Positions 1 to 64,000 of a DNA stretch of 64,000 nt are shown here, piece by piece (the first letter of the stretch is position 1; each line of letters begins with the position of its first letter). Position numbers and translations under genes: made by a program. The notes under the pieces are model-generated. The model did no database searches and had not been told where the DNA came from. It worked only from the letters and a program-made list of their open reading frames with translations. The DNA comes from a virus (lineage: Duplodnaviria; Caudoviricetes). Location: IMG/VR virus record IMGVR_UViG_3300020388_000009; one strand, written 5' to 3'.

Positions 1-397
1 CTTCATATTTACCATGTTTAAGTAATTCTACCGAAGATAATATAGCTTTTTTAATTTCTTGATTTTTACAAAAATCTAATGCCTGTTCTTTAATGAATTC
101 TAAATCTGGTGCATCTGTATATCGCCATGCGTCTTTAAGATGCTCTACAACTTGAGTTTTTAGAACATCATGATCTAAATCTTCCATCTTCACTTTCATT
201 ACTTCTAATGTAGGTGATGATTTATATTCTTTATGGTATTCAAGGATTATGTCAACTATCCAGTTATTAGCTTCTGATTCGAAATATTTAGGAACCATTA
301 TATCTGATATTTGTTGTAAAAAACTTTTATCAGTTAATAAAGCCGTTATAACTTTTACTTGAAATGCATATCCGTATGAACTTAATCTATCTGTCAT
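1..397 (-). CDS. Replicative DNA helicase (DnaB/T4 gp41-like), N-terminal part, runs off window
   Basis: Not in ORF track. Manual translation from ATG at 397: MTDRLSSYGYAFQVKVITALLTDKSFLQQISDIMVPKYFESEANNWIV...LDFCKNQEIKKAI, resembling the gp41-like N-terminus; follows SSB, recombinase and exonuclease. Confidence 0.75.
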   Translation of the reverse strand, partial: MTDRLSSYGYAFQVKVITALLTDKSFLQQISDIMVPKYFESEANNWIVDIILEYHKEYKSSPTLEVMKVKMEDLDHDVLKTQVVEHLKDAWRYTDAPDLEFIKEQALDFCKNQEIKKAILSSVELLKHGKYE

Positions 398-426
398 ACT
401 TAATTATAATAATTTTTTTTCAATAA

Positions 427-1476
427 TCAAAGAGAAGTGTAAGCATTTAATGCATTGAATGAAGTATGTAACCAGGAATCTAAATCTTTTATTACCGTAT
501 ACATTTTATCTGCCATGAACATTTTCTTAAACTCATATGTATTTGTACGATCAACTTTACCTTTAACTTTATCCAGAGTTAACATTTTCGCGCCACCATG
601 TATATTAACTTCTTTTAATTGCATAAGGTCATAATTTAGTTGCAATGTTTCTTTATTTTGTAACACAGTTTCATGAACTTTATATTTCTTATCAACGTTA
701 TCCGCATATTCAACTATTTCATCAACTGTTATCTCTCTATCTTCACATATTATAGGAAAATGTTTAATCAAACTTTTTGTTCCTACACCCTTTATGCCAG
801 GAATATTATCCGATTTATCACCAATAAACGTTCTGTACAACAAGTAATTTTCAGGACTAAATCCAAATTCTTCTTTCATTAGACTTGGAGTATATAACTT
901 CTTTTTTATAGGACTCCATACTGAAATACGATCATTTACCAATTGTAAAAAATCTCTATCCGTTGATACAATAGTTGCTCTATTTTCTTTTTCTGTATAT
1001 AATTCATTGGCAATATATGCCATTATATCATCCGCTTCAACGTTATCAACTGATAATGTTGTAATTGGTAAACAATTAAGATATTGAGCCAATCTTCCAA
1101 ACTGACGGCGCATACTATCTTGTTCATCTTCTAATGAAGCAAATTCTTGATATCTATTAAATGCTGTTTTATTTGCACGATTGGCTTTGTAATTTGGATA
1201 AATTGCCTTACGACGTTTTGAACCACCTTTTCCATCAAATACAATTACACATCTAGTAGGTTTTAACTGACGGATATTGGCAGCAACGGACCGTAAAAAG
1301 CCCGTTACTCCTCCAATATGTTGTCCATCATCATTTAGAGCCGGAACGGCTGAAAACACTCTAATGAATGTATTCAGTCCGTCAATGATTAAAAGATGGC
1401 TGTCTTTACTTGACCCCGTTCCTTGCTCATGCTCCCTTTCCACTTCTCGTAGTATGTTAAGATATTTAGAATCCAT
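427..1476 (-). CDS. 5'-3' exonuclease / flap endonuclease (T4 RNase H, PolI N-terminal-like)
   Basis: Motifs LIIDGLN, VFDG, YKANR, EADD, STDRD, GDKSDNIPG. Confidence 0.92.
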   Translation of the reverse strand: MDSKYLNILREVEREHEQGTGSSKDSHLLIIDGLNTFIRVFSAVPALNDDGQHIGGVTGFLRSVAANIRQLKPTRCVIVFDGKGGSKRRKAIYPNYKANRANKTAFNRYQEFASLEDEQDSMRRQFGRLAQYLNCLPITTLSVDNVEADDIMAYIANELYTEKENRATIVSTDRDFLQLVNDRISVWSPIKKKLYTPSLMKEEFGFSPENYLLYRTFIGDKSDNIPGIKGVGTKSLIKHFPIICEDREITVDEIVEYADNVDKKYKVHETVLQNKETLQLNYDLMQLKEVNIHGGAKMLTLDKVKGKVDRTNTYEFKKMFMADKMYTVIKDLDSWLHTSFNALNAYTSL

Positions 1477-2621
1477 TAGCTTTCTTCGTTAACAAATTCT
1501 TCTGATATCGTAACATCATCTATTCCAATGTCCTCACCCGGCTTATATTTAAGTATATATGCTTCACAGATTTGAGTATATATCTCATCTTTAAGGCCGT
1601 CAAGTTCTTCTAGTTTCTTTTCAAAATCTTTTGATAAGAATTTAACTTCAGAACCATCTGCTCTAGTAAATGTATACCATGCACCTGCTGTTGCTACTAA
1701 CTTAAACTGCTTCATAATGTTTAGCCATCCACCGTAATTATCAATACCTGATTCAAAATAGATATCATAATCAACAGTTTTTAATGGCGGTCCCATTCTG
1801 TTTTTAACCACTTGGCATCTAGTCTTGATTCCGATAGCCTGATCGACTCCATCTTTCTTAACTTTGATTTGACCAACTGATTTTAATCGTAACCGTACCG
1901 AGGCATGGAATGGAATAGCTTTACCACCAGAGGTAGTATAAGGATCACCAAATGCTACTCCTAATCTAGTCCTTAATTGATTTGTAAATATTAAACAAAT
2001 CTTTTCACGGCCTATCATATTAGTAAGCTTTCGCATACCTTTTGATAAAATGATAGCTTTACTAGTTGCATAACCATCTTTATCAAATTCCTTTGCCATT
2101 TCAATTTTCGTAGAAGCACCCATTACAGAATCCACTACAATTGTAACTAAACGATCTTTATTTGATTCACGTATTTTTACAACTATACTTTCAATTGCTT
2201 CAAATATATCTTCAATAGTTTCTAATGGAACATATAACATCTTTTCAAGATCAAGTCCAATTGCTTCTAAAAACTCTCGAGAGATTGCATTTTCAGTATC
2301 AATATAAACGGCTAGGCCGCCTTCTTTTTGACAATTTGCCAATGCATGGGCTGCTAGTAACGATTTACCAGATGCTTCTAAACCTGTAATTTCAGATATT
2401 CTTCCGACTGGAAAGCCACCTTCTTTACGATTTGAAATTGCAAGATCGAGCATTGATGATCCACTACCTACCCAGCCACGTACTTCGCTAGGAGCTTTTG
2501 TATCACCGTCTAAGAAAAATGCAGTTTGATATCCTGTATTCTTAAACTTTTTATTAAGACTATCGGCTAATTCTACAGCCAAAGAGTCTGCTAACTCGCT
2601 TTTCGTTTTTGATTTTGCCAT
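1476..2621 (-). CDS. uvsX: UvsX/RecA recombinase
   Basis: Walker A GLEASGKS, YIDTENA, VVDSV, NQLR, TSGGKAIPFHASVR, KNRMGPP. Confidence 0.95.
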   Translation of the reverse strand: MAKSKTKSELADSLAVELADSLNKKFKNTGYQTAFFLDGDTKAPSEVRGWVGSGSSMLDLAISNRKEGGFPVGRISEITGLEASGKSLLAAHALANCQKEGGLAVYIDTENAISREFLEAIGLDLEKMLYVPLETIEDIFEAIESIVVKIRESNKDRLVTIVVDSVMGASTKIEMAKEFDKDGYATSKAIILSKGMRKLTNMIGREKICLIFTNQLRTRLGVAFGDPYTTSGGKAIPFHASVRLRLKSVGQIKVKKDGVDQAIGIKTRCQVVKNRMGPPLKTVDYDIYFESGIDNYGGWLNIMKQFKLVATAGAWYTFTRADGSEVKFLSKDFEKKLEELDGLKDEIYTQICEAYILKYKPGEDIGIDDVTISEEFVNEES

Positions 2622-2631
2622 TTATAGCCTT

Positions 2632-3405
2632 TTAGTCGTTGAATAACTCATCAAATGCAGCAGATACATCATCTACTTTATTGACACCAGCTGGAGCCGG
2701 TTCTGGAGCTTTTTGAGTTGTAACTGGTTCTGCTGTAGCCGTTTCTGTTTCTCCTTCAGGATTCAGATACGTTTCTAGAGCAGCTTTAAGATCATCATAT
2801 GATGGTTCTTTAAAAATTACTGCCAAATCTGGTTGCTGTTTCGCAACACGTTCTGCAACATTTTTATCTTCTGTCATCATAGTGACATTAGGCTTTACAC
2901 GAATTGATGTTTTTGGATATTGACCAGGACCATCTGCTGGAGTAAATTCTACTACAATGTCACGTCCGCCACTTGGATCTGTAATATCGCCATAATCAGG
3001 ATCTGTAATAAATCCTAATAGCTCTTGATAAACAGTTTTACCAAATCCCCACATCTTAACGCCTTCAGATTCTTTACCTCTTACAATTACCGGAACATAT
3101 GTTCTCATCTTAGGTTCCATCTGTTTACCTAGTTTCCATTCATCTGAATTACCAGATGCTTTTAACTTTTCACAGAACTCCACTACTGGATCTGGTTTTC
3201 CGTTTGTAACTGGAGATAAGTAATTTTTCTTACCTAAGTTGTAATGAAAATAAAGTTCTTGGAATGGATTATCTCTATCATGCTGATAAGGTACAATTCT
3301 TACTACTTGCTTGCCAGGTTCTGGCTTCCAGAGATTGTCGCGACGAGCGCCGGTTGTTTGTAATTGATTAAGTTTCGCTTTAATTGCGTCTAAATTAATT
3401 GCCAT
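2632..3405 (-). CDS. gp32: Single-stranded DNA-binding protein, gp32-like
   Basis: WKP..G...VRIVP, WGFGKTVY, DITDP..GRD, acidic C-terminus ending AFDELFND; adjacent to uvsX. Confidence 0.88.
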   Translation of the reverse strand: MAINLDAIKAKLNQLQTTGARRDNLWKPEPGKQVVRIVPYQHDRDNPFQELYFHYNLGKKNYLSPVTNGKPDPVVEFCEKLKASGNSDEWKLGKQMEPKMRTYVPVIVRGKESEGVKMWGFGKTVYQELLGFITDPDYGDITDPSGGRDIVVEFTPADGPGQYPKTSIRVKPNVTMMTEDKNVAERVAKQQPDLAVIFKEPSYDDLKAALETYLNPEGETETATAEPVTTQKAPEPAPAGVNKVDDVSAAFDELFND

Positions 3406-3447
3406 TTTTTTCCTTTTTTAATTATTAATGGTTATTTATTATTTGTT

Positions 3448-3477
3448 AATATAAGAAACTTATTTCACTCTACCAAA
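3448..3477 (-). promoter_or_regulatory. Class E promoter (TTWGG-N5-TGARAW-N7-TTATMTT) for gp32
   Basis: TTTGG tagag TGAAAT aagtttc TTATATT. Confidence 0.7.
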
Positions 3478-3521
3478 GGTTTTTTGAAAAAAGTTTAAAT
3501 TTATTTGTTATTTGTTATTTG

Positions 3522-3758
3522 TTAAGCTATTGTCCATTGTCTAACACCAGACACTACATTTACCGCAGTAACGCGCCATGGTATTTTAAATGCTTGTAAA
3601 AATTCATTTGTATCTGCGACTGTTGTTTTCATTACAAATGTTTCTGCTAAACCATATGGATAACCGAACCAAGTATCCCATTTTTCTAATGCTTGAGATT
3701 CTGTGATAATATCACCGGGATTAAATGCTTTGAAATCTGCTGAATATACATCTGCCAT
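3522..3758 (-). CDS. Hypothetical protein (78 aa)
   Basis: ATG-led ORF preceded by both promoter classes. Confidence 0.6.
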   Translation of the reverse strand: MADVYSADFKAFNPGDIITESQALEKWDTWFGYPYGLAETFVMKTTVADTNEFLQAFKIPWRVTAVNVVSGVRQWTIA

Positions 3759-3781
3759 AACTTACTCTTTTATTTAATATA

Positions 3782-3811
3782 AATATAATGAATAGTTTTC
3801 AATTATCCTAA
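3782..3811 (-). promoter_or_regulatory. Class E promoter for 78-aa gene, overlapping a late motif
   Basis: TTAGG ataat TGAAAA ctattca TTATATT. Confidence 0.6.
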
Positions 3812-3816
3812 TTAAT

Positions 3817-4824
3817 CTACTTTGATGTTTCTACGAATTCAACATCATCATACTTAACCTCTACACTTTCGCCGTCATCTGTAAGACCAAAAAAGGACTC
3901 TGAGTCATTTGGATCAAATCCAGTAAGTTCTAATGAGACAAAAAATCCACTTTCAACTATTTTTTCTCCTCCAACAAAAGCTAAGGCACTATCATCTTTA
4001 CGAGCAATGTCTGATAAGGTTTTATAATCGAATGGTCCATTAACTCGGTCTTCATTGATTAGGCTTGCATCATTAGACATTGGCCGGCCTTTAAAAAGTT
4101 TTGCGTACTGTTCTTTTAACATTTTCGGTTTCTTAGTCGTTCTTTTACTTTCGTTTAAATTTTGTTCGCCCATATAATCATTAATAGCATCTATAATATC
4201 TTCATATGCTTCAATACTTTCATCTTCTACATTCCCCTCGTTTGCATCATAAACAGTGGTAAATATTGCACCATCACCTAAATATTCTTGAGTCGCCGTC
4301 CATTTTTCTCCATCCCAAGTACCTTCATATTCAACTTCTCCTTCATATCCAGAATCATTATCCGAAGGCTCTCTCATATCATCATGATCTTTCACTTCTA
4401 TTTTACCAGGTCCGGAGCCGTATATCTTTAATGGTCCTTTGGTACCGGTAGTTATAGATGTTAATCCCGTATATTTATCCATTCCATATACCCGGTTTAT
4501 CTCATCCTCATTATCCTTCACATACTTTTCAATAGTCCTAAAAACATCTTTTGGATCGCGAGTTATCTGAGATGGTGAAATACTTTGATTTTGATCGTCC
4601 ATATAATGCCATTCAGCGTAATCAGTATCGCCTGTTGCAACCTTGTACGTTTTTCCATTTGCTTCAATGAAGAAAATTAGCTTCTTGTAATGATTTTCGC
4701 CATGGTCTGTAACTTTAATTGCGGCTTCTGTAATTGGGGTTTCTGTAATTAGACTTGCATCATTAGACATTGACCGGCCTTTAAATAGTCTTGCATACTG
4801 TTCTTTTAACATTTTCTTTTTCAT
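3817..4824 (-). CDS. Probable internal head protein with duplicated N-terminal leader
   Basis: MLKEQYA(R/K)LFKGR(S/P)MSNDASLI occurs twice; several (L/I)xE sites; acidic. Confidence 0.55.
   Translation of the reverse strand: MKKKMLKEQYARLFKGRSMSNDASLITETPITEAAIKVTDHGENHYKKLIFFIEANGKTYKVATGDTDYAEWHYMDDQNQSISPSQITRDPKDVFRTIEKYVKDNEDEINRVYGMDKYTGLTSITTGTKGPLKIYGSGPGKIEVKDHDDMREPSDNDSGYEGEVEYEGTWDGEKWTATQEYLGDGAIFTTVYDANEGNVEDESIEAYEDIIDAINDYMGEQNLNESKRTTKKPKMLKEQYAKLFKGRPMSNDASLINEDRVNGPFDYKTLSDIARKDDSALAFVGGEKIVESGFFVSLELTGFDPNDSESFFGLTDDGESVEVKYDDVEFVETSK
4058..4816. repeat. 69-bp direct repeat (4058-4126 and 4748-4816)
   Basis: Manual alignment shows 5 mismatches. Confidence 0.9.
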
Positions 4825-5090
4825 TATCTGTATTGTCCTGTTTTAATTGCCTTTATTTGTTGCATCATAGCAGCTTTATCATCTCCTAAATCGTAAAGAA
4901 ACTCTTTCACTTCATCGTTATAAGCAGCAAATGGTCGTTCAGCTTCTGAATCTATGTTCATGCGTATAAAGTTGCCATACTCTTGTTTGTCCATATCCAT
5001 TACCATGTCTTCTAATTGCACACTCATGGCAAATAACGGATCTGCTGAAAGCGGATTATTTTCTTTTAATAGTGATTTTAATCGTATCAT
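4824..5090 (-). CDS. Probable internal head protein (MIRLKSLLKE leader)
   Basis: Leader resembles head-module ORF MSRIKLSKLLKE; late motif and AGGA upstream. Confidence 0.55.
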   Translation of the reverse strand: MIRLKSLLKENNPLSADPLFAMSVQLEDMVMDMDKQEYGNFIRMNIDSEAERPFAAYNDEVKEFLYDLGDDKAAMMQQIKAIKTGQYR

Positions 5091-5118
5091 ATGGTTCCTA
5101 ATTTAATATAAATATATG

Positions 5119-5505
5119 TTACAAATCAATTCTTTTGAATAAATTCAAATGAATATGACGCACATCATTTCCGTCATTTAACATCAGCGAATTTTCATAT
5201 ACCGGCCAATTAATAATAAACTTTTTATCTAATACACCGTTATTTGTTTTTCTGATAATTGCATTCAATGCATTTACCGTGTATAATGTGTTAGTTTCTT
5301 TTTTTCTATGTATCATTATGGTATTTGGTGTTTTACCATAATCATCTGGTTCCACGTTATAAGTTACGTATAAGTCTGATCGGTTATCCGCATCCTCAAA
5401 CACAAATAATCTCTTTTCTGAAATAATATATGACTTTGCCACATAATCTGCCACCAACTCCAAATCTCTTTTATGTGCAAAAGTGCATAATAATTGTGTT
5501 TTCAA
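5119..5505 (-). CDS. Hypothetical phage protein (QLLCTF...HRKKETNTLYT.NALN)
   Basis: TTG start; fills the gap between neighbours; globular composition. Confidence 0.7.
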   Translation of the reverse strand: MKTQLLCTFAHKRDLELVADYVAKSYIISEKRLFVFEDADNRSDLYVTYNVEPDDYGKTPNTIMIHRKKETNTLYTVNALNAIIRKTNNGVLDKKFIINWPVYENSLMLNDGNDVRHIHLNLFKRIDL

Positions 5506-5508
5506 ATT

Positions 5509-6801
5509 TTATCCTTGTACTGCTAAATATTTGTATTTAGACATATTCATTTTTTCTTTCAAAGCAAATCTATAATTACCTCTAGTAACATGTGTTATAA
5601 CCCACTTTGACCAATCACCTTTATCTGTAAAATTAGGTTTTGGATTGCCCATAGAATACCATATCAATCCTTTTACATTATCAAAAAAGTCTTTTGTAAT
5701 AGTATTAAGTTCTTGTACCATTTGATTAGGATCTTTGACAAATGGATGTCTTTCTAATCTTTTAAACCAAATCATAGCATTTTGACTTTCATTATCAATC
5801 ACATCACCAACATTTATAGAAATTGCCTTGTCAGCACCAGATGATTTTGTAATTTTTTCGGCATCATCTGGTGATATAAAAAAGCTAGTTTTTTCTCCGT
5901 CTTGATTAACAGTAACACGCGCATCTTGTACATCTGTGTCTAATTTAGATTTATAAAAGATTTGATTCAATAAAACAAAACCTTGATACATATTTGACAT
6001 TGGCACATATGATACTTCTCTAAATATTCGTATTTTCTCATCAGGTATAGGTATAAAATATTCTTGTAATGTATCAACTAATTTTTCTAACGAATCCAAA
6101 GAACTTTCTTCAACTAACGGTTTTAATGTTTCAAATAAATCTGGACCTAATGGATCTGTTCTCATAGGCGAAACTGTGTCTCTGAAAAAATCTTGTAATG
6201 TATATGTTAAATCAAATTTTGTTGCCATACCATCTTTCGCAGGATCAAAATTAAAGTTTTTGGTTAATTCTTTAACTTCATAATCTCCATCTGCCATTAC
6301 AATATCTTTTTTACCAGTACCTCCTGTTTTAGTTTTATCAATCGCTAATAGGATCTGCATTTCTCCTCTACCTAATCCTTTAGTTTCGCCAATTGGTGCA
6401 AAAAACTTTTCATAAACTTTCCATCCATTACTTAAAAATTTAGATAAATTTTGTTTACGTAAATTATCTTGGAAATCTTGTTTTTCTTTTTCATTTAATT
6501 TTTCATAGGTAGCTAAAATTGTATTTACTTGAGCTTGTGCTAGACCCGCTTCTTTAGACATAACATCGGATAAATACGGAACAAATTCTTCATCAGCAGT
6601 TGCCTCTTTAACTGGCTTTGCATCATGAAATGCTTGATCTAACTGATCTACTTCTTTTGCAAATATAGAACCATTCACATCATTCTCTGTGAGAACTTTA
6701 TGTAATACGTCCATTTCTTTTTTTGAATAAGGGGCTGTTGCATATCCATTAGGAAGTCGGTAAAACCATTCGCGTATAATGCTTTCTTTATTCATAAACA
6801 C
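5509..6801 (-). CDS. Putative PD-(D/E)xK nuclease-like protein with head-protein-like N-terminus (start may be ATG at 6795)
   Basis: GLGRGE...KDIVMADGDYEVKE motif; N-terminal IIREWFYRLPNGY; late motif upstream. Confidence 0.45.
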   Translation of the reverse strand: MFMNKESIIREWFYRLPNGYATAPYSKKEMDVLHKVLTENDVNGSIFAKEVDQLDQAFHDAKPVKEATADEEFVPYLSDVMSKEAGLAQAQVNTILATYEKLNEKEKQDFQDNLRKQNLSKFLSNGWKVYEKFFAPIGETKGLGRGEMQILLAIDKTKTGGTGKKDIVMADGDYEVKELTKNFNFDPAKDGMATKFDLTYTLQDFFRDTVSPMRTDPLGPDLFETLKPLVEESSLDSLEKLVDTLQEYFIPIPDEKIRIFREVSYVPMSNMYQGFVLLNQIFYKSKLDTDVQDARVTVNQDGEKTSFFISPDDAEKITKSSGADKAISINVGDVIDNESQNAMIWFKRLERHPFVKDPNQMVQELNTITKDFFDNVKGLIWYSMGNPKPNFTDKGDWSKWVITHVTRGNYRFALKEKMNMSKYKYLAVQG

Positions 6802-6818
6802 TTTCTTTTAAATAAATA

Positions 6819-8168
6819 TTAAACAATTTTAGAAGTCATGTCTGTCATGGCATGGTAATTTACCCCAGCTTTAATTTTAACCGGGAATTTACCAGCTTTA
6901 CTCATTACTGTACGTAACTTTATTAACAAATCTTTACCATCTGATACGTCGTAGTCAAATAATAACGAATCATAGGTATATAAAATTAATTTTGTGTTAT
7001 ATTCTGATAACAATTCATTTACTTCATTAATCACTGATAAATTATATTCTGTTTCAGATGCTTGAAGCATATAATTAAACAATTTATTAGGATTCATTTC
7101 ATGCAAATGTTTTTTATATAAAGGCCGTTTCATTAACGGAGTTTTAATATAACCTTTTGCTTTAAATATCTTCCATAAGAACTCTATAAACTGCTTTGTT
7201 TTTCCAAAAAACGGTACTTTTGCAAAGTCTTTGTCAATACCTCCATATAATAATCGGAATGTAATTTTTTTGGAGTCTTCATATTCTTGTTCTGATATAT
7301 CTTCTTTACCAAAATATTGTCGTGCAAAATATTCATGTATAGACCCTGCAGGTAAATCATATCCTATGATATCAGCAATAAGTCTAGGGTGATATGCATC
7401 AAAGTCCATTTCAATCAACATACCACGTTCCCATCGACTTACAAATGATTCACGGCATCCATCATCTTTATTCAATGCAGCATAATTTACTCCACCAAAT
7501 TTATTGGATGGTCTACCAGTAGTAGTCCATATATTATATTCTGTCTGTGCTTTATTATATTTTATACCATTTGCTTTGAAATGTGATACAAATTTTCCAT
7601 AATCTACTTGCAATCCAGATCTTTCAATTGATGCAAAATTATCCGTTACTACCTGTTCATATTCTTCAAAATCTTTTGTCTTTTCAAATGTATTATATGA
7701 CTTCATAAACTCTTCACGCATTGCAATACACCGTTCTATATGGCATGTCATTGGCAACCAATCATATGTATTAGTTTCATTATGCCACCACCGGTTCCAA
7801 ACATCATGAGCAACTGTATTTGTTTCGTTTAGCGGTAACATTCGATGAGATTGCCACCATTCTACCATATCCGCATCATAACACTTTATACCGGTAAAAT
7901 TAACGAATCGCTTTTTGGCTAAAACATAGATATCATGAAGACTAGTAAGGTCTTGTAGACGTTCGATATTGAGGTTTAAACAATCCATATGATGGAATGG
8001 AACAATATAATCAACGTCATTTACAATTGAATAAATGTATATAAAACATATGCGAGTATTTGTATAATGCTGAAAAGGATCTGAATATATTGGTATCCAG
8101 AATGATGCTCCGGCTTCAAGTGATATTAATACTTGTTGTAACTCTATTTCATCTTCGATTATCTGCAT
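6819..8168 (-). CDS. polA: Short family A DNA polymerase (likely start ATG at 8168 rather than TTG at 8177)
   Basis: TTTGRPS, motif A EMDFDAYHPRL, motif B SKKITFRLLYG, NYMLQASE, motif C YTYDSLLFD; the promoter box overlaps 8177. Confidence 0.85.
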   Translation of the reverse strand: MQIIEDEIELQQVLISLEAGASFWIPIYSDPFQHYTNTRICFIYIYSIVNDVDYIVPFHHMDCLNLNIERLQDLTSLHDIYVLAKKRFVNFTGIKCYDADMVEWWQSHRMLPLNETNTVAHDVWNRWWHNETNTYDWLPMTCHIERCIAMREEFMKSYNTFEKTKDFEEYEQVVTDNFASIERSGLQVDYGKFVSHFKANGIKYNKAQTEYNIWTTTGRPSNKFGGVNYAALNKDDGCRESFVSRWERGMLIEMDFDAYHPRLIADIIGYDLPAGSIHEYFARQYFGKEDISEQEYEDSKKITFRLLYGGIDKDFAKVPFFGKTKQFIEFLWKIFKAKGYIKTPLMKRPLYKKHLHEMNPNKLFNYMLQASETEYNLSVINEVNELLSEYNTKLILYTYDSLLFDYDVSDGKDLLIKLRTVMSKAGKFPVKIKAGVNYHAMTDMTSKIV

Positions 8169-8175
8169 GTATAGC

Positions 8176-8205
8176 AATATAAGAAAAATATTTCATATAA
8201 CCAAA
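8176..8205 (-). promoter_or_regulatory. Class E promoter for polA
   Basis: TTTGG ttata TGAAAT atttttc TTATATT. Confidence 0.7.
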
Positions 8206-8210
8206 TGTAA

Positions 8211-8765
8211 TTACTTATAAAATTCTATTAAATCTGTTAAATAAAAACTTAATTCTGGAATATTTGAATTAAATATAACTCTTTCATTAGCTGCGCGTAC
8301 TGAATCTATAGGTCCGGATATTGACCATATAATTAACGCTTTATTATATAATCCAGCATCAATGCCAATTTTATTTCCAGCATTTATTGATTTATACGAA
8401 TCTTTATTAATTTCTATAATTTCAGATAAATCATTTTTTTGTTGTACAAAATACCTAGTAAAATTAGCTAATTCATAATCAGCATTTGTCAATTCCGGAT
8501 AATGATATTTTGGAGCTTGATAATTATTAAATCGTGCACCAGTTAGTTCAAAATATATACCAGTTTTTTCTGATTCTGTTGCCTGAGAATATTCTAAAAG
8601 TTCAACACTATAATCATTAAATGTTGCTTCTGAATATACTGCACCATTAGGATATCGATGATATACACCTATATATTCCTCATTATCTAAAGTCATATAT
8701 TCTTTGCCTTTAGTATAAAATCCGGTTTCTATTTTAAATTTAGGTGTATATACAGGTCGTTTCAT
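8211..8765 (-). CDS. Hypothetical virion/baseplate-associated protein
   Basis: End of baseplate operon; YTKGKEY...YIGVYH, FTRYFVQQKN. Confidence 0.5.
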   Translation of the reverse strand: MKRPVYTPKFKIETGFYTKGKEYMTLDNEEYIGVYHRYPNGAVYSEATFNDYSVELLEYSQATESEKTGIYFELTGARFNNYQAPKYHYPELTNADYELANFTRYFVQQKNDLSEIIEINKDSYKSINAGNKIGIDAGLYNKALIIWSISGPIDSVRAANERVIFNSNIPELSFYLTDLIEFYK

Positions 8766-8766
8766 A

Positions 8767-10650
8767 TCAATCTCCTACTATACGTGATACAGTTTTTAGT
8801 TGTGTTTTCCAATCATTGCCAGATATGGTATGTGTATATTCAGTTACAGTGAACACTATTCTCATTCCGCTATTTTTTGTGTATCTGGCTGGTAAATAAT
8901 CTGATGTTATAGTATCTCCAAAATTAAATCCTTCAATACCATCAATAGTAAGTTCCAATGTTAATGGATATGGAATTGGTGCTAATAATTTATTTTCTTT
9001 AGCAAATTCTTCCGGAGTTAATGTATTTACCATCGATTTTATTAATCCTTTTGCAGCAGTAATAGAATCTTGTGCATATGATTTTTTATGAATATCTTTT
9101 TGGCCTGGATCTAATTTAGTAATTAATTCTGCTTTTTGATTTTCGTATTTAACTTCCGCTTCTATTAAAGCTACTTTATTTTCTGCTATAATATCAGCTG
9201 CTGTTTTATTTTTATTAAGTGATGGCGCGCCACCAAATGCTTCTGCCTGTACATCGCTTGGTACTGCACTACTCAATGACATTTCACGTATACCATTTTT
9301 ACCTATTGTTGGTCGTAATATTAATGCCTTTACCGGATCTTTCCCTGGAGCATTTTTATTTACTATGGAAATTGTCCCAGCTGGCTTTGATTCATCTACT
9401 TCCAAAGTAAAATCCCAATCTCCACCGCTATTATCACGTATAGATGCAAATATTTTTCTAAAAAATTCAGAAAGATTTAATTTTGATTTTGCCTTTTCTG
9501 TTTCTTCTGTGGAATCATCTTCCTTTAACGCCTTTTCATCAAATTCACGTTGAATGTCACGTAATAAATCACGCGATACTAATATTCCTTCAGCTCCTGA
9601 TCGATTGTATGAAGATTGGTTATCTATACGGAAATTATCATATATATCGCCATCTTCTTCTGCAAATGCATCGCAATTTATTCCATCATCTGTTTCTGAA
9701 TAATTGTTTTCTGGCGATCCTTTTTTATATGGAAATAATAATAAAAATGGAGATGGGCTCCATATCTTTCCTAATGTCTTACAGTCATATTTTATATCAG
9801 AATAATTTTTATCAAATTCTATCTGATAATTATTTTCATTATCAGTAAGTATGTATCTATTAACCATCGATACTATCCCACCTAAAGTTACATATATTAT
9901 ACGAGGGCCACCAGTAAACCAACCATTCGGTAATTTTGTAGGCGGATCATAATCATCTGGGGCTTCTAAAACTCCAAAATATCCATCAATACCATCTCCT
10001 ATTTCCCCACATGTACCGTTATCTGGATCAAAATCTGAATCTTCAATTTCGCCAGTTTCTAATTGTACTCGATAGTCAATATAATCAAATATATTTTTTA
10101 CTTCTGATGTTTCGTTTCCTAAATCATAATCAGTTACAAATGTTTCAGCTGGAAATGACTGTTGACCGTTTATATCTAATTTATCAAAAAATGCACCGGA
10201 TTGCCCTTTTGCGACAGCTTTAAGAGAACATTCAAAATAATTTTGTTTTGTAATTTTAAATGAATAATCATATACTCGAAATTCATATTCACCAAAATCG
10301 GATGGTTTTTCAGGTCCTACATAACCATATTTAATTGTAATTTCAGATCCAGGTGTTAACAATGCTTCTTCTGCCTTTTCAAATGATGTGCGATCAAAAC
10401 ATACAAATGATAATTCAGCTTTACGTAATGATGCAGCTTCGCCTAGCAAAGAAATTTTCACATCTTTTAAAATTGGTGCTGCTCTTCCTGTACCATTTGG
10501 ATTATACGTTGATTTCCAACTAGTACCATCTATAGGTAATTTAAAATCTCCGCTAGAAACTGTTACAAATGCATTATTACGAATACGTGAATTTGTTTCT
10601 ATTTGTGATTGTTTAATTTTAGATTGTCTATAAAAGAAGTTACCTGCCAT
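8767..10650 (-). CDS. Putative baseplate hub protein (gp27-like)
   Basis: Follows LysM-like gene; LTPGSEITIKYGY and C-terminal LELTIDGIEGFNFGD...VTEYTHTISGNDWKT. Confidence 0.6.
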   Translation of the reverse strand: MAGNFFYRQSKIKQSQIETNSRIRNNAFVTVSSGDFKLPIDGTSWKSTYNPNGTGRAAPILKDVKISLLGEAASLRKAELSFVCFDRTSFEKAEEALLTPGSEITIKYGYVGPEKPSDFGEYEFRVYDYSFKITKQNYFECSLKAVAKGQSGAFFDKLDINGQQSFPAETFVTDYDLGNETSEVKNIFDYIDYRVQLETGEIEDSDFDPDNGTCGEIGDGIDGYFGVLEAPDDYDPPTKLPNGWFTGGPRIIYVTLGGIVSMVNRYILTDNENNYQIEFDKNYSDIKYDCKTLGKIWSPSPFLLLFPYKKGSPENNYSETDDGINCDAFAEEDGDIYDNFRIDNQSSYNRSGAEGILVSRDLLRDIQREFDEKALKEDDSTEETEKAKSKLNLSEFFRKIFASIRDNSGGDWDFTLEVDESKPAGTISIVNKNAPGKDPVKALILRPTIGKNGIREMSLSSAVPSDVQAEAFGGAPSLNKNKTAADIIAENKVALIEAEVKYENQKAELITKLDPGQKDIHKKSYAQDSITAAKGLIKSMVNTLTPEEFAKENKLLAPIPYPLTLELTIDGIEGFNFGDTITSDYLPARYTKNSGMRIVFTVTEYTHTISGNDWKTQLKTVSRIVGD

Positions 10651-10943
10651 TACTTAGCCTCTTCTACATCACGAAGATTTTCAAGTAGATTTGTAATTGG
10701 AAATGGAATACGAATTTGTTTACCGGGAGGTATTAACATGGAACCATTATTTAATTTATTTGCATCTGCTAAAACCCACCAATATCGTGGATCTTTGTAA
10801 AATTCATTTGCCAATAAATCTAAGCGATCTGTTTCGCGTGAAATTATATATAAATCTGATTGTTGTTTTGGAAATGATGGATATCTAGTCGTTTGATATC
10901 TATCTTGATTTTTTTTAGTAAATTGATATCGGTCAATAGCCAT
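10650..10943 (-). CDS. LysM-like baseplate wedge protein (gp53 / P2 gpX-like)
   Basis: DRLDLLANEFYKDPRYWWVLADAN...PGKQIRIP. Confidence 0.85.
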   Translation of the reverse strand: MAIDRYQFTKKNQDRYQTTRYPSFPKQQSDLYIISRETDRLDLLANEFYKDPRYWWVLADANKLNNGSMLIPPGKQIRIPFPITNLLENLRDVEEAK

Positions 10944-12865
10944 TATTCTAATCCTGTTATATCATATAATTTATTATCATTTTGAGGTCGTTTTTTTCCT
11001 AATACAATACAAGACATAATTACATTAGTATATAATGGTGATTGATAATCTGGGTCTATTTCCCATGGTGTTTCGTTATCCCAATCAAAACCTAAATCTG
11101 TAATTATCATTGGTGTTGCGTTAAATAATTTTCCTATTGTTACATCAACTTTTTGTCCGTAAAATCCTTCTGATCCATATACTGGATGTGTCATTCGACC
11201 TAAATTTTGTAGCTTATTCCATATGGCTTTAAAGCCATCCGGGGAAGCAGTATCGCCAGATTTACCTTGTTCCGCTACCACTTTAAAATCTAATGATATT
11301 GACCGTTCAAATGCAGAATATTGATATCGAGAATCTGCTCGTCCTTGATCCGCAGTGCCTTCCCAGCTAGGAGCAAATTGATCAGACAATGTTCCTAGAT
11401 ATGCTTTTAATATTACTTCATGATCATCACTTTTAAATTTAAAATCTATTAACGATTTTTCTGGATCTTTATCAATTTTATTTAACAATTCTAAATTAGT
11501 ACCAAAATTACTTTTGCCTTCATATGATTCACTTTTACCATCCTTTGTTCTAATTATTGCGGTAGTTCCGATTGGCCTGACAGGAATATCATTGTATGGA
11601 AGTAATGTATAATCTAAACCCTTTTCTTTTTCTGTGTTTTTAGCAATACCACCACCCTTAGGTCCTTTGAAAGGACGTGTAACTTCAGTTTCTCCAAATT
11701 CACTTTTGATTTCATTAGACGACTCAGTTGCATCTTGTTTAGTTATGAATGGTTTTTCATATGAATACCGATGATATACATAATCTGCTGGAAGATTTGG
11801 AAATAAACGATTTAATATGGCATTAATTTCAGTTAAGGTACCAGCTCGTGTTCCAATCAATTGTGTTGCAAGACTAGTGTCTTCATATCTTCTTATAATA
11901 GTTCCACCAATACCTAAAACCGATCCAGGACCTCCTATTTTGGAACTTAATTGAGAAATTTGTGAACCAATTGATATTGAATTATTTGAACTATTCCCGT
12001 CAAAGTTTTTAAATAAATTTTTTCTTAATGATGCATGTAGATCTGTCTTTGTTAATTCACTGACTAAACCACCTATAAGAGCATTTGATGCTCCAGCGTG
12101 TCTATTAATATGTACTATTGGCGCTAATGAACCTAATGATAATGGATTATATATTCTTGTTTCTGCTTTTGGATTCATTAATTGATATCCGACTTGTTTA
12201 GCTAGGAATCCTATACCTTTTGGTGATGCTAAAAATTTACCTATCCTAGCTGTATCTATCAATGTTCTGTTTGTGGCGGTTAATATGCCGCCTCGAGGTA
12301 TATCAAATGCTCCACTTAATCCAGGGCCTACATTTATTCCCCAATGCTGTGGATCAGATGATCCATCTCTTTGAATACCTCTTAAAATTAAAGGATGTTT
12401 TATATACGAATTTGGAGTAGCATCATCTCGTAGATTAAATTTATTGTACATATCATCAATTGGAGAATTGGTGGTATATGTATTTGCTAATCCTGCTTTT
12501 TTAAATTTAACTCCGTATTGATCACCGTATTTAGATTCTGGAGTAAATCCTATTCTTACTTTATCAAATTCATGAATCTGTCCTTCTGGACCTATAGGAA
12601 ATTTTGATCCGGCTCCTAATTGAGTATTTCTACTTGCAAAACCTCGACCCGAATATGTAACATCATCTATTAAAAACGAGTCCGCGGCTTGTAATTGACG
12701 ACGACTAAATAATTTACTTTCATTATCATACACTAACACATTGGATGTGCTTAATCCATCCGACGAAAAGTTTGTATCAGTTTTATCACGATTCGGTTTG
12801 TAATTCATGGCTTGACCTTTTTTGCCATAAAATGATAAATCAGATTTTAGATCCATTAATGCCAT
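10943..12865 (-). CDS. Baseplate tail-tube initiator-like protein (gp48/gp54-like C-terminal domain)
   Basis: Between tape measure and LysM-like gene; C-terminal LSDQFAPSW...GRAD...YSAFERSISLDF...IGKLF...ETPWE. Confidence 0.6.
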   Translation of the reverse strand: MALMDLKSDLSFYGKKGQAMNYKPNRDKTDTNFSSDGLSTSNVLVYDNESKLFSRRQLQAADSFLIDDVTYSGRGFASRNTQLGAGSKFPIGPEGQIHEFDKVRIGFTPESKYGDQYGVKFKKAGLANTYTTNSPIDDMYNKFNLRDDATPNSYIKHPLILRGIQRDGSSDPQHWGINVGPGLSGAFDIPRGGILTATNRTLIDTARIGKFLASPKGIGFLAKQVGYQLMNPKAETRIYNPLSLGSLAPIVHINRHAGASNALIGGLVSELTKTDLHASLRKNLFKNFDGNSSNNSISIGSQISQLSSKIGGPGSVLGIGGTIIRRYEDTSLATQLIGTRAGTLTEINAILNRLFPNLPADYVYHRYSYEKPFITKQDATESSNEIKSEFGETEVTRPFKGPKGGGIAKNTEKEKGLDYTLLPYNDIPVRPIGTTAIIRTKDGKSESYEGKSNFGTNLELLNKIDKDPEKSLIDFKFKSDDHEVILKAYLGTLSDQFAPSWEGTADQGRADSRYQYSAFERSISLDFKVVAEQGKSGDTASPDGFKAIWNKLQNLGRMTHPVYGSEGFYGQKVDVTIGKLFNATPMIITDLGFDWDNETPWEIDPDYQSPLYTNVIMSCIVLGKKRPQNDNKLYDITGLE

Positions 12866-15222
12866 TATCGTCTCCTATATGAATCTGTTGTTCGTATTGC
12901 TTGGGCTACAACTCTTCCGTCCATTTCCACTACAGTACCGACTGATATCAATTCACGTAACAAAGCATTTGTTGTTTCCAATGCTTTAACTACGCCATCA
13001 CCTCCGCCACCGCCATTGGCTCCATGTGAAGGGCTCATTGAAACGCCATCATTTTTTGTGCCTTGGAATATTCCACCTTCGCGAGGTGATGCTACAACCG
13101 GACCGCCGTTTGGATCAATACTTAGGTCACCTGTTTGTTGTGCTTTTTTGTACATTCCAAATGCTCCTCCAATTGTTGCAATTGCTATTGGTATTCCAAT
13201 TCCAAATGGTATTTGAGCAAATGTTGAAAATATAGAACCAACTGCTTTGGCCATTGATGCAGCTGCTCCGGCTAGGGCTTTTCCTATACCTGTAGTCATT
13301 AATGCATTACCTACACCTAAAGCTACATTTTTTGCCAATGTAATTGCTAGTCCGGCATTTTCTGCTACATTCATTGCTGTTTGCCTTAAAAAGGCCAGGC
13401 CTCTTGTTACCAAAGATTTCTTTTCTTCTACGCCTTGAGCTTGTTTAGTTCCTAACCCTATAAAATCTAAAGCATTTTGAGCTATTTGTTGTGCTTTATT
13501 TTTTGCTCCTATTATGAATCGCAGCTTTTGTTGTTTAGTACCCATTACTTGCGTTAAATAATTATTTAGTAATAAAGCACCAATAGTACCAATTATACCT
13601 TGTACGACAAGACTAGCTTTTTTGAACTGTTCTATAGCCGCAACCGCTAATGTAATTGGTAAAAATGCAAGTTTTAATGTAAATCCAAGTGCTTTAAATA
13701 TAGGTGATAATGCAGAAAATACTTTTACAAGTGCTTCACCTGCAGGAACTAATGCTTTTGTTAAATCATCTTTTATCGCGGAAAATGAAGCACTTAATTT
13801 ATCCGTTGCCTGTTGTTGAGCCAATCTATCTTTTAACTCTTCCGAGCTCATACTTTTTATTTCTGCTGCAGATAATCCCATGTTTGCCATAGCAGCTTGT
13901 TGGTCTGCAGTTAAGTCTCCTAACTTGCTTTGAATTGTTAATGATTTTTGTAGTTCATCAACACTCATACCAGTTGCTTCCGCTAATTTTTTACGAGCTA
14001 AATAACTCATGTTATCAAATTCTGCAATACTACCAACTTCGCTTAACACGGCTGCTGTTGCTTCTCCAATTTTTCCTTGCAATGCCAATTGCCTAGCAGA
14101 ATCAAGATTCATTTGTTTACCAGTTAATGCCTGTAATTCAAATTGAGCAGATATTGAGTCTTCAAATTTTAATAATCCTTCTGCTACAGATGCCATTGTT
14201 TTTAAACTAACACCTAACTTGGCAGCCTGTACCGCAGCTTTTTGTAACGCTTTAACATTACCTCCAAAGAATTTGGCAACGTCTTTTGCATTCGCTGCTA
14301 TATCCGCGGTAACTGTACCTACTGATACTCCAGCTTTTAAAGCATCGGCTGATACATCTTGTAATGCATTTGCTGCTTCGGTTCCGCCTAGGCCCATTCG
14401 CATAAATTCATTGGTAACGCCTGAAGCTGCTTTAGCACCTATTCCAAAGGCTTTACCTATTTCTGCTACATTACCGGCTTGTTTTGCCGTTAACATGTTG
14501 GCTATACCAAATTCTTTAACAGTTGCTTTTTGAACATCTAAAATATCTCCGGAAGTTGCTAATTGTGATCCAAATGACTTTGCCACTGCCTTTGCTTCAT
14601 TTACCATTGCCTTAGATTGCTGCAATGTAAGGCCGGTTGCTTCGGCTACGCCTTTTGCTTTCTTTTCAAAGTCTACAAATACCATGGCTAAGCCGGCTGC
14701 GATTGCAGCAATAATAGTAAACGGATTGATAAGTCCTATTATAGATGAGTTAAATGCAGACATAGCTTGTCCAAGAGTGCCCTTCTTTGCTATTACTGCT
14801 CCAGCTTTATTTAAACTTGTAGTAAATGCCTTGCCTAATTTATCTATTCCAAATGCCTTTATTAGCGCTGCGCCGCCAGGTAATTTTTTTACAAAATTTT
14901 GTACATTTGTAACTAAATCTTGAGCTTGATCATTTATTGCACCCATTTGTTTAGAAATGGCATTATTTAATTTTTCTTGATCTTTTAGTTTTTTAAGTAC
15001 AGTTTCGTACAATTTTGCTTCAGCTGCTAATTCTGTGTTTCCAGCTTTTTTAGCAGCATTACTTAATTCAATTGTTTTTGTTAAATCTTGTTGAATTTTA
15101 AGATGTTGAGAATTCATGCCAATTAATTTATCGGCATTGGCAATAGTTTGTTTATTATACTGTTCTACTTTATCGCCTAGGCTTGCCCACTGATCTTCTA
15201 ATTCTTTTGGATCTTTTGCCAT
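12865..15222 (-). CDS. Tape measure protein
   Basis: Ala/Leu/Gln-rich helical sequence with hydrophobic segments; downstream of tube and chaperones. Confidence 0.8.
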   Translation of the reverse strand: MAKDPKELEDQWASLGDKVEQYNKQTIANADKLIGMNSQHLKIQQDLTKTIELSNAAKKAGNTELAAEAKLYETVLKKLKDQEKLNNAISKQMGAINDQAQDLVTNVQNFVKKLPGGAALIKAFGIDKLGKAFTTSLNKAGAVIAKKGTLGQAMSAFNSSIIGLINPFTIIAAIAAGLAMVFVDFEKKAKGVAEATGLTLQQSKAMVNEAKAVAKSFGSQLATSGDILDVQKATVKEFGIANMLTAKQAGNVAEIGKAFGIGAKAASGVTNEFMRMGLGGTEAANALQDVSADALKAGVSVGTVTADIAANAKDVAKFFGGNVKALQKAAVQAAKLGVSLKTMASVAEGLLKFEDSISAQFELQALTGKQMNLDSARQLALQGKIGEATAAVLSEVGSIAEFDNMSYLARKKLAEATGMSVDELQKSLTIQSKLGDLTADQQAAMANMGLSAAEIKSMSSEELKDRLAQQQATDKLSASFSAIKDDLTKALVPAGEALVKVFSALSPIFKALGFTLKLAFLPITLAVAAIEQFKKASLVVQGIIGTIGALLLNNYLTQVMGTKQQKLRFIIGAKNKAQQIAQNALDFIGLGTKQAQGVEEKKSLVTRGLAFLRQTAMNVAENAGLAITLAKNVALGVGNALMTTGIGKALAGAAASMAKAVGSIFSTFAQIPFGIGIPIAIATIGGAFGMYKKAQQTGDLSIDPNGGPVVASPREGGIFQGTKNDGVSMSPSHGANGGGGGDGVVKALETTNALLRELISVGTVVEMDGRVVAQAIRTTDSYRRR

Positions 15223-15234
15223 TACATTACTTTA

Positions 15235-15501
15235 TTATTTTTCCCATGGAAATTTTGCATACTTTGCAGCTGATGGTTTTTTACCATATTTTTTTTCAAA
15301 ATCTTTAATCTGCTTTTTAAGCTCTTTGCCATGGTATTCTATGCCCTGAACTGCAGACTGTACTTCTGGGTCATCTTTCATTATCTTAAGTGCTTTTTTA
15401 ACTTTTGATTTAAAAAAGAATTTAAGTAAAGTAAGACCTAATCCTTCATTAAGTTCATTGATTTGATTTAACGCACGTTTTTCAAATTTATTTGTAGACA
15501 T
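15235..15501 (-). CDS. Hypothetical basic protein (88 aa)
   Basis: AAGGA and late motif upstream; INELNE near N-terminus. Confidence 0.65.
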   Translation of the reverse strand: MSTNKFEKRALNQINELNEGLGLTLLKFFFKSKVKKALKIMKDDPEVQSAVQGIEYHGKELKKQIKDFEKKYGKKPSAAKYAKFPWEK

Positions 15502-15526
15502 ATTATGATATCCTTTTTAATAAATA

Positions 15527-15760
15527 TCAACGTCTTTTCGTTTTAGGGGCTTTAGCGTGAGATTTGGAACGCATATTTTTCATGGCTTTATCATGTTCTT
15601 TGTTCTGATCATCAAATAATTTATTTAATTTACGTATATAATAGGATCTCATATATACAGGCATATTATATACTTCAGTATATGAAAATGCACCTTTACT
15701 GTGATACGTTAAATCGAATATCTGATCTGCTTTATGTAATTTATAGCTCGGCGTCAGGCC
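15527..15760 (-). CDS. Tail assembly chaperone C-terminal extension, probably reached by frameshift
   Basis: Frame FFGLTPSYK...QIFDLTYHSKGAFSYTEVYNMP..MRSYY overlaps the upstream gene at a T7 run; no SD-led start of its own. Confidence 0.6.
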   Translation of the reverse strand, partial: GLTPSYKLHKADQIFDLTYHSKGAFSYTEVYNMPVYMRSYYIRKLNKLFDDQNKEHDKAMKNMRSKSHAKAPKTKRR

Positions 15761-16601
15761 AAAAAAAGTCCAATCCGATGGCAACCGGACTGCGAAAGGT
15801 ATCACCGGACTCTCCATCCGGTACTTGAACAGATAAATCTATTTCTGGAGTAATTGTTTTAAGATGTATTCTAATAGCTCTGGAATCTATAGCTAATAAT
15901 TCATTATCAATAAATTTACGTACTTTATTGTTATCTGTTTCTCCATCAACTGATATAATAACATGTTTCAATGTGGTAGTTAATGTGGCATTGCGTTTTA
16001 ATTTAGCTAAACCTTTTAATTCAGCATCTATTTTTCGTTGTTGACCTTGAGTTAATAAACGTAATGCCACTACTCGTTTACTGGCAGGTAATTCTAAAGG
16101 AAATTCATTTTTTCCGGATGTATGGGCAGACCAATCAATTTCTGCTTCTTGTAATTTTGTTAAGTCAACATTTACCTTTTGATCCTCACCTGTATTTGGA
16201 TTTGTAGCAGTTATTTCATAATCTTTACCATAACCTAATACTCTAGCTGCAATCATGATTGCATTTTTATCACATAACAATAAATCGTTATAATCAACCG
16301 GAGTTACAATCAATGCTTTAAATAATTTGTCTAATACAACTCCTTGTTTAATAAATGATTGATTAGTAAGAATATCTTCTTCCTTTGCTGTCATATATTT
16401 CATTTCAATCTTTCCAGAACTTAAAGGATGTCCTTCAGGGTATAATCTACCTTTTGAAGGTAATTCTACTATTTCAGTTGGAAAATCGTATACTGTGGTA
16501 TCATCAGTGGCTTTGGATTCATATTTTGCAGTTGCAATATCTTTTAATTGTTTATCCGATAACGGCTTTGTTGGATAATCATCGTTAACTTGTTGTGACA
16601 T
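15741..16601 (-). CDS. Baseplate hub / tail assembly chaperone (T4 gp26-like)
   Basis: ELPSKG..YP, KYMTAKEEDILT, ARVLGYGKDY, DSRAIR, ends DFFWP; between tube and tape measure. Confidence 0.75.
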   Translation of the reverse strand: MSQQVNDDYPTKPLSDKQLKDIATAKYESKATDDTTVYDFPTEIVELPSKGRLYPEGHPLSSGKIEMKYMTAKEEDILTNQSFIKQGVVLDKLFKALIVTPVDYNDLLLCDKNAIMIAARVLGYGKDYEITATNPNTGEDQKVNVDLTKLQEAEIDWSAHTSGKNEFPLELPASKRVVALRLLTQGQQRKIDAELKGLAKLKRNATLTTTLKHVIISVDGETDNNKVRKFIDNELLAIDSRAIRIHLKTITPEIDLSVQVPDGESGDTFRSPVAIGLDFFWPDAEL

Positions 16602-16642
16602 AATGTTCCTTTAATAACTTTTATTTAATATAAATATGGGTA

Positions 16643-16679
16643 TAGTAAAAAAGTCCTAATTTCTTAGGACTCTTTACTA
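16643..16679 (-). terminator. Intrinsic terminator after tail tube gene
   Basis: GAGTCCTAA-GAAA-TTAGGACTT followed by T tract. Confidence 0.85.
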
Positions 16680-16692
16680 AATATAAAATTAA

Positions 16693-17181
16693 TTAGAATT
16701 GTAATATTGCATAATCATATTTCAATGTTAATTCAATTTGAACAGGATCTTCTGTTGCCCAATCCATATCGCCAAATGTTGCTGCTGATATAAATGCTCC
16801 TTTCAAAGTCCATTCTTCAACTTTGTCCCCAACCGGACCTAAAGTATTAAAAGTAATATCCTTTTTATAGAAATCTGAATATCCATCTCTACCTGTCACA
16901 GACTCATGATGTAAACGTACCCATTCCATTACTGCTTGCGCTCCGGATGGAACAACTGGATCATATAATGTTACGGTAACATCTTGCCATCTTGTCTTAC
17001 CTTTCAATTTACGTTCAACATTAATATGATCAAGAATAACTTCTCCTTGGTCTAATGATGGACGTGATGCGGCTTTAACTAGGTATGAAGGGATACCTTC
17101 AATATACATAATGAACCGGTTTGCCATTTTTGGTTCATATGCTGTATAAAATATTTCAGTTGGGTCAAGTAATTCTGCCAT
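16693..17181 (-). CDS. gp19: Tail tube protein (gp19-like)
   Basis: EPK..NRF, GKTRWQDVTVTLYDP, VEEWTLKGAF, LTLKYDYA; directly after sheath. Confidence 0.9.
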   Translation of the reverse strand: MAELLDPTEIFYTAYEPKMANRFIMYIEGIPSYLVKAASRPSLDQGEVILDHINVERKLKGKTRWQDVTVTLYDPVVPSGAQAVMEWVRLHHESVTGRDGYSDFYKKDITFNTLGPVGDKVEEWTLKGAFISAATFGDMDWATEDPVQIELTLKYDYAILQF

Positions 17182-17199
17182 CTTTGTTTTCCTCTTTTA

Positions 17200-17207
17200 T
17201 ATAAATA
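17200..17207 (-). promoter_or_regulatory. Late promoter motif TATTTATA (representative copy, tail tube)
   Basis: Same motif at 3778, 5107, 16629, 19400, 22245, 37446, 39876, 56659, 57367; TATTTATT at 6811, 15519, 32714; all just upstream of starts. Confidence 0.75.
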
Positions 17208-17224
17208 TCATGCTTTATTAATTT

Positions 17225-19369
17225 CTATTCCGGAAATGATGCTCCAGTCGGCATAATATTAAAGTCAACTACAATAAATTCAGCCGTTTTAGCAGGTTGA
17301 AGGAATATTTGTCCTCGCATTTCATTTCTATCAATTACATCCGGAGTATTATTTGTTTCATCCATTACCACTTTAAACGCATACAACCCTTGTCTTTGCT
17401 GTATATTTTCAAAATATGGATTCACAATACTTAAGAATCTGTTTCTAGTCGCTGCCGTATTATTTTCAAATATCAAGAATTTAGTTGTACTAGCAATAAA
17501 TTTCTTAGATGCTATTAATAATCTTCGCACATTTACTCTATCCAATGCAGATGCTTTTTTCTGTAATGTTTTTTGTCCAAATACGGTAACACCTGCATTA
17601 GGGAACGTTGCAATTGGATTCACATTACTTTCATATAATGTATCTCTATTAGCATGAGTTAATTTTCTTTCTGTCTGAACTGCAATATCAATTCCACCTC
17701 TATTTAAACCAGCTGGTGCAAACCATGGAGCGGCTACTCGATCATTAAATGCATATACACCTGGTATCACTGTAGATGCAGGAACCCAAACATTTTTTCC
17801 TAATTCATTATCAGGTATTTTAACCCATGGCCAATACTCAGCTACATAATTTGAATCTCTTGATTCTGCTTTAGCAGTTGCTTGCGATATTGATTGTCCA
17901 TATTCAACTGGATCGATTACCAAGAAACAATCACCCCGATCCTCTACCATACTCACTGCTTCTGTTAACACTGTAGCATGGTTTGGATGATTATCGACTA
18001 GACCAGGCAATGACAATAAATTGATATCATATTCATCTTGATTTTTTAATAAACGAATTGCATCAATATATGCATTTTTACCATTAGCTGCTACACCTAA
18101 ATTATATCCCTGTACATTGGCATCAGTTACATTTTCATAAAATTGCTGTGGATGCTGTAAATTACCATCCGATGCTCCGGAGAATGAACCGGAACTAACT
18201 ACAGGTAAACTATCTTCAGATCCGGCAACTCTTTTGTTTCCATTTGCATCTAAATAATTTAAAGTATTTTTTGCAACTGCAATTCTAACATATTTAGATC
18301 TATTTGGGAATGACCCAGATAATTGAAGGAATGGATCGACACCACCTGCCCCTCTAACGGTAAATACTTGATCGCCAATAACTTTTGCAGCATAATTTGA
18401 TGAATTAGGATCTAATGTTAAATTATTATATTGCTCAACAATGGATTTTCTATTACTTGTATCATCACCTCTTCGTATAATTAAATTGAAAGTACCTTTG
18501 TTTTCATTTTTAGATGTCACTTCCCATCTAATGTTATTTTCAGATCCGGATGCTAATGAATTATTTGTTCCTTGAGGTCCAACACTATTTTGGTCAGCAC
18601 CTTCAGATAATGTTGTTAATGTAAATACTGGTTCAGCTGTTGATGAATTAGCACCACCTGCCATTGTAAATTTATTCGTTCCGGCTGTAGTTCCAAATAC
18701 CGATGGAGCTGCGGCAGATGCAGTTGCAAATACAATTCCATCTGGTCCTGTTCCTAATGCTGAACCTGAAAGTTGTAATATTGCGCCGGCATTGTCGGCA
18801 TTAATACCTGTCAATGTCCCGTTAGCAACCACTGCATCAATTTCTGTTGCCAAAGCTGCTGCTGTATTTGCAATTGCTGCTCCTTTTGCAAAGAATCTAA
18901 TTGAATCATCTGATGCATCAACATTTGGTGTTGTCTGTGCTACAAATGTTACTTCAGTTGTTCCTTGCGTAATTTTATACGATTCATTACTTGCATGAGT
19001 TACTAATGTTAATGATCCAGTTGAACGAACTGTTCCAGTTTCTACTGCATTGTTAACAGTAGCAGTAGCTGGTGTCATTTCTGCTCCAATACGTACAACT
19101 GTTAAAGTATCAGCATATTTCAAATACTCTTGTGCTGCATAATTAGTTAAATATTTATACGAATTTTCATATGCTCCAGAACCGGATGAAAACTTTCCAC
19201 CAAATATATTAACGAATTCTGAATAACTTGATACCACAGTAGGTATTCCAGTTGGGCCTTTAGATGTCGGTCCTACTACGGCAGCTCCAATTGCTTGGAC
19301 TCCAGCTGGTAGAAACGATTGGTCAATTTCTTTAGTAAAAACGCCAGGCGATACTATTTTTTCAGCCAT
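17225..19369 (-). CDS. gp18: Tail sheath protein (gp18-like)
   Basis: SPGVFTKEID, YWPW, PWFAPAGLNRG, NPIATF, GQKTL, DRVNVRRL, FENN, LQPAKTAEFI. Confidence 0.97.
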   Translation of the reverse strand: MAEKIVSPGVFTKEIDQSFLPAGVQAIGAAVVGPTSKGPTGIPTVVSSYSEFVNIFGGKFSSGSGAYENSYKYLTNYAAQEYLKYADTLTVVRIGAEMTPATATVNNAVETGTVRSTGSLTLVTHASNESYKITQGTTEVTFVAQTTPNVDASDDSIRFFAKGAAIANTAAALATEIDAVVANGTLTGINADNAGAILQLSGSALGTGPDGIVFATASAAAPSVFGTTAGTNKFTMAGGANSSTAEPVFTLTTLSEGADQNSVGPQGTNNSLASGSENNIRWEVTSKNENKGTFNLIIRRGDDTSNRKSIVEQYNNLTLDPNSSNYAAKVIGDQVFTVRGAGGVDPFLQLSGSFPNRSKYVRIAVAKNTLNYLDANGNKRVAGSEDSLPVVSSGSFSGASDGNLQHPQQFYENVTDANVQGYNLGVAANGKNAYIDAIRLLKNQDEYDINLLSLPGLVDNHPNHATVLTEAVSMVEDRGDCFLVIDPVEYGQSISQATAKAESRDSNYVAEYWPWVKIPDNELGKNVWVPASTVIPGVYAFNDRVAAPWFAPAGLNRGGIDIAVQTERKLTHANRDTLYESNVNPIATFPNAGVTVFGQKTLQKKASALDRVNVRRLLIASKKFIASTTKFLIFENNTAATRNRFLSIVNPYFENIQQRQGLYAFKVVMDETNNTPDVIDRNEMRGQIFLQPAKTAEFIVVDFNIMPTGASFPE

Positions 19370-19428
19370 TTGTATACTCCTCTTTTATAATCAATTTCTT
19401 ATAAATATTAACATGAAATGCCAAACTA

Positions 19429-19701
19429 TCAATTTTCAGCGACAAACTCTCCAGTATTTATATCAACAGTTCCTTTACCGTATTTATCATTTAAAGCAGT
19501 AACTAACTCAGTTTCTGTTGCTTGTAAATTTTTGAACTGTATCTGCAAAGTAGATTTCATTTCTTCAAGTTTTTTAAGTTCTTCGGTGACCAAAAATACC
19601 TGTAACTCCACTTCACCTAAGCCTGTTATTATTTGTACATTTTCATCTCTAACTTCGGTAATGTTTTTTAATTCTTCTTCTGTAAACTTTTTTGCTGTCA
19701 T
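19429..19701 (-). CDS. Small coiled-coil protein
   Basis: AAGGA SD; ends KYGKGTVDINTGEF. Confidence 0.7.
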   Translation of the reverse strand: MTAKKFTEEELKNITEVRDENVQIITGLGEVELQVFLVTEELKKLEEMKSTLQIQFKNLQATETELVTALNDKYGKGTVDINTGEFVAEN

Positions 19702-19717
19702 AACTTATCCTTTAAAA

Positions 19718-20536
19718 TTAATACCCATCTGGTGGTGGGTCGGTTATATTTGTATTATCTGTTTCATATTCTCCGTTAAATGTAACACGTTTAACTGAAT
19801 ATTGTTTTTGTATTGTGGACCGGCGTAATTCGTTTGGCATTAATAATGTTGCCTTTGTAGTTAATGGCAATGTAGCTCTTACCATTCGATCTTCGCCAGT
19901 TGCATTTGTAGTTTCAAATGTATAATCTTGAATAAATGTCGGAAATTTAAATGTGGTTCCCCATGCAAATCCACCTAAAGGCATAATCTGTTCTACCAAT
20001 GAATTCATTTGTTCTGTATATTCAGTCCAGAATAACAAATCATATGTCACGTCAATATATTCTGGTATTGCTGATACATAATATTCGTTAAGTCGTTTAG
20101 TACCTTGTTGCACAGAAAATCGGTCATATCGATTAACTTTGGTATGTTTATTTTGTAATATTTGTGCATTACCACTAGGATTATGATTCACATCCAATTT
20201 TTTTAACTGATCTCTTTCAGTAATCGAATTTCGGCGCAAAGTAATTACAGGAGTCATAATTTTACCTTTACGATCTCTCATATATCCTTTTGCTTGCACC
20301 TGTGCCCATTTTTCACCGCTAGCATACATTATTGGAACATCAATAACAGATTCATTTTCTACGATTTGTGGTTTTACTATTTCTCGTAAATATGACATTA
20401 TTGCCCAATCAACATCTTCAATAGTACATTTAGGTGTTTTAATAATATCATTATCACGTCGTACATGAGCTGCTCGATTAGTTTCTGCATTTCTAGAAAA
20501 ACTACTATATGTCTGTTTAATTTCTTTTTTAGCCAT
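19718..20536 (-). CDS. gp15: Tail terminator / sheath stabiliser (gp15-like)
   Basis: VPIMYASGEKW, PEYIDVTYDL..WTEYTEQMN.LVEQI; between neck and sheath. Confidence 0.7.
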   Translation of the reverse strand: MAKKEIKQTYSSFSRNAETNRAAHVRRDNDIIKTPKCTIEDVDWAIMSYLREIVKPQIVENESVIDVPIMYASGEKWAQVQAKGYMRDRKGKIMTPVITLRRNSITERDQLKKLDVNHNPSGNAQILQNKHTKVNRYDRFSVQQGTKRLNEYYVSAIPEYIDVTYDLLFWTEYTEQMNSLVEQIMPLGGFAWGTTFKFPTFIQDYTFETTNATGEDRMVRATLPLTTKATLLMPNELRRSTIQKQYSVKRVTFNGEYETDNTNITDPPPDGY

Positions 20537-21063
20537 TATAAGTTCCTAGGTATATTATTTGGTTTATTTATTCCGGATCTCACTTCTTGAATATTTAATC
20601 GATTTCTTCTTGTTACATGAGCAGTTACTTTAATTGCAACTGATAATCCAAATTCACCATGTTCAGTTTTTCCTAAATCTGTATCTGGATTTCTACCTGT
20701 CCAATACTGTGATGAACCTACTCCGTCAATTTCATAGAATTCATTATCCCATTCCAGTATATCACCTTCTTCTATTATAATATTTTTAGATTTAATATCA
20801 TCTCGTAAAAAATTAAACTCACCTAATCGACTTGAATCATATTGATCTTCGCCTATATAACTTTTATCCTCTTTAAGTGCAAGGCAATTAATTCGTATAG
20901 GCGAATAATATGTCTTGCCATCAGCCTCGTCATACATATTAGCTTTTGTATCATGTAGACTTAATTTATAAAATGCAATTTCTGTGTCAATAAATCGATT
21001 TATCAATTCACGATTAATTGATTTAATTAAACTTGCATCTCTTGCCGAACCAAATAAAGCCAT
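20536..21063 (-). CDS. gp14: Neck / head-closure protein (gp14-like)
   Basis: Follows gp13-like gene; NMYDEA..K.Y, EGDILEWDNEFYEI. Confidence 0.65.
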   Translation of the reverse strand: MALFGSARDASLIKSINRELINRFIDTEIAFYKLSLHDTKANMYDEADGKTYYSPIRINCLALKEDKSYIGEDQYDSSRLGEFNFLRDDIKSKNIIIEEGDILEWDNEFYEIDGVGSSQYWTGRNPDTDLGKTEHGEFGLSVAIKVTAHVTRRNRLNIQEVRSGINKPNNIPRNL

Positions 21064-21065
21064 TA

Positions 21066-22229
21066 TTATCCTATATAAATTTTAAGTGGTATTTTATTCA
21101 TTTGCTGTTGCATTGCATCAGATTCCGCCTGTTTACGTTCCAATTGTGCTTGTCTAGACATTGTATCAAGCGTATCTTTAAGTTCTGTTATAAGGGCCTC
21201 TTTTTCGGTTTGTCCGGCTGATAATAAGTCGCTTCCGTTCAATGTTACTTCTGCGTTTGGTATTGGTATAGAAGAATATTTGCCTCTAATAAATCCTAAC
21301 ATTTCTTTTGCTAAAGCTAGTGTATATTTACGAATCCATTGTTTTCCAACATCGTTAACATTTTTATAAATTACATTATTATATGGAACATTTGAAAAAT
21401 CGGAAATTGTACCAGTTGCTCCTTTCAAAGGATTACTACGATCTGATTTTAAAATATAATGAAAGTATACTTTTGTAAAGTTTGCACCATTTGGTATAGG
21501 AAAGAACTTTATACGGTTATTGATAAGCTCGAAAGAATATGCAGACTTTCGTATTTGATCGTTAAGTTCAATTGCCTGCATTCGTAATATATCTGCATAT
21601 ACAGGCATCATCATAAATGATACTCCTGGTGAATATTGTCCCCAGCCAAATGTATCCATCATTTGTTGAGTTCCTAAACCTGTACCTACAAATGGATCAA
21701 AATATTTTACAATGGCAGGTGGGGGATCATGAAGTAATTTTTTTATTTCTATGGCATCGGTTCCTGGTGTTCCAGACTCTAATGAAACAATTGAAGAATC
21801 GGTTAAATCATATATCTGTTGTCCAGATGTAACTGTGATAGATCCAGTATAATATGTAACATTTCCTCCAGAACCTGCTTCTACACCATACTCTTCTGCT
21901 AGTTCAATTATTCCGCCATGGCTAGGTGATACCTTTTGTCCAGTTAAATTACTTGAAGTACTAGAACCGTATAAATTTAACATGTTATCACGTATGTTAT
22001 ATGTGTTTAATTGAGCTCCATATTCTGATACCGATTCTTCAAAACAGGCAAAGAAATTGATTGGCTGTAATTCAATATCATTGATAGGATATCCCATACG
22101 TTTGGCACACCAATCAGCTATTTTATCTGCATCAGACTGAAATTGAGTATCTGCGTCATATAATCCGAATGGTGTATCTCCACTAAAAAAAGATGAAGAA
22201 CCTGGCCATATTGGTATCTTTTGTGCCAT
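21066..22229 (-). CDS. gp13: Neck protein (gp13-like)
   Basis: RMGYPINDIEL, WIRKYTLALAKEMLG.IRGKY, VTLNG. Confidence 0.85.
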   Translation of the reverse strand: MAQKIPIWPGSSSFFSGDTPFGLYDADTQFQSDADKIADWCAKRMGYPINDIELQPINFFACFEESVSEYGAQLNTYNIRDNMLNLYGSSTSSNLTGQKVSPSHGGIIELAEEYGVEAGSGGNVTYYTGSITVTSGQQIYDLTDSSIVSLESGTPGTDAIEIKKLLHDPPPAIVKYFDPFVGTGLGTQQMMDTFGWGQYSPGVSFMMMPVYADILRMQAIELNDQIRKSAYSFELINNRIKFFPIPNGANFTKVYFHYILKSDRSNPLKGATGTISDFSNVPYNNVIYKNVNDVGKQWIRKYTLALAKEMLGFIRGKYSSIPIPNAEVTLNGSDLLSAGQTEKEALITELKDTLDTMSRQAQLERKQAESDAMQQQMNKIPLKIYIG

Positions 22230-22257
22230 TAGAATTCCTTTTTATATAAATATTGAG

Positions 22258-25200
22258 TTATCCACAATGATAAGTGCATCCTACAAAAGCTTTTCTGTAA
22301 GTGGAGCCGGACCATTCAAATTCTATACAATCGTAATTATCAGAATCTATTTGGAAATCACAGTCTTGAGTTATTTTGGCAACTGTGTAATTATGAAGTA
22401 AATCATCATCTTGTTTCATTCCTAGGCCCGGAATTGGCGATGTTGTGATATAATCACCATTTTCTAAATTACCAGAGGCATTTGTAACCCAGATAGCACC
22501 TTCTCCTAATGAATTAACAAAGATTCTATCTTCCGAACCGGTTCCCATAAAAGAACATATATTTCCAGTAGGCTCATCTAAGGATTCTCCTTTGTATTCA
22601 TACCTCCATACAACACCAAATACTTTCTTATCTTTGGCAATATTAGACATTTCAATAACAGGAACTGCTTCGCTGATATTAGGTCTTGATGAACTTATAG
22701 GTCGTTTTCTACTATTAGGATTATTATAACTACCATTAGAACTAACAATAGTCCCTATAGGATATAAATTAGTATTACCATCGCCTTCTTTTGGAACTGA
22801 TCTATGGTATCCAGTAAATGAAGTTAATAAATTTCTGAAATCGTCGTCACCACCATCGAAATCAGGGTGTAATTTTATACCTTGGTTACTGGAATCATCT
22901 TCTATATAAAGTGCTCCATTCGTTCCATATGTATTGGAAACACCAAATTGCCATTGTAATGCATTTCCGGTTGAAGTTAGTCCAAGAACGGATGTTGCTA
23001 AAGTTGCGTTATAATCTGGCCCAACTATATCTAATCTAGCAGCTGGAGAATTTTTTGATATTCCTACATCACCATTAGTATCAATTGTTAATCTGTCACT
23101 GCTTCCTAATTGCCCACCGTCGGAAATTTTAAATTTATCGCCATCAGAATGATCAATTCCCATGGCATATTCTTGTATTCCTGTCAATCTGAATGTTTGC
23201 GTAGCATCACCGTCACCATCCTGGTTAATGCTGAACTGTTTATCAGTATCGCTGTTATTTCTATATACTTCCAAGTTTGCTGAAGGAGATGATGTTCCAA
23301 TACCTACATCACCATTACTGTTTATAACAAGATCAGTGCGACGATTGTCATTACCCATCATGATTTTACGAACTGATGAATTAGTAAATATTTCCATTCC
23401 ATCAGTAGATAAATATATATTACCATTGTATGTGGAATTATTACCTGATTCAACATGAAAAAGGAATTTAGTAGAATCAGAACTGTTTTCGTTCTGTATC
23501 TGGAAGTAATCTGTGTCCATTATTACATAATCTGTACTAGAGTTTTCATTTAAACGTAACATCTTACGATTACCGGCATAGAATTCTATATCATCTGAGG
23601 TAAATTCTATTTTGGTATCGGAATCACCAATATGTCCTATCTCATCCATTATATTAACACTGGTTGCATATATTTGGCCACTAGCGCTAATATCATTACC
23701 ACATGATACTTTTCCAGATATATGAGCTTCACCTGCGACCTCTAATGCAAAGCTTGGATTACAATTAATACCTAATTGGTGGTTTGTACCATCCCAAAAT
23801 AGGGCATCTTCTCCGTACACTTGTTTATATCCATCTTGCGAGCCTACAAAATTATCGCCTGGATGATCGGCTACTAATAATCGCGCAATGCCGGAAGTTA
23901 TTGTATCAATATCAACATGATCTGCGTTAGTGGCATTTGCCATTGTAACCGTTTGTATGTCCGGTGTTTTAACCCATAAGGTATTATAACTATAAGTGCT
24001 CCAATTAAGCACTACCAAACTCACATATCCATCCGCGGTTGCCGTATAATCATATTCATAAGTTACCCATGATGTGGATACAGCTCCATTATCATGCCAG
24101 TTTTCGATGCCAGTATCATCTTCTTGCACAAATGGCGATGATGATCCGGCATTATTGGACACATGAGTCTTACCATTTGGCATGTCACCGTTATGTTGAT
24201 ACAGTCGTAAATATGCTCCATTGGTATCCACAACAGAACCTTTGATCATTGTGGTGAATCGTTTTGTTTCACCGGATTTCATGTACACTGCACGGAATGC
24301 AGCTCCAATTGCATTGTCAGTCGCGCTGTATATTTTTATGGCATCTTCGGACTGATCCCATATCACATTGGCTTCTGTAGCACCGCCGAATGCTGGTTCC
24401 CATCCAGCTTCGCGTGCCATTGTGATCTCTATTTCTGTTTCTGTGAATCCATCGACATCTGCGGAAGTTATGTAACCAGCACCATTTGTTAACTGATTGT
24501 TATTGGTTGGTATAGTGGTTGAATTAAATGCATTAGAGCCTAATTCTCTAGTACCAACGTTACCGGAACTATCTATCATCAATGAAGTGTTTTCAGAATT
24601 TTGAGTAGAAAGAGCTGTTAATTGCAAATCTCCTACTGATAATATTCCTGATTCATTTAAGGTAAGCAATGTGTTTGCAGTTCCAGTTGTATGTTTACCA
24701 ATACTAAATGTATTTGTGCCATTATTATTACTATCAATATTAATTCTAACATGACCATAACTGTTTATAGTAATGTTATCATTATAGGTACCATTATTTG
24801 TGGATGTTATGGAATGGTTAAAATTGGTTCCGTAATTATCAGAATCCCATGTAAAGAATATGCCGCCCATTCTATATAGCTTGGTGCTTTGATTATTCAC
24901 ATACCTACCATAAATGTCCCCTGCAAATGTTATATCACCAGTTGCTGTATCATCCTGATCTGATCTTAAGAATTGCAGAGAATCTATTCCGTCCAATGTA
25001 TCAGCGTTAGTTGCAGAAGTAGCTGTGTCTGCATTTCCAGTTAAGGTACCTACTATATTTGGCACTGTTAATGTGTTTGAACTCGGATTATATGTTAAAC
25101 TATTTACCGAATCCTTTGCCATTGCAAAGTTTCCGGCTGCAGTACTAGTGCCAAACTGAAAAGGTATTGGATAATTATCGTTATTCGTAGTGGTAGATAA

Positions 25201-28200
25201 ATTAACATGTAGCGCATTTGTAGCCTGTCCGGCAAACTGAGAAGCTAAATTTCCATCACCATCAGTAGTTAATAAATTTGCAGTTTTTAAATTTCCAGAT
25301 GAATCTTGCACCACAATTAAATCTGAGGAGCTTCCGGCTACTAAACTGTTTAACAGCAACTTACCAACCGTTAACGTGTCTGTGCCAGGGTTATATTTGA
25401 AGGCTGCATCTGCTTTTAAACTTTCATTACCACCATCCGGAGATGTATCATCAATAAATGTTATTGGATGTTCGGCATTGCCGGAATCTGCAGTTACTTT
25501 CACGTTACTAGCGTTAGTAGCAGTTCCAGTTAACGCGCCAGAAAATGTAGTGGAATAAAGTATATTATTTGTAGCATTGAAATAAAGCGCGCTATCTTCA
25601 AAAACAGATTTGAATCCGGCTGAGCTATCCAACGTGAATAGTATTGGACAGTTTGTATCACCGGTATCTTTATTGTTTATGTTAACCTTGGTGGCATTGG
25701 TGGCGTTAGTGGCGTTAGTTGCATCTAATGCGTTTTGGGCGAAATTTGCAGAGTCTGCATTTCCAGTTAAATCTCCTGTTACATCACCTGTTAGATTAGC
25801 AGAGATATTAGGAACTGTTAATGTGTTAGTGGAAGGATTATATTGTAGACCACCGTTATTATCTACCATCATATATTGGTTACCAGATGTGCCGGCGAAC
25901 ATACCAATATTAAAGTCCATGGCAGTATTATTTGTCGGTGTTGTACCAACTGTAACAGCTGATGTCGCTGTATCAGCATTTCCGGTTAATGTTCCTATAA
26001 ATCCGGTGGCAGTAACGTTTCCTGTCGAAGGATTATATGTTAAAGTACCATCTGATTCTAAACCTAAGTTACCACCTGCCACAGCTCCTCCGGCTGTAAA
26101 TATAAGTGCATTATTTTCATTTGTAGATTCATTATCAGTTATAGTAACAGTAGTTGCAACAGTAGCTGTGTCAGAATTTCCAGTTACATTGCCAGTTACA
26201 ATTAAACTACCGGTTATGGAAACTGATCCTGTAAATTGATGAAATGCTTCAGCTGGGTCTGTATCGTGACCAAATATAGATGACCCAGAACGCACTACTA
26301 TTTGATCTTCTATTATTTGGTATCCATTATGAGCCGTACTACCACCAATAATATGATTACCTGCGGTATATAAATCTCCGGAACCACTTATATCTCCTTG
26401 CACTGTCAATGCTTTTGGTGGAGTTGTAGTTCCTATACCTAAGTTAGTATTATCAAAGTAACTTATGTCTTTACCAACTTTTAATACTTTAGTTCCTGCA
26501 TTTGCCGTGGCACTACCATAACTAAAAAAGGCTATTGGTTGATCGGTGCTTGTATTGGCAGATTGCACATAAAGCGGTGAATTACCTGCACTATTTCTTG
26601 TTATCAAACTGTAATCAGTAGTGCTTGTGTCAGTACGGAATGCATCGCTAGTTGTTATTCCATTCACATCTAATTTTGTAGCTGGAGAAGTAGTTCCAAT
26701 ACCGACATTACCAGATGCGGAAACAAACATTCTGGTTGTGTTATTAGTTTCAAGAAATATAGAAGCATTATCTACTTTCAATTTAATATCTTTATTACCA
26801 CCGCCATCTGTTAAAGTTACTGCACTATCTATCCATCCAATATGCGCTCTACTTCCATTGAATGATATTTTAGCAGAATCTCCAATGGCATTGTCATCGG
26901 TGTCTATATAAACAACAGTATCATTGGTAGAACCTTTTACATGGAGCGGGCCACTTGGTGTAGATGTTCCTATACCAACTTTACCATCTCCTTTTATTGT
27001 TAATCTATCTTCATTAGCAGTTTTTAAATTTATAGCTCTTCCATCACTATTATGGCCAATATCAAGACCTGTATCATCCATATCAATTGATGTAACATAT
27101 CCTGAATTCTTTGTAAGTTCTAATAAATTAGTTCCTGATGAGGCTGATATATGTAATTTTGCTGATGGTGATGTAATTCCTATACCAACATTACCACCAT
27201 TATAATATGAATCGCCGGCGGCGGATATCTGTACTTTAGAAGTGGTGTCGCTATATAGTTTTAATAAACCAGGATTAGTATTTCCATAATTAATAGCAAC
27301 ACCAGATGCATGATCGGCATGTAAGTGGAAATTACCACCTCCTTGATTTATACTAGATTCCCTTCCATGAGAGCTTTCAAATTTTATAGTAGATTCAGGG
27401 GCATAAACATGCAATGGTGTGTTAGGAATATTAGTTCCTATACCAACGTTAACAGATGAACTTAAATATGTGGTACCATTGTACCAAAGATTGGATTGAG
27501 ATAAAAGAGTTGCATCTGTAACAGAATCGGCTACCAATGCATGAGATACACTTCCAGATAAACTTCCGGTAAATGATATAGCTTTAACATTGCCGGCAAC
27601 TTCTAAAGTTGCATCAGGAGTAGCTGTTCCAATACCAACTTTACCATCTTTGGTAATACGCATTTTTTCGGTATTACCAACAACTTCTTTGTACGTTTTA
27701 AAGGCTATATCTCTACCAGTAGTACCATCAGCATCATTATAATGAACTCCTATGCCTCCATCACCATTGTTGAAAGTTAACAAGCATCCATCACCACCTC
27801 TAACATCAATATTACCATTTACAGTAAACTTTTGATATAATGTAGTATTAAGTCCAATACCAACTTTACCACCGTTGTTTATATAGCTATCAGTACCATT
27901 TTCGCCGTATAGACTAATTTTATTATTACCGGCAGAATCTCTTATTATAAGTGAACCATCTCCGGAACTATCTGATCCTAATACGGCTACCTTTTTATTA
28001 CTAGTGTTTTTTACACTTATATAAGTAGCGTTACCATACACTTGTAATTTATCGTTAGGAGTAGGAGTTCCAATACCTACGTTACCAGTTGAAGTAATAC
28101 GTGCAAATTCGTTAGGCCCATTTTCAAATCTGATGATAGCACCATTAATTTCTACATTACCCCATTTGCCTCCGTTATAACCTATATTAAGAGTAGAAGT

Positions 28201-28548
28201 GTTATCAGTTAAAGGAGATAAGTAGGAATCAGTTCTATTAAAAAATACACCATTCCCCCTATAGTTTGCATAAGAATCGTCTGTATGTACTACTTTTATA
28301 ATACCATCAACTTCTAATTTTTCTCCTGGTGCATTAGTTCCTATACCAACATTACCATCAGGTTTAATTCTTAGTTTTTCTGAGCCATCAGTCGTAAATG
28401 CTATACCATTAGTCTCCGGTTGAAATATACCGGTATCGGTATCATCGATAAATGAATAGGCTGGGACGCTGGCTGTACCATCGTCCGTACGTATTCGTAT
28501 TAAATCTGCAGAACTTCCGCTATGTATTATTTTTTTCCATCCAGCCAC
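22258..28548 (-). CDS. Long tail fibre with GNVGIGT repeats and C-terminal intramolecular-chaperone-like domain
   Basis: About 12 G[NK]VGIG repeats; GTG start with AAGGA; C-terminus FTGYH...GEGAIWV...GDYITTS...AFVGCTYHCG. Confidence 0.8.
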   Translation of the reverse strand: MAGWKKIIHSGSSADLIRIRTDDGTASVPAYSFIDDTDTGIFQPETNGIAFTTDGSEKLRIKPDGNVGIGTNAPGEKLEVDGIIKVVHTDDSYANYRGNGVFFNRTDSYLSPLTDNTSTLNIGYNGGKWGNVEINGAIIRFENGPNEFARITSTGNVGIGTPTPNDKLQVYGNATYISVKNTSNKKVAVLGSDSSGDGSLIIRDSAGNNKISLYGENGTDSYINNGGKVGIGLNTTLYQKFTVNGNIDVRGGDGCLLTFNNGDGGIGVHYNDADGTTGRDIAFKTYKEVVGNTEKMRITKDGKVGIGTATPDATLEVAGNVKAISFTGSLSGSVSHALVADSVTDATLLSQSNLWYNGTTYLSSSVNVGIGTNIPNTPLHVYAPESTIKFESSHGRESSINQGGGNFHLHADHASGVAINYGNTNPGLLKLYSDTTSKVQISAAGDSYYNGGNVGIGITSPSAKLHISASSGTNLLELTKNSGYVTSIDMDDTGLDIGHNSDGRAINLKTANEDRLTIKGDGKVGIGTSTPSGPLHVKGSTNDTVVYIDTDDNAIGDSAKISFNGSRAHIGWIDSAVTLTDGGGNKDIKLKVDNASIFLETNNTTRMFVSASGNVGIGTTSPATKLDVNGITTSDAFRTDTSTTDYSLITRNSAGNSPLYVQSANTSTDQPIAFFSYGSATANAGTKVLKVGKDISYFDNTNLGIGTTTPPKALTVQGDISGSGDLYTAGNHIIGGSTAHNGYQIIEDQIVVRSGSSIFGHDTDPAEAFHQFTGSVSITGSLIVTGNVTGNSDTATVATTVTITDNESTNENNALIFTAGGAVAGGNLGLESDGTLTYNPSTGNVTATGFIGTLTGNADTATSAVTVGTTPTNNTAMDFNIGMFAGTSGNQYMMVDNNGGLQYNPSTNTLTVPNISANLTGDVTGDLTGNADSANFAQNALDATNATNATNATKVNINNKDTGDTNCPILFTLDSSAGFKSVFEDSALYFNATNNILYSTTFSGALTGTATNASNVKVTADSGNAEHPITFIDDTSPDGGNESLKADAAFKYNPGTDTLTVGKLLLNSLVAGSSSDLIVVQDSSGNLKTANLLTTDGDGNLASQFAGQATNALHVNLSTTTNNDNYPIPFQFGTSTAAGNFAMAKDSVNSLTYNPSSNTLTVPNIVGTLTGNADTATSATNADTLDGIDSLQFLRSDQDDTATGDITFAGDIYGRYVNNQSTKLYRMGGIFFTWDSDNYGTNFNHSITSTNNGTYNDNITINSYGHVRINIDSNNNGTNTFSIGKHTTGTANTLLTLNESGILSVGDLQLTALSTQNSENTSLMIDSSGNVGTRELGSNAFNSTTIPTNNNQLTNGAGYITSADVDGFTETEIEITMAREAGWEPAFGGATEANVIWDQSEDAIKIYSATDNAIGAAFRAVYMKSGETKRFTTMIKGSVVDTNGAYLRLYQHNGDMPNGKTHVSNNAGSSSPFVQEDDTGIENWHDNGAVSTSWVTYEYDYTATADGYVSLVVLNWSTYSYNTLWVKTPDIQTVTMANATNADHVDIDTITSGIARLLVADHPGDNFVGSQDGYKQVYGEDALFWDGTNHQLGINCNPSFALEVAGEAHISGKVSCGNDISASGQIYATSVNIMDEIGHIGDSDTKIEFTSDDIEFYAGNRKMLRLNENSSTDYVIMDTDYFQIQNENSSDSTKFLFHVESGNNSTYNGNIYLSTDGMEIFTNSSVRKIMMGNDNRRTDLVINSNGDVGIGTSSPSANLEVYRNNSDTDKQFSINQDGDGDATQTFRLTGIQEYAMGIDHSDGDKFKISDGGQLGSSDRLTIDTNGDVGISKNSPAARLDIVGPDYNATLATSVLGLTSTGNALQWQFGVSNTYGTNGALYIEDDSSNQGIKLHPDFDGGDDDFRNLLTSFTGYHRSVPKEGDGNTNLYPIGTIVSSNGSYNNPNSRKRPISSSRPNISEAVPVIEMSNIAKDKKVFGVVWRYEYKGESLDEPTGNICSFMGTGSEDRIFVNSLGEGAIWVTNASGNLENGDYITTSPIPGLGMKQDDDLLHNYTVAKITQDCDFQIDSDNYDCIEFEWSGSTYRKAFVGCTYHCG

Positions 28549-28604
28549 GTATTGATTGTCCTTTTATAATATATAATATAATAAAACTTTGCCAGATAAC
28601 AAAA

Positions 28605-28769
28605 TTATTCTACTAATAAGTTTTGTAATTTTACTGCGGATGTGTATACTACTTGCACATCTTTTCCTTCAAATGTTGAATCTGCAATCAGTTTCAATAA
28701 AAATTCTAATTCTTCTTTTTCTAATGGTTTTGATTTTGGTGATTTTTTTTGTTTGTCTAATAAACCCAT
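28605..28769 (-). CDS. Small protein (54 aa), possible fibre assembly factor
   Basis: Below ORF-track cutoff; MGLLDKQKKSPKSKPLEKEELEFLLKLIADSTFEGKDVQVVYTSAVKLQNLLVE; SD AAGGAG. Confidence 0.8.
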   Translation of the reverse strand: MGLLDKQKKSPKSKPLEKEELEFLLKLIADSTFEGKDVQVVYTSAVKLQNLLVE

Positions 28770-28785
28770 TGTAACTCCTTTTTAG

Positions 28786-31137
28786 TTATGCGTATATCCA
28801 TATTTCTTCTGTTGATCTGTTAACCCACATTTCTCCATGACGAGCATTGGCAGTACTACCAAATGTCGGAAAATTGCTTCCACCAGGATTGGTGGTTTCA
28901 ATTTGAGTGGAAGTAATGAAAGTGCTTGGCGTTTCTGATGTATCAGTTAAACTAATATTTGCTAAATTTAATCCCCATCTACCTGAACCTTCATCCCAGA
29001 AGAGATTGGCATCCGCGGCAGACCCTCTTTTAATACTTATACCAGCATCTTGATCAGGAGCATCAGAAGCATTTGTTCCATTTGCTCCAAAATTGGCATT
29101 CAGATCAATAAAATTGTCATCTATTGTCAATGTTTCAGTGTTAATGAAAGTTGTGGTTCCTTGAACGGTGAAGTTTCCGGCTACTGTTAAAGCACCTGGT
29201 ACAGAAATAGTGGTATCAGAAGTACCCATTGTTAATGTGTTGTTACCAACTGTAGCAAATATGGTATGACTTGCAGCTGTTAAGTCTAGGCCTTCTAAGC
29301 CGGCCAAGTTGGTTTCGGTGGTTCCTAATGTAATAGTGGTGGAACCAATTGTTATGGCATCCTCTGCCAAAGATGCAAGAGTTACTGTGCCCTCACCAAA
29401 CGTTGATGGATCTAATGTTATAACTGATCCGTCAATACCAAAACCGGTACCTAACACATCAACAAGTGCATTAATTATAGTTGTTTTCTTATGAAGATTA
29501 TCAGAAACATCGTATATTGCAATGTAATCGCCATCTGCAACAGTGCTTTCATTTGACAATCCATTGATATCTAATGCCAAGTTTTCTGAGCCGTCATCTT
29601 TTAAACCAGTTCCGGCAAAATCTGAAACATCTACTTTAAATACACCGCCGGCGGCAGCTATACCATTACCGGCCATAAAAGCTGCTAGATCTACAACAGA
29701 TTCTTTTTTAGTGTCGTTATCAGTAGCGCTAGTGTCTATAAATGCTATATAATCATTAGCAACATCAATAGGAACTTCAGCAACTTCAGATAAATCAACT
29801 TTTAATGCAGAATTACCGCCGCCAGTTAAACCGACACCTGCTACTGCGGTGGAAATTTCGGCTACGCCAACTGAATTGTTGGCTAATGTTATTGCTCCGC
29901 CGGCTGCAACTGCCACATCTGTAGATGCTGCATCTATATTGCTAAATATCTGATCTTCTAAATTGCTGAACTGAATTTTCTTTTCAGCACCATTATCTGA
30001 ATATATTAATAAATCGGTTTGGTCAATAGTAGTTCCTGAGTTAGACAATCCATCAATATCTAATCCAGTTGCAGAAACATTTTCTAATCCGCTACCATCA
30101 CCAGTAAATGTACCAGCTGTAATATTATCACCAGTAGTTAAACTTCCTGTAATTGTTACAGATCCAGTAAACTGATGTGATATTTCGGATGGCATTGAAC
30201 CTGAACCAAATATAGTTGAACCAGAACGAACCACTATCCGATCTTCAAATAATTCTACACCGTTAAATATAAGACTTCCGTTAACAACGGTATCTGTATT
30301 TAATTCTGTTAAAGTTTCAATGTTTAATTTAGAAGCTGTTATAGTATTAAATGTGGCTGTACCACCAAATGTATGAACGCCATTGTCTCCGCTTGCGCTC
30401 ACATTGCCAGTAGCAGTGATATTATCAAAGTTAGCTGAATCGGCTGGAGAAAATGCAGTTGATGATATACTATATACTGTACCGCCATTCGAGTTAACGG
30501 TTGGTGTTACAGTAATATTAGCGCCCGGAGCTACAATAGATGATGTGGCTGCTTTAATAGTGGCAATGGTATCATTAGTTCCAGAAAGTGTTACTGTAAC
30601 ATTTTCACCTCCAATTAATGATTTTGTCACAGCTGTAATTGTGGCAACGGTATCACTAGTTCCAGACAACGCCACAGTGACATTATCACCTGCAACAATT
30701 GATTTTGTTACAGCAGTAATTGTAGTGGAAGCTGCGGAAGGAGTTAATGTAATATTGTCGCCGGCAACAATTGATTTTGTTACTGCCTTTATTCCAAGAA
30801 AATCACCTTGCGTTGATCCTGAAACAGTTAAAGTAATATTACCGGTATTAACATATGTTATATTTGAATTTACTGATGCTGAAAGTACTGTTCCTACACC
30901 AGTAAATGTAGATGAATTATCAATTGATGTGGTTGCATATGCATGTGCTTGTGATATGGCACCGGCTACTGTTGCCTGAGTAGCTTTCTTTACATTACCA
31001 GATGCATCTACAACTAATACATTTTCGGTATTATCCGATGTATCTGCTATATTTGTTATTTGTATACCATGAGAAGCAGTTACGTGTGTTAATTCTGCAC
31101 TACTACCTGATACTATTACTTTTTTCCATTCAGCCAT
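28786..31137 (-). CDS. Tail fibre-like structural protein
   Basis: N-terminus WKKVIVSGSSAEL; short TKSIVAGDN repeats; C-terminal GTTTFINT.TLTIDDNFI.LN...DAGISIKRG...WDE. Confidence 0.7.
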   Translation of the reverse strand: MAEWKKVIVSGSSAELTHVTASHGIQITNIADTSDNTENVLVVDASGNVKKATQATVAGAISQAHAYATTSIDNSSTFTGVGTVLSASVNSNITYVNTGNITLTVSGSTQGDFLGIKAVTKSIVAGDNITLTPSAASTTITAVTKSIVAGDNVTVALSGTSDTVATITAVTKSLIGGENVTVTLSGTNDTIATIKAATSSIVAPGANITVTPTVNSNGGTVYSISSTAFSPADSANFDNITATGNVSASGDNGVHTFGGTATFNTITASKLNIETLTELNTDTVVNGSLIFNGVELFEDRIVVRSGSTIFGSGSMPSEISHQFTGSVTITGSLTTGDNITAGTFTGDGSGLENVSATGLDIDGLSNSGTTIDQTDLLIYSDNGAEKKIQFSNLEDQIFSNIDAASTDVAVAAGGAITLANNSVGVAEISTAVAGVGLTGGGNSALKVDLSEVAEVPIDVANDYIAFIDTSATDNDTKKESVVDLAAFMAGNGIAAAGGVFKVDVSDFAGTGLKDDGSENLALDINGLSNESTVADGDYIAIYDVSDNLHKKTTIINALVDVLGTGFGIDGSVITLDPSTFGEGTVTLASLAEDAITIGSTTITLGTTETNLAGLEGLDLTAASHTIFATVGNNTLTMGTSDTTISVPGALTVAGNFTVQGTTTFINTETLTIDDNFIDLNANFGANGTNASDAPDQDAGISIKRGSAADANLFWDEGSGRWGLNLANISLTDTSETPSTFITSTQIETTNPGGSNFPTFGSTANARHGEMWVNRSTEEIWIYA

Positions 31138-31153
31138 TTTATTGTTTCCTTAT

Positions 31154-32689
31154 TTAACTATACTGTCCATCTGATCCTGTTATATATGCTGCTAATCCCG
31201 GGCTTACAGCACCTTTTGCAAAAGCGTCATTACCAACACCTGCATTTGAAAATGAAAATCCGTTCCACCTAGGTGCTGCGGTAATTACTTCTCTAGAGGA
31301 TGAATGTGCACTTACAAATGGATTTTCAAAATAATCGGTTCCAAAAACTGTGTTTCCTCGCATTCCATCTCCTGCTACATGCACAGTTCCTGATACAGGT
31401 AATCCACCTTTAAAATTACCATCTGATAATGTTGTCGGGTAATGAACTAATTGCATTGTATAATATCCACCAGATGCCGGTGCTGATAATTTATCATCTA
31501 AAAATATATGTGATCCAGATTTTATACCTTGAATACTATCTGCAAATGGTAACATCGTAACCGGTGTAATTGATCCAGATGTTCCGTATGGTCCCATTAA
31601 ACCTCCAGATCCAGATGCCCAGTATAATGTTGTACGTTTAATTGGAGAATATGCTGCAACGCTAATGTTATTATTATGCACACCTACCAATGTTTCAAAT
31701 CGTAACGAATGAAAAAATGATCCACTTGCCACTACTGTATCATATGGAAATGTTAATAATTCACGATTAGAAGCAAATAATCGATTGTTTACTGATGCTG
31801 AATTAAATAATCCGGTAAATTGGGCTTCATCACCGTCGCCAAATATATTTGCAGCAACTATAGTACTGTTAAACCCGGCTGAAGATTGTAATGTAATTGA
31901 ACCGGTTTTAGAAGCTGATGGCACACGATATTCATAATATTCAAATTTTCCGGCGTCGATGCGAGATGCAGTAGCTGATGCTAAACTTGGATTAGTTATA
32001 TTACTTGAACTAGTATATTCTGATATAAATGATCCAGTACTTGACCCAGATGCAAATGTTCTAATAAAAAATGATGCAGTTGCATCAAATTGATGTAATT
32101 CATTTCCATGAGCTCCATCTATATGACAACCGCTTTCTGAATTTGCAAATGACCATGATGCTCCGGTATTAAATGATGAACTGTTAATAAATTCCCAATC
32201 AACATAACCAGAAGTATTTGCAATTGCAGAAAAACTTAGTTTTGAACCAGTTTGTATAGAATATGAACCAGTTATTATTCCATCTTCACCATCTTCTGCT
32301 AAAATTACTACAAAATCTGCAGGGAATGTTACCCTACCAAATATGCTAGCACTGGCTTGTAGATAAGCATTTGAGCTCATTTCATCGGCCATACGTTCAT
32401 TTAATTTCGATTTATAATCAGGTGTCGGGACTGGGTCATAAAAAAATGATTGAGAAATACCACCTACGACTACATTTGGTATACGTATTGGTGGGCTAGA
32501 TACTCCATCGACTATTGGAGTGTCTTTTCGTTTCATACGTTTATAAAATTTATGTTTTGATCCACGTGGATCTTTTAAAGCAAATGGAACACGCTGCTTA
32601 CCGGTAAAAGTACCTTTAATAGTGCCGGCGGCTATAGAAGCACTTAATTCTGCATATGTTTTTACTTCAAATCCTCTAAATTTTGCCAT
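31154..32689 (-). CDS. Ser/Gly-rich probable virion protein
   Basis: Late motif upstream; about 19 [ST][GAS]S motifs. Confidence 0.55.
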   Translation of the reverse strand: MAKFRGFEVKTYAELSASIAAGTIKGTFTGKQRVPFALKDPRGSKHKFYKRMKRKDTPIVDGVSSPPIRIPNVVVGGISQSFFYDPVPTPDYKSKLNERMADEMSSNAYLQASASIFGRVTFPADFVVILAEDGEDGIITGSYSIQTGSKLSFSAIANTSGYVDWEFINSSSFNTGASWSFANSESGCHIDGAHGNELHQFDATASFFIRTFASGSSTGSFISEYTSSSNITNPSLASATASRIDAGKFEYYEYRVPSASKTGSITLQSSAGFNSTIVAANIFGDGDEAQFTGLFNSASVNNRLFASNRELLTFPYDTVVASGSFFHSLRFETLVGVHNNNISVAAYSPIKRTTLYWASGSGGLMGPYGTSGSITPVTMLPFADSIQGIKSGSHIFLDDKLSAPASGGYYTMQLVHYPTTLSDGNFKGGLPVSGTVHVAGDGMRGNTVFGTDYFENPFVSAHSSSREVITAAPRWNGFSFSNAGVGNDAFAKGAVSPGLAAYITGSDGQYS

Positions 32690-32731
32690 AGTACAACTTT
32701 TTATTTTATTTATAATAAATATGCAATAATA

Positions 32732-33373
32732 TCAATAACCCAGGTAAAAATCGCCAGAGGCACTATAAAACATTCCTCCTTCCTGGGCCGTAGGTGTTGT
32801 AGAAAATGCTCCTAATACTGTAACTCCTTCTAGATTGATAACAAATTTTGCATCATCCGATCCATGTGATTTTACCAGAAATAAATCTCCAGGAGTACCA
32901 TTACCAGTTATGATATTTTTTGATGATGATATTACTGGAGCAAATAACGATTGATTAACATATAAATCATTTGTAGTATCAACTAAAAATGAGTCTTGTC
33001 CTATTATTACCGGACCAGGTGTTTTTATCGATCCAGAATGTAATGTCAATGATCCAGATATTACCGATGGTCCATGCATTAAAACAGAACCAGTAATTGT
33101 CAATGATCCAGATATTACAGCAGAACCGGAAAATGGAAATACGGCGCCTGAGCCTTCTGCAAATGCTAATGCTATCCATGTTGAATCTGAAGTTTCGCTG
33201 CCAGGATTGGTACATGCATAATATCTGTTTTCATCTGATTGGTAAACTAGTAATCCTTCATACAAGTTAAACCATGGTATTGCAAGACGTTCAGTGTTGT
33301 TTGCTACAACCGATCGTGAATCTAAAGGTTCTTGTGTATTTGGATTAAATCCTACTCCAATATTCACTGCCAT
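32732..33373 (-). CDS. Fibre-associated protein
   Basis: N-terminal PLDSR...YEGLLVY module; C-terminal TPTAQEGGMFYS. Confidence 0.55.
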   Translation of the reverse strand: MAVNIGVGFNPNTQEPLDSRSVVANNTERLAIPWFNLYEGLLVYQSDENRYYACTNPGSETSDSTWIALAFAEGSGAVFPFSGSAVISGSLTITGSVLMHGPSVISGSLTLHSGSIKTPGPVIIGQDSFLVDTTNDLYVNQSLFAPVISSSKNIITGNGTPGDLFLVKSHGSDDAKFVINLEGVTVLGAFSTTPTAQEGGMFYSASGDFYLGY

Positions 33374-33375
33374 GA

Positions 33376-36300
33376 TTAAAACTCCAATTTATATCTTAAT
33401 GGTATATTTTTCGGTGTCACAGATCTCCATACTTTATATTTAGGTTGACCTGTTACCGGATCAGTACCTACCGTAGTTACATCAAATCCAGAAATTTCTT
33501 CAAATGTAGAATCCACATTTTTAATTGATACCACATTTCCTAACTCTGCATCGTATATTATATATAAATATTCGCCAGTTGCTGCTGGGTTGAATGCAAT
33601 TGTTTTGGATTCTATTTCTGAAATTTCGTTTACTCCGGATTCAATGACACCAGTTGTCCAGTTATCTAATTCTAAAATCTCTTCGTACGAATATGATGAC
33701 ACCATAGTTGATATATATCTTAAACTCCTTACACGTTGCCATGTCACTGAAACTGATCCAGTATGTGTTAAATATTCGCTATTACGTGTACCAGAATTCC
33801 AAAATTGTTGTATTAGTCCGGTAGTTACATCGCCAGTTTGATTAACTGTAACAGAGTCAGAAAAATTATTAAAATGTGGTGTACTACTTAACCAGCCTTC
33901 TCCGGCAGCATCAGTTCCTGGTGTTGTTACCCATGAAATAGTTCCTTCTTCGCCTTCTTCTATTTCTAGTTGATCTGCATCATATGCATTATGTTCTAGA
34001 ACATATGTTAATTGTGTCACGGTTGGATTGGTAGGATCTAGTTTATTTAATTCTAATGGCAATACTGATTCCATATCTCCAAAATTTCCAAACTGATCCA
34101 CATATCTGATTTTAGCTTTAAATGTATGACTGCCGGATTGATAAGATGGATATGTATCATTAATTGTTATATTTTCTCCATCGGTAAATGATGCCACGCC
34201 TACATACACGCCTCCATTTGTAGATGCAGATATATGACCAAATATAAAGGTATTATCATATAAATTATATGATGATTTTAATTGATAATCGTCAATAACA
34301 TTTGTAAATCTATCTGTATCAAAAGTTTCATCTACGAATCGATAGAAATATGGATCAACATTAGACCCAAATGTCAATGTTAATATTCCTCCATCAGTTG
34401 TAACAGATACATCGTTACTATAATCGTTAATAACTAATTGAGTTAAATCGATTAGAGGTGCCGTAGATCCTGTTTGATATTGTACTGAAGTGGATGAACC
34501 ACCTTCTGTATTTATTGAATTAGGATAACTACCAGTATAAAAGAATTTTTTCTGTACTGTATCGTATACTACGACTTTATTTCCAGGTTCATTAGAATGA
34601 GGTACATTATTAAATGCTCCGGAAATTTCCGCGGCGATTTGGGCAGAACCAGATATCAATGTATTGTTTAATTCTGTTTCTGCAATTGTTAATCTAGCTG
34701 ATAATGATTCGCTTACGTTGCTAAATGATCCAGATATATCCGCGGCAATTTGAGCAGAACTAGATATCAATGCATTGCCTAATTCTGTTTCTATTACATT
34801 TAATCTTGATGAAAATGAACCACTATCTGTTTCTAATGAGGTTACTCTTGTACTAAATGAAGAACTTGGAGCAACAAATGCTCCAGTAATTTCTGTGGCA
34901 ATTTGTGCAGATCCGGATATCAATGTTTTGGAAGTACTACCGGCTTCCACAGATGACAGTCTAGAGGATAATGACTCACTTACATTGCTAAATGCTCCAG
35001 AAATTTCTGAAGCTATTTGCATTGAACCAGATATCAATGTATTACCTAATTCTGATTCTATTACATTTAATCTGGATTGCACTGATGAACTTACATCACT
35101 AAATGCTCCAGATATTGCGGTAGCGATTTGAGCAGAACCGGATATCAATGTATTGTTTAATTCTGATTCTATTGTATTTAAACGACTTTGTAAAGAAGAG
35201 CTAGTTTCTGTAAATGCTCCGGATACTGCAGATGCAATTTGAGCTGAACCAGATATCAATGTATTGTTTAATTCTGATTCTATTGTAGTTAATCGAGTTT
35301 GTATAGATGCACTAGTATCTGTAAATGCACCTGATATTTCTGTTGCAATTTGAGCAGAACTGCTCAATGCTCCTTCAAATATTCCGGTAAATGCCGGTGC
35401 TGTAATAGTTCCTTTAGATACAATTATACTACCAGTTGTTAATATAGATCCGGTAAATTGATGAGTAGCTTCTGATGGTATTGAACCTGAACCAAATACA
35501 GTTGAGCCAGAACGAACTGTTATCTGGTCTTCAAATAATTCTACACCGTTAAATACAAGAGATCCAAATAATCGAGTATCATTATTTATTAAAAGCTGTG
35601 ATGCTGTTACGCGCGATGATGATATATTTGCAAACGTTACAGAGGAATCTGTGTTTACGTTCTGATTAATTTGTGATTCTAATGTATTAAATCTAGATTC
35701 TATAGACGAACTTACGTTATTAAATGCCCCAGATATTTCAGATTTAATTTCACCAGAACTTGATATATAATTTAATTCAATTGTAGATAATCGAGTTTGT
35801 ATAGAAGCGCTAGATTTAAAAAATGCTCCGGATATTTCTGTGGCAATTTGTGCAGAGCTAGATATAACTCCTTGACCTTGAAATGCACCAGAAATTGCAG
35901 CAGCAAGTTGTGCAGAGCCAGATATCAATGTTTTGGAAGTACTGCCTGCTTCTACTAATGTTAATCGTGATGATAATGATTCGCTAGCGTTATTAAATGC
36001 TCCAGATATTTCAGATTCAATTTCGCTAGAACTTGATATATAATTTAATTCTATTACATTTAATCTGGATTGTATAGATTCACTGGCGTTGTTAAATGCG
36101 CCTGATATCGCTGTAGCTATTTGTACAGATCCGGATATCAATGTATTGCCTAATTCTGATTCTATTACATTTAATCTGGATTGTATAGATTCGCTGGCGT
36201 TATTAAACGCACCGGAAATTTCTGTAGCAATCTGCACAGAACCGGATATCAATGGTTTGGAAGTGCTACCTGCTTCTACTAATGTTAATCGCGATGATAA

Positions 36301-37044
36301 TGATTCACTTACCGGTTGGAATGCACCAGATATTTCTGAAGCTATTTGAGCAGAACCAGATATCAATGTTTTGGAAGTGCTACCAGCTTCAACAGCTTCT
36401 AAACGAACGCTTATTGATGATGCAGAATCTTGATTTTTTAATATCCTAGATAAATTAGATCGTATTAAATTATCATTAGTACTAGACGAATATTCTAATT
36501 CAACAATTGATGGATGAACCAAAATTGAGCTGGATATATCTGTGGCAATTTGAGCAGAACTACTTAAAGCTCCTTCAAAAATTCCTTTAAATGATGTAGC
36601 CTTTACAGATCCAGAAACATCCAATTTATGATTTGCCTGCGATGTTCCTATTCCTACATTACCAGTATTATAAAATATATCAGCGCCATCTGCACTCCAT
36701 GCTGTCAATGACCGAGCTGCTCTATTTGTGGCAGAGCTAACAACTGTATCATTTATAACAATATTATCAGTTATTTCAATAATGTTTGGTTGAGAAATTT
36801 CTTGAGTAACTATCTGATTGTTTTCAGGGGATGAAATTTCTACGGTAACATTTGCATCTTCCGATAATGCGATATTATTTGTAGTGACAACTGTTTGGAT
36901 GTTAGTATCATCTGATTCTTGGCTAGAATCAGTAACAGTTATAGATCCTTGAGTGCTTAAATCTACTACTTCAATTATGTAGACATCAACATCTTGTATA
37001 TCAACTGAAAATTTTTCTTCTTTAACATCTATGTTAATTGCCAT
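33376..37044 (-). CDS. Repeat-rich fibre protein
   Basis: About 15 copies of a ~37-aa unit (LISGSAQIAxEISGAFxxxSxSxxSRLxxxE), one GNVGIGT, HQFTGS cassette. Confidence 0.7.
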   Translation of the reverse strand: MAINIDVKEEKFSVDIQDVDVYIIEVVDLSTQGSITVTDSSQESDDTNIQTVVTTNNIALSEDANVTVEISSPENNQIVTQEISQPNIIEITDNIVINDTVVSSATNRAARSLTAWSADGADIFYNTGNVGIGTSQANHKLDVSGSVKATSFKGIFEGALSSSAQIATDISSSILVHPSIVELEYSSSTNDNLIRSNLSRILKNQDSASSISVRLEAVEAGSTSKTLISGSAQIASEISGAFQPVSESLSSRLTLVEAGSTSKPLISGSVQIATEISGAFNNASESIQSRLNVIESELGNTLISGSVQIATAISGAFNNASESIQSRLNVIELNYISSSSEIESEISGAFNNASESLSSRLTLVEAGSTSKTLISGSAQLAAAISGAFQGQGVISSSAQIATEISGAFFKSSASIQTRLSTIELNYISSSGEIKSEISGAFNNVSSSIESRFNTLESQINQNVNTDSSVTFANISSSRVTASQLLINNDTRLFGSLVFNGVELFEDQITVRSGSTVFGSGSIPSEATHQFTGSILTTGSIIVSKGTITAPAFTGIFEGALSSSAQIATEISGAFTDTSASIQTRLTTIESELNNTLISGSAQIASAVSGAFTETSSSLQSRLNTIESELNNTLISGSAQIATAISGAFSDVSSSVQSRLNVIESELGNTLISGSMQIASEISGAFSNVSESLSSRLSSVEAGSTSKTLISGSAQIATEITGAFVAPSSSFSTRVTSLETDSGSFSSRLNVIETELGNALISSSAQIAADISGSFSNVSESLSARLTIAETELNNTLISGSAQIAAEISGAFNNVPHSNEPGNKVVVYDTVQKKFFYTGSYPNSINTEGGSSTSVQYQTGSTAPLIDLTQLVINDYSNDVSVTTDGGILTLTFGSNVDPYFYRFVDETFDTDRFTNVIDDYQLKSSYNLYDNTFIFGHISASTNGGVYVGVASFTDGENITINDTYPSYQSGSHTFKAKIRYVDQFGNFGDMESVLPLELNKLDPTNPTVTQLTYVLEHNAYDADQLEIEEGEEGTISWVTTPGTDAAGEGWLSSTPHFNNFSDSVTVNQTGDVTTGLIQQFWNSGTRNSEYLTHTGSVSVTWQRVRSLRYISTMVSSYSYEEILELDNWTTGVIESGVNEISEIESKTIAFNPAATGEYLYIIYDAELGNVVSIKNVDSTFEEISGFDVTTVGTDPVTGQPKYKVWRSVTPKNIPLRYKLEF
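34615..36570. repeat. Two blocks of ~111-bp coding tandem repeats
   Basis: Recurrent gatatcaatg / aatgctcc units on the + strand; approximate bounds. Confidence 0.8.
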
Positions 37045-37049
37045 ACCAT

Positions 37050-37427
37050 CTAATCTCTAGTCACTTCTTTTGATAATTTAATACGTCCTTGTAATAATCT
37101 TGTCACAGTATTTGTAGCTGAATGCTCTAATTCCAAATCATATACCGCGGTATCAAAAGAGTATAATGATGTTGATGTGGCTGGAATAAGCAATTCTATT
37201 GTACCACTGATAGCTGATCCAGAAGTTTCAATTACTGATAAAAAATTATTAGTTTCGGTATCAAAATCGCCAATTTTAGTCGTAGAATCAATGGTATTAC
37301 GTATTTGCATACGCACGTTGTATCCAGAACCTATATCCACCGGTGTACCAGCGGCATTTTTATAAGTGAATTGTTTTTTAACTGTAACACCTTGTTCTAT
37401 AGTAAAGTTGTATTGACCTGCTGCCAT
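37050..37427 (-). CDS. Fibre attachment adaptor (T5 LtfC / BppU-like beta-sandwich)
   Basis: YNFTIEQG, RMQIR, AVYDLEL, VTRLLQG....S.EVTR. Confidence 0.7.
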   Translation of the reverse strand: MAAGQYNFTIEQGVTVKKQFTYKNAAGTPVDIGSGYNVRMQIRNTIDSTTKIGDFDTETNNFLSVIETSGSAISGTIELLIPATSTSLYSFDTAVYDLELEHSATNTVTRLLQGRIKLSKEVTRD

Positions 37428-37490
37428 AATATTTCCTTTATTTTATATAAATATTGGAACAATATGATACAATGAGATTTTAGTTGTGGA

Positions 37491-38294
37491 TTATCCTAAT
37501 GTTAAAGTTGCGCCTTGAATAAAGACATTAGTAGCACCTGGTGCTATAAGTATACCATATGATTCTCCTACTGTACAATCCCATCTAGTTGGTTGTAGAT
37601 TAGTATTAGAATTACCTGCAGTCGACAATAATGCTGTAAAAGTACCAGGTGTAAGTCTAAAAGGCGTAACTGATCTTGCGATATTTGCACTTGTGTGCAC
37701 AGCTACATGAGTAACTCGCTTTCCTTGAATGCCTGGCCATACTGCAGTTAATGCACCTCTATCATTAGTTGTTAATGCGCCTCGAACGCTATATGTTACA
37801 TCATATCCATCTTTTTTAAAATCGGTAAATGGTATAAATACTTTTTCTGTACCTCTATCATCGTACACACCTACTGATGAAAATTTTGCAGTATTAGCAG
37901 TAATTGCAGATGCTTGAGTGGATGATATTGTTGTTGTATTACCTGCTAATGCTCTACCACTTGTAGTACCAAATCCTGGAAATGTGGTTTTTGCTGTATT
38001 AGCTGTGATTGCAGAAGCTTGGGAATTAGATATAGTTGTTGTGTTACCTCTCATTGCAGTTGTATTGGTAGTTCCAAAACCTGGAAAATTTTCTGCATCT
38101 GCTTCTAAATAACGATGTAGTTCTTTTATCTCATCATTTAATTTTTGTAATTTATATAACATGGCACGTTCAGCAGGAAACACTTCCAGTTCTATATGTT
38201 TACCTTCATTGAAGGAAGCTGACATTGCCGCCAATTTTGCTCCATCTGTTATTCTATGTCTATCTAAATTATCGTCTCTATTACCTTTTGCCAT
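37491..38294 (-). CDS. Fibre-like protein with two ~34-aa repeats
   Basis: FPGFGTT...GNTTTIS..QASAITANTAK twice. Confidence 0.55.
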   Translation of the reverse strand: MAKGNRDDNLDRHRITDGAKLAAMSASFNEGKHIELEVFPAERAMLYKLQKLNDEIKELHRYLEADAENFPGFGTTNTTAMRGNTTTISNSQASAITANTAKTTFPGFGTTSGRALAGNTTTISSTQASAITANTAKFSSVGVYDDRGTEKVFIPFTDFKKDGYDVTYSVRGALTTNDRGALTAVWPGIQGKRVTHVAVHTSANIARSVTPFRLTPGTFTALLSTAGNSNTNLQPTRWDCTVGESYGILIAPGATNVFIQGATLTLG

Positions 38295-38302
38295 AATTTT
38301 AC

Positions 38303-39859
38303 CTATACTGCTTCTATTGTTACATACCCGCCATAAACTTCTTCACCAGAAGCTTGGGCTAATTCTAATAATAAATAATTTGTTGTGCTACTAGTTACAT
38401 CGGTAATATCCAATTCAGTTCCTATATTTCCAGTACCTTTACTAGTTACTGTTTTGCTATTGATATTCATTTCAGATACTTCTAATGCCGATGTACCACT
38501 TCCGTAAATATGTACATGTGTTGCTTTAAATCCTGTTGGTATTGGTATAGAAGCAAATAATTTAGCTGTACCATGAGATTCTAACCACCTGTCACTACCG
38601 GAATCATCAATCATTGCTGGTCTACCAATATCATCTGGTATAAAATCACTTACCAAGATTTTAATTCTTGTAATCGATCCATGCCATCCTGCTAAAATAG
38701 TACCAGTGGCACTTATGGTTTGCCCCGCATGTAAAGCTCCATTTGTTGATAAAGTAGTACCACTACTATGTTGTAAATAAGCGCCTGATGATGCATCTAA
38801 ATAGAGTCTATCAGCTGTTAAATACCCACTTGCACTTATATGACCTGATGCTGTAATAGCTGTTTGAACATTAAAAGATGTACCTGTAAATATACTATCT
38901 CTATTTGCTCTACCAAATGTTAATTTATTAGCATTTGTAATATCATAATCAACTACATCAGTATCAGCAACAGTAATAGCTTTTGCTACATTTAAATTTC
39001 CATACATATGAATATCAGCGTCATTTTCTACTCTTAAAGATGCTGAATTACCTGCCGCTAAGTATAATTGTCTATTGTTACCGCTAGCCGATCCTGTCAT
39101 ACCAATAATCATTGAATTTCCTTTGGTACCTGTTAAAGTATGACCTGATGGCCATTGGTCGTCATCTCCTGATATACCTATTTGTCCTGATATACCACCG
39201 TTATCTTGTTTTAAATGAATATAAGGATTTGCGGCTTCGTTATCATTTCCTGAATCTGCTTCTAGAGTTAATACTGCATCACCATCTGATCCAGATTTAA
39301 TTATTGTGACATTGCCACCAAATACATGATTAAGACCACTTGCACTTATATTACCAGAGGCTGTTATATGAGAAGTTACTTTTAAATTACCTTCAACTTT
39401 CACATTGTTCACACTTTGATCAGATACAGTTAATATATCTGTATCATCTGGAGCAATAATAATGGTATTACTGGTTTGATAAATTCTATCATCATTAGCT
39501 CCAAAATGAATCGTTGGATCGCCACCGGCACCATGTAGGTTTAAATGTGCACCAAAAATATTATTACTTGCACTTATAAGGCCTGTAACTCTCATATCTC
39601 CTGTAAACTGGTGTGTATCATCTGATGAATCACCAAATGCGGTTGAACCTGAAAGTGTTTGAGTTGTTATATTGCTAACTGATGAACAAACAATATAATT
39701 TTCTGCTGTTATACTATCAACTCGAAAATCACTTGAAACTGCAGATCCAGAACCATAATAAAATTTTCCAGTATCCAAATTAATCGCTAATTCACCATCT
39801 GCTAAACTGCTTGGAACTGCGGAACCGGTTCCTCTTCTTATTTGTATTGTTTGTGCCAT
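38303..39859 (-). CDS. Tail fibre protein with Mtd_N-like N-terminal joint
   Basis: IQIRRG...PSSLADGELAINLDTGKFYYG; ITASGNISASG; HQFTG cassette. Confidence 0.7.
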   Translation of the reverse strand: MAQTIQIRRGTGSAVPSSLADGELAINLDTGKFYYGSGSAVSSDFRVDSITAENYIVCSSVSNITTQTLSGSTAFGDSSDDTHQFTGDMRVTGLISASNNIFGAHLNLHGAGGDPTIHFGANDDRIYQTSNTIIIAPDDTDILTVSDQSVNNVKVEGNLKVTSHITASGNISASGLNHVFGGNVTIIKSGSDGDAVLTLEADSGNDNEAANPYIHLKQDNGGISGQIGISGDDDQWPSGHTLTGTKGNSMIIGMTGSASGNNRQLYLAAGNSASLRVENDADIHMYGNLNVAKAITVADTDVVDYDITNANKLTFGRANRDSIFTGTSFNVQTAITASGHISASGYLTADRLYLDASSGAYLQHSSGTTLSTNGALHAGQTISATGTILAGWHGSITRIKILVSDFIPDDIGRPAMIDDSGSDRWLESHGTAKLFASIPIPTGFKATHVHIYGSGTSALEVSEMNINSKTVTSKGTGNIGTELDITDVTSSTTNYLLLELAQASGEEVYGGYVTIEAV

Positions 39860-39899
39860 ATGTTATTCTATTTTATATAAATATTAATTAATTAAATAT

Positions 39900-40700
39900 T
39901 TAAATGCTGAATGCCGAACTGTCGATAAAGTCGTCTGGTGGAAATCGAAAATTATAAATAGTTTCTGTCACTTTTATTTGATACCCCTGACCCGGAAAAA
40001 GGTTTCCAATACCATTAAAGGTATACTCTGGCCAATATACATCAGCAGTATTATTTTTCACAATCTGAATTTTATGTGTTATATCTTGTTCAATACCATT
40101 TACAGTCCCGTTAGCAAATGCATCTATCGCATTTTGGGGAGTTCTTCTGTTAAACCCAATTATATTCCAACCTTCTAAAATATTTATATATCCATGTTCA
40201 TATAAACTAGTATGCCATAACAATTGCCGGTTTTCAACTACCTGCTCATTAATTGCTAAATTTGCTCCAAATAATGGAATAGTAAATTCAATTGCTTCCC
40301 TCATCTTTATTTGATATCCTTGACCAGGAAGGAAATCTCCAATTCCATTAAACCCAAATTCCGGCCAGTATACTTGTGCAGCATTGTTTTTAGTAATTTC
40401 TATATTATCTTCAATTTCTGCAAATGTAGCTTGTATATCCTGAGCATATGGTAATACTGATCCTATCATATTCCAACCTTTAAGAAAATTATATGTAACG
40501 TATTGTGCTGCGCCAGGAGATGTGGCATCAATTCCAATAACCTCTTCTATTTCTTGCTCAGGAACTGGTTGAAATGTTGATTGTAATTCATCTGAGTCTG
40601 CCACATCTATTATACCAGCGATATCACGCGTGTAAACAGTGTCAAGTCGATGTTCGGGTGCTAATGTCGATGCAGATCCAGAAATTTGTGATATACTCAT
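39900..40700 (-). CDS. Protein with two tandem GWN.IG...YWPE..FNGIG...PGQGYQIK domains
   Basis: Clear internal duplication; overlaps the upstream stop. Confidence 0.65.
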   Translation of the reverse strand: MSISQISGSASTLAPEHRLDTVYTRDIAGIIDVADSDELQSTFQPVPEQEIEEVIGIDATSPGAAQYVTYNFLKGWNMIGSVLPYAQDIQATFAEIEDNIEITKNNAAQVYWPEFGFNGIGDFLPGQGYQIKMREAIEFTIPLFGANLAINEQVVENRQLLWHTSLYEHGYINILEGWNIIGFNRRTPQNAIDAFANGTVNGIEQDITHKIQIVKNNTADVYWPEYTFNGIGNLFPGQGYQIKVTETIYNFRFPPDDFIDSSAFSI

Positions 40701-43700
40701 TAGAATGTGCCTCCATCAATTACAGTTGTAGTTGTTACAAATGATGCAGTTTGAGAATTTTGTATGTAACTGCTTAAATCTTGATCTCCGGTATTAGTTC
40801 CACTTAAATTAGAACCTATAATAGTACCACTCGCACTTACGTTATTTGAAGCTGTTACATTTCCAAATAATACATTACTACTTGTAACTGCTAAATGTAC
40901 TAAACTTTGGTCACCTGTATTTGTACCTGATAAATTAGATGCTATAATAGTTCCGCTTGAACTTATATCACCTGAAGCCGTTATTGCCGTTGTTGTCAAT
41001 CCTTGAGCACTAGAAGCTATAACAGTTGGGGCAGATATTTGGTTACTTCGTACAGAACTTCGATTTGTACCAGTTCCGACATTTAATTGACTACCTTCAC
41101 TTAAAAATATTGAAGATGCTGTTATATCCGCAGATGCACTAATATTACCAGATTTACCAATTTTAAATTCTGTTATTCCAGCGCTATTTTTTACTGTAAA
41201 TAAATCTGGATCTTTATAAGCACGAGAACCAGACCATGTACCTCCTTCCCATGGATCTGACAATCTCAAATGATTGTTATCTACTATGGAGGCAATTACG
41301 TATGTTCTGAAAAAACTAGCTGATTGTATACGTATTGCATCGCCTTCATTAAATTCAGTTAAAAATGTAGCAGTAGCACTACCGGTAATTCCATTAGATC
41401 CGTTAGATGCCGATATTATTCCAATTGGTATATTAGCACCATCAGATCCTACGATTACACTACCTGACATTATAATTGAATTAGCTGTTAAACTAATTGA
41501 TCCGGAGGTCGGATGTAATACACGGATATCAGCTTTTGCATCTGCCACGTTATAAATTCTATAAGCATCTACGTATATCTCACTTACACCAGCAGGTGTA
41601 TAATATCCAAACATGCGACCAGAAAATTCATCTACTCCACGCGATCCATCTTGTTTATAATTTGTAAAGTATATAGGAGTCAATGATGGTAATTGCAATG
41701 AACTGCTAGCATATACATCTATTCCATTAATGGTTGATCCGAGTAATGTGGATGAACTTATAATAGAAGATGTTATTTGAGTACTTTCAATAAATTCGGT
41801 ATTCATATGACTTGCAGACATCCTACTTGCCGTCATCGATAAAGCTGATTGTATTGCAAAGTTATAACCTAAATTTAAATCATTGGTTAAGTCGGCTCCT
41901 TGAAATGTAGTGAATCCAGAAGCAATCACGGATCCAGAAAACATTCCTAAACGAGCTGCTGATGCTGATACCGCTTTATCAAAAATTGATAAATCTTGTC
42001 CAAATGGTCCTGTATCTCCAGTTCCTGTTTGATTTAATCCAATATTTATTTGTTTTCTATTGGTTGGTCCATAATATTTATTTTCATATAAATCTAAATG
42101 ATGTAAATATTGTGCAGTATCAGACCGGTCATCTGCAAATAATGCACCACTCACTTCAAGTTTATAATACGCATATTTACTAGCAGTTGCTATACTAGCT
42201 GTTACATATGAAATATAATAACCTCGATCTCCGGTATCGCGGTTCTGACCTATACTAGCTAATACTCCTTCATTGTCAGGCATATACGGTCCACCTAACT
42301 TATAAAAAGATGATGTAATTACACCATTAGCTGTATTGGTTGCCATATTACTTGCAGATGCAATTGCATTAAATGTGACATTGTCATGACTAGCCCATAA
42401 TGTGATTCCATCAATAAATGGTAAAGGATCATCTGATGTAGGTGCAGATGCGGTTATATGACTATAATATAATCCAATTGTATCCAATCGTTTTGCTTCT
42501 GAAAAATGGAAACTATGAGTGGTACTTTGGGCATATGATGGAACATCAAAATATCCAAAACTAGATAAATCTGCGTATCCATCAGGAGTATATGCAAATA
42601 TATCACCTCCGTTAACCTGAGTACTCACTGCGCCGGCATCTGCATATTTAGTAGCAGTATTTACTTGGTCATATAATTGTAATGTTTTAATTTGAAATCG
42701 ATCGTTAGGTGGTGGCCCTACATCTGAATCTGATTTAAATTTGATACGATAATATTTGTACTCATTACCTGAGTCAAATTCATGCACAGTAGTTTGATCT
42801 TGTGGCATATCAAATGATGTTATTGGTAACCAATTTTGAGCGTGGTCAGATGTAACCGTATTACTTGAATACATGTGAAAAGAATATGTGGCATCGTTTG
42901 ATGCAGATATTTGCACTGATACTCCCATGGCTGCATTTGCGGTTGGGCCATTATTCACTGCAATTTTATAAAGGTTACGTGCTAGGCTAGTCTCGCCGCT
43001 AGGAGAAGCCGGGAAGGGATCCGCAAAAAGTATGTCTAGACTTATCACATCTGTATCCGGATCAAATACTGCTGCAGTGGATGTATTAGCATCAAACATA
43101 CTGCCAACTTCTCCAGTGTGTAGTTGGTCTGGCCCATAGGTTGATATACCTGATGTTGTGGCAAATGATCGTAACACGATTTTAGTCTCTGTTGTATCGG
43201 ATCCGCCTGTAATACCATCAATATCAACCGGCATGCCAGTTAAATCAATTTTAGTTTCAGACTTAACATAATTGGCGCCGTAGTACCGAACTGGGCCAGT
43301 AAACGATCCAGATACATCGTATAATGATGCAGATCCCAAACGTATCAAATAATCACGTTCTCCAATTGATGATGATACAATTAATAAATCATCCAATTGT
43401 ACATATTCTAACACATCATTTGAATCGGTAGGCGTTAATGTGGTTTTTTCATAATATCCATATTCATTATCACGTTGAGATTTAGATCCAGATGATGAAA
43501 ATAATGTGGTAATAATACCAGGTGATGAAGCTGCTCCTGAGGCTGAACTTCCATCTGTACTAGCCGCGGCTGCTCCAGTTGGTCCTACATATCTATATCC
43601 AACTAACCATAATGGTAGCTTTAATGCAGAACCATCTTCCTTATATAAGTGTACTTCATCAGCGTCATTTAATCCAATTTGTATTGTACCGGCTGCCGGG

Positions 43701-44461
43701 TCAAAAACTCGACCTCCATAATAAATTGCTTCAGTGTCTTCGTCTTGTACACCTGTTAAAGGCACTTTACCAGCCGCAGAATTGTTGAAAGATGATCTTG
43801 CGGTATTTGATTCAAACACTGTTTCTGCGTAATCAGAACCAAAACCTTGCTGATAAAGCCAATTTTTTAATCGATCACCATCACGTTGTATGATATGAGC
43901 TGGAAATGTTTTTATTGGATATCCTCCAGGTGAATTCGTGTAACTGGTTCCTAGTAAATCTGAATTAGCATCTTGACTTGTATCACCTACACCATCTCTA
44001 GTATTTGACCAGTCCATTGCTATGAAAAACTGTTTTGCTGAATTATTTTCCATAATTAATGGCACTATAACTTTTTCAACGTATCGAAACTCGTTTGAAT
44101 AATTGCCATCATCTTCTGGACGTTCACCAGGTGTAGTGGCGCCACCAGCATTTTTATATGTACTAACAAAACTTCCAGAATATAAAGCTTCTAATCGTTG
44201 AGCTTGCGTACCACTGTTGGAGCCTATAAATGTTCCATCAGCTAGCTCTGCGACCGGTGTCCATGTCCTTGTACGTAAAATTTTATCGTCTAATGTTTGA
44301 TCTTGAGATATGCCTGGTTTTTCTGAGATTAAATTGTTAGAAAATATAGGATGTCGTGATTCGAACGGTTCATCTGCTGCAGATCTATCACCCTTTGTAT
44401 GCTGAATATTTGATACATGTTTAAATGATGTATTACGTTTTTCTTCTTGTTGATACGCCAT
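40700..44461 (-). CDS. Large virion protein with two discoidin/F5-8 type C-like domains
   Basis: QISASND...YKYYRIKF and LWASHDNVTF...YAYYKLEV; C-terminal ISAS/NLSGTNTGDQ repeats; ends IDGGTF. Confidence 0.6.
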   Translation of the reverse strand: MAYQQEEKRNTSFKHVSNIQHTKGDRSAADEPFESRHPIFSNNLISEKPGISQDQTLDDKILRTRTWTPVAELADGTFIGSNSGTQAQRLEALYSGSFVSTYKNAGGATTPGERPEDDGNYSNEFRYVEKVIVPLIMENNSAKQFFIAMDWSNTRDGVGDTSQDANSDLLGTSYTNSPGGYPIKTFPAHIIQRDGDRLKNWLYQQGFGSDYAETVFESNTARSSFNNSAAGKVPLTGVQDEDTEAIYYGGRVFDPAAGTIQIGLNDADEVHLYKEDGSALKLPLWLVGYRYVGPTGAAAASTDGSSASGAASSPGIITTLFSSSGSKSQRDNEYGYYEKTTLTPTDSNDVLEYVQLDDLLIVSSSIGERDYLIRLGSASLYDVSGSFTGPVRYYGANYVKSETKIDLTGMPVDIDGITGGSDTTETKIVLRSFATTSGISTYGPDQLHTGEVGSMFDANTSTAAVFDPDTDVISLDILFADPFPASPSGETSLARNLYKIAVNNGPTANAAMGVSVQISASNDATYSFHMYSSNTVTSDHAQNWLPITSFDMPQDQTTVHEFDSGNEYKYYRIKFKSDSDVGPPPNDRFQIKTLQLYDQVNTATKYADAGAVSTQVNGGDIFAYTPDGYADLSSFGYFDVPSYAQSTTHSFHFSEAKRLDTIGLYYSHITASAPTSDDPLPFIDGITLWASHDNVTFNAIASASNMATNTANGVITSSFYKLGGPYMPDNEGVLASIGQNRDTGDRGYYISYVTASIATASKYAYYKLEVSGALFADDRSDTAQYLHHLDLYENKYYGPTNRKQINIGLNQTGTGDTGPFGQDLSIFDKAVSASAARLGMFSGSVIASGFTTFQGADLTNDLNLGYNFAIQSALSMTASRMSASHMNTEFIESTQITSSIISSSTLLGSTINGIDVYASSSLQLPSLTPIYFTNYKQDGSRGVDEFSGRMFGYYTPAGVSEIYVDAYRIYNVADAKADIRVLHPTSGSISLTANSIIMSGSVIVGSDGANIPIGIISASNGSNGITGSATATFLTEFNEGDAIRIQSASFFRTYVIASIVDNNHLRLSDPWEGGTWSGSRAYKDPDLFTVKNSAGITEFKIGKSGNISASADITASSIFLSEGSQLNVGTGTNRSSVRSNQISAPTVIASSAQGLTTTAITASGDISSSGTIIASNLSGTNTGDQSLVHLAVTSSNVLFGNVTASNNVSASGTIIGSNLSGTNTGDQDLSSYIQNSQTASFVTTTTVIDGGTF

Positions 44462-44469
44462 TAGTTATC

Positions 44470-44670
44470 CTAACTATCTTTCAAATTATCTTCGTAATAT
44501 TTAATTGACATTTTTAATTTACTGGCTAATGTTTTCCATTGTCTATAAGTTATAATACGTGTCAAATAAAAATTATCTATTTCACCGCTCTTTTCACCAT
44601 CATTAATTAATATTTTTAACTCAACGTAGTTTTCTTTAAATTCTATGTCAATAATTTTGTCAACGTTCAT
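44470..44670 (-). CDS. Hypothetical protein (66 aa)
   Basis: AAGGA SD; late-motif variant TAATTATA upstream. Confidence 0.6.
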   Translation of the reverse strand: MNVDKIIDIEFKENYVELKILINDGEKSGEIDNFYLTRIITYRQWKTLASKLKMSIKYYEDNLKDS

Positions 44671-44714
44671 AACATCCTTTTATATAATTATGTTTCATGC
44701 ATGTATTTAAATGA

Positions 44715-47700
44715 TTATATATCACCGGTGCCATTTGATGAAACATGTATTCCCTTAATTGAATTTCCATAACTATCTTTAATTCGCACACGCATCAACA
44801 TTACACTTCCTGCATTTGCTGGAATGAATTGAGAAAAATTAATTTTTACTCTGAATGCACCACTTAGATCTTGGCTATGGTTACGCATTTGAGATAATAA
44901 ACCTACATTATCGTTATATAATACTGAACTTAAATTTGCTTGGAATATATTTTGAAATTTTGTTCCAGGATTTGTTGGTGAATTTGCAACACCGACTGTT
45001 GGTAATGGTCCTGGTAGTGCAACATCTATACGTACAGGTCTATCATCTAATCCCACTCCACTTTCAATATTACCGGCTGTAATACGGAAGTTATCTCTAT
45101 TGGTATCATCTGTGAATATAAATATATACATTATTGGCGTGGTTGCTTCAAATGCTCGGCAGTAAAATTTATCACCAGTTTCATTGGAATAATCAGGAGC
45201 ATTTGGATTCACGACCGCGTAATTTATAGTATGGCCTTGTCTATCAGTTGCAACAGATGTATAATCCAATGTCGGATATTCTAATCGGCCATCATAATAT
45301 TGTTGTAGCTCATTGGAACCAGATATTGAAATATGAGATTGGAAGTTTGGTCCAGCAGATGAATCGGTATATAACTCATCATCAATAATAGAAGCACTAA
45401 AATGCCCTCTTAACCAAAAATCAGCATATCCGGGTATACCAGCTGGGGTTGCGCCGGCTACGGCAGCTGTACCATAATTTGCATTTGCTCCTCCTCCTTT
45501 ATTAAAATTGAATGAAGCAGAATCGGCAAATGATGCACTTGTCCATCTAAAAGATTCATTGTAAAAGTCTTCTATCGCTATATCAGATGTTTTGCCGTTG
45601 ATCGCATTTGTACTTGAAATTGCATTTTCATCTAAAAATCGTCCAACTGGTAATTTGGCTTTATTAGGATCAACGGTCCAAGAATCATCAGAACTTAAGT
45701 CACGTTTATAGGTTCGAGCATATAATTGATACACCTGACCTTTATCTGCGTTAGTTACATCCGGAGCTTTGACTTTAAAGTCTTTGATACTAGCACTTGC
45801 ATATGAGGTTGGTACAATGTCTCTAGAAGAGTTTCCAAATTGCAAACCGTTCATATTAGCTGGTAAATTGAATAATGATTGTTCATGCACTGTAGCTGAT
45901 GCTCCACTACCAGTCTCTAATTTAAAATAAGTATTGCCATGATCATGTCCTATTTCAGATACATAATCTGATGAATTGTTTGATCGTCTATATGTGTTAT
46001 GTGGTATAGCATGTACTCGGTCATCCAAACTAATTTTAAAGTACTCATCTTCTTTAAAATAACTAACTCCAGAGAGACTGAAAGTTGGTTCTACTCCTGC
46101 TAGCGGTGCATAACTTAAAGTTGGTTCGCCATGCAAACTAATTGTCGGTTCACCTTTTATTCCGTCATCATAATACCAACTAAACGGTTTCCAACTTTGA
46201 ATTATTTCATCATTAATTGAATGAGAAAATTCCAAATTATTATATCCATCATTTAATTTGGCATCAATTTCTATACGAGCGCTCCAACCTTGATATCCAT
46301 TAGGATAATACTCTACACCATTTTGTATACTTTGTGACACATTGTTAAATGGTTGCACAGTTGTTACAATTAATCGACCTTTGCTGGCATGTGGTGCTGT
46401 GAATGATGCCGTACCATTACCTGCATATTCTGTTGATATATTTTGACTTCCAGATTTAGATAGTAATACAAATTGTCCACCTAAATCATAATTTACTACT
46501 TCCGAGCCGTTAATTTTAACAATTAATGATCCAGAATCACCAAAATCAAATAAACGATCATTGTTGCTATAATCACCAGTACTGGATGGTGTAAATGGAG
46601 TAAATGACATGCTGTAATTAACAGGACCGGTATGTGATTCTTTTGCCATTATCACATTGGTAACATGAGAACCAGGCGAATCATCAGGACCGTAAATACC
46701 TAAACCGGTTGGTAATGTTGCAGAATATAATCTATGATAGTTACCGTCTATACCAACAAAATTAATTCCTTGTCCACCATATGGGTTATTGGTACTATCA
46801 TGGCTGCTAGCATTTCCTGCTCCCCAATATCTTCCTTCCATGGATCGAGGTTTTGCCGGAACCACAGCAAATGTAAACTCGCTAACTGATGATGTTCCTT
46901 GACCATAATATGGATCAGATATTGTAGTAGACCCAGATATAAGAACTGTTAAGTGTTCTACTTTGGTCAATGTACTCATATAACTACTATCTATCGTTAA
47001 CGATGATGTATTATGGCTAGAGTCGGATGATTTGGCTGGTGCGAATGTTAATCCGGTGGGGCCATTAGTATTGTAATTGATATGTACATGGTCTGCAAAT
47101 CTAACATATGATTCAGATGTAATAAGTGGAGCACTTGCCGATATCCCAGATATAACATCGATTGAAATATCATTATCAGCGTTATATGTGACATATACCG
47201 GTAGATCTGAACTTGATGAATAATCTGTGTCTAAGCCAGACGTAGATGCCGCAACAGTAATCGATGCTGTCCGAGCTGGAGATACCGTTATAATTGATTC
47301 ACTAACTACTGCATATTGCACAGTCTTACTATCATTGAATCCATGAGTTACTTTAGATGCGGAAATTATAAACACTTCTGGATCTGTATTAAGACCTCCG
47401 GAATTAATAAACTGTATTGGTGTAAACGATGATGTATATGACATGCTTTGAGATCCATGCTGTTCATACAACGACTCTATAGAGCTTGATAAATGAGCAG
47501 ATCCAGTATGTAATAAAAATTCATGTGATCCAAATGTTCCTATACGTGGCGGAGCTTCAAAGAAAAATATGTTTTCTGCGCCGGCATATTCACCTTCACC
47601 TTCGGCATAATTTCGCCAATGACCGGCTGCAAATGTTATCATATACCATCGGTACAGAGTGCCATTTTCAAATTCAATGTTTTTGTCTTGATTTCCATCT

Positions 47701-50700
47701 GAATGAAAATGTAATGGTTCCCAATTTGCCACAGATCCGGTTGTGAATGCACCTTCATATGCAGAGCCAGAAATTGATATCGCTGTATTAGAATGATGTT
47801 GATTGGTTCGATGTTCTATTACTATTCTATTTAACGCTATTGGTTGTACACAGTCAATTGCAATCCATAAATTAGCACCGGTGTGATCAACGGCCATTGC
47901 ATTGCTATCATATTGCCCGGTATCAGTGTTATATATGTTAACAGTGTTATTCCATCGAGTTAACCAGTTATCAGTATATGAACCTAAGATATATTTTGGT
48001 GGATAACTAGAGTACCAATGCGATGCAGTGATATTAGTTTCTGCTGGAATAAATTCAGGTCCGGTGAAATCAGTCGGGTTTACTCCATCTTTATTACTAA
48101 AACCTGTCACTTCTATTTCTGTTTTAGCATGATGTGGTCCAAATGGTTCTTCTATATCTGCTAATACTCGCATACTTACAAGTTGATTACGTGAATCTGA
48201 ATTCTGATATGTTCGATTTACAACGTTATCTGTTTCAGTGGTTTGAAGTCCATGCAATACTCTAGTTTCGCGCGATGATGTACCGGCCGTTGATCCAGAA
48301 TGTTCCTTTTCCACTTCTACACGCAAATTAGTGATCTGAGTTGCATCAGGAGGTTGAATTGTAATATCTGCACTTGTTACAGACCCAGTTTCAATTCCAT
48401 CCGCGGAATCATTAATTATGTATACACCGGTTGTATTTGATCCTGTTTCAGCTGATGGTGTAAATGTATATGCACCAGCCGCAAATTGAGCTCCTCCATA
48501 CCATGACGAAGTAAAGGTTTGAGAAAATAAATTATCAGAATTCAATGCTCTCATTCCAGAATCACTTGCGGTGTCTTGACTGGCAGTATGGAATCCAAAT
48601 GCAAATGAATGACCTTGACCATCTGTCGCAGATACCTGAGTTTGGAAATGACCTAATCCTAGCGGTTCAATAACTTTACCTAATATACGGAAACGCATTG
48701 CAGCACTTCCAGACCATATATCACCTATTGCATCAGCTGTTTGTGCTGTTAAAGTATTATTATGCCCGTATAATATTTTCTGCGTCCGTGAACTGACTCC
48801 AATACTTGAACTGTATGGAAAGGCTTCTGTTTCTACTCGCAGTCCATCTATTTCTAATGGTTTACTTGCACTTACTACAAGATATAGATATTGAGTACCG
48901 GTACTGGATTCATATCCATTTTCGGATACATTATCATGTTTAATAAAATTAGTAGTATCAGATAAATATATTTGTATATAATCATTTGTTGAATTATTAT
49001 TATAACTTCCTGATAAAGTTTCTCCGATCCATGATGATGTATATCGACCAACTAATCGTGACTGTTCATCATATCCTACTTCAGATGATGCAGTTTGAGT
49101 TGATGATGTACTGAACGCAATAAATTCGCTATACTTAGTATTGCCGCCATAACCTTTATTATCTATATAATATCGCATTAACGAACTACTATGCATTGGT
49201 CCTACTGGTTCTATAATTTCAGTTAAAATACGGAATCGCGTCACTGCATGTGGATCATATATATCAGATAAATCACTACCAGTTGCGCGAGTTGTTTCTT
49301 CGCCATATAAAATTGATCTGGAAATTGCACTGGCATTTGACACAGATGTGTTTTGCGTACCGATACCACTCTCTCCCCGTGTTTCAGTTTCTATTCGCCA
49401 GTTTTCTATTATTGTAGGTGCAGTATCAATTATTTGCATTGTAGTTGTAGTAGGTGATGATATTGTATGATCATTTTCATTTGTTGGTGCATGTACAAAA
49501 CTAGCAGAAGCAATCCAATCTCGCGTACTTCCGGCGCCTACTGATAAACTACTTCCGGAAAACGATGTTGTGTATTGTGCTACAATTCTATTTGATGAAT
49601 CTTCAAATGAATTGACCGTTACTATTGATGAACCAGTTTCAAATGTAATTGTTTCAGTTATATTAGTTTGTCCGGAAGATTTAAGTATTTTGGTAACAGC
49701 CGTTGGATGTGTAACTGGACCTACTGGTTCAATTATTTCAGCTCGTATTCGGAATCTAGATACCGATTGTGATGCGTATAATGATGCAGAATCATGAGTT
49801 GCAAATGATGATGAATCAGCTAATGATCGTCTAGTTACTCCATATAACACGGTCCGCTGTTGTGTTCCGGTAACGCCGGCGTCCGTAACAGCGCTAGCAC
49901 TATGACCATAATTTTCAGATTCTACAAATATATTTTTAATAATTGTCGGTGGTGTATCATGTACAGTTAACTCACCATCCGTTTCAGTAATATCAAATCC
50001 ATTTTCGCCAGAAACTTGTTCTATGAAACTGCCAGTCAAAACATATACTGTATTACCACCTGCAGCTGCCGTAAATGATCTTCCTGTAAATGATTGTGTA
50101 TATCGAGTAACTAATCGGTCTTGGTCATCATAACCATGTGTAACTAGTCCACCTTCCGCTATTGATCCAGTATCTATCATGTAAAGTTTAGAACCACTAC
50201 CATATGATGCACTTACCTGTATTTTATGAACACCTGGTCCAATTGGTTCAGTTACCTTTGCTCGGAATCTTACACGTGATACTGATTGAGATGCGTATAT
50301 GGATGCGGATGGATGATTAGTCCATGACAAACTTTCAGATGTTGCATTTGTTATTCGAGGATCTCCGTATAACACTGTACGGGTTGCATTAGACATGGCC
50401 ATATCAGAATATCCATGCGTTTCTGTTTCCCAGAAAACATCTTCAATGGCAACTTTCGGAGTATCATGTACTACCATGGTAGTTGATTGTCCAGATTCGG
50501 TTACAAATCCACTAGCATCATTAGGTGTATGTAATATTGATCCGGAAGTATATGTCCATTCGGTAAAACTATTACTACTAGCTGATAATTGTTGTCCTAC
50601 CCATGATGATGTGTAATGAGCAACCAATCGGTTCTGTGCATCATATGCAATTGCAGATGAAGCAGTATGAACTGAGCCAGTACTAAAATATAATATATTA

Positions 50701-53450
50701 TTAATAGGGGCAAGACTAGAACCAATTATTGTTTCAAAAAATTGTAATTCAAATATACTAAAATATTGACTAGTAGAAGATGCATTACATGTGAATCGAT
50801 AATATTGGTATGTATTTAAATTTGTAAAATCGTTTATACCTCTTGTTACAGTGCTTGATCCGTTACCGGTAACTGTATCTAATGTAACGTATCCTGAATT
50901 AGGTGAATTAGAAGCTTCGAATGTCCAACCAGTCATTCGATATGAGCTAAAATATAATATATATTGTCCAATATTTACCGCAGAACCGAAATCATATGTA
51001 AATGAAGCTCCAGCAATTCCTGAACTGTCATAAAATATATGTGAGTCAGTATTAGCAGTACCTGACGTAGTACCATCAAATATATCACCAGGCCAAAACG
51101 TGTCACTTGCTGCAGTAGTTGTTAAATTGTTTTCTGATAATCCTGATATGGCAGCACCTATACTATTTGTACCAGGAGGTGTGCTCCATACCTTTTCAAA
51201 ACGTGATGCAGTATGATGCGGTCCGAATGGCTCTGTTATAGTTGCTAACACACGGAAACGTGACACGGAATGAGATGCGTATAATGATGCGGAATCGTGG
51301 CCTTCAAAGGAAGCGGAATTTATCAAAGTATGATGAGGTGTACCATATAATACTGTACGCATTGTATCTGCACTTCCTGTATCAGAATATCCGTACGTCT
51401 CTGATTCATATACTATGTTTGTTATTTCCGTTGCCGGAGTAGCGCTCACAGATACCGAAGCATATGTTCCTGGTATAATTGTACGTCCGGCGTTTGTAGC
51501 AGAATCAAATGAAGCACTAAATGTATACTCGCCAGGCAACAAATTAAAGTTGATCCATGATGATGTGTAATGAGCAACTAACCGGTTCTGTACATCATAT
51601 GCAATTTCAGATGATGCAGTATAAGTTGCACCAGAACTAGTATGAAATTGAAATTCATAAGAATGTGCATAGTCACTACCTGGTGTAGTTTCTAAAGTTG
51701 ACTTCATGTTGGTATGGTGTGGTCCAAATGGTTCTGTCACAGTTGCCAACAAACGTAATCGTACAACTGATTCACTTATATATTCTGCCGATTTTTCATA
51801 TCCTTCTAAACTTGAAGTTTCTGAAACTTGTAATGTTGAAGTGTATCCATATAATACGCTTGCCGATCTTTCAAATGATCCAGTACCAGTTAAAAATGAT
51901 CCAGATTCCACTTCCACTCGTACATTTGATATTTCAATATCAGGTACAGGGGTTACTGTCAATGTGGTCATTGGTCCTGCTGCGGCATCAGATATATGAT
52001 TATAAACTCCATGACGTATAATATCTGTAGTATCACCAGTTTTATTAATTAGAGTATATGTAGCTGGTTCATACTGAAAAGGCGAAAAACCTAAACTTTC
52101 TGTCACATCGGTAAAGGTAAAATTGTCGCCGTATGCAGATGCCGTGGCTCGAAATAATCCAGTTGCCATACTTCCGCTAAATCTGAAAGTTTTATTATCC
52201 AATACTGAAGTTCCGCCGAATTCGGCAAATTTTATATCTGTGAAATGTGTACCATCTGCAACATAATCTGGTGGTTCTGTTATATCAGCCATTACAGATA
52301 CACGTACCAGCGATGCAGTATAACGAGGATGTAGTCCAACAATATTATCACGTGTAATGACATCATCGTATAACACCGTAGTAGTAAAATTATTAATTCC
52401 AATACCAGAAAATGAACCAGATTCTATATGAGCTCGTATATTACTAATACTTGCAGTATTTGGTGGTATTACTAGTAAATTAACATCAACGGAAGATGAA
52501 TTTTCAAACTGATTATTATCCTGCATATAAACCGTAAACGTTTCTTGATACGACTGCACTGATGATGCGTGTATTGTAGTTCCATCCATAACACCGTAGT
52601 TTGATATACTGGCAGTAAACACTAATGCATTATCTGGCATAGCCGATGCATCGGGACCATAACCATCTGGTGCACCTGGTGAGATAGATCCAGTTGCTAT
52701 GAAAATTTGGCTATCAGCAATATCAGGTTGTGGATGTTTTAAAAATAAATTGTAACTTGCAGATACCGACGTGATAGGTGGATCTACCTGTACTCTGGAA
52801 GCTGAAAAAACTCGTATAAAATCGTTTTGATTAGAATCTTCAGATCCGGTAAAACTAAAAATTATATCTTTGGCATTTGTATCATGAGCTAAAGACATAG
52901 TTAAACTAGCACGATGTGCAATCGTCGGTGGTACATTGATAAACCCTTTAATAAATACAGTAGAATATACCAATTGAGTATTGTTTGCGCTACCGGTCTC
53001 AGTTGCATAAACTAAATATCGATGTACGCCAGGTGCTAAATCATTTTCAAATGCATTTTGACCGGTTAGATCATTAACATAATCCTGGCCAGTATAAGAT
53101 GAATTGCCGCCGGCTTGCTTGGTTACAAATGTATCTTGAATTTTAATAAATGAATAATAATTTGGATTGAAATCCGCGGAATGTGTAGTTTGTATTAATA
53201 CATCTCCTTGGTTCGCAACATCTTGTCCAGAACCAAGTATTATCACATGATCAATTGATTCAGCAGGTGATCCGGATATTCCAGAACCAGAACCAGCAAA
53301 AAATACTTCAGTACCTATTCCGGAGAGGCCAGAACCATCACCTACAAATGCATCTGCAGTTATAGTGGTTGCTGTAACTCCACTTTTAAATTGAGCTATA
53401 CTACCAGATTGTACCCAATTGCTACTAGTAAATTGATGTTTTCCTGCCAT
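44715..53450 (-). CDS. Giant (2911 aa) virion surface protein with ~8 long repeats and two inserted discoidin-like domains
   Basis: Repeats marked by I..E.E...R..LYG...SR.R..A.I.EP.GP; YQYYRFTC and YRWYMITF domains. Confidence 0.65.
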   Translation of the reverse strand: MAGKHQFTSSNWVQSGSIAQFKSGVTATTITADAFVGDGSGLSGIGTEVFFAGSGSGISGSPAESIDHVIILGSGQDVANQGDVLIQTTHSADFNPNYYSFIKIQDTFVTKQAGGNSSYTGQDYVNDLTGQNAFENDLAPGVHRYLVYATETGSANNTQLVYSTVFIKGFINVPPTIAHRASLTMSLAHDTNAKDIIFSFTGSEDSNQNDFIRVFSASRVQVDPPITSVSASYNLFLKHPQPDIADSQIFIATGSISPGAPDGYGPDASAMPDNALVFTASISNYGVMDGTTIHASSVQSYQETFTVYMQDNNQFENSSSVDVNLLVIPPNTASISNIRAHIESGSFSGIGINNFTTTVLYDDVITRDNIVGLHPRYTASLVRVSVMADITEPPDYVADGTHFTDIKFAEFGGTSVLDNKTFRFSGSMATGLFRATASAYGDNFTFTDVTESLGFSPFQYEPATYTLINKTGDTTDIIRHGVYNHISDAAAGPMTTLTVTPVPDIEISNVRVEVESGSFLTGTGSFERSASVLYGYTSTLQVSETSSLEGYEKSAEYISESVVRLRLLATVTEPFGPHHTNMKSTLETTPGSDYAHSYEFQFHTSSGATYTASSEIAYDVQNRLVAHYTSSWINFNLLPGEYTFSASFDSATNAGRTIIPGTYASVSVSATPATEITNIVYESETYGYSDTGSADTMRTVLYGTPHHTLINSASFEGHDSASLYASHSVSRFRVLATITEPFGPHHTASRFEKVWSTPPGTNSIGAAISGLSENNLTTTAASDTFWPGDIFDGTTSGTANTDSHIFYDSSGIAGASFTYDFGSAVNIGQYILYFSSYRMTGWTFEASNSPNSGYVTLDTVTGNGSSTVTRGINDFTNLNTYQYYRFTCNASSTSQYFSIFELQFFETIIGSSLAPINNILYFSTGSVHTASSAIAYDAQNRLVAHYTSSWVGQQLSASSNSFTEWTYTSGSILHTPNDASGFVTESGQSTTMVVHDTPKVAIEDVFWETETHGYSDMAMSNATRTVLYGDPRITNATSESLSWTNHPSASIYASQSVSRVRFRAKVTEPIGPGVHKIQVSASYGSGSKLYMIDTGSIAEGGLVTHGYDDQDRLVTRYTQSFTGRSFTAAAGGNTVYVLTGSFIEQVSGENGFDITETDGELTVHDTPPTIIKNIFVESENYGHSASAVTDAGVTGTQQRTVLYGVTRRSLADSSSFATHDSASLYASQSVSRFRIRAEIIEPVGPVTHPTAVTKILKSSGQTNITETITFETGSSIVTVNSFEDSSNRIVAQYTTSFSGSSLSVGAGSTRDWIASASFVHAPTNENDHTISSPTTTTMQIIDTAPTIIENWRIETETRGESGIGTQNTSVSNASAISRSILYGEETTRATGSDLSDIYDPHAVTRFRILTEIIEPVGPMHSSSLMRYYIDNKGYGGNTKYSEFIAFSTSSTQTASSEVGYDEQSRLVGRYTSSWIGETLSGSYNNNSTNDYIQIYLSDTTNFIKHDNVSENGYESSTGTQYLYLVVSASKPLEIDGLRVETEAFPYSSSIGVSSRTQKILYGHNNTLTAQTADAIGDIWSGSAAMRFRILGKVIEPLGLGHFQTQVSATDGQGHSFAFGFHTASQDTASDSGMRALNSDNLFSQTFTSSWYGGAQFAAGAYTFTPSAETGSNTTGVYIINDSADGIETGSVTSADITIQPPDATQITNLRVEVEKEHSGSTAGTSSRETRVLHGLQTTETDNVVNRTYQNSDSRNQLVSMRVLADIEEPFGPHHAKTEIEVTGFSNKDGVNPTDFTGPEFIPAETNITASHWYSSYPPKYILGSYTDNWLTRWNNTVNIYNTDTGQYDSNAMAVDHTGANLWIAIDCVQPIALNRIVIEHRTNQHHSNTAISISGSAYEGAFTTGSVANWEPLHFHSDGNQDKNIEFENGTLYRWYMITFAAGHWRNYAEGEGEYAGAENIFFFEAPPRIGTFGSHEFLLHTGSAHLSSSIESLYEQHGSQSMSYTSSFTPIQFINSGGLNTDPEVFIISASKVTHGFNDSKTVQYAVVSESIITVSPARTASITVAASTSGLDTDYSSSSDLPVYVTYNADNDISIDVISGISASAPLITSESYVRFADHVHINYNTNGPTGLTFAPAKSSDSSHNTSSLTIDSSYMSTLTKVEHLTVLISGSTTISDPYYGQGTSSVSEFTFAVVPAKPRSMEGRYWGAGNASSHDSTNNPYGGQGINFVGIDGNYHRLYSATLPTGLGIYGPDDSPGSHVTNVIMAKESHTGPVNYSMSFTPFTPSSTGDYSNNDRLFDFGDSGSLIVKINGSEVVNYDLGGQFVLLSKSGSQNISTEYAGNGTASFTAPHASKGRLIVTTVQPFNNVSQSIQNGVEYYPNGYQGWSARIEIDAKLNDGYNNLEFSHSINDEIIQSWKPFSWYYDDGIKGEPTISLHGEPTLSYAPLAGVEPTFSLSGVSYFKEDEYFKISLDDRVHAIPHNTYRRSNNSSDYVSEIGHDHGNTYFKLETGSGASATVHEQSLFNLPANMNGLQFGNSSRDIVPTSYASASIKDFKVKAPDVTNADKGQVYQLYARTYKRDLSSDDSWTVDPNKAKLPVGRFLDENAISSTNAINGKTSDIAIEDFYNESFRWTSASFADSASFNFNKGGGANANYGTAAVAGATPAGIPGYADFWLRGHFSASIIDDELYTDSSAGPNFQSHISISGSNELQQYYDGRLEYPTLDYTSVATDRQGHTINYAVVNPNAPDYSNETGDKFYCRAFEATTPIMYIFIFTDDTNRDNFRITAGNIESGVGLDDRPVRIDVALPGPLPTVGVANSPTNPGTKFQNIFQANLSSVLYNDNVGLLSQMRNHSQDLSGAFRVKINFSQFIPANAGSVMLMRVRIKDSYGNSIKGIHVSSNGTGDI
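50601..51622. repeat. 68-bp near-identical repeat (50601-50668 and 51555-51622)
   Basis: 5 mismatches by manual alignment. Confidence 0.85.
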
Positions 53451-53935
53451 TACAATTCATCCGGATTAATTATAACTGTAGTTCCTGTAACTAAAGTTTG
53501 TTTTGATGCAGTACTCATTGCTAATAATAAATATCTGTATATACCAGTACCTAATGTATCTGTTAACGAATTTTGATTAACTAATCCTTTTTGTGTTCCA
53601 GAGTAATCAGAAGCTTCTTCCCATAACGCGGCATCGGATAAATCTTGTCGTAAAAATGTGAAATGATTAAATGTTGCACCGGATGCCGAAACTGATAATG
53701 TTATGGTATGGTTGCCGCCGGATCCAGTGATCCATTCTCCATATGTCGGTGGAGTAGCTAATGATTCAGATCCAATAAATAATTGTATTCCGGTTGTAGT
53801 AATACCAGTTAACGCAGATCCATCTCCTATTAATTTTGCGTTAACCGATCCGGTCACATCAATGCCAGATTTAAATTTTGCAATAGATCCGGATTGTACC
53901 CATTCACTACTTGTAAATTGATGATTGACAGGCAT
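53450..53935 (-). CDS. Paralog of the N-terminal domain of the 2911-aa protein
   Basis: HQFTSS.WVQSGSIA.FKSG and G..RYL shared. Confidence 0.7.
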   Translation of the reverse strand: MPVNHQFTSSEWVQSGSIAKFKSGIDVTGSVNAKLIGDGSALTGITTTGIQLFIGSESLATPPTYGEWITGSGGNHTITLSVSASGATFNHFTFLRQDLSDAALWEEASDYSGTQKGLVNQNSLTDTLGTGIYRYLLLAMSTASKQTLVTGTTVIINPDEL

Positions 53936-55767
53936 TACATTTTCCTTATCATTGCTCGAATTATACCGCCTTCAATATTTGTTTCTAATGATTGAGCAAT
54001 TATTTTTCCAAATAATTGAAGTTCAAATATTTTACTAGGATTGACTGCTTTACCATGTCCTGTGATATTACTAGTAATTATATAATCGCCTTCGTATACT
54101 GGGCCATTTACTAATACAGGTTCTGCTCCTAATATGATTGGAAAATTACTACCAGATGAAACGATACCCATTATTAACGGATCTGCTTCGGCTGTACATG
54201 GCACCATTTGACCGGCTTTTGAGACCAATACAGTACCTGGTTGTAGTTGATCTAATCCTTTGGTTTCTAAATTAATTTCATGTATACCACCAAAAAATGT
54301 ATCTATAGCAAATATTGCTTGCCATTTTTTATCAAATGCTCCTAAATTATGAGAGCCATCGGCAGATGGTATTATATTTTCTCCAACCGCTGAAAAATCT
54401 CCTCCTCCTCCGCCACCACCATAACTACCAGTATAATATACTTGGCCAGTATCTGTATCATACATTAACGTGTTTAATGCAGATGCCGTCGTTGATGCAC
54501 TTATAAATAAATGTCCACTTGCACTTATATTACCTGATGATGTTATGTCACCTAAAGTTTGTAATGAACTTGAAATAACACCTGCAGGCAAATTTAATTT
54601 TATTTGAGCAGAACTTGAAATGGTATTTGCTGGCAGATTTAATTTTATTTGAGCAGAACTTGAAATGGTATTTGCTGGTAGATTTAATTTTACTTGAGCA
54701 GAACTTGATATTACACCTCCGCCAATATTTTCTTGCACTTGCGATGCAGAAATAAATGATTGACCTTGCCAAGAACCTGATATTCCAGCTGGTGTAAAAG
54801 CAGTGCCTGACATGAAATCACTAGAAAGTTGTGCAGAACTTGATATTACACCTCTGAATATACCGACAAAACTGGGTGCGGTTACTATCCCATCAGCAAG
54901 AGTTAAATTACTACCGGTGATGAATACAGAACCTGTAAATTGATGTGTAACGTCAGATGGTATTGATCCAGAACCAAATATAGTTGATCCAGATCTTACA
55001 ACTAACTGATCTTCGAATATCTGCACTCCATTAAATGCAATACTTCCATCTAACCGCGTATCATCAGTTACTAACAATTGTGATGCTGTTACGCGCGATG
55101 ATGATATATTTGTAAACGTTACATCTGTTCTGCTGGCTGATGCTTCAGTTAATGTTATACGAGTCGAAAATGATTCGCTAGCTGATGTTAACGTACTGGC
55201 TGATGCTTCAGTTAAAGTTACACGTGTACTAAATGATTCGCTAGCTGATGTTAACGTACTAGCAGATGCTTCAGTTAAAGTTACACGTGTACTAAATGAT
55301 TCGCTAGCTGATGTTAATGTGCTGGCTGTTGCTTCTGTCAATGTTACACGTGTCGAAAATGAACCACTATCAGTTACCATGCTACTGGCTGATGCTTCAG
55401 TTAATGTTATACGAGTCGAAAATGATTCACTAGCCGATGTTAATGTGCTAGCTGTTGCTTCTGTCGATGTTACACGTGTACTAAATGATTCGCTAGCTGA
55501 TGTTAATGTGCTGGCTGTTGCTTCTGTCAATGTTACACGCGCCGAAAATGAACCACTATCGGTTACCATGCTACTGGCTGATGTTTCAGTTAAAGTTACA
55601 CGTGTAGAAAAAGATGCACTCGTATCATAAAATGCACCTGATATTTGTGTTGATAAAGCAATAGGTATTATAGACCCTGTACCATCAGCAAAATTAACGC
55701 CATCAGTTTGGACTACACGCTGAAAAGTGTCTTTTATATTCTGGCCTGTAAAATTGTCAAGAGCCAT
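53935..55767 (-). CDS. Coiled-coil fibre protein with C-terminal peptidase G2-like / chaperone-like domain
   Basis: Eight 21-aa repeats, three 15-aa repeats, HQFTGS cassette, GPVYEGDYIITSNITGHG. Confidence 0.65.
   Translation of the reverse strand: MALDNFTGQNIKDTFQRVVQTDGVNFADGTGSIIPIALSTQISGAFYDTSASFSTRVTLTETSASSMVTDSGSFSARVTLTEATASTLTSASESFSTRVTSTEATASTLTSASESFSTRITLTEASASSMVTDSGSFSTRVTLTEATASTLTSASESFSTRVTLTEASASTLTSASESFSTRVTLTEASASTLTSASESFSTRITLTEASASRTDVTFTNISSSRVTASQLLVTDDTRLDGSIAFNGVQIFEDQLVVRSGSTIFGSGSIPSDVTHQFTGSVFITGSNLTLADGIVTAPSFVGIFRGVISSSAQLSSDFMSGTAFTPAGISGSWQGQSFISASQVQENIGGGVISSSAQVKLNLPANTISSSAQIKLNLPANTISSSAQIKLNLPAGVISSSLQTLGDITSSGNISASGHLFISASTTASALNTLMYDTDTGQVYYTGSYGGGGGGGDFSAVGENIIPSADGSHNLGAFDKKWQAIFAIDTFFGGIHEINLETKGLDQLQPGTVLVSKAGQMVPCTAEADPLIMGIVSSGSNFPIILGAEPVLVNGPVYEGDYIITSNITGHGKAVNPSKIFELQLFGKIIAQSLETNIEGGIIRAMIRKM
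54580..54712. repeat. 45-bp coding tandem repeat, 3 copies
   Basis: ISSSAQ[VI]KLNLPA units. Confidence 0.88.
55131..55621. repeat. 63-bp coding tandem repeat, 8 copies
   Basis: SFS[TA]R[VI]T.TE.[ST]AS units. Confidence 0.9.
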
Positions 55768-55777
55768 TTATATAACC

Positions 55778-56338
55778 TTATTTTTTATATAAACCTTTGA
55801 GAACTCCTTTAATAACTTCTCGTCGTTTGGTTTCTGTTAGCGGTTTATATTTTGTATATGTTGCAACTATTTTATTTATTCTATCTTTTTTAACACTTAA
55901 ATTATTAATATCAATATTTTCACGCACTAATAATTTTAATATATTTTTAACATGACTAACTTCTTGTTCTGTAATTTGTTGTTTAACGTTACTGACCTGA
56001 ACTTTATTTTCTTGTATTACCGGTTGCTTTTGAGATCGAACTTCTACAGTTACTTGTTTACTAGCCTGTATATCAAATTCAGATTTCCATGGCGTAAAAT
56101 ATGTATCCTCGGCAATTACTTCTAAACGAATATTACCTTTAGAGGATTCATCAATTAATCCTTTCAATTTACGTATAGGAATTTCACATTTACCTGATTC
56201 GGAAATTTTTCCATTAAACATTAAACTGTAATCTGATGTTTCTACTACTAACCTAGCAGTTGATTTTTTTAGACTCGCGCCTTCTATTTTGATATCACAT
56301 TCAAATAGTTCTGGTTTATCCGTGTATAATTTATACAT
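55778..56338 (-). CDS. Hypothetical protein (186 aa)
   Basis: Beta-rich N-terminus (LEVIAEDTYFTPW), basic helical C-terminus. Confidence 0.7.
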   Translation of the reverse strand: MYKLYTDKPELFECDIKIEGASLKKSTARLVVETSDYSLMFNGKISESGKCEIPIRKLKGLIDESSKGNIRLEVIAEDTYFTPWKSEFDIQASKQVTVEVRSQKQPVIQENKVQVSNVKQQITEQEVSHVKNILKLLVRENIDINNLSVKKDRINKIVATYTKYKPLTETKRREVIKGVLKGLYKK

Positions 56339-56654
56339 GTATATTCTCCACTGTTAAATCAATTCCTAATACTTCTTTTACTACTAATTCACAATCTTCG
56401 GCAGTTACTTTAATATCATCTCTAATGGTTTTTTGTCCAGAATATGTTTCAATTCCTTTAACTTTGCATATCAATTTTATAAATCGCTTCTTTTTTTCTG
56501 GATCTAATTGATTAACATTATATGCAATTTCATCACCAGTCGCGGCTCCCACTTCCAATATAAGGAATACATCATCCCATTTATATGGATTTTCACCCCA
56601 TGTACTTATACCGGTTATTGATCTTACATTATCCCATCGTAAATTAATTGCCAT
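56331..56654 (-). CDS. Hypothetical protein (107 aa)
   Basis: Late motif 4 nt upstream of ATG. Confidence 0.7.
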   Translation of the reverse strand: MAINLRWDNVRSITGISTWGENPYKWDDVFLILEVGAATGDEIAYNVNQLDPEKKKRFIKLICKVKGIETYSGQKTIRDDIKVTAEDCELVVKEVLGIDLTVENIHV

Positions 56655-56672
56655 TTTATATAAATATGCTCA

Positions 56673-57338
56673 TTAATGATAACCATTCAATAATTCTAAT
56701 AAATCATCAATTGCGCCATGTCTATGAGAATCTTCCAATACAGTTTTAAATACATACTTTGAATTAGTTAGTTTAGACATATCATGATAAGCAGAATAAT
56801 TTTTATCTTTAAGATCTATTTGATATGAATCTCCGCAAAAAATCATTTTAGAATCTTTGCCTAATCGACCAATTGCCATGGCGAGTTGAGATCTGGTTAA
56901 ATTTTGAAATTCATCTACAATAACTACCGCATTATCAAAAGTACGTCCACGAAAATGTGCTAATGAACATAATTCGATTGATTCACTTTTTTCCATGGAT
57001 TCTAATTTATCTGGTTTATTATATACCTTTCGCATATTTGAACGGATAGGAACGAGCCATGGCTCCATCTTTTCTTTTTCAGATCCTGGTAAAAATCCGT
57101 TATCTTCTGTAGCAATTGTAGGCCTAGTAATTACTATTTTATTATATTGGCGTTTAAAAAATTGATCCAATGCTACTTGTACTGCTAATAACGTTTTACC
57201 AGATCCTGCTTTACCGACAATAAAATTGAACGGATGTTCTAAAATTTGCATTTTTGCTGCTTTTTGTTCTGGTGATAATGATAATGAAAACCGAACTGCA
57301 CCTTTTGGTGGAGTTTTTTCTGTATTTGCTTTTGCCAT
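56673..57338 (-). CDS. phoH: PhoH-family ATPase
   Basis: GKAGSGKT, ITRP, GFLPG, FRGRTF, VDEFQN, GDSYQID. Confidence 0.95.
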   Translation of the reverse strand: MAKANTEKTPPKGAVRFSLSLSPEQKAAKMQILEHPFNFIVGKAGSGKTLLAVQVALDQFFKRQYNKIVITRPTIATEDNGFLPGSEKEKMEPWLVPIRSNMRKVYNKPDKLESMEKSESIELCSLAHFRGRTFDNAVVIVDEFQNLTRSQLAMAIGRLGKDSKMIFCGDSYQIDLKDKNYSAYHDMSKLTNSKYVFKTVLEDSHRHGAIDDLLELLNGYH

Positions 57339-57384
57339 CTCGTGACCCCTTTAGTTAACTATTTTATATAAATATGTAACAGTG

Positions 57385-57410
57385 AAAGAGCCGGCTATAA
57401 ACCGACTCTC
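57385..57410 (-). terminator. Hairpin / terminator after AAA gene
   Basis: AGAGTCGG-loop-CCGGCTCT with short T tract. Confidence 0.55.
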
Positions 57411-57421
57411 ACAACAACACA

Positions 57422-58195
57422 CTAACAACCCATTACTTGTTCCGCCACCATTTGTCTCCAATTTGGAAATCCCATTTGACGAATTCTAATTGCTTTAATT
57501 AATGATCGGAAATTTAATTCAACGGCATCAAACTTTTTAAATGCAGATTTCAATGCACTTAAAGCTTCTTTTTTAATTTTCATGTCTTTAATTTCTGGTT
57601 CAATTACCGGAAGTAAATCAGTCATTCTTTTTAACATTTGATTTGGAGTTAATGTTATATCCAATACAAATGCACGACTACGAATTGCACTATCTACTTT
57701 TTGAATTGGTAAATTAGATATAAAAATTATCTTACCAGTAAAATCAAATGATCTAGGAAGAGCATCACCATCTCTATCTTTAAGAGGTTTAGCTGACATC
57801 CAACTAATAACTCGTTTATCGTAACTATCTAAAGCTCCTTTTAATAAGTTAACACCATCTGAATCTTTAAATACTGAATCGCAGTCATCAAATATAATTA
57901 ATTTATCGCTATTTTCAAATAATGTAATAAACATACCTGCTGCAGTACAACGACCTTTTACATGTACAAAATCAATACCTTCTTCAAATCCTACTTCATC
58001 TAATGTTCTTGTAATATTAAATGTCTTTCCTAATCCAGGCATGCCGGTAACAACTAACGATGGAGAAACTCCAGCCGCTACCATTTTTGTCAAGTTATTC
58101 ATATCATCAAACATTGCTGAAGGACGTTTCTTTTCTTGGAAAGTTTTAAAATTCATTTTCATGTTTTTGGTTTTTTGGTTTTTAGCTATACGCAT
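57422..58195 (-). CDS. AAA+ family ATPase
   Basis: Walker A GMPGLGKT, Walker B IIFDDCD, IIFISN sensor, AIRSR arginine finger. Confidence 0.85.
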   Translation of the reverse strand: MRIAKNQKTKNMKMNFKTFQEKKRPSAMFDDMNNLTKMVAAGVSPSLVVTGMPGLGKTFNITRTLDEVGFEEGIDFVHVKGRCTAAGMFITLFENSDKLIIFDDCDSVFKDSDGVNLLKGALDSYDKRVISWMSAKPLKDRDGDALPRSFDFTGKIIFISNLPIQKVDSAIRSRAFVLDITLTPNQMLKRMTDLLPVIEPEIKDMKIKKEALSALKSAFKKFDAVELNFRSLIKAIRIRQMGFPNWRQMVAEQVMGC

Positions 58196-58223
58196 ATCTC
58201 TATCTTTTAATTACTTATAATTA

Positions 58224-58253
58224 AAGATAAGGAAAAGATCTCACGCTACCAAA
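58224..58253 (-). promoter_or_regulatory. Class E promoter for AAA ATPase
   Basis: TTTGG tagcg TGAGAT cttttcc TTATCTT. Confidence 0.7.
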
Positions 58254-58282
58254 TCTTTTGGCAGCTTTTTTTAAAAAAGTTC

Positions 58283-58310
58283 AAAAAAAAACCCTCCATG
58301 GTAGGAGGGC
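58283..58310 (-). terminator. Intrinsic terminator after major capsid gene
   Basis: GCCCTCC-TACCAT-GGAGGGT followed by T8. Confidence 0.9.
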
Positions 58311-58335
58311 TTTAATATAAAAATAATTTTAAATA

Positions 58336-60072
58336 CTATATAGTATCTAAGCCATGAACTAATACTTTACCGTAGAATTCAGGACGAACTATTTTCTTAG
58401 CATAACGAGTCATAACACCTTTTCTTGGAGTAAAGTTGTCTGGATCGTATACCAATGGAGTCATAATTAATGGAATGTATGGAGAATATACAGCACCTGT
58501 TTCTAGGAACTGAGATCCACGATATCCCATTAAAATAGAATTTTCAGTCATATATGGATTCTTATAAACTTGGAATCTAGAATTAATAGATCCAACTTTT
58601 TGAACACCCATTGCAAACTGCATTTTATCACCATCTGTATCAGCAGCATATCCTGGAATAGATTCTAGGATAGTCGCAACAGTTGGAGAACATACAAGGA
58701 AGTTAGCTCCACCTCTTAAAGTTAATTGGTGAATTTTGTTCGAAACTTTTTGTATTTTAGTACCTAAAGTTTGGAACCATGTTCCTTGGTTATATGCTTG
58801 AGCTGCAGAATTTCCGGCATTAAATCCACCAACGGCTGCATTATACTCATAACCTACTTTCGCAGACCATCTTTCAACAGTTTGAGCATTTTCTTGTAAC
58901 ATGCCTAAAATTTCTAAATCAATTTCTTGCGAAACGTATTCAGATAACATGCTAGTCAATTCTGCTTCAGCATCAATTGAATGATATGCATTTAAATCTT
59001 GGGCAAATTCTGGAGTCCATACTGCCTTCAACTTACGTGTCTTTGCAACAATGGCTTCAGATCTCATTTCAAGATTAATTTCTGGAATATTTAAAGAAGT
59101 GGAGCCGTTCATGTCTTCGTTAGGAGCTTGATCTTCGTAGTCACCTCTAGTAATATCAGATGGTTGTAACGCAAATGATACTTTAAATGCAGATGTCGCT
59201 TTGATATCTGCATCTTTCTTAATTAAGAATTCAATATGCGAACCGTTAGCAGTTGTTCTAGTAAATTCTGGATAGAATGCATTTGATCCAGACAAGTTAA
59301 ATGAACGAACAGCTTCTTGATCATAACGAGCAGCTACAGATGCATCTGAATGTAATGATTTAGAAGGTACTGATAAAATAACATGATTATCACCATGTAC
59401 AGATGCAGAAAACTCAGAATTAAAGTTTGTAAAGATACCTAACTCTGTAGCAGTCATTGCATCACCTGCTGATGCAGCAGTAGATGTAAATAAACCAGTA
59501 GTTGCAGATATAGAACCAGTTCTTGCAGTAGTAATTCCAGATTCACCTAATGTAACAGAAGCACCTTCCACCATATTAACTGAATATCCAAAACGACCTG
59601 GGCCATAAAGACCTTCAGTTCCTGGTGTTCCTTTACGAGCATCAGTGATACCAAATACAGAATCAGATTGAGCATCTTTTCCTTGACCAGTCAAGAAATC
59701 ATTTCCACCTGCTTGGTCAATTTGATTAACCGCAGTACCATATTTAAAGTCTAAGTAAAATACTAGACCAGATGGTAAGTTCATTGGTTGTACAGAAACA
59801 AAGTCTTTAGCAGCAATTTCAGCAAAAATTCTACGAACTAATGGAAGAGCTACCCCTGACCATTCTTCTGAATTTGAGTTTCCACCTGTCGCAGATGCTT
59901 CTGTTACCAATTGCTTGGCTTGGTTCTCTAAAAGAACGGCCATGCCTTTTCTTTCAACCTCTGATGATAATCCTTCCAATAAACCAGTCCTTTCCCACTT
60001 ACGTTCAAGTGCGATAGCAGCTGCATTTTGATTGGCACGACCATCTTGAGGCAATAATGAATTTATATTCAT
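58336..60072 (-). CDS. gp23: Major capsid protein (gp23-like)
   Basis: LLENQ, VQPM..PSGLVF, AKTRKLKA.W..E.AQDL.A.H..DAEAEL, YSPYIPL, FTPRKGVMTRY. Confidence 0.97.
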   Translation of the reverse strand: MNINSLLPQDGRANQNAAAIALERKWERTGLLEGLSSEVERKGMAVLLENQAKQLVTEASATGGNSNSEEWSGVALPLVRRIFAEIAAKDFVSVQPMNLPSGLVFYLDFKYGTAVNQIDQAGGNDFLTGQGKDAQSDSVFGITDARKGTPGTEGLYGPGRFGYSVNMVEGASVTLGESGITTARTGSISATTGLFTSTAASAGDAMTATELGIFTNFNSEFSASVHGDNHVILSVPSKSLHSDASVAARYDQEAVRSFNLSGSNAFYPEFTRTTANGSHIEFLIKKDADIKATSAFKVSFALQPSDITRGDYEDQAPNEDMNGSTSLNIPEINLEMRSEAIVAKTRKLKAVWTPEFAQDLNAYHSIDAEAELTSMLSEYVSQEIDLEILGMLQENAQTVERWSAKVGYEYNAAVGGFNAGNSAAQAYNQGTWFQTLGTKIQKVSNKIHQLTLRGGANFLVCSPTVATILESIPGYAADTDGDKMQFAMGVQKVGSINSRFQVYKNPYMTENSILMGYRGSQFLETGAVYSPYIPLIMTPLVYDPDNFTPRKGVMTRYAKKIVRPEFYGKVLVHGLDTI

Positions 60073-60085
60073 TTTCTTTTCCTTT

Positions 60086-60991
60086 TTACAGATTAGCTAA
60101 TTTTTTCCATCTAGCAGATAATGCAGTACCTTCAGAAATCACTTTCTTTGGAGCTGTTGACCGACTAGGTGTAGAAGCATAGCTTTCTTTGATTGATCTT
60201 TTTGTTTTACCATTCAAGTTAAACGATTCAGATAATGTAGCATAAACTAATTTTACTTCACGAATAGATGAAGCGCGATCAAAGTTTTCAATTACTTTCA
60301 TTTTCTGAGATTCATTCATTGAATGATTTTTAAACAATTTGTTTGAGAATAATAATTTTGCATTAAGAAGATTAACTTCATTAATTTTACCTTTCAAGAA
60401 TCGAATAACGTTGTAAGCTTCTTCTAAGTCTTTTTTAGATTCGCCTTCATCTTCTTTAGCTTCTTCCACAGGGGTTTCATCTGCTTCATCTTCTTCTCTT
60501 AAAGCATTAATAATTTCATCAATAGAAATATCTTCATCTACTTCATCGCCGCGGCCTTCTTCAGCCACAGGAGCATCATCTTCACCTTCTGCATTTTCTG
60601 CAACTGGTTCTTCAGAAGCTGGTTCTTCTTCTTCATGAATTTCAGATTCTAATTCTTTGATAATCGCTTCTAATTCTAGATCTTCATCTTCAGCTACCGG
60701 CTCATCTTCAGGTGCCATTTCTTCAGAATGAACATCCATTGGATCTTCATCTGCATCCATGATACCTCTGCCTTCAGCTGCTACTGGCTCTTCCACCGGT
60801 GGTTCTTCAGCTACTGGTTCAGCTTCTAATTCTGGTTCATCTAAACCTTCTTCTTCAGCTAATTTAGCAGATAACATTGATTGTAATCTAGGAGTAAAAG
60901 CTTCTTCTAATGCAATTTTAGCATTAGCAAGTGCAGTTTCTCTTACGGCTTTCGCGTCTGCAATTGCTTCTTTTAATAAATCATTTGCCAT
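60086..60991 (-). CDS. Prohead core scaffolding protein (gp22-like)
   Basis: Very acidic, coiled-coil, many LxE sites; directly upstream of capsid gene; ends RWKKLANL. Confidence 0.8.
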   Translation of the reverse strand: MANDLLKEAIADAKAVRETALANAKIALEEAFTPRLQSMLSAKLAEEEGLDEPELEAEPVAEEPPVEEPVAAEGRGIMDADEDPMDVHSEEMAPEDEPVAEDEDLELEAIIKELESEIHEEEEPASEEPVAENAEGEDDAPVAEEGRGDEVDEDISIDEIINALREEDEADETPVEEAKEDEGESKKDLEEAYNVIRFLKGKINEVNLLNAKLLFSNKLFKNHSMNESQKMKVIENFDRASSIREVKLVYATLSESFNLNGKTKRSIKESYASTPSRSTAPKKVISEGTALSARWKKLANL

Positions 60992-61110
60992 GATTTTTCC
61001 TCTTATTTAATTTGGAAATAAGGCTATTAAGAGCCTCAATAGGAAGTACTAATGTACTTATTTAGATAGAATTCGAGTGACCGATTATTAAAATACGGTA
61101 TCGTTAACAT
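60992..61110 (-). promoter_or_regulatory. Structured 5' leader of the scaffold/capsid mRNA (three hairpins plus SD AGAGGA)
   Basis: Stems at 61074-61103, 61044-61059 and 61019-61038. Confidence 0.55.
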
Positions 61111-61153
61111 TTATATATATGCAGTAATTTACAAAAACATTCGTTTAAAACGT

Positions 61154-61173
61154 AAAAAAGTGCCAAAAGGCAC
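61154..61173 (-). terminator. Intrinsic terminator after bS21
   Basis: GTGCC-TTTT-GGCAC-TTTTTT. Confidence 0.8.
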
Positions 61174-61178
61174 AATTT

Positions 61179-61430
61179 TTACTGATTCTGGTCATCTAAC
61201 CATTGATAATACTTGGCTCGATCAACCTCCTCTTTTCGTTTTTGACCTTTTGATTTAAATTCTTTACGGTCTTTTAATTCTTGAATCTTCCCAGATTCTT
61301 TTAATTCTCTTTTAAAAGCTTTTAATGCTGAGTTTATATCACCTTTTGGATATTGTTTTGTTGATAAAACTTTAACAGCTACACCTGCACCAGGTATAAT
61401 ACTTTTGAAATGTTTACTTTGTTTACTCAT
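61179..61430 (-). CDS. rpsU: Phage-encoded ribosomal protein bS21
   Basis: V.V...DINSALKAFKR..KESG...ELKDRKEF....QKRK; basic, 83 aa; head-module location as in reported bS21 phages. Confidence 0.85.
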   Translation of the reverse strand: MSKQSKHFKSIIPGAGVAVKVLSTKQYPKGDINSALKAFKRELKESGKIQELKDRKEFKSKGQKRKEEVDRAKYYQWLDDQNQ

Positions 61431-61460
61431 GTAACTTATTTTATTTTAATATTAATTGAT

Positions 61461-61490
61461 AATATAACAAATATATTTCAAACGTCCTAA
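61461..61490 (-). promoter_or_regulatory. Class E promoter for bS21
   Basis: TTAGG acgtt TGAAAT atatttg TTATATT; also contains TATATTTG. Confidence 0.65.
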
Positions 61491-61900
61491 TCTTCTGATA
61501 AAGATTCACCTATCTTATAATAACGATTTAAAACAGTACCCATATCTTCATATGCCGATTCTAAACGTTGTTGCATTGAACTCATCTCTGTTGCAGTTTT
61601 TTCAAAAACTTTATAAGCTTCATTCATTTGTTTCATATGTCTAGAAGTAGTAACATTATCAAACCAATGTTCAGTTTCTGATAAAGTCATCTTTTCTGCC
61701 CGTTCTACCACGCTTTTTAGAGTCTCTGCAACTTCTTTTAATCTACCCGAACCATATACCATCTCACCTAACTTATGAAAATTACCGACTGCTTCAAGAA
61801 ACTCATTACGTTCTTCTTTTGTCATTTTTTCATCATCTGTTTCTCCTAAATATTTTTCATTTAAGATATGCTTCATTAATTTGTTTTCGTATTTGTTCAT
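61487..61900 (-). CDS. Head-module helical protein (137 aa)
   Basis: HWFDNVT..RHMK, QRLESAYEDMG.VLNRYY; N-terminal ILNE. Confidence 0.7.
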   Translation of the reverse strand: MNKYENKLMKHILNEKYLGETDDEKMTKEERNEFLEAVGNFHKLGEMVYGSGRLKEVAETLKSVVERAEKMTLSETEHWFDNVTTSRHMKQMNEAYKVFEKTATEMSSMQQRLESAYEDMGTVLNRYYKIGESLSED

Positions 61901-62202
61901 TATATATCTCCTATATCTGCAGAAAAAGTATCTTGTTTAGCTAAATTTTGTTTCCGATCTAACATTTTTCCCATTGCAGCAACTTGCTTTTCTGCTCCTT
62001 GCAAATATCTAGCAACTTGATTTTGTAATTGTTGATATTGAGGATCACCAGTTTCTTCATCTTTAGCTTCTAATGCAGTTACTATTTCTTTTTGAAAATC
62101 TTCCATTGCTGTGAGTAGTCCATTTGTTTGTTCAATAAAGTATGCATAATCAACTGGTTCTGATTGTTCCTTTAATAATTTACTTAATTTTATCCTACTC
62201 AT
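61900..62202 (-). CDS. Probable internal head/core protein (true start MSRIKLSKLLKE)
   Basis: The longer call overlaps the upstream ORF; ATG at 62202 overlaps its end. Confidence 0.65.
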   Translation of the reverse strand: MSRIKLSKLLKEQSEPVDYAYFIEQTNGLLTAMEDFQKEIVTALEAKDEETGDPQYQQLQNQVARYLQGAEKQVAAMGKMLDRKQNLAKQDTFSADIGDI

Positions 62203-62404
62203 AACTTCTCTCCGCTGGTATATTTCCGAACACGTCCGGTCCAGATGGTTTAGTTCCATTTTTTGATTTACTAGCATATTTACTACGACCATCCTCTAAC
62301 CCTGATGTTCCTTCATTTGCCAATGTATCAAATACTTCGCCAGTACCTTTTGATCCTTTTTTATTATAAGGACCGTATTGTGATTGTAAATCTTCTAATG
62401 CCAT
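62195..62404 (-). CDS. Hypothetical protein (69 aa)
   Basis: Immediately after the protease; MALEDLQS start resembles MALMDLKS of the gene at 12865. Confidence 0.6.
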   Translation of the reverse strand: MALEDLQSQYGPYNKKGSKGTGEVFDTLANEGTSGLEDGRSKYASKSKNGTKPSGPDVFGNIPAERSYE

Positions 62405-62406
62405 AA

Positions 62407-63012
62407 TTAAAACTCCGTTATAATATCAGTAATAATACGTTCTACATTTGCAAATTTATTTGCAGTAACAGATCCTTTAGATTCATTTACTGGAGATAAA
62501 AATGCTCCATGAGTGGATGGATTAGAAACAAAGTCAAATGCAATTAATTCAAAGTCTGGCTGTACCTCTAATGTATCTCCGCCTTCTCTCATTACTTCTT
62601 TAACAGATCCCATTCCTCGTGATGATATACCTAATCGTATACCTGATTTAAAAAGTTCTTTAAGAATATTTCCTGCAGGAGTTCCTAACACTTCAACTTT
62701 ACCTACCAAATCATCCCCTTGCCATCCCATTTCTAAAACGTTATGAGATACATTATTTAAATTAACTACCGATGAATCCGGATGATCCAATTCTCCTAAT
62801 GCACGTCGTTCTTTGATAAATGTAGCAGAATAATTATTTGCTTCACGCATTAAAGTTTCTTTTGGATAAATTCTTCCATTTTGATTTTTTGCTTCTGCTC
62901 TCTGAAGAACTCCTTTTACAATTAATTTACCATTATTTTGAGTTAATGATTCATTTATTGCTTGGGGTGATACTTCAAATACTGTATAATCTACTAAAAG
63001 TTGCTTATTCAT
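62407..63012 (-). CDS. gp21: Prohead core protease (gp21-like)
   Basis: NQNGRIYP, ALGELDHP, VSH, GISSRGMGS, DFVSNPST. Confidence 0.95.
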   Translation of the reverse strand: MNKQLLVDYTVFEVSPQAINESLTQNNGKLIVKGVLQRAEAKNQNGRIYPKETLMREANNYSATFIKERRALGELDHPDSSVVNLNNVSHNVLEMGWQGDDLVGKVEVLGTPAGNILKELFKSGIRLGISSRGMGSVKEVMREGGDTLEVQPDFELIAFDFVSNPSTHGAFLSPVNESKGSVTANKFANVERIITDIITEF

Positions 63013-63014
63013 TT

Positions 63015-63167
63015 TTATCCTTTATTATATAATCCTGAATTTATAAAAGCAACGTGTTGTTCGTATCGCTTTCTTTCATCTGCATATTTACGTTTTTGTT
63101 CTTGTAATGTTAAATTTTGGTTTTCTTTAGCCTTTACAAATTGTTGCCAAGTTCTATTTAATATCAT
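63015..63167 (-). CDS. Small protein (50 aa)
   Basis: Not in track; MILNRTWQQFVKAKENQNLTLQEQKRKYADERKRYEQHVAFINSGLYNKG; ATGA overlap with upstream stop. Confidence 0.7.
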   Translation of the reverse strand: MILNRTWQQFVKAKENQNLTLQEQKRKYADERKRYEQHVAFINSGLYNKG

Positions 63168-63811
63168 TGTGATAGTTCCTTTAATCGATTTGCTACTCGT
63201 AACATGCGTTCATTAATTTTTGCAAAACGTCTACCAGTTGCTTTCCAGAAATGGCCGGACTGTACTCCCATTTCGGTTTTCAATCGTAAATTGTTATTGA
63301 CGATTTTTTCCATCTCGCCTAACATTTTATTAACTTCCATGATACCTCTGTTAACTTTTTGTTGAGGAGTTGATGTAGGATCTTTTTTATAATCGCGATA
63401 TGAAATTTCATGAAGATCTTCCATAGTTGATATCATTTTTTTATACATACTTTCAAAATGCTTTTCAGAAGATTTAGATTTTTTATAATCAAATACTTCT
63501 GCATTATCATTTTCATCTTCCGATTTACCAAATGCATGAGGAGTTTTTACAGGACCTTCGCCGCCATCTAAATTACCAGTCACATTAGCTTCTTCTAATT
63601 CTTTATCTTTAACAGCCTTTTTCATTGGCTCTTTTTTATCACCATCACCGTCCATATCTAAATAATCTGGCTTAGCGGCTTCATCAACTTCTTTATCTTT
63701 AACGGCCTTTTTAAAAGGCTCTGTTTTATCACCATCTTTATCTACGTCCATGAAATCGGGTTTAGCTTTTGCTTCTTGTAAATATTTTTGCAATTCTTCG
63801 ATTAGTTTCAT
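63164..63811 (-). CDS. Prohead core-like protein with two DxDxDG repeats
   Basis: AKPD[FY][ML]D.D.DGDK.EP.KKAVKDKE twice, 90-bp period; LQE/LEE sites. Confidence 0.65.
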   Translation of the reverse strand: MKLIEELQKYLQEAKAKPDFMDVDKDGDKTEPFKKAVKDKEVDEAAKPDYLDMDGDGDKKEPMKKAVKDKELEEANVTGNLDGGEGPVKTPHAFGKSEDENDNAEVFDYKKSKSSEKHFESMYKKMISTMEDLHEISYRDYKKDPTSTPQQKVNRGIMEVNKMLGEMEKIVNNNLRLKTEMGVQSGHFWKATGRRFAKINERMLRVANRLKELSQ

Positions 63812-63815
63812 AACA

Positions 63816-64000
63816 TTATCCTATTTTAATACCTTTAAATACAAATATCTTAGGGGTGTCTGCAACTGAACCTGAAATTTGAATTACAGACAAATCATGT
63901 ATTTCTCCAGTATTTAGATTAGGTGCATATAATTCGCCTCCCTGGACTAAACTCATTGTCGCTTTTCCAGGAGCAGCTATCAATACGGGGCCATAACCTA
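63816..64000 (-). CDS. C-terminal part of a small probable virion protein
   Basis: Open frame ...GGELYAPNLNTGEIHDLSVIQISGSVADTPKIFVFKGIKIG*. Confidence 0.6.
   Translation of the reverse strand, partial: GYGPVLIAAPGKATMSLVQGGELYAPNLNTGEIHDLSVIQISGSVADTPKIFVFKGIKIG

Follow-up and report, generated by a model that had tools for sequence, protein, structure and literature searches.

A lineage-specific [ST]-[GA]-S tripeptide in the virion proteins of T4-like phages as a possible sequon for phage-encoded O-glycosylation

Giant viruses glycosylate their capsids and fibrils, with transferases that are virus-encoded in the chloroviruses and with virus-made amino-sugars in the fibril glycans of Mimivirus. 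We know of no defined protein-glycosylation sequon for any bacteriophage, and of no tripeptide sequon for mycobacteriophage virion glycosylation in particular. Mycobacteriophage virions are reported to be glycosylated by phage-encoded glycosyltransferases (PMC12619734, citing Freeman et al. 2023, Cell Host Microbe). GtfA/GtfB carry out the O-GlcNAc priming of the serine-rich repeat adhesins Fap1, GspB and PsrP (PMC6973325, PMC5207161), while TibC and Aah are cytoplasmic heptosyltransferases that hyperglycosylate TibA and AIDA-I, respectively, on many Ser (not Thr) residues with no strict linear sequon, modified TibA sites including N-S-G-G and T-S-A-A contexts (PMC4358343).

The window (the whole stretch of DNA analysed, 64,000 nucleotides) comes from an uncultured marine T4-like phage with Pfam matches to a gp23-type capsid, a T4-type sheath, a tube and a prohead protease. 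The ordered tripeptide [ST]-[GA]-S is over-represented in what are presumed to be its tail-fibre and baseplate proteins and in the outer domains of its sheath. A sequence-only reading had described [ST]-[GAS]-S, with SES and SQS as variants, as dense in unrelated structural proteins and ‘virion-wide’. Our counts agree with the density (z up to 12.8), and nine proteins hold the excess, namely those of 2911, 1253, 1222, 610, 518, 511, 213 and 161 aa and the sheath. ‘Virion-wide’ overstates it, as the capsid protein of the window taken alone is not significant (3 sites versus 1.5-2.2 expected) and z is only ~2 for the 2096-aa and 783-aa proteins. Features are listed with observed and expected sites:

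17225..19369, minus strand: tail sheath, 714 aa; 7 sites versus 2.3 expected, z 3.1
22258..28548, minus strand: 2096-aa structural protein; weak excess, 13/7.6
28786..31137, minus strand: 783-aa structural protein; weak excess, 10/4.3
31154..32689, minus strand: 511-aa non-repetitive protein; [ST][GA]S 16 versus 3.0 expected; [ST][GAS]S 20 versus 5.0 (z 6.7)
32732..33373, minus strand: 213-aa protein; [ST][GA]S 6 versus 1.0 expected; [ST][GAS]S 7/1.7 (z 4.3)
33376..37044, minus strand: 1222-aa Ser-rich structural protein; [ST][GA]S 25 versus 7.8 expected; [ST][GAS]S 40/17 (z 5.7)
38303..39859, minus strand: 518-aa tail-fibre protein; [ST][GA]S 13 versus 2.6 expected; [ST][GAS]S 14/4 (z 5.5)
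40700..44461, minus strand: 1253-aa structural protein; [ST][GA]S 26 versus 6.3 expected; [ST][GAS]S 34/11 (z 7.7)
44715..53450, minus strand: 2911-aa giant structural protein; [ST][GA]S 64 versus 13.8 expected; [ST][GAS]S 83/25 (z 12.8)
53450..53935, minus strand: 161-aa protein; [ST][GA]S 5 versus 0.9 expected; [ST][GAS]S 6/1.4 (z 4.1)
53935..55767, minus strand: 610-aa fibre-like protein; [ST][GA]S 29 versus 5.4 expected; [ST][GAS]S 36/10 (z 8.3)
58336..60072, minus strand: gp23-like major capsid protein; 3 sites, at residues 185, 222 and 261

The contexts of the motif are varied. In the 610-aa protein, which had no match in Pfam or PHROG, there are 21-residue tandem repeats (SASESFSTRVTLTEATASTLT) spanning residues ~50-210, and in the 213-aa protein a hexapeptide-periodic run (ISGSLT ITGSVL ... 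ISGSLT LHSGSI), while the 511-aa protein is non-repetitive and carries 20 sites where ~19 had been claimed; the motif is also seen in insertions of the sheath and in the variable region of the capsid. The 2911-aa protein has an ‘EPFGPHH’-type segment that recurs at residues ~570, ~740 and ~1770 and a weak galactose-binding-like domain. The 518-aa protein has an Mtd_N-like N-terminus (IQIRRGTGS...), and its homologues are likewise enriched in genome G001 (11/2.9) and Microcystis phage Mel-JY01 (14/3.2).

The core of the proposed motif is confirmed and its margins are not. SGS (4.7x), SAS (4.5x), TGS (3.2x) and TAS (3.0x) stand ~3-5x above expectation in the window proteins, SGS ranking first and SAS third in excess among all tripeptides, but SQS (1.0x) and TSS (1.2x) are not enriched, and SSS (1.7x) and SES (2.1x) are only weakly so. 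Order matters, with the mirror forms SGT (1.3x) and SAT (1.2x) not enriched and a ratio of T[GA]S to S[GA]T of 80:32 in the window and 388:102 in 80 relatives. The excess persists under global shuffles ([ST][GAS]S z 4.1-12.8 in eight proteins, the sheath at z 3.1) and under shuffles within blocks of 10 or 20 residues (z 2.6-13, or 4-13 without the sheath; 9.4 for the 610-aa and 13 for the 2911-aa protein). A first-order Markov model accounts for about half of it, leaving the 511-aa and 2911-aa proteins at ~2x and the nine proteins at 1.3-2.4x. Synonymous codons are mixed at each motif position, indicating selection on protein and not on DNA. Among homologues of the 511-aa protein, Ser is 72% conserved within the motif versus 33% outside, with exchanges staying inside the class TGS, SGS, SAS, TAS. 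The tests show a genuine, ordered motif that is under selection as protein sequence and conserved in position. The earlier observation that it is nearly absent from enzymes is true and uninformative: window ORFs beyond the top 15 by expected count have 7 sites versus 6 expected, and therefore show no avoidance.

Placement within the sheath and capsid is as had been described. All 7 sheath sites lie within residues 62-393, outside the Pfam sheath core (436-705), and the three capsid sites lie in the variable central part. Across 80 clade capsid orthologues the motif is 2.7x enriched, nearly all sites falling in residues ~120-320. Sheath orthologues have 4-8 sites in motif-rich phages and 0-2 in jumbo phage LR756508, Rhodothermus phage RM378 and outgroups.

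We found the excess in the window phage, 80 IMG/VR relatives, Flavobacterium phage immuto, Mel-JY01 and RM378. Measured as observed/expected over the 15 ORFs with highest expected count per genome, it is 3.7 in the window, 2.8 in immuto, 2.6 in Mel-JY01, 2.5 in RM378 and 2.4 in G001, versus 0.95 in a T4-like coliphage, 1.1 in XacN1, 1.3 in a T4-like cyanophage and 1.4 in LR756508; the Ser-rich fibres of these four motif-poor phages show nothing comparable. The window capsid is 57% identical to those of immuto and Mel-JY01, and the clade that unites the window phage with RM378, immuto and Mel-JY01 is supported at 100/100 by capsid sequences and at 95/99 by sheath sequences. Trees of four proteins (capsid, sheath, RecA, protease) put LR756508 inside this clade as well. 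These comparisons support an excess specific to one T4-like phage lineage and not general to fibre folds.

The sequence-only reading had seen no modifying enzyme in the window and looked to the rest of the genome. ENA contig NODE_38 (176 kb), which is the window's phage, has a sugar cluster ~27 kb beyond the window, after the replication genes:

gtA (485 aa) and gtB (440 aa): adjacent GT4-like transferases
a 210-aa GT2 and a further GT2
a DegT-type sugar aminotransferase (4-amino-4,6-dideoxy-sugar-type), two oxidoreductases and a methyltransferase

Contigs with gtA, gtB and the GT2s also encode proteins identical to those of the window's phage. The transferases match the GT4 and GT2 families in Pfam, the GT4 matches slightly below threshold. 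Both gtA and gtB have an EX7E catalytic motif and no membrane segment. The gtB model (pLDDT 89) has a GT-B fold; its Foldseek matches, among those listed, are chlorovirus NY-2A transferase B736L (by far the best solved match), HepE, MshA, BshA and TreT, and its nearest Atlas clusters are 96-100% viral. The candidate transferases, of GT-B and GT-A type, are soluble and phage-specific, and G001, G003, G004, immuto, Mel-JY01 and RM378 have a syntenic gtA-gtB-GT2 set in common.

Motif excess and sugar cluster co-occur across nine genomes. Every motif-rich genome has the cluster, and LR756508, a contrast within the clade, retains gtA, lacks gtB and the GT2, and has no motif excess. In an unbiased presence/absence profile of 208 G001 ORFs, 5 occur in immuto and Mel-JY01 but in none of the four motif-poor genomes; they encode two fibre proteins, two GT2s and an 86-aa protein. 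After discounting a paralogue cross-hit, gtB also fits. This co-occurrence amounts to about two independent evolutionary events (the clade's origin and the loss in LR756508), too few for co-occurrence statistics. LR756508 also has different fibres from the motif-rich phages, and presumably a different host.

Since the excess tracks phage-specific sugar-transferase genes, the motif is probably the attachment site of a phage-made sugar coat. In the reading that we prefer, and to which we give an even chance, [ST]-[GA]-S would be a sequon for phage-encoded cytoplasmic O-glycosylation: a recognition tag on presumed outward-facing virion proteins of one T4-like clade, recognised in the cytoplasm of the host by a phage-encoded system that may attach an (amino-)sugar made by the phage to the Ser that is invariant at the third position. 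The gtA/gtB pair, the GT2s, aminotransferase, oxidoreductases and methyltransferase are its candidate machinery. We infer that these enzymes act on virion proteins, that the third Ser is the acceptor and that the product is a glycan coat; literature searches yielded no mass-spectrometric or glycan-staining data on such virions. An ordered, selected, lineage-specific motif and the candidate enzymes speak for the proposal; the behaviour of SQS and TSS and of the window capsid does not. The lack of avoidance in non-structural phage proteins (observed/expected ~1.0-2.1) also counts against it, as a promiscuous cytoplasmic enzyme might leave some avoidance, and the true substrate of the cluster transferases could be DNA or host polysaccharide. 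Extended to a widespread aquatic T4-like clade (including the cultured immuto, Mel-JY01 and RM378) that glycan-coats fibres, baseplate, sheath and capsid insertion domains through the GT4 pair, GT2s and amino-sugar pathway, the proposal falls a little short of an even chance.

It is also possible, though rather unlikely in our judgement, that no enzyme reads the motif. Phi-[ST]-[GA]-S-Phi would then be a lineage-specific strand-start or tight-turn element, its small residue facing a packed core and its hydroxyls outward, spread by descent and domain shuffling, and the sugar genes would have a different function, for instance in modifying DNA or host glycans. Hydrophobic residues are indeed enriched at the flanks (Ile 3x at -1, F/I at +3), the commonest motif spacing in a hexapeptide-periodic segment is 6 residues, and in one poor predicted fold of a motif-rich protein (pLDDT 55) the sites lie at strand ends. 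Among 24 metagenomic homologues of the 511-aa protein, four sites fit the motif in 24/24, three of them as invariant SGS, and three to four are unchanged across ~40% sequence identity. The central Gly is 82% conserved. Turns conserved in distant homologues had been named as grounds for rejecting a sequon; the positional conservation of many sites is compatible with either reading, and invariant sites with hydrophobic flanks suit a structural role equally well. Against that role, the same folds occur elsewhere without the motif (sheaths of LR756508, XacN1, the coliphage and the cyanophage have 0-2 sites with 1-2 expected, and their fibres no excess), and the motif also occurs in 21-residue repeats of very different character, as well as in non-repetitive, unrelated proteins. 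Capsid sites shift from one relative to another with their density maintained, and domain shuffling fails for an excess in proteins without detectable mutual similarity.

Distinctly improbable is a reader other than a glycosyltransferase, either an enzyme of another Ser modification (phosphorylation, acylation, ADP-ribosylation) or a clade-specific assembly factor or chaperone. The motif does resemble a recognised sequence in being ordered, class-conserved and lineage-specific, the clade encodes GroES and GroEL, and the G001 sugar cluster includes an APH-like phosphotransferase, but the unbiased profile gave transferases and not kinases or chaperones, and we know of no chaperone with such tripeptide specificity. 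Inflation of the counts by Ser/Gly/Thr-rich low-complexity segments and internal repeats has a negligible probability and is already largely refuted, for despite the Ser content of the enriched proteins (12-17%), the 610-aa tandem repeats and the share covered by the Markov model, the excess outlasts local shuffles, holds for the 511-aa protein, which has no repeats, and for each of its homologues (z 5-10), and is missing from same-composition mirror tripeptides and from Ser-rich fibres of four other phages.

If the motif is a sequon, phages of a large group, abundant in the sea and in fresh water, would sugar-coat the parts that contact the host surface and the environment, with consequences for how they recognise hosts, how stable their particles are and how they evade grazers or host surface defences, and a short portable tag with a soluble enzyme set would be at hand for cytoplasmic protein glycosylation. 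Were it structural instead, a lineage-specific tripeptide rule across many unrelated folds would still be unusual. Three clade members are already cultured and candidate genes are identified.

Among known systems, TibA resembles the acceptors here as a beta-rich fibrous surface protein with many Ser residues. TibC and Aah are heptosyltransferases, whereas the enzymes here are GT4 and GT2, and ten proteins of the cluster, searched against NCBIfam, gave no match of TibC type. GtfA/GtfB are likewise an adjacent, cytoplasmic GT4-type pair of similar sizes that acts on Ser in S-A-S-rich runs of surface fibrils. GtfB is described as a non-catalytic, substrate-binding partner of GtfA; gtB does not fit that role, retaining E-x7-E (GEGFGRPLLE) in 4/5 members. 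DUF1975, a GtfA/GtfB trait, was not found in gtA or gtB (Pfam at E up to 0.1 gave Glycos_transf_1-type matches only), no GtfA/GtfB structure is among the Foldseek matches listed, and the acceptors here are folded domains, not long low-complexity repeats. B736L (3oy2) is, among the matches listed, the closest solved structure to gtA and gtB (sequence E 1e-6 and 4e-3, Foldseek E 2.7e-18), at a sequence identity of only ~17%. Giant viruses share virus-encoded, cytoplasmic enzymes with a 4-amino-4,6-dideoxy-sugar-type aminotransferase and a methyltransferase, but have eukaryotic hosts and other acceptor proteins, chlorovirus capsid glycans being N-linked at atypical sites. Mycobacteriophages carry glycans on C-terminal extensions of siphovirus capsid and tail-tube subunits, whereas here an internal tripeptide occurs in myovirus fibre, baseplate, sheath and capsid insertion domains and the transferase genes adjoin replication genes, not structural ones. 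Acceptor sites of that C-terminal type do not occur here, the tube protein having 0 sites (0.1 expected) and the capsid sites lying at 185-261 of 578 residues. Annotated glycosyltransferases from Arthrobacter and Microbacterium phages have weak similarity to gtB (23-27% over about one third of the length of gtB), and the mycobacteriophages share with the system proposed here soluble phage-encoded transferases whose proposed cytoplasmic targets are virion proteins of the phage itself.

Across nine proteins of the window, the tripeptide [ST]-[GA]-S exceeds its expectation under whole-protein shuffles (z 4-13), bearing out the excess that a sequence-only reading had reported by eye. The excess stays when shuffling is confined to blocks of 10 or 20 residues, with eight proteins hardly changed and the sheath dropping to z 2.6-3.4, and a first-order Markov model accounts for only about half of it; a compositional artefact is essentially excluded as its source. 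An origin at the DNA level, as a DNA repeat, was ruled out because synonymous codons are mixed at each motif position. When all tripeptides in 15 structural proteins are ranked by excess, SGS is first (75 observed, 16 expected) and SAS third (65 observed, 14.6 expected), after which come TGS (43 versus 13.6) and TAS (36 versus 12.1), whereas the mirror tripeptides SGT and SAT, identical in composition, are flat (1.3-fold and 1.2-fold). This pattern defines the motif as [ST]-[GA]-S with a strict Ser at position 3. SQS, proposed earlier as a variant, falls outside it (1.0-fold), as does TSS (1.2-fold), while SSS (1.7-fold) and the proposed variant SES (2.1-fold) are marginal at most. PHH, too, belongs to the over-represented tripeptides. 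Ile is favored at position –1 and Phe or Ile at +3, and a hexapeptide-periodic run within the 213-aa protein makes motif spacing peak at six residues. The description ‘virion-wide’ goes too far: taken alone, the capsid protein is not significant (3 sites, 1.5-2.2 expected). ‘Nearly absent’ elsewhere is likewise too strong, as the enzymes have 7 sites where 6 are expected, about as composition predicts, and observed versus expected counts revealed no avoidance in non-structural proteins.

The window is a low-GC segment (31-38%) with every gene on the minus strand. The following features are referred to below.

Structural features of the window
17225-19369, minus strand, tail sheath (Pfam)
38303-39859, minus strand, 518-aa fibre
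44715-53450, minus strand, 2911-aa protein
~55140-55620, minus strand, residues ~50-210 of the 610-aa protein
58336-60072, minus strand, gp23-type major capsid protein (Pfam)

Pfam also names a gp19-type tube, a gp15-like sheath terminator, a T4 baseplate protein and a prohead protease, along with PhoH, UvsX/RecA, gp32, a PolA fragment and a 5′-3′ exonuclease. The capsid protein shares 57% identity with its counterparts in Microcystis phage Mel-JY01 and Flavobacterium phage immuto, 51% with that of the uncultured jumbo phage LR756508 and 36% with that of Rhodothermus phage RM378. The genes for prohead protease and capsid have an 83-aa ORF between them (61179-61430, minus strand; L101:12382-12633); given its listed Pfam Ribosomal_S21 match, the phage would encode a ribosomal protein bS21 here. 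The ~38 kb that separate capsid and sheath hold very large Ser/Thr/Gly-rich genes, and PHROG and Pfam searches of the motif-rich proteins there gave almost no family match. Their position, their size, one Mtd_N-like N-terminus and the annotation of immuto homologues as tail fibre suggest a fibre and baseplate module. The Mtd_N-like case is the 518-aa fibre, which begins with the widespread IQIRRGT...GEL...DTG tail-fibre domain (E 3e-4); here RRGTGS and YGSGS take the place of RRGTAA and IGDG, the usual forms in this domain, which gives the impression of a tag written onto a conserved scaffold. The 610-aa protein carries ~7-8 tandem 21-residue repeats (SASESFSTRVTLTEATASTLT) with two motif copies apiece, and 16-17-residue repeats (ISSSAQIKLNLPANT) downstream of them. 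In the 2911-aa protein an ‘EPFGPHH’-type segment recurs (residues ~570, ~740 and ~1770), as do ‘vsrfr’ segments, and residues 791-869 give a sub-threshold match to a NedA-like galactose-binding domain.

Eight further genomes were scored whole, each ORF, beside the window, and the comparison drew on those 15 ORFs per genome where most sites are expected, a choice made to avoid selecting on the outcome.

Observed/expected motif counts in the top 15 ORFs of each genome, ranked by expected count
Window: 3.7
G001 (IMG/VR relative, 169 kb): 2.4
immuto: 2.8
Mel-JY01: 2.6
RM378: 2.5
T4-like coliphage AV113: 0.95
Cyanophage S-SSM6b: 1.3
XacN1: 1.1
LR756508: 1.4

In the long Ser/Thr/Gly/Ala-rich ORFs of 80 capsid-centred IMG/VR loci, 904 sites were found where 253 are expected, and T[GA]S outnumbers S[GA]T by 388 to 102 in these loci. 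Since the excess is confined to some genomes, the tripeptide is not general to T4-type fibres, sheaths or capsids, which weakens a purely structural reading. Unlike the window, Mel-JY01 has SGT strongly in excess (105 observed, 23 expected; PP395634.1 635-3052 and genome-wide); this phage may tolerate Thr at position 3, or the count may be driven largely by a single repeat protein. Our literature search found no publications mentioning Mel-JY01.

For the non-repetitive 511-aa protein, no relatives were found among GenBank phages or IMG/VR, and a metagenome protein search was the only source of its 32 homologues. Twenty-five sequences with 43-68% identity to the window protein were aligned, and every one carries 10-18 sites against an expectation of 2-3 (z 5-10). 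All 24 homologues match the motif at four of the window sites, and at least half do so at eight others; Ser is conserved at 72% within the motif versus 33% outside, and replacements stay among TGS, SGS, SAS and TAS. The fold model of this protein (pLDDT 55) is too low in confidence to map site exposure. The motif is 2.7-fold enriched (286 versus 104) across 80 IMG/VR orthologues of the capsid protein. Nearly all of these sites fall where conservation is lowest (window residues ~120-320); a handful of columns are hot, and turnover is high. For the sheath, four close phages have every site within the variable N-terminal and inserted region, just where the sites had been placed in the window; one alignment column is motif in all four, and LR756508 reads EEG there. 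The main rival to a modification sequon is a lineage-specific structural element, which fits the flanking hydrophobic residues, the conservation of the central Gly and several invariant sites, but which must contend with orthologous folds elsewhere that do without the motif, with its occurrence in very different sequence contexts and with the turnover of capsid sites; we regard it as possible, though doubtful.

A search for transferase and sugar genes elsewhere in the genome, suggested by the sequence-only reading, found a cluster beyond the window’s left end. Exact-protein look-ups placed the window on the 176-kb ENA contig ERZ831745 NODE_38, where DnaB, ribonucleotide reductase, 7-deazaguanine-pathway genes, GroES, PolB, GroEL and a PD-(D/E)XK nuclease are followed by a GT4-like gene, gtA. 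NODE_38 itself shows only the start of gtA, and the full cluster was read from a same-population Logan contig with an identical 72-aa neighbour protein.

Sugar cluster on the Logan contig
gtA, 485 aa, GT4-like
gtB, 440 aa, GT4-like
ORF, 159 aa
GT2, 210 aa
Two unknown proteins
FAD oxidoreductase
GFO/IDH/MocA oxidoreductase
DegT-type sugar 4-aminotransferase (E 2e-64 to dTDP-4-amino-4,6-dideoxygalactose transaminase)
Methyltransferase
Second GT2

The same gene set follows the same nuclease gene in three IMG/VR relatives (G001, G003 and G004), immuto and Mel-JY01. RM378 also has the set: Rm378p013 is paired with Rm378p014, which matches the gtB profile (E 2e-7), and a GT2 lies ~2 kb downstream of the pair, just beyond the ribonucleotide reductase gene. 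The E-x7-E motif that marks retaining GT4 enzymes is intact in gtA as well as gtB, and no membrane segments were found in either. The gtB model (pLDDT 89) predicts a GT-B fold, with chlorovirus NY-2A transferase B736L as its best solved match (Foldseek E 2.7e-18, next best 5e-13), and the Atlas clusters nearest to gtB are 96-100% viral. Mel-JY01, as deposited, has its gtA orthologue divided between ORFs of 190 and 302 aa (PP395634.1 83441-84932), and a 1227-aa ORF among motif-rich fibre genes (PP395634.1 4747-8430) holds a gtB-like GT4 domain (profile E 2e-14), possibly a transferase domain fused to structural genes or encoded in their midst. Nearer the window, ~5-8 kb past its left end (L105:4728-7474), four genes with GroES in their midst encode a PTPS (QueD-like), a radical-SAM (QueE-like), a GTP cyclohydrolase I and a protein of the phosphoribosyltransferase family; GroEL comes further along (L105:15226-16851). 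The four make up a 7-deazaguanine-type pathway, which suggests modified DNA.

Consistent with the anticipated co-occurrence of motif and transferases, each of the six genomes or populations that allowed scoring of the two features has both, and four genomes have neither. Three of the four are outgroups; the fourth, LR756508, falls inside the clade in trees of capsid (100/100), sheath (95/99), RecA (100/97) and protease (95/96), and, in the markers for which RM378 allows comparison, it resembles the window more than RM378 does (capsid 51% versus 36%, sheath 49% versus 29%). It retains a gtA orthologue (31%), and neither gtB, a small GT2 nor any ORF with motif excess was found in it. Only 4 of 46 IMG/VR clade records exceed 90 kb. 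G002, another IMG/VR relative, was dropped as an in-clade negative: it lacks the flanking nuclease as well as the transferase pair and so does not cover that region. When all 208 ORFs of G001 were screened for those shared with both immuto and Mel-JY01 but missing from each of the four motif-poor genomes, five genes were returned (two fibre proteins, GT2s of 206 and 398 aa and an 86-aa Cys-rich protein), to which gtB is added if its 3e-4 cross-hit to the LR756508 gtA paralogue is discounted. With roughly two independent events, and LR756508 differing in much else, the co-variation is suggestive but thin.

Our direct observations are only of sequence statistics, conservation, gene content and folds; from these we infer an enzyme-substrate link, an acceptor residue and a glycan, and give an about even chance to [ST]-[GA]-S being the sequon of a phage-encoded cytoplasmic O-glycosylation. 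Late in infection, soluble phage transferases would draw on a phage-made nucleotide amino-sugar and O-glycosylate the position-3 Ser in domains of the fibres and baseplate and in the sheath and capsid insertions, either folded or still folding, ahead of assembly, yielding a glycan-coated particle. That the tripeptide is a tag read by something other than a transferase seems to us improbable.

Our literature search found no publications on this motif. The proposed glycosylation resembles two forms of Ser-directed hyperglycosylation of bacterial fibrous adhesins, that of S-A-S-rich repeats by GtfA/GtfB and that of beta-helical autotransporters by TibC/Aah (PMC4358343). Membership in the GtfA/GtfB system was rejected, as DUF1975 is absent, the gtB catalytic motif is intact and the structural neighbours differ; membership in the TibC family was rejected as well, with no such protein found among ten proteins of the sugar cluster. 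In its working mode, the system proposed here from its genes would have its nearest counterparts in the virion glycosylation of mycobacteriophages and the capsid or fibril glycosylation of giant viruses, each a virus-encoded cytoplasmic system aimed at the virus’s own particle.

Follow-up and report, generated by a model that had tools for sequence, protein, structure and literature searches.

A Shine-Dalgarno-less bS21 gene in the head module of a T4-like marine myophage and its co-occurrence with Shine-Dalgarno motifs in related phages

The DNA analysed here (a stretch of 64,000 nucleotides from the IMG/VR virus record IMGVR_UViG_3300020388_000009, hereafter the window) belongs to an immuto-related, T4-like marine myophage, as indicated by the Pfam families Gp23, Peptidase_S77, Phage_sheath, gp32 and RecA. 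It shares T4-like head and tail genes with Flavobacterium phage vB_FspM_immuto (NC_055915), as well as the gene orders polA-SSB-RecA-exonuclease-DnaB and protease-scaffold-capsid, and immuto has a similar TTATATT-type promoter. The head module is located on the minus strand. It includes a prohead protease of the gp21 type (62407-63012; Peptidase_S77, 94 bits), preceded by AAGGA at about -10 to -6, two small ORFs of 137 and 130 aa (61487-62292) that matched no family in Pfam or PHROG, and the gene encoding the ribosomal protein bS21 (61179-61430). Downstream of it, a late-promoter-like TATATAAA (61110-61117, found by motif scan) and an AGAGGA resembling a Shine-Dalgarno (SD) sequence (60998-61003) precede an acidic protein of 301 aa (60086-60991). 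This protein had no Pfam or PHROG match and is regarded as scaffold-like, in the gp22 position, because of its composition and its location between the protease and capsid genes. The gp23-type major capsid protein (58336-60072; Pfam Gp23, 262 bits) follows, with an SD-like AAGGA at 60080-60084. The family consensus ATATTTATATAAAA is found about 20 nt ahead of the ATG of many structural genes. As the initial annotation had described, bS21 lies inside the head module, at a distance of three genes from the prohead protease and of two genes from that for the capsid protein, and it is on the strand of the structural genes here and in all related loci.

The ORF at 61179-61430 is a genuine phage-encoded bS21. 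It matches Pfam Ribosomal_S21 (PF01165) over residues 29-74 with an E-value of 2.4e-8 and 34 bits, the curated cut-off being 27 bits. A phmmer search of the PDB matched the bS21 chains 9i5v_9 (E 8e-4) and 7jil_z from F. johnsoniae (E 1.6e-3), and all the matches after these two were also bS21. The AF2 model (pLDDT 85) gave no Foldseek match in the PDB, an expected outcome for an extended helical protein of this small size. Marine metagenomes contain 60 close homologues, and a HMMER search of 1.84 billion representatives recovered only 61 relatives, all of them metagenomic proteins, among which no donor lineage could be named.

The protein has 83 aa and does not have the length of Bacteroidia-type bS21 (about 64 aa, without N-terminal extension). 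The conserved Ala is preceded by 34 residues, versus 14 in host-like forms, and about 20 extra residues come before the first conserved helix. The alignment confirmed this extension, together with the loop insertion and the SKG in place of KPS previously noted. It also bore out the caveat that a tyrosine is retained, since Tyr74 (AKYYQWL) aligns with Tyr54 (AAYIQTL) of F. johnsoniae bS21. The acidic C-terminal end (YYQWLDDQNQ) has a net negative charge, in line with the less basic C-terminus of Bacteroidia bS21. Tyr54 and a non-basic tail are the Bacteroidetes C-terminal signature (PMC7797042) and, judging by this alignment, the C-terminal half of the phage protein is of the Bacteroidia type.

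The bS21 gene has its own signals, all on the minus strand. A promoter-like motif ("class E", TTAGGA-N17-TTATATTA; 61460-61490) shares bases with the stop codon of the preceding ORF and is kept in 12 relatives. In the relative G001 about 12 genes have this architecture ahead of them, as does gp32 in the window, and a similar motif, AGTTGG-N17-TTATATT, is present in immuto. The TATATTTG found upstream of bS21 was considered as a canonical Bacteroidota promoter and is better taken as part of this motif. At the other end there is an intrinsic terminator (61154-61173; GTGCC-TTTT-GGCAC followed by T6, with a tool match at 61173-61160), conserved in 12 relatives, while loci L006 and L010 have another stem, GTACC...GGTAC. 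The recurrence of the motif, the tool match and the conservation in relatives uphold the claim that bS21 has a promoter-like motif and a terminator of its own.

The start of the gene lacks an SD sequence, as first described. The leader (61431-61459) is A/U-rich, with AAGTTAC immediately before the ATG, and none of GGA, AGG and GAG occurs within 30 nt upstream of the start codon. This state is conserved: 58 of the 60 distinct bS21 genes have no SD 4-mer at -17 to -5, whereas about 55% of their neighbours have an SD, and AAGTTA[TC] is found before the bS21 ATG across divergent clades.

The other genes of the window present a different picture. An AAGGA-type motif occurs at -17 to -5 in 31 of 47 ORFs, and GGA begins at -14 to -7 in 30 of 50, versus about 0.5 per position elsewhere. 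The motifs reported for late genes and for gp32 were found again: AGAGGA in the scaffold and tube genes, AAGGA in those encoding the capsid protein, the protease and gp32, and AGAGGAG in the sheath gene. The absence of SD from polA (ATG at 8168) and from the helicase (ATG at 397) was also corroborated, the latter on upstream sequence taken only from close relatives, among them L016, which has an exonuclease protein with 100% identity. Regarding the proposed division between early and late genes, the tendency stands and the strict rule does not. UvsX and gp32 carry SD, as do 6 of 11 ORFs at the replication end of the window, which rules out SD use by late genes only and means that the window shows no clean temporal switch. 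The possibility that AGGA is part of the late promoter was ruled out as well, because its distance to the ATG is kept in overlapping genes that have no promoter.

A total of 151 distinct capsid-related loci were compared, a locus being considered SD-rich when the motif was present on at least 25% of its genes. Among the 81 loci with bS21, 78 were SD-rich (median SD fraction 54%), versus 6 of the 70 without bS21 (median 5%). When ORFs were pooled over a set of 119 loci, SD was present on 714 of 1367 ORFs in loci with bS21 versus 33 of 375 in loci without it. In pooled bS21-bearing loci, G reaches 33-38% at -11 to -8, versus a baseline of 8-10%. The commonest hexamers there are AAAGGA, AAAAGG and AGGAGA, complementary to the CCUCCUUU 3' end. 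This peak at -13 to -8 has the properties of a Shine-Dalgarno signal, as it is purine-rich, complementary to the 16S rRNA 3' end and constant in its spacing to the start codon. In bS21-free loci G is flat, and the upstream region is A-rich at -14, -12 to -10 and -3. A pattern of this kind has been described for Bacteroidia. The closest cultured comparison is immuto, which differs from the window in that PF01165 has no match in its whole 160-kb genome and that SD is found on only 6 of its 203 ORFs (3%). The comparison of SD frequency between relatives with and without bS21, named beforehand as a test able to refute the proposal, did not do so, as the relatives without bS21 are almost devoid of SD.

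In the capsid tree, clades lacking bS21 are interspersed among those that have it, with 4-6 changes. All four bS21 changes coincide with SD changes in a tree of 66 loci, and in the later trees, wherever the members of a pair differ in SD, they do so in the same direction; with only 3-6 independent transitions, a sign test is unable to reach 0.05. There are exceptions. The clade of L235, L239, L230 and L234 has SD on head genes and no bS21 in contigs of 58-70 kb (28-34% complete), and L279 and L262 also depart from the association. Taken together, the co-occurrence in these 151 loci suggests that the phage protein may let ribosomes read SD signals.

The form of bS21 is also relevant. Loci with short phage bS21, host-like or proteobacterial-like, have SD fractions of 5-12% (LR745206, LR756508 and L207), and those with the extended form have fractions of 29-80%, with one explainable exception. 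At the Tyr54 site, 50 extended phage forms have Y or F and 27 have R or K, with median SD fractions of 0.58 and 0.47, respectively, which rules out the loss of this tyrosine as the unmasking change. Across these sequences, SD use tracks the N-terminal extension and not the loss of the masking tyrosine, which the window phage retains. Since the tyrosine is kept and SD use is independent of the residue, unmasking, if any, would occur through something else, and the N-terminal extension is most plausibly the candidate element. The comparison thereby narrows the hypothesis to the extended form as the trait that tracks SD.

Concerning the host, it is probably a Flavobacteria-type or other Bacteroidota bacterium with SD-ignoring ribosomes. 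The clues, which are indirect, are the Bacteroidetes signature in the C-terminal half of bS21 (the Tyr54 equivalent and the non-basic tail) and the synteny and 57% capsid identity with Flavobacterium phage immuto. In addition, a T9SS C-terminal domain was detected in the close relative G001 (48.7 bits) and in immuto (37.8 bits). Pfam did not detect this domain in five bS21-bearing contigs (G002, G006, G007, G008 and G009), with a model that is insensitive, as a B. thetaiotaomicron control fell below the cut-off. Canonical TTTG-N19-TAnnTTTG promoters are enriched in the bS21-bearing contig G006 (18 versus 3 in the control), in bS21-bearing G024 and in bS21-free G010, and the canonical form TTG-N17-21-TAnnTTTG showed no enrichment in the window, G001 or immuto. 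In G006, 13 of the 15 genes directly behind canonical promoters lack SD; in its first 30 kb, which include the head module, SD is found on 16 of 28 ORFs. A capsid-protein scan of genome contigs recovered 13 MAG contigs, whose bin labels were mixed and too ambiguous to assign a host: Flavobacteriia, Bacteroidetes, Bacteroidales, Ignavibacteriaceae, Maricaulis, Woesebacteria, Omnitrophota, Bifidobacterium and Eubacteriales. CRISPR has assigned bS21-bearing myophages to Flavobacteriia, Cytophagia and Saprospiria (PMC9723584).

The anti-SD of Bacteroidia ribosomes is hidden and is known to become exposed when bS21 is removed. In F. johnsoniae, bS21 occupancy sets the availability of the anti-SD (McNutt et al. 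2023, PMC9976891; Jha et al. 2021, PMC7797042), and ribosomes without bS21 free the anti-SD and read SD (PMC9976891, PMC13000457). With this background, the phage bS21 could replace or outcompete the host protein on the 30S subunits of a Bacteroidota host and alter the presentation of the 16S rRNA 3' tail or of the mRNA exit site. The purine-rich leaders of the AAGGA type, ignored by unmodified Bacteroidia ribosomes, would then become advantageous for phage mRNAs. The bS21 mRNA has no motif and so would be translatable by unmodified ribosomes; its translation would start the process and would become relatively weaker as ribosomes are converted. This feedback would be the mirror image of the SD-dependent autoregulation of host rpsU. 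The proposal as a whole, that phage bS21 on Bacteroidota 30S subunits favours SD-led phage mRNAs, is the best explanation we have for these sequence patterns, and we hold it at slightly below an even chance. A little more tentative is its full form, in which the extended bS21 would turn SD-blind Bacteroidia ribosomes into SD-reading ones and create a private channel, independently of the tyrosine and probably via the extension, with inverse rpsU feedback and with loss of the gene followed by genome-wide loss of SD. A point against unmasking is that the window protein retains the tyrosine which, in the sequestered state, stacks on A1534.

A first alternative is that host range produces the association by coincidence. 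The bS21-bearing clades would infect SD-reading hosts, for example FCB bacteria outside Bacteroidia, and the bS21-free clades SD-blind Bacteroidia, bS21 serving as a generic means of ribosome hijack or maintenance. The small number of independent transitions (3-6) favours this, as do the L235 clade, which has SD without detectable bS21, and the SD-rich locus L177, binned with an Ignavibacteriaceae MAG, the other bins being mixed; the host phylum of the window clade, moreover, is one that we infer. However, a naive ribosome that preferred SD would not be expected to meet SD-less starts behind host-type promoters in G006, nor SD-less bS21 genes in 58 of 60 versions. The Bacteroidota-type promoters in members both with and without bS21, the C-terminal signature of the protein, the T9SS tail signal in G001 and the CRISPR assignments (PMC9723584) also speak against this reading, and for the coincidence to hold, the host would have had to change with every one of the 4-6 gains or losses of bS21. 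We consider it unlikely, at little more than one chance in five.

According to a second alternative, the phage bS21 acts just like that of the host. The anti-SD would stay sequestered and the mRNA channel intact, and the protein would sustain or capture ribosomes if the expression of host rpsU fails. The function of the AAGGA motif would lie elsewhere, for example in mRNA stability, in translational coupling or as a site for another phage factor. Chen et al. take the retained tyrosine as mimicry of host function (PMC9723584), and the Tyr54 equivalent and the non-basic tail of the window protein agree with their interpretation. The Mahaphage record LR745206, whose bS21 is short and host-like and in which, unlike in the window, SD motifs are almost absent, can also be read in this way. 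Nevertheless, this reading leaves unexplained the classical SD distance and 16S 3'-end complementarity of the motif, its genome-wide disappearance wherever the extended bS21 is missing and its avoidance by the bS21 gene alone, which makes it rather improbable. Least probable is that ribosomes deprived of host bS21, depleted or proteolysed during infection, read the SD-led mRNAs while the phage protein is not the unmasking factor but a regulator or decoy that, for example, may re-cap ribosomes or titrate host rpsU feedback: the SD reading by bS21-free F. johnsoniae ribosomes (PMC9976891, PMC13000457) and the phage-driven bS21 exchange on which McNutt et al. speculated (PMC9976891) are in its favour, but re-capping would oppose the SD-led late genes, nothing ties a candidate protease to the locus and the association is specific to the extended form.

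Regarding known systems, both the location of phage bS21 in head modules and the N-terminal extension of the protein have been published before. A close likeness is with the freshwater Bacteroidetes myoviruses of Chen et al. 2022 (ISME Commun, PMC9723584), whose bS21 gene lies only a few genes away from those for the prohead protease and the capsid protein, whose bS21 has an aromatic residue at the Tyr54 site, and for which replacement of host bS21 and favouring of phage mRNAs were proposed. Their bS21 genes are on the opposite strand to the structural genes, whereas that of the window, which comes from marine samples, shares their strand and is flanked by a promoter-like motif and a terminator of its own; that study reports neither SD motifs in phage genes nor an SD-less bS21 gene. 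The rpS21 of huge phages (Al-Shayeb et al. 2020, Nature, PMC7162821) has a basic and aromatic N-terminal extension as well, and substitution of host bS21 with preferential initiation on phage mRNAs was predicted, but SD content was tied to rpS1 and not to rpS21. Pelagibacter phage HTVC008M (Mizuno et al. 2019, PMC6375957) is also a T4-like marine phage encoding bS21, which reportedly enters E. coli ribosomes (as cited in PMC9976891). Its host is of another phylum, and its bS21 was not detected as a relative of the window protein by tblastn (E 1e-3). The rpsU autoregulation of F. johnsoniae (PMC9976891, PMC7797042) involves the same protein family and also treats one mRNA apart, with reversed polarity: in the host only rpsU has SD, and in the phage nearly everything has it except bS21. 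The Flavobacteriales rpsU unit has an extended SD before the bS21 gene (McNutt et al. 2023), unlike the phage leader.

Of all ribosomal proteins, bS21 is the one that phages encode most often. To our knowledge, nobody has demonstrated its function in them, and no paper linking phage bS21 to SD motifs was found in the literature. If the proposed reading is true, it would provide a case from nature in which a virus, by switching SD reading on, alters the choice of mRNAs that the ribosome makes, and it would explain why SD motifs ignored by the hosts are found in these phages.

The genes called in the window (47-50) all lie on the minus strand, in DNA of 34.7% GC. They comprise the structural module of a T4-like myophage, with a gp23-type capsid (262 bits), a gp21-type protease and a tail sheath, and a set of replication genes at the left end (a polA fragment, gp32, RecA/UvsX, a 5'-3' exonuclease and the start of dnaB). 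The 2025 GenBank phage collection contains no close phage genome. Judged by the capsid protein, Flavobacterium phage vB_FspM_immuto (hereafter immuto, 57% identity) is the closest cultured relative; a record named Microcystis phage Mel-JY01 (57%) and LR756508, a huge uncultured phage (51%), come next. Immuto has the same gene order as the window, both for polA-SSB-RecA-exonuclease-DnaB and for protease-scaffold-capsid. Right after the protease gene, two ORFs in different frames (61900-62292, 130 aa, and 62195-62404, 69 aa) share about 100 nt, which may reflect a miscalled start or a frameshift that joins the pair. The giant structural ORFs at 44715-53450 (2911 aa) and 22258-28548 (2096 aa, GTG start) are presumably fibre or baseplate proteins. 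Moreover, in the region 57422-58313, the capsid gene is followed by a strong terminator with a 10-bp stem (58313-58288), behind which an AAA-type ATPase gene without a Shine-Dalgarno (SD) motif is found inside the structural module (phrog_1250, weak clamp-loader similarity).

The SD-like signal in the window is real. A GGA starts at -14 to -7 in 30 of 50 ORFs, versus about 0.5 per position elsewhere, and the scoring rule used here (AGGA, GGAG, GAGG or AAGG starting at -17 to -8) is matched by 31 of 47 ORFs, with only 3 matches in the control stretch from -40 to -28. The late promoter, ATATTTATATAAAA, lies about 20 nt before many ATGs. Since the distance between the SD-like motif and the ATG stays constant even where a gene overlaps the stop codon before it, the motif is a start-site element and not part of this promoter. 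The initial annotation had placed SD motifs on the scaffold, capsid, protease, sheath, tube and gp32 genes, and each of them carries one; polA and dnaB lack it, as was also claimed, the region upstream of dnaB being read in close relatives. There, the dnaB ATG lies 5 nt after a sigma-70-like TTGATT-N16-TATAAT (window 397-445; L016:5960-6011 in a related locus), and the dnaB mRNA may be leaderless. SD use extends beyond late genes here, as UvsX and gp32 have a motif too.

The ribosomal protein bS21 is encoded in the head module (61179-61430, minus strand, 83 aa; Pfam Ribosomal_S21, 34 bits versus a cut-off of 27), with its own flanking signals as originally described: a promoter-like motif, TTAGGA-N17-TTATATTA, and a terminator formed by a hairpin and a T run (61173-61154, minus strand). 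The terminator is retained in 12 relatives, two of them with a different stem (GTACC...GGTAC). The promoter-like motif also precedes gp32 in the window and about a dozen genes in the related genome G001, and immuto has a similar one, AGTTGG-N17-TTATATT. The bS21 leader is A/U-rich and contains no GGA, AGG or GAG, which agrees with the claim that the start lacks an SD. The gene occurs widely, with homologues in marine metagenomes, including Tara (60, at 67-95% identity), and in 12 IMG/VR loci. The sequence AAGTTA[TC] immediately before the ATG (61431-61437) is conserved between highly divergent clades, including those with a different promoter region; AGTT before the ATG is also seen in other genes of the group. 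In loci of the clade of G006, a bS21-bearing relative, bS21 is preceded by a late-promoter-like ATTTATATA and, after it, a hairpin and T run (L146:1590-1660; also L148, L138 and L184); the gene looks late-transcribed or attenuated there, versus the early-type promoter of the window.

Concerning the protein, its best solved-structure matches are bS21 chains, the top ones being 9i5v_9 and 7jil_z from Flavobacterium johnsoniae. Its Tyr74 (AKYYQWL) aligns with F. johnsoniae Tyr54 (AAYIQTL), so the anti-SD-contacting tyrosine is kept as anticipated. Together with an acidic tail, this residue gives the window protein both features of the Bacteroidetes bS21 signature, a signature tyrosine and a less basic C-terminal part (Jha et al., PMC7797042). 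The alignment also bore out three peculiarities: about 16 additional N-terminal residues and a 5-6-residue loop insertion relative to host-type bS21, and SKG instead of the KPS of most family members. An AF2 model (33 homologues, pLDDT 85) places a short N-terminal helix before the expected helices. A head-module location and an N-terminal extension are already known for phage bS21.

Comparison of SD frequency in relatives with and without bS21 gave a marked difference. Head-module loci (capsid gene +/-10 kb) were collected with three capsid queries and from genome bins, bS21 was detected with an HMM built from homologues, and an identical SD rule was applied to all loci. Among 151 distinct loci, each holding 7 or more ORFs, the median SD fraction was 0.54 in the 81 with bS21 (range 0.05-0.80; 78 of them at 0.25 or above) and 0.05 in the 70 without it (range 0-0.38; 6 at 0.25 or above). 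In a 119-locus set, 714 of 1367 pooled ORFs had an SD with bS21 versus 33 of 375 without. In bS21-bearing loci G rises to 33-38% at -11 to -8, AAAGGA, AAAAGG and AGGAGA being the most frequent hexamers; in bS21-free loci G is flat and A is enriched at -14, -12 to -10 and -3, as is typical of Bacteroidia. No SD 4-mer precedes bS21 itself in 58 of the 60 distinct gene versions compared, which span very divergent clades, whereas about 55% of the genes next to it have one; both SD-bearing versions belong to a single subclade (L137/L144).

In the capsid tree, groups with and without bS21 are intermixed, requiring 4-6 changes of bS21 state. All four bS21 changes in the first tree, of 66 loci, match changes in SD state, and no independent pair differing in SD goes in the opposite direction. 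The few independent events are the main limitation of this association: with only 3-6 of them, a sign test is unable to reach 0.05, and the very small uncorrected p (2e-11) is not independent evidence. There are also exceptions, namely L279, L262 and a small clade of IMG/VR contigs of 19-70 kb (L235, L239, L230 and L234) in which the portal, scaffold and capsid genes carry SD motifs (27-36% of ORFs) and no bS21 was found in contigs of 58-70 kb, themselves only 28-34% complete. Either bS21 lies elsewhere in these genomes or they are a true exception.

The kind of bS21, extended or short, matters; extension is expressed here as the number of residues ahead of the conserved alanine in the first helix. 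Three loci with short forms hardly use SD: Mahaphage LR745206 (host-like, 64 aa, 14 residues; SD in 2/44), LR756508 (proteobacterial-like with a basic tail, 79 aa, 14 residues; 4/34) and L207 (71 aa, 21 residues; 1/20). In the remaining bS21-bearing loci (the 119-locus set includes 79 extended forms), at least 24 residues precede the alanine and SD fractions are 0.29-0.80, with L223 as sole exception, whose only two head genes present do have SD. The identity of the residue at the Tyr54 position was rejected as the determinant, since extended forms with Y/F (n=50) and R/K (n=27) have median SD fractions of 0.58 and 0.47. In LR756508 (484 kb; L242:12735-12974), the bS21 starts with MPVAVEVENG, has a long basic tail and lies 2 kb upstream of a related capsid gene. 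Apparently, bS21 genes of various origins can occupy this slot of the head module.

Indirect evidence points to a Bacteroidota host for the window phage: the bS21 signature, kinship to immuto, a sorting domain in G001 and the promoters of relatives. The host of immuto is Flavobacterium sp. LMO8 (GenBank host field). G001, whose exonuclease is 77% identical to that of the window (that of bS21-bearing G002 is less close), encodes a T9SS C-terminal sorting domain in a 1152-aa ORF (48.7 bits, cut-off 27), and immuto likewise has one. The canonical Bacteroidota promoter (TTTGG-N19-TATATTTG) occurs 18 times in G006 (169 kb, 93% complete) versus 3 in the reversed control, with 20-fold enrichment in intergenic DNA, and is also enriched in bS21-bearing G024 and bS21-free G010. 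In G006 the distance from most of these promoters to the ATG is 3-10 nt, and an SD is absent from 13 of the 15 genes that they precede. Therefore, genes needing naive host ribosomes avoid SD, which counts against a host with a plain SD preference. SD motifs in G006 are concentrated in the first 30 kb, where the head module lies (16/28 ORFs versus 46/171 elsewhere; Fisher p 0.003).

The 160 kb of immuto contain no match to PF01165. Immediately before its start codons, SD-like 4-mers are less frequent (6/203 ORFs, by the SD rule) than at -40 to -28 (30/203; L013-L015), which suggests that immuto actively avoids them near starts.

In F. johnsoniae, bS21, bS18 and bS6 hold the anti-SD, and in ribosomes without bS21 it is released and the SD-led rpsU mRNA is translated (PMC7797042, PMC9976891, PMC13000457). 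Published proposals are that phage bS21 takes the place of the host protein to the advantage of phage mRNAs, and that its N-terminal extension is a possible RNA-binding element (PMC7162821, PMC9723584). No link between phage bS21 and the SD content of phage genes was found in the searchable papers, nor any mention that the bS21 gene itself lacks an SD. The ribosome switch suggested in the initial annotation is partly supported by comparative evidence. The extended phage bS21 would take the bS21 site on the ribosome and permit SD/anti-SD pairing, or otherwise recognise the purine-rich leader, and its own SD-less mRNA would be translated by unconverted ribosomes. That the extended form enables SD reading is our best reading of the comparative data, held at somewhat less than even confidence because the tyrosine is retained, the transitions are few and the host evidence is indirect. 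If it is true, loss of bS21 would lead to a genome-wide loss of SD motifs, and the capsid tree shows such a pattern.
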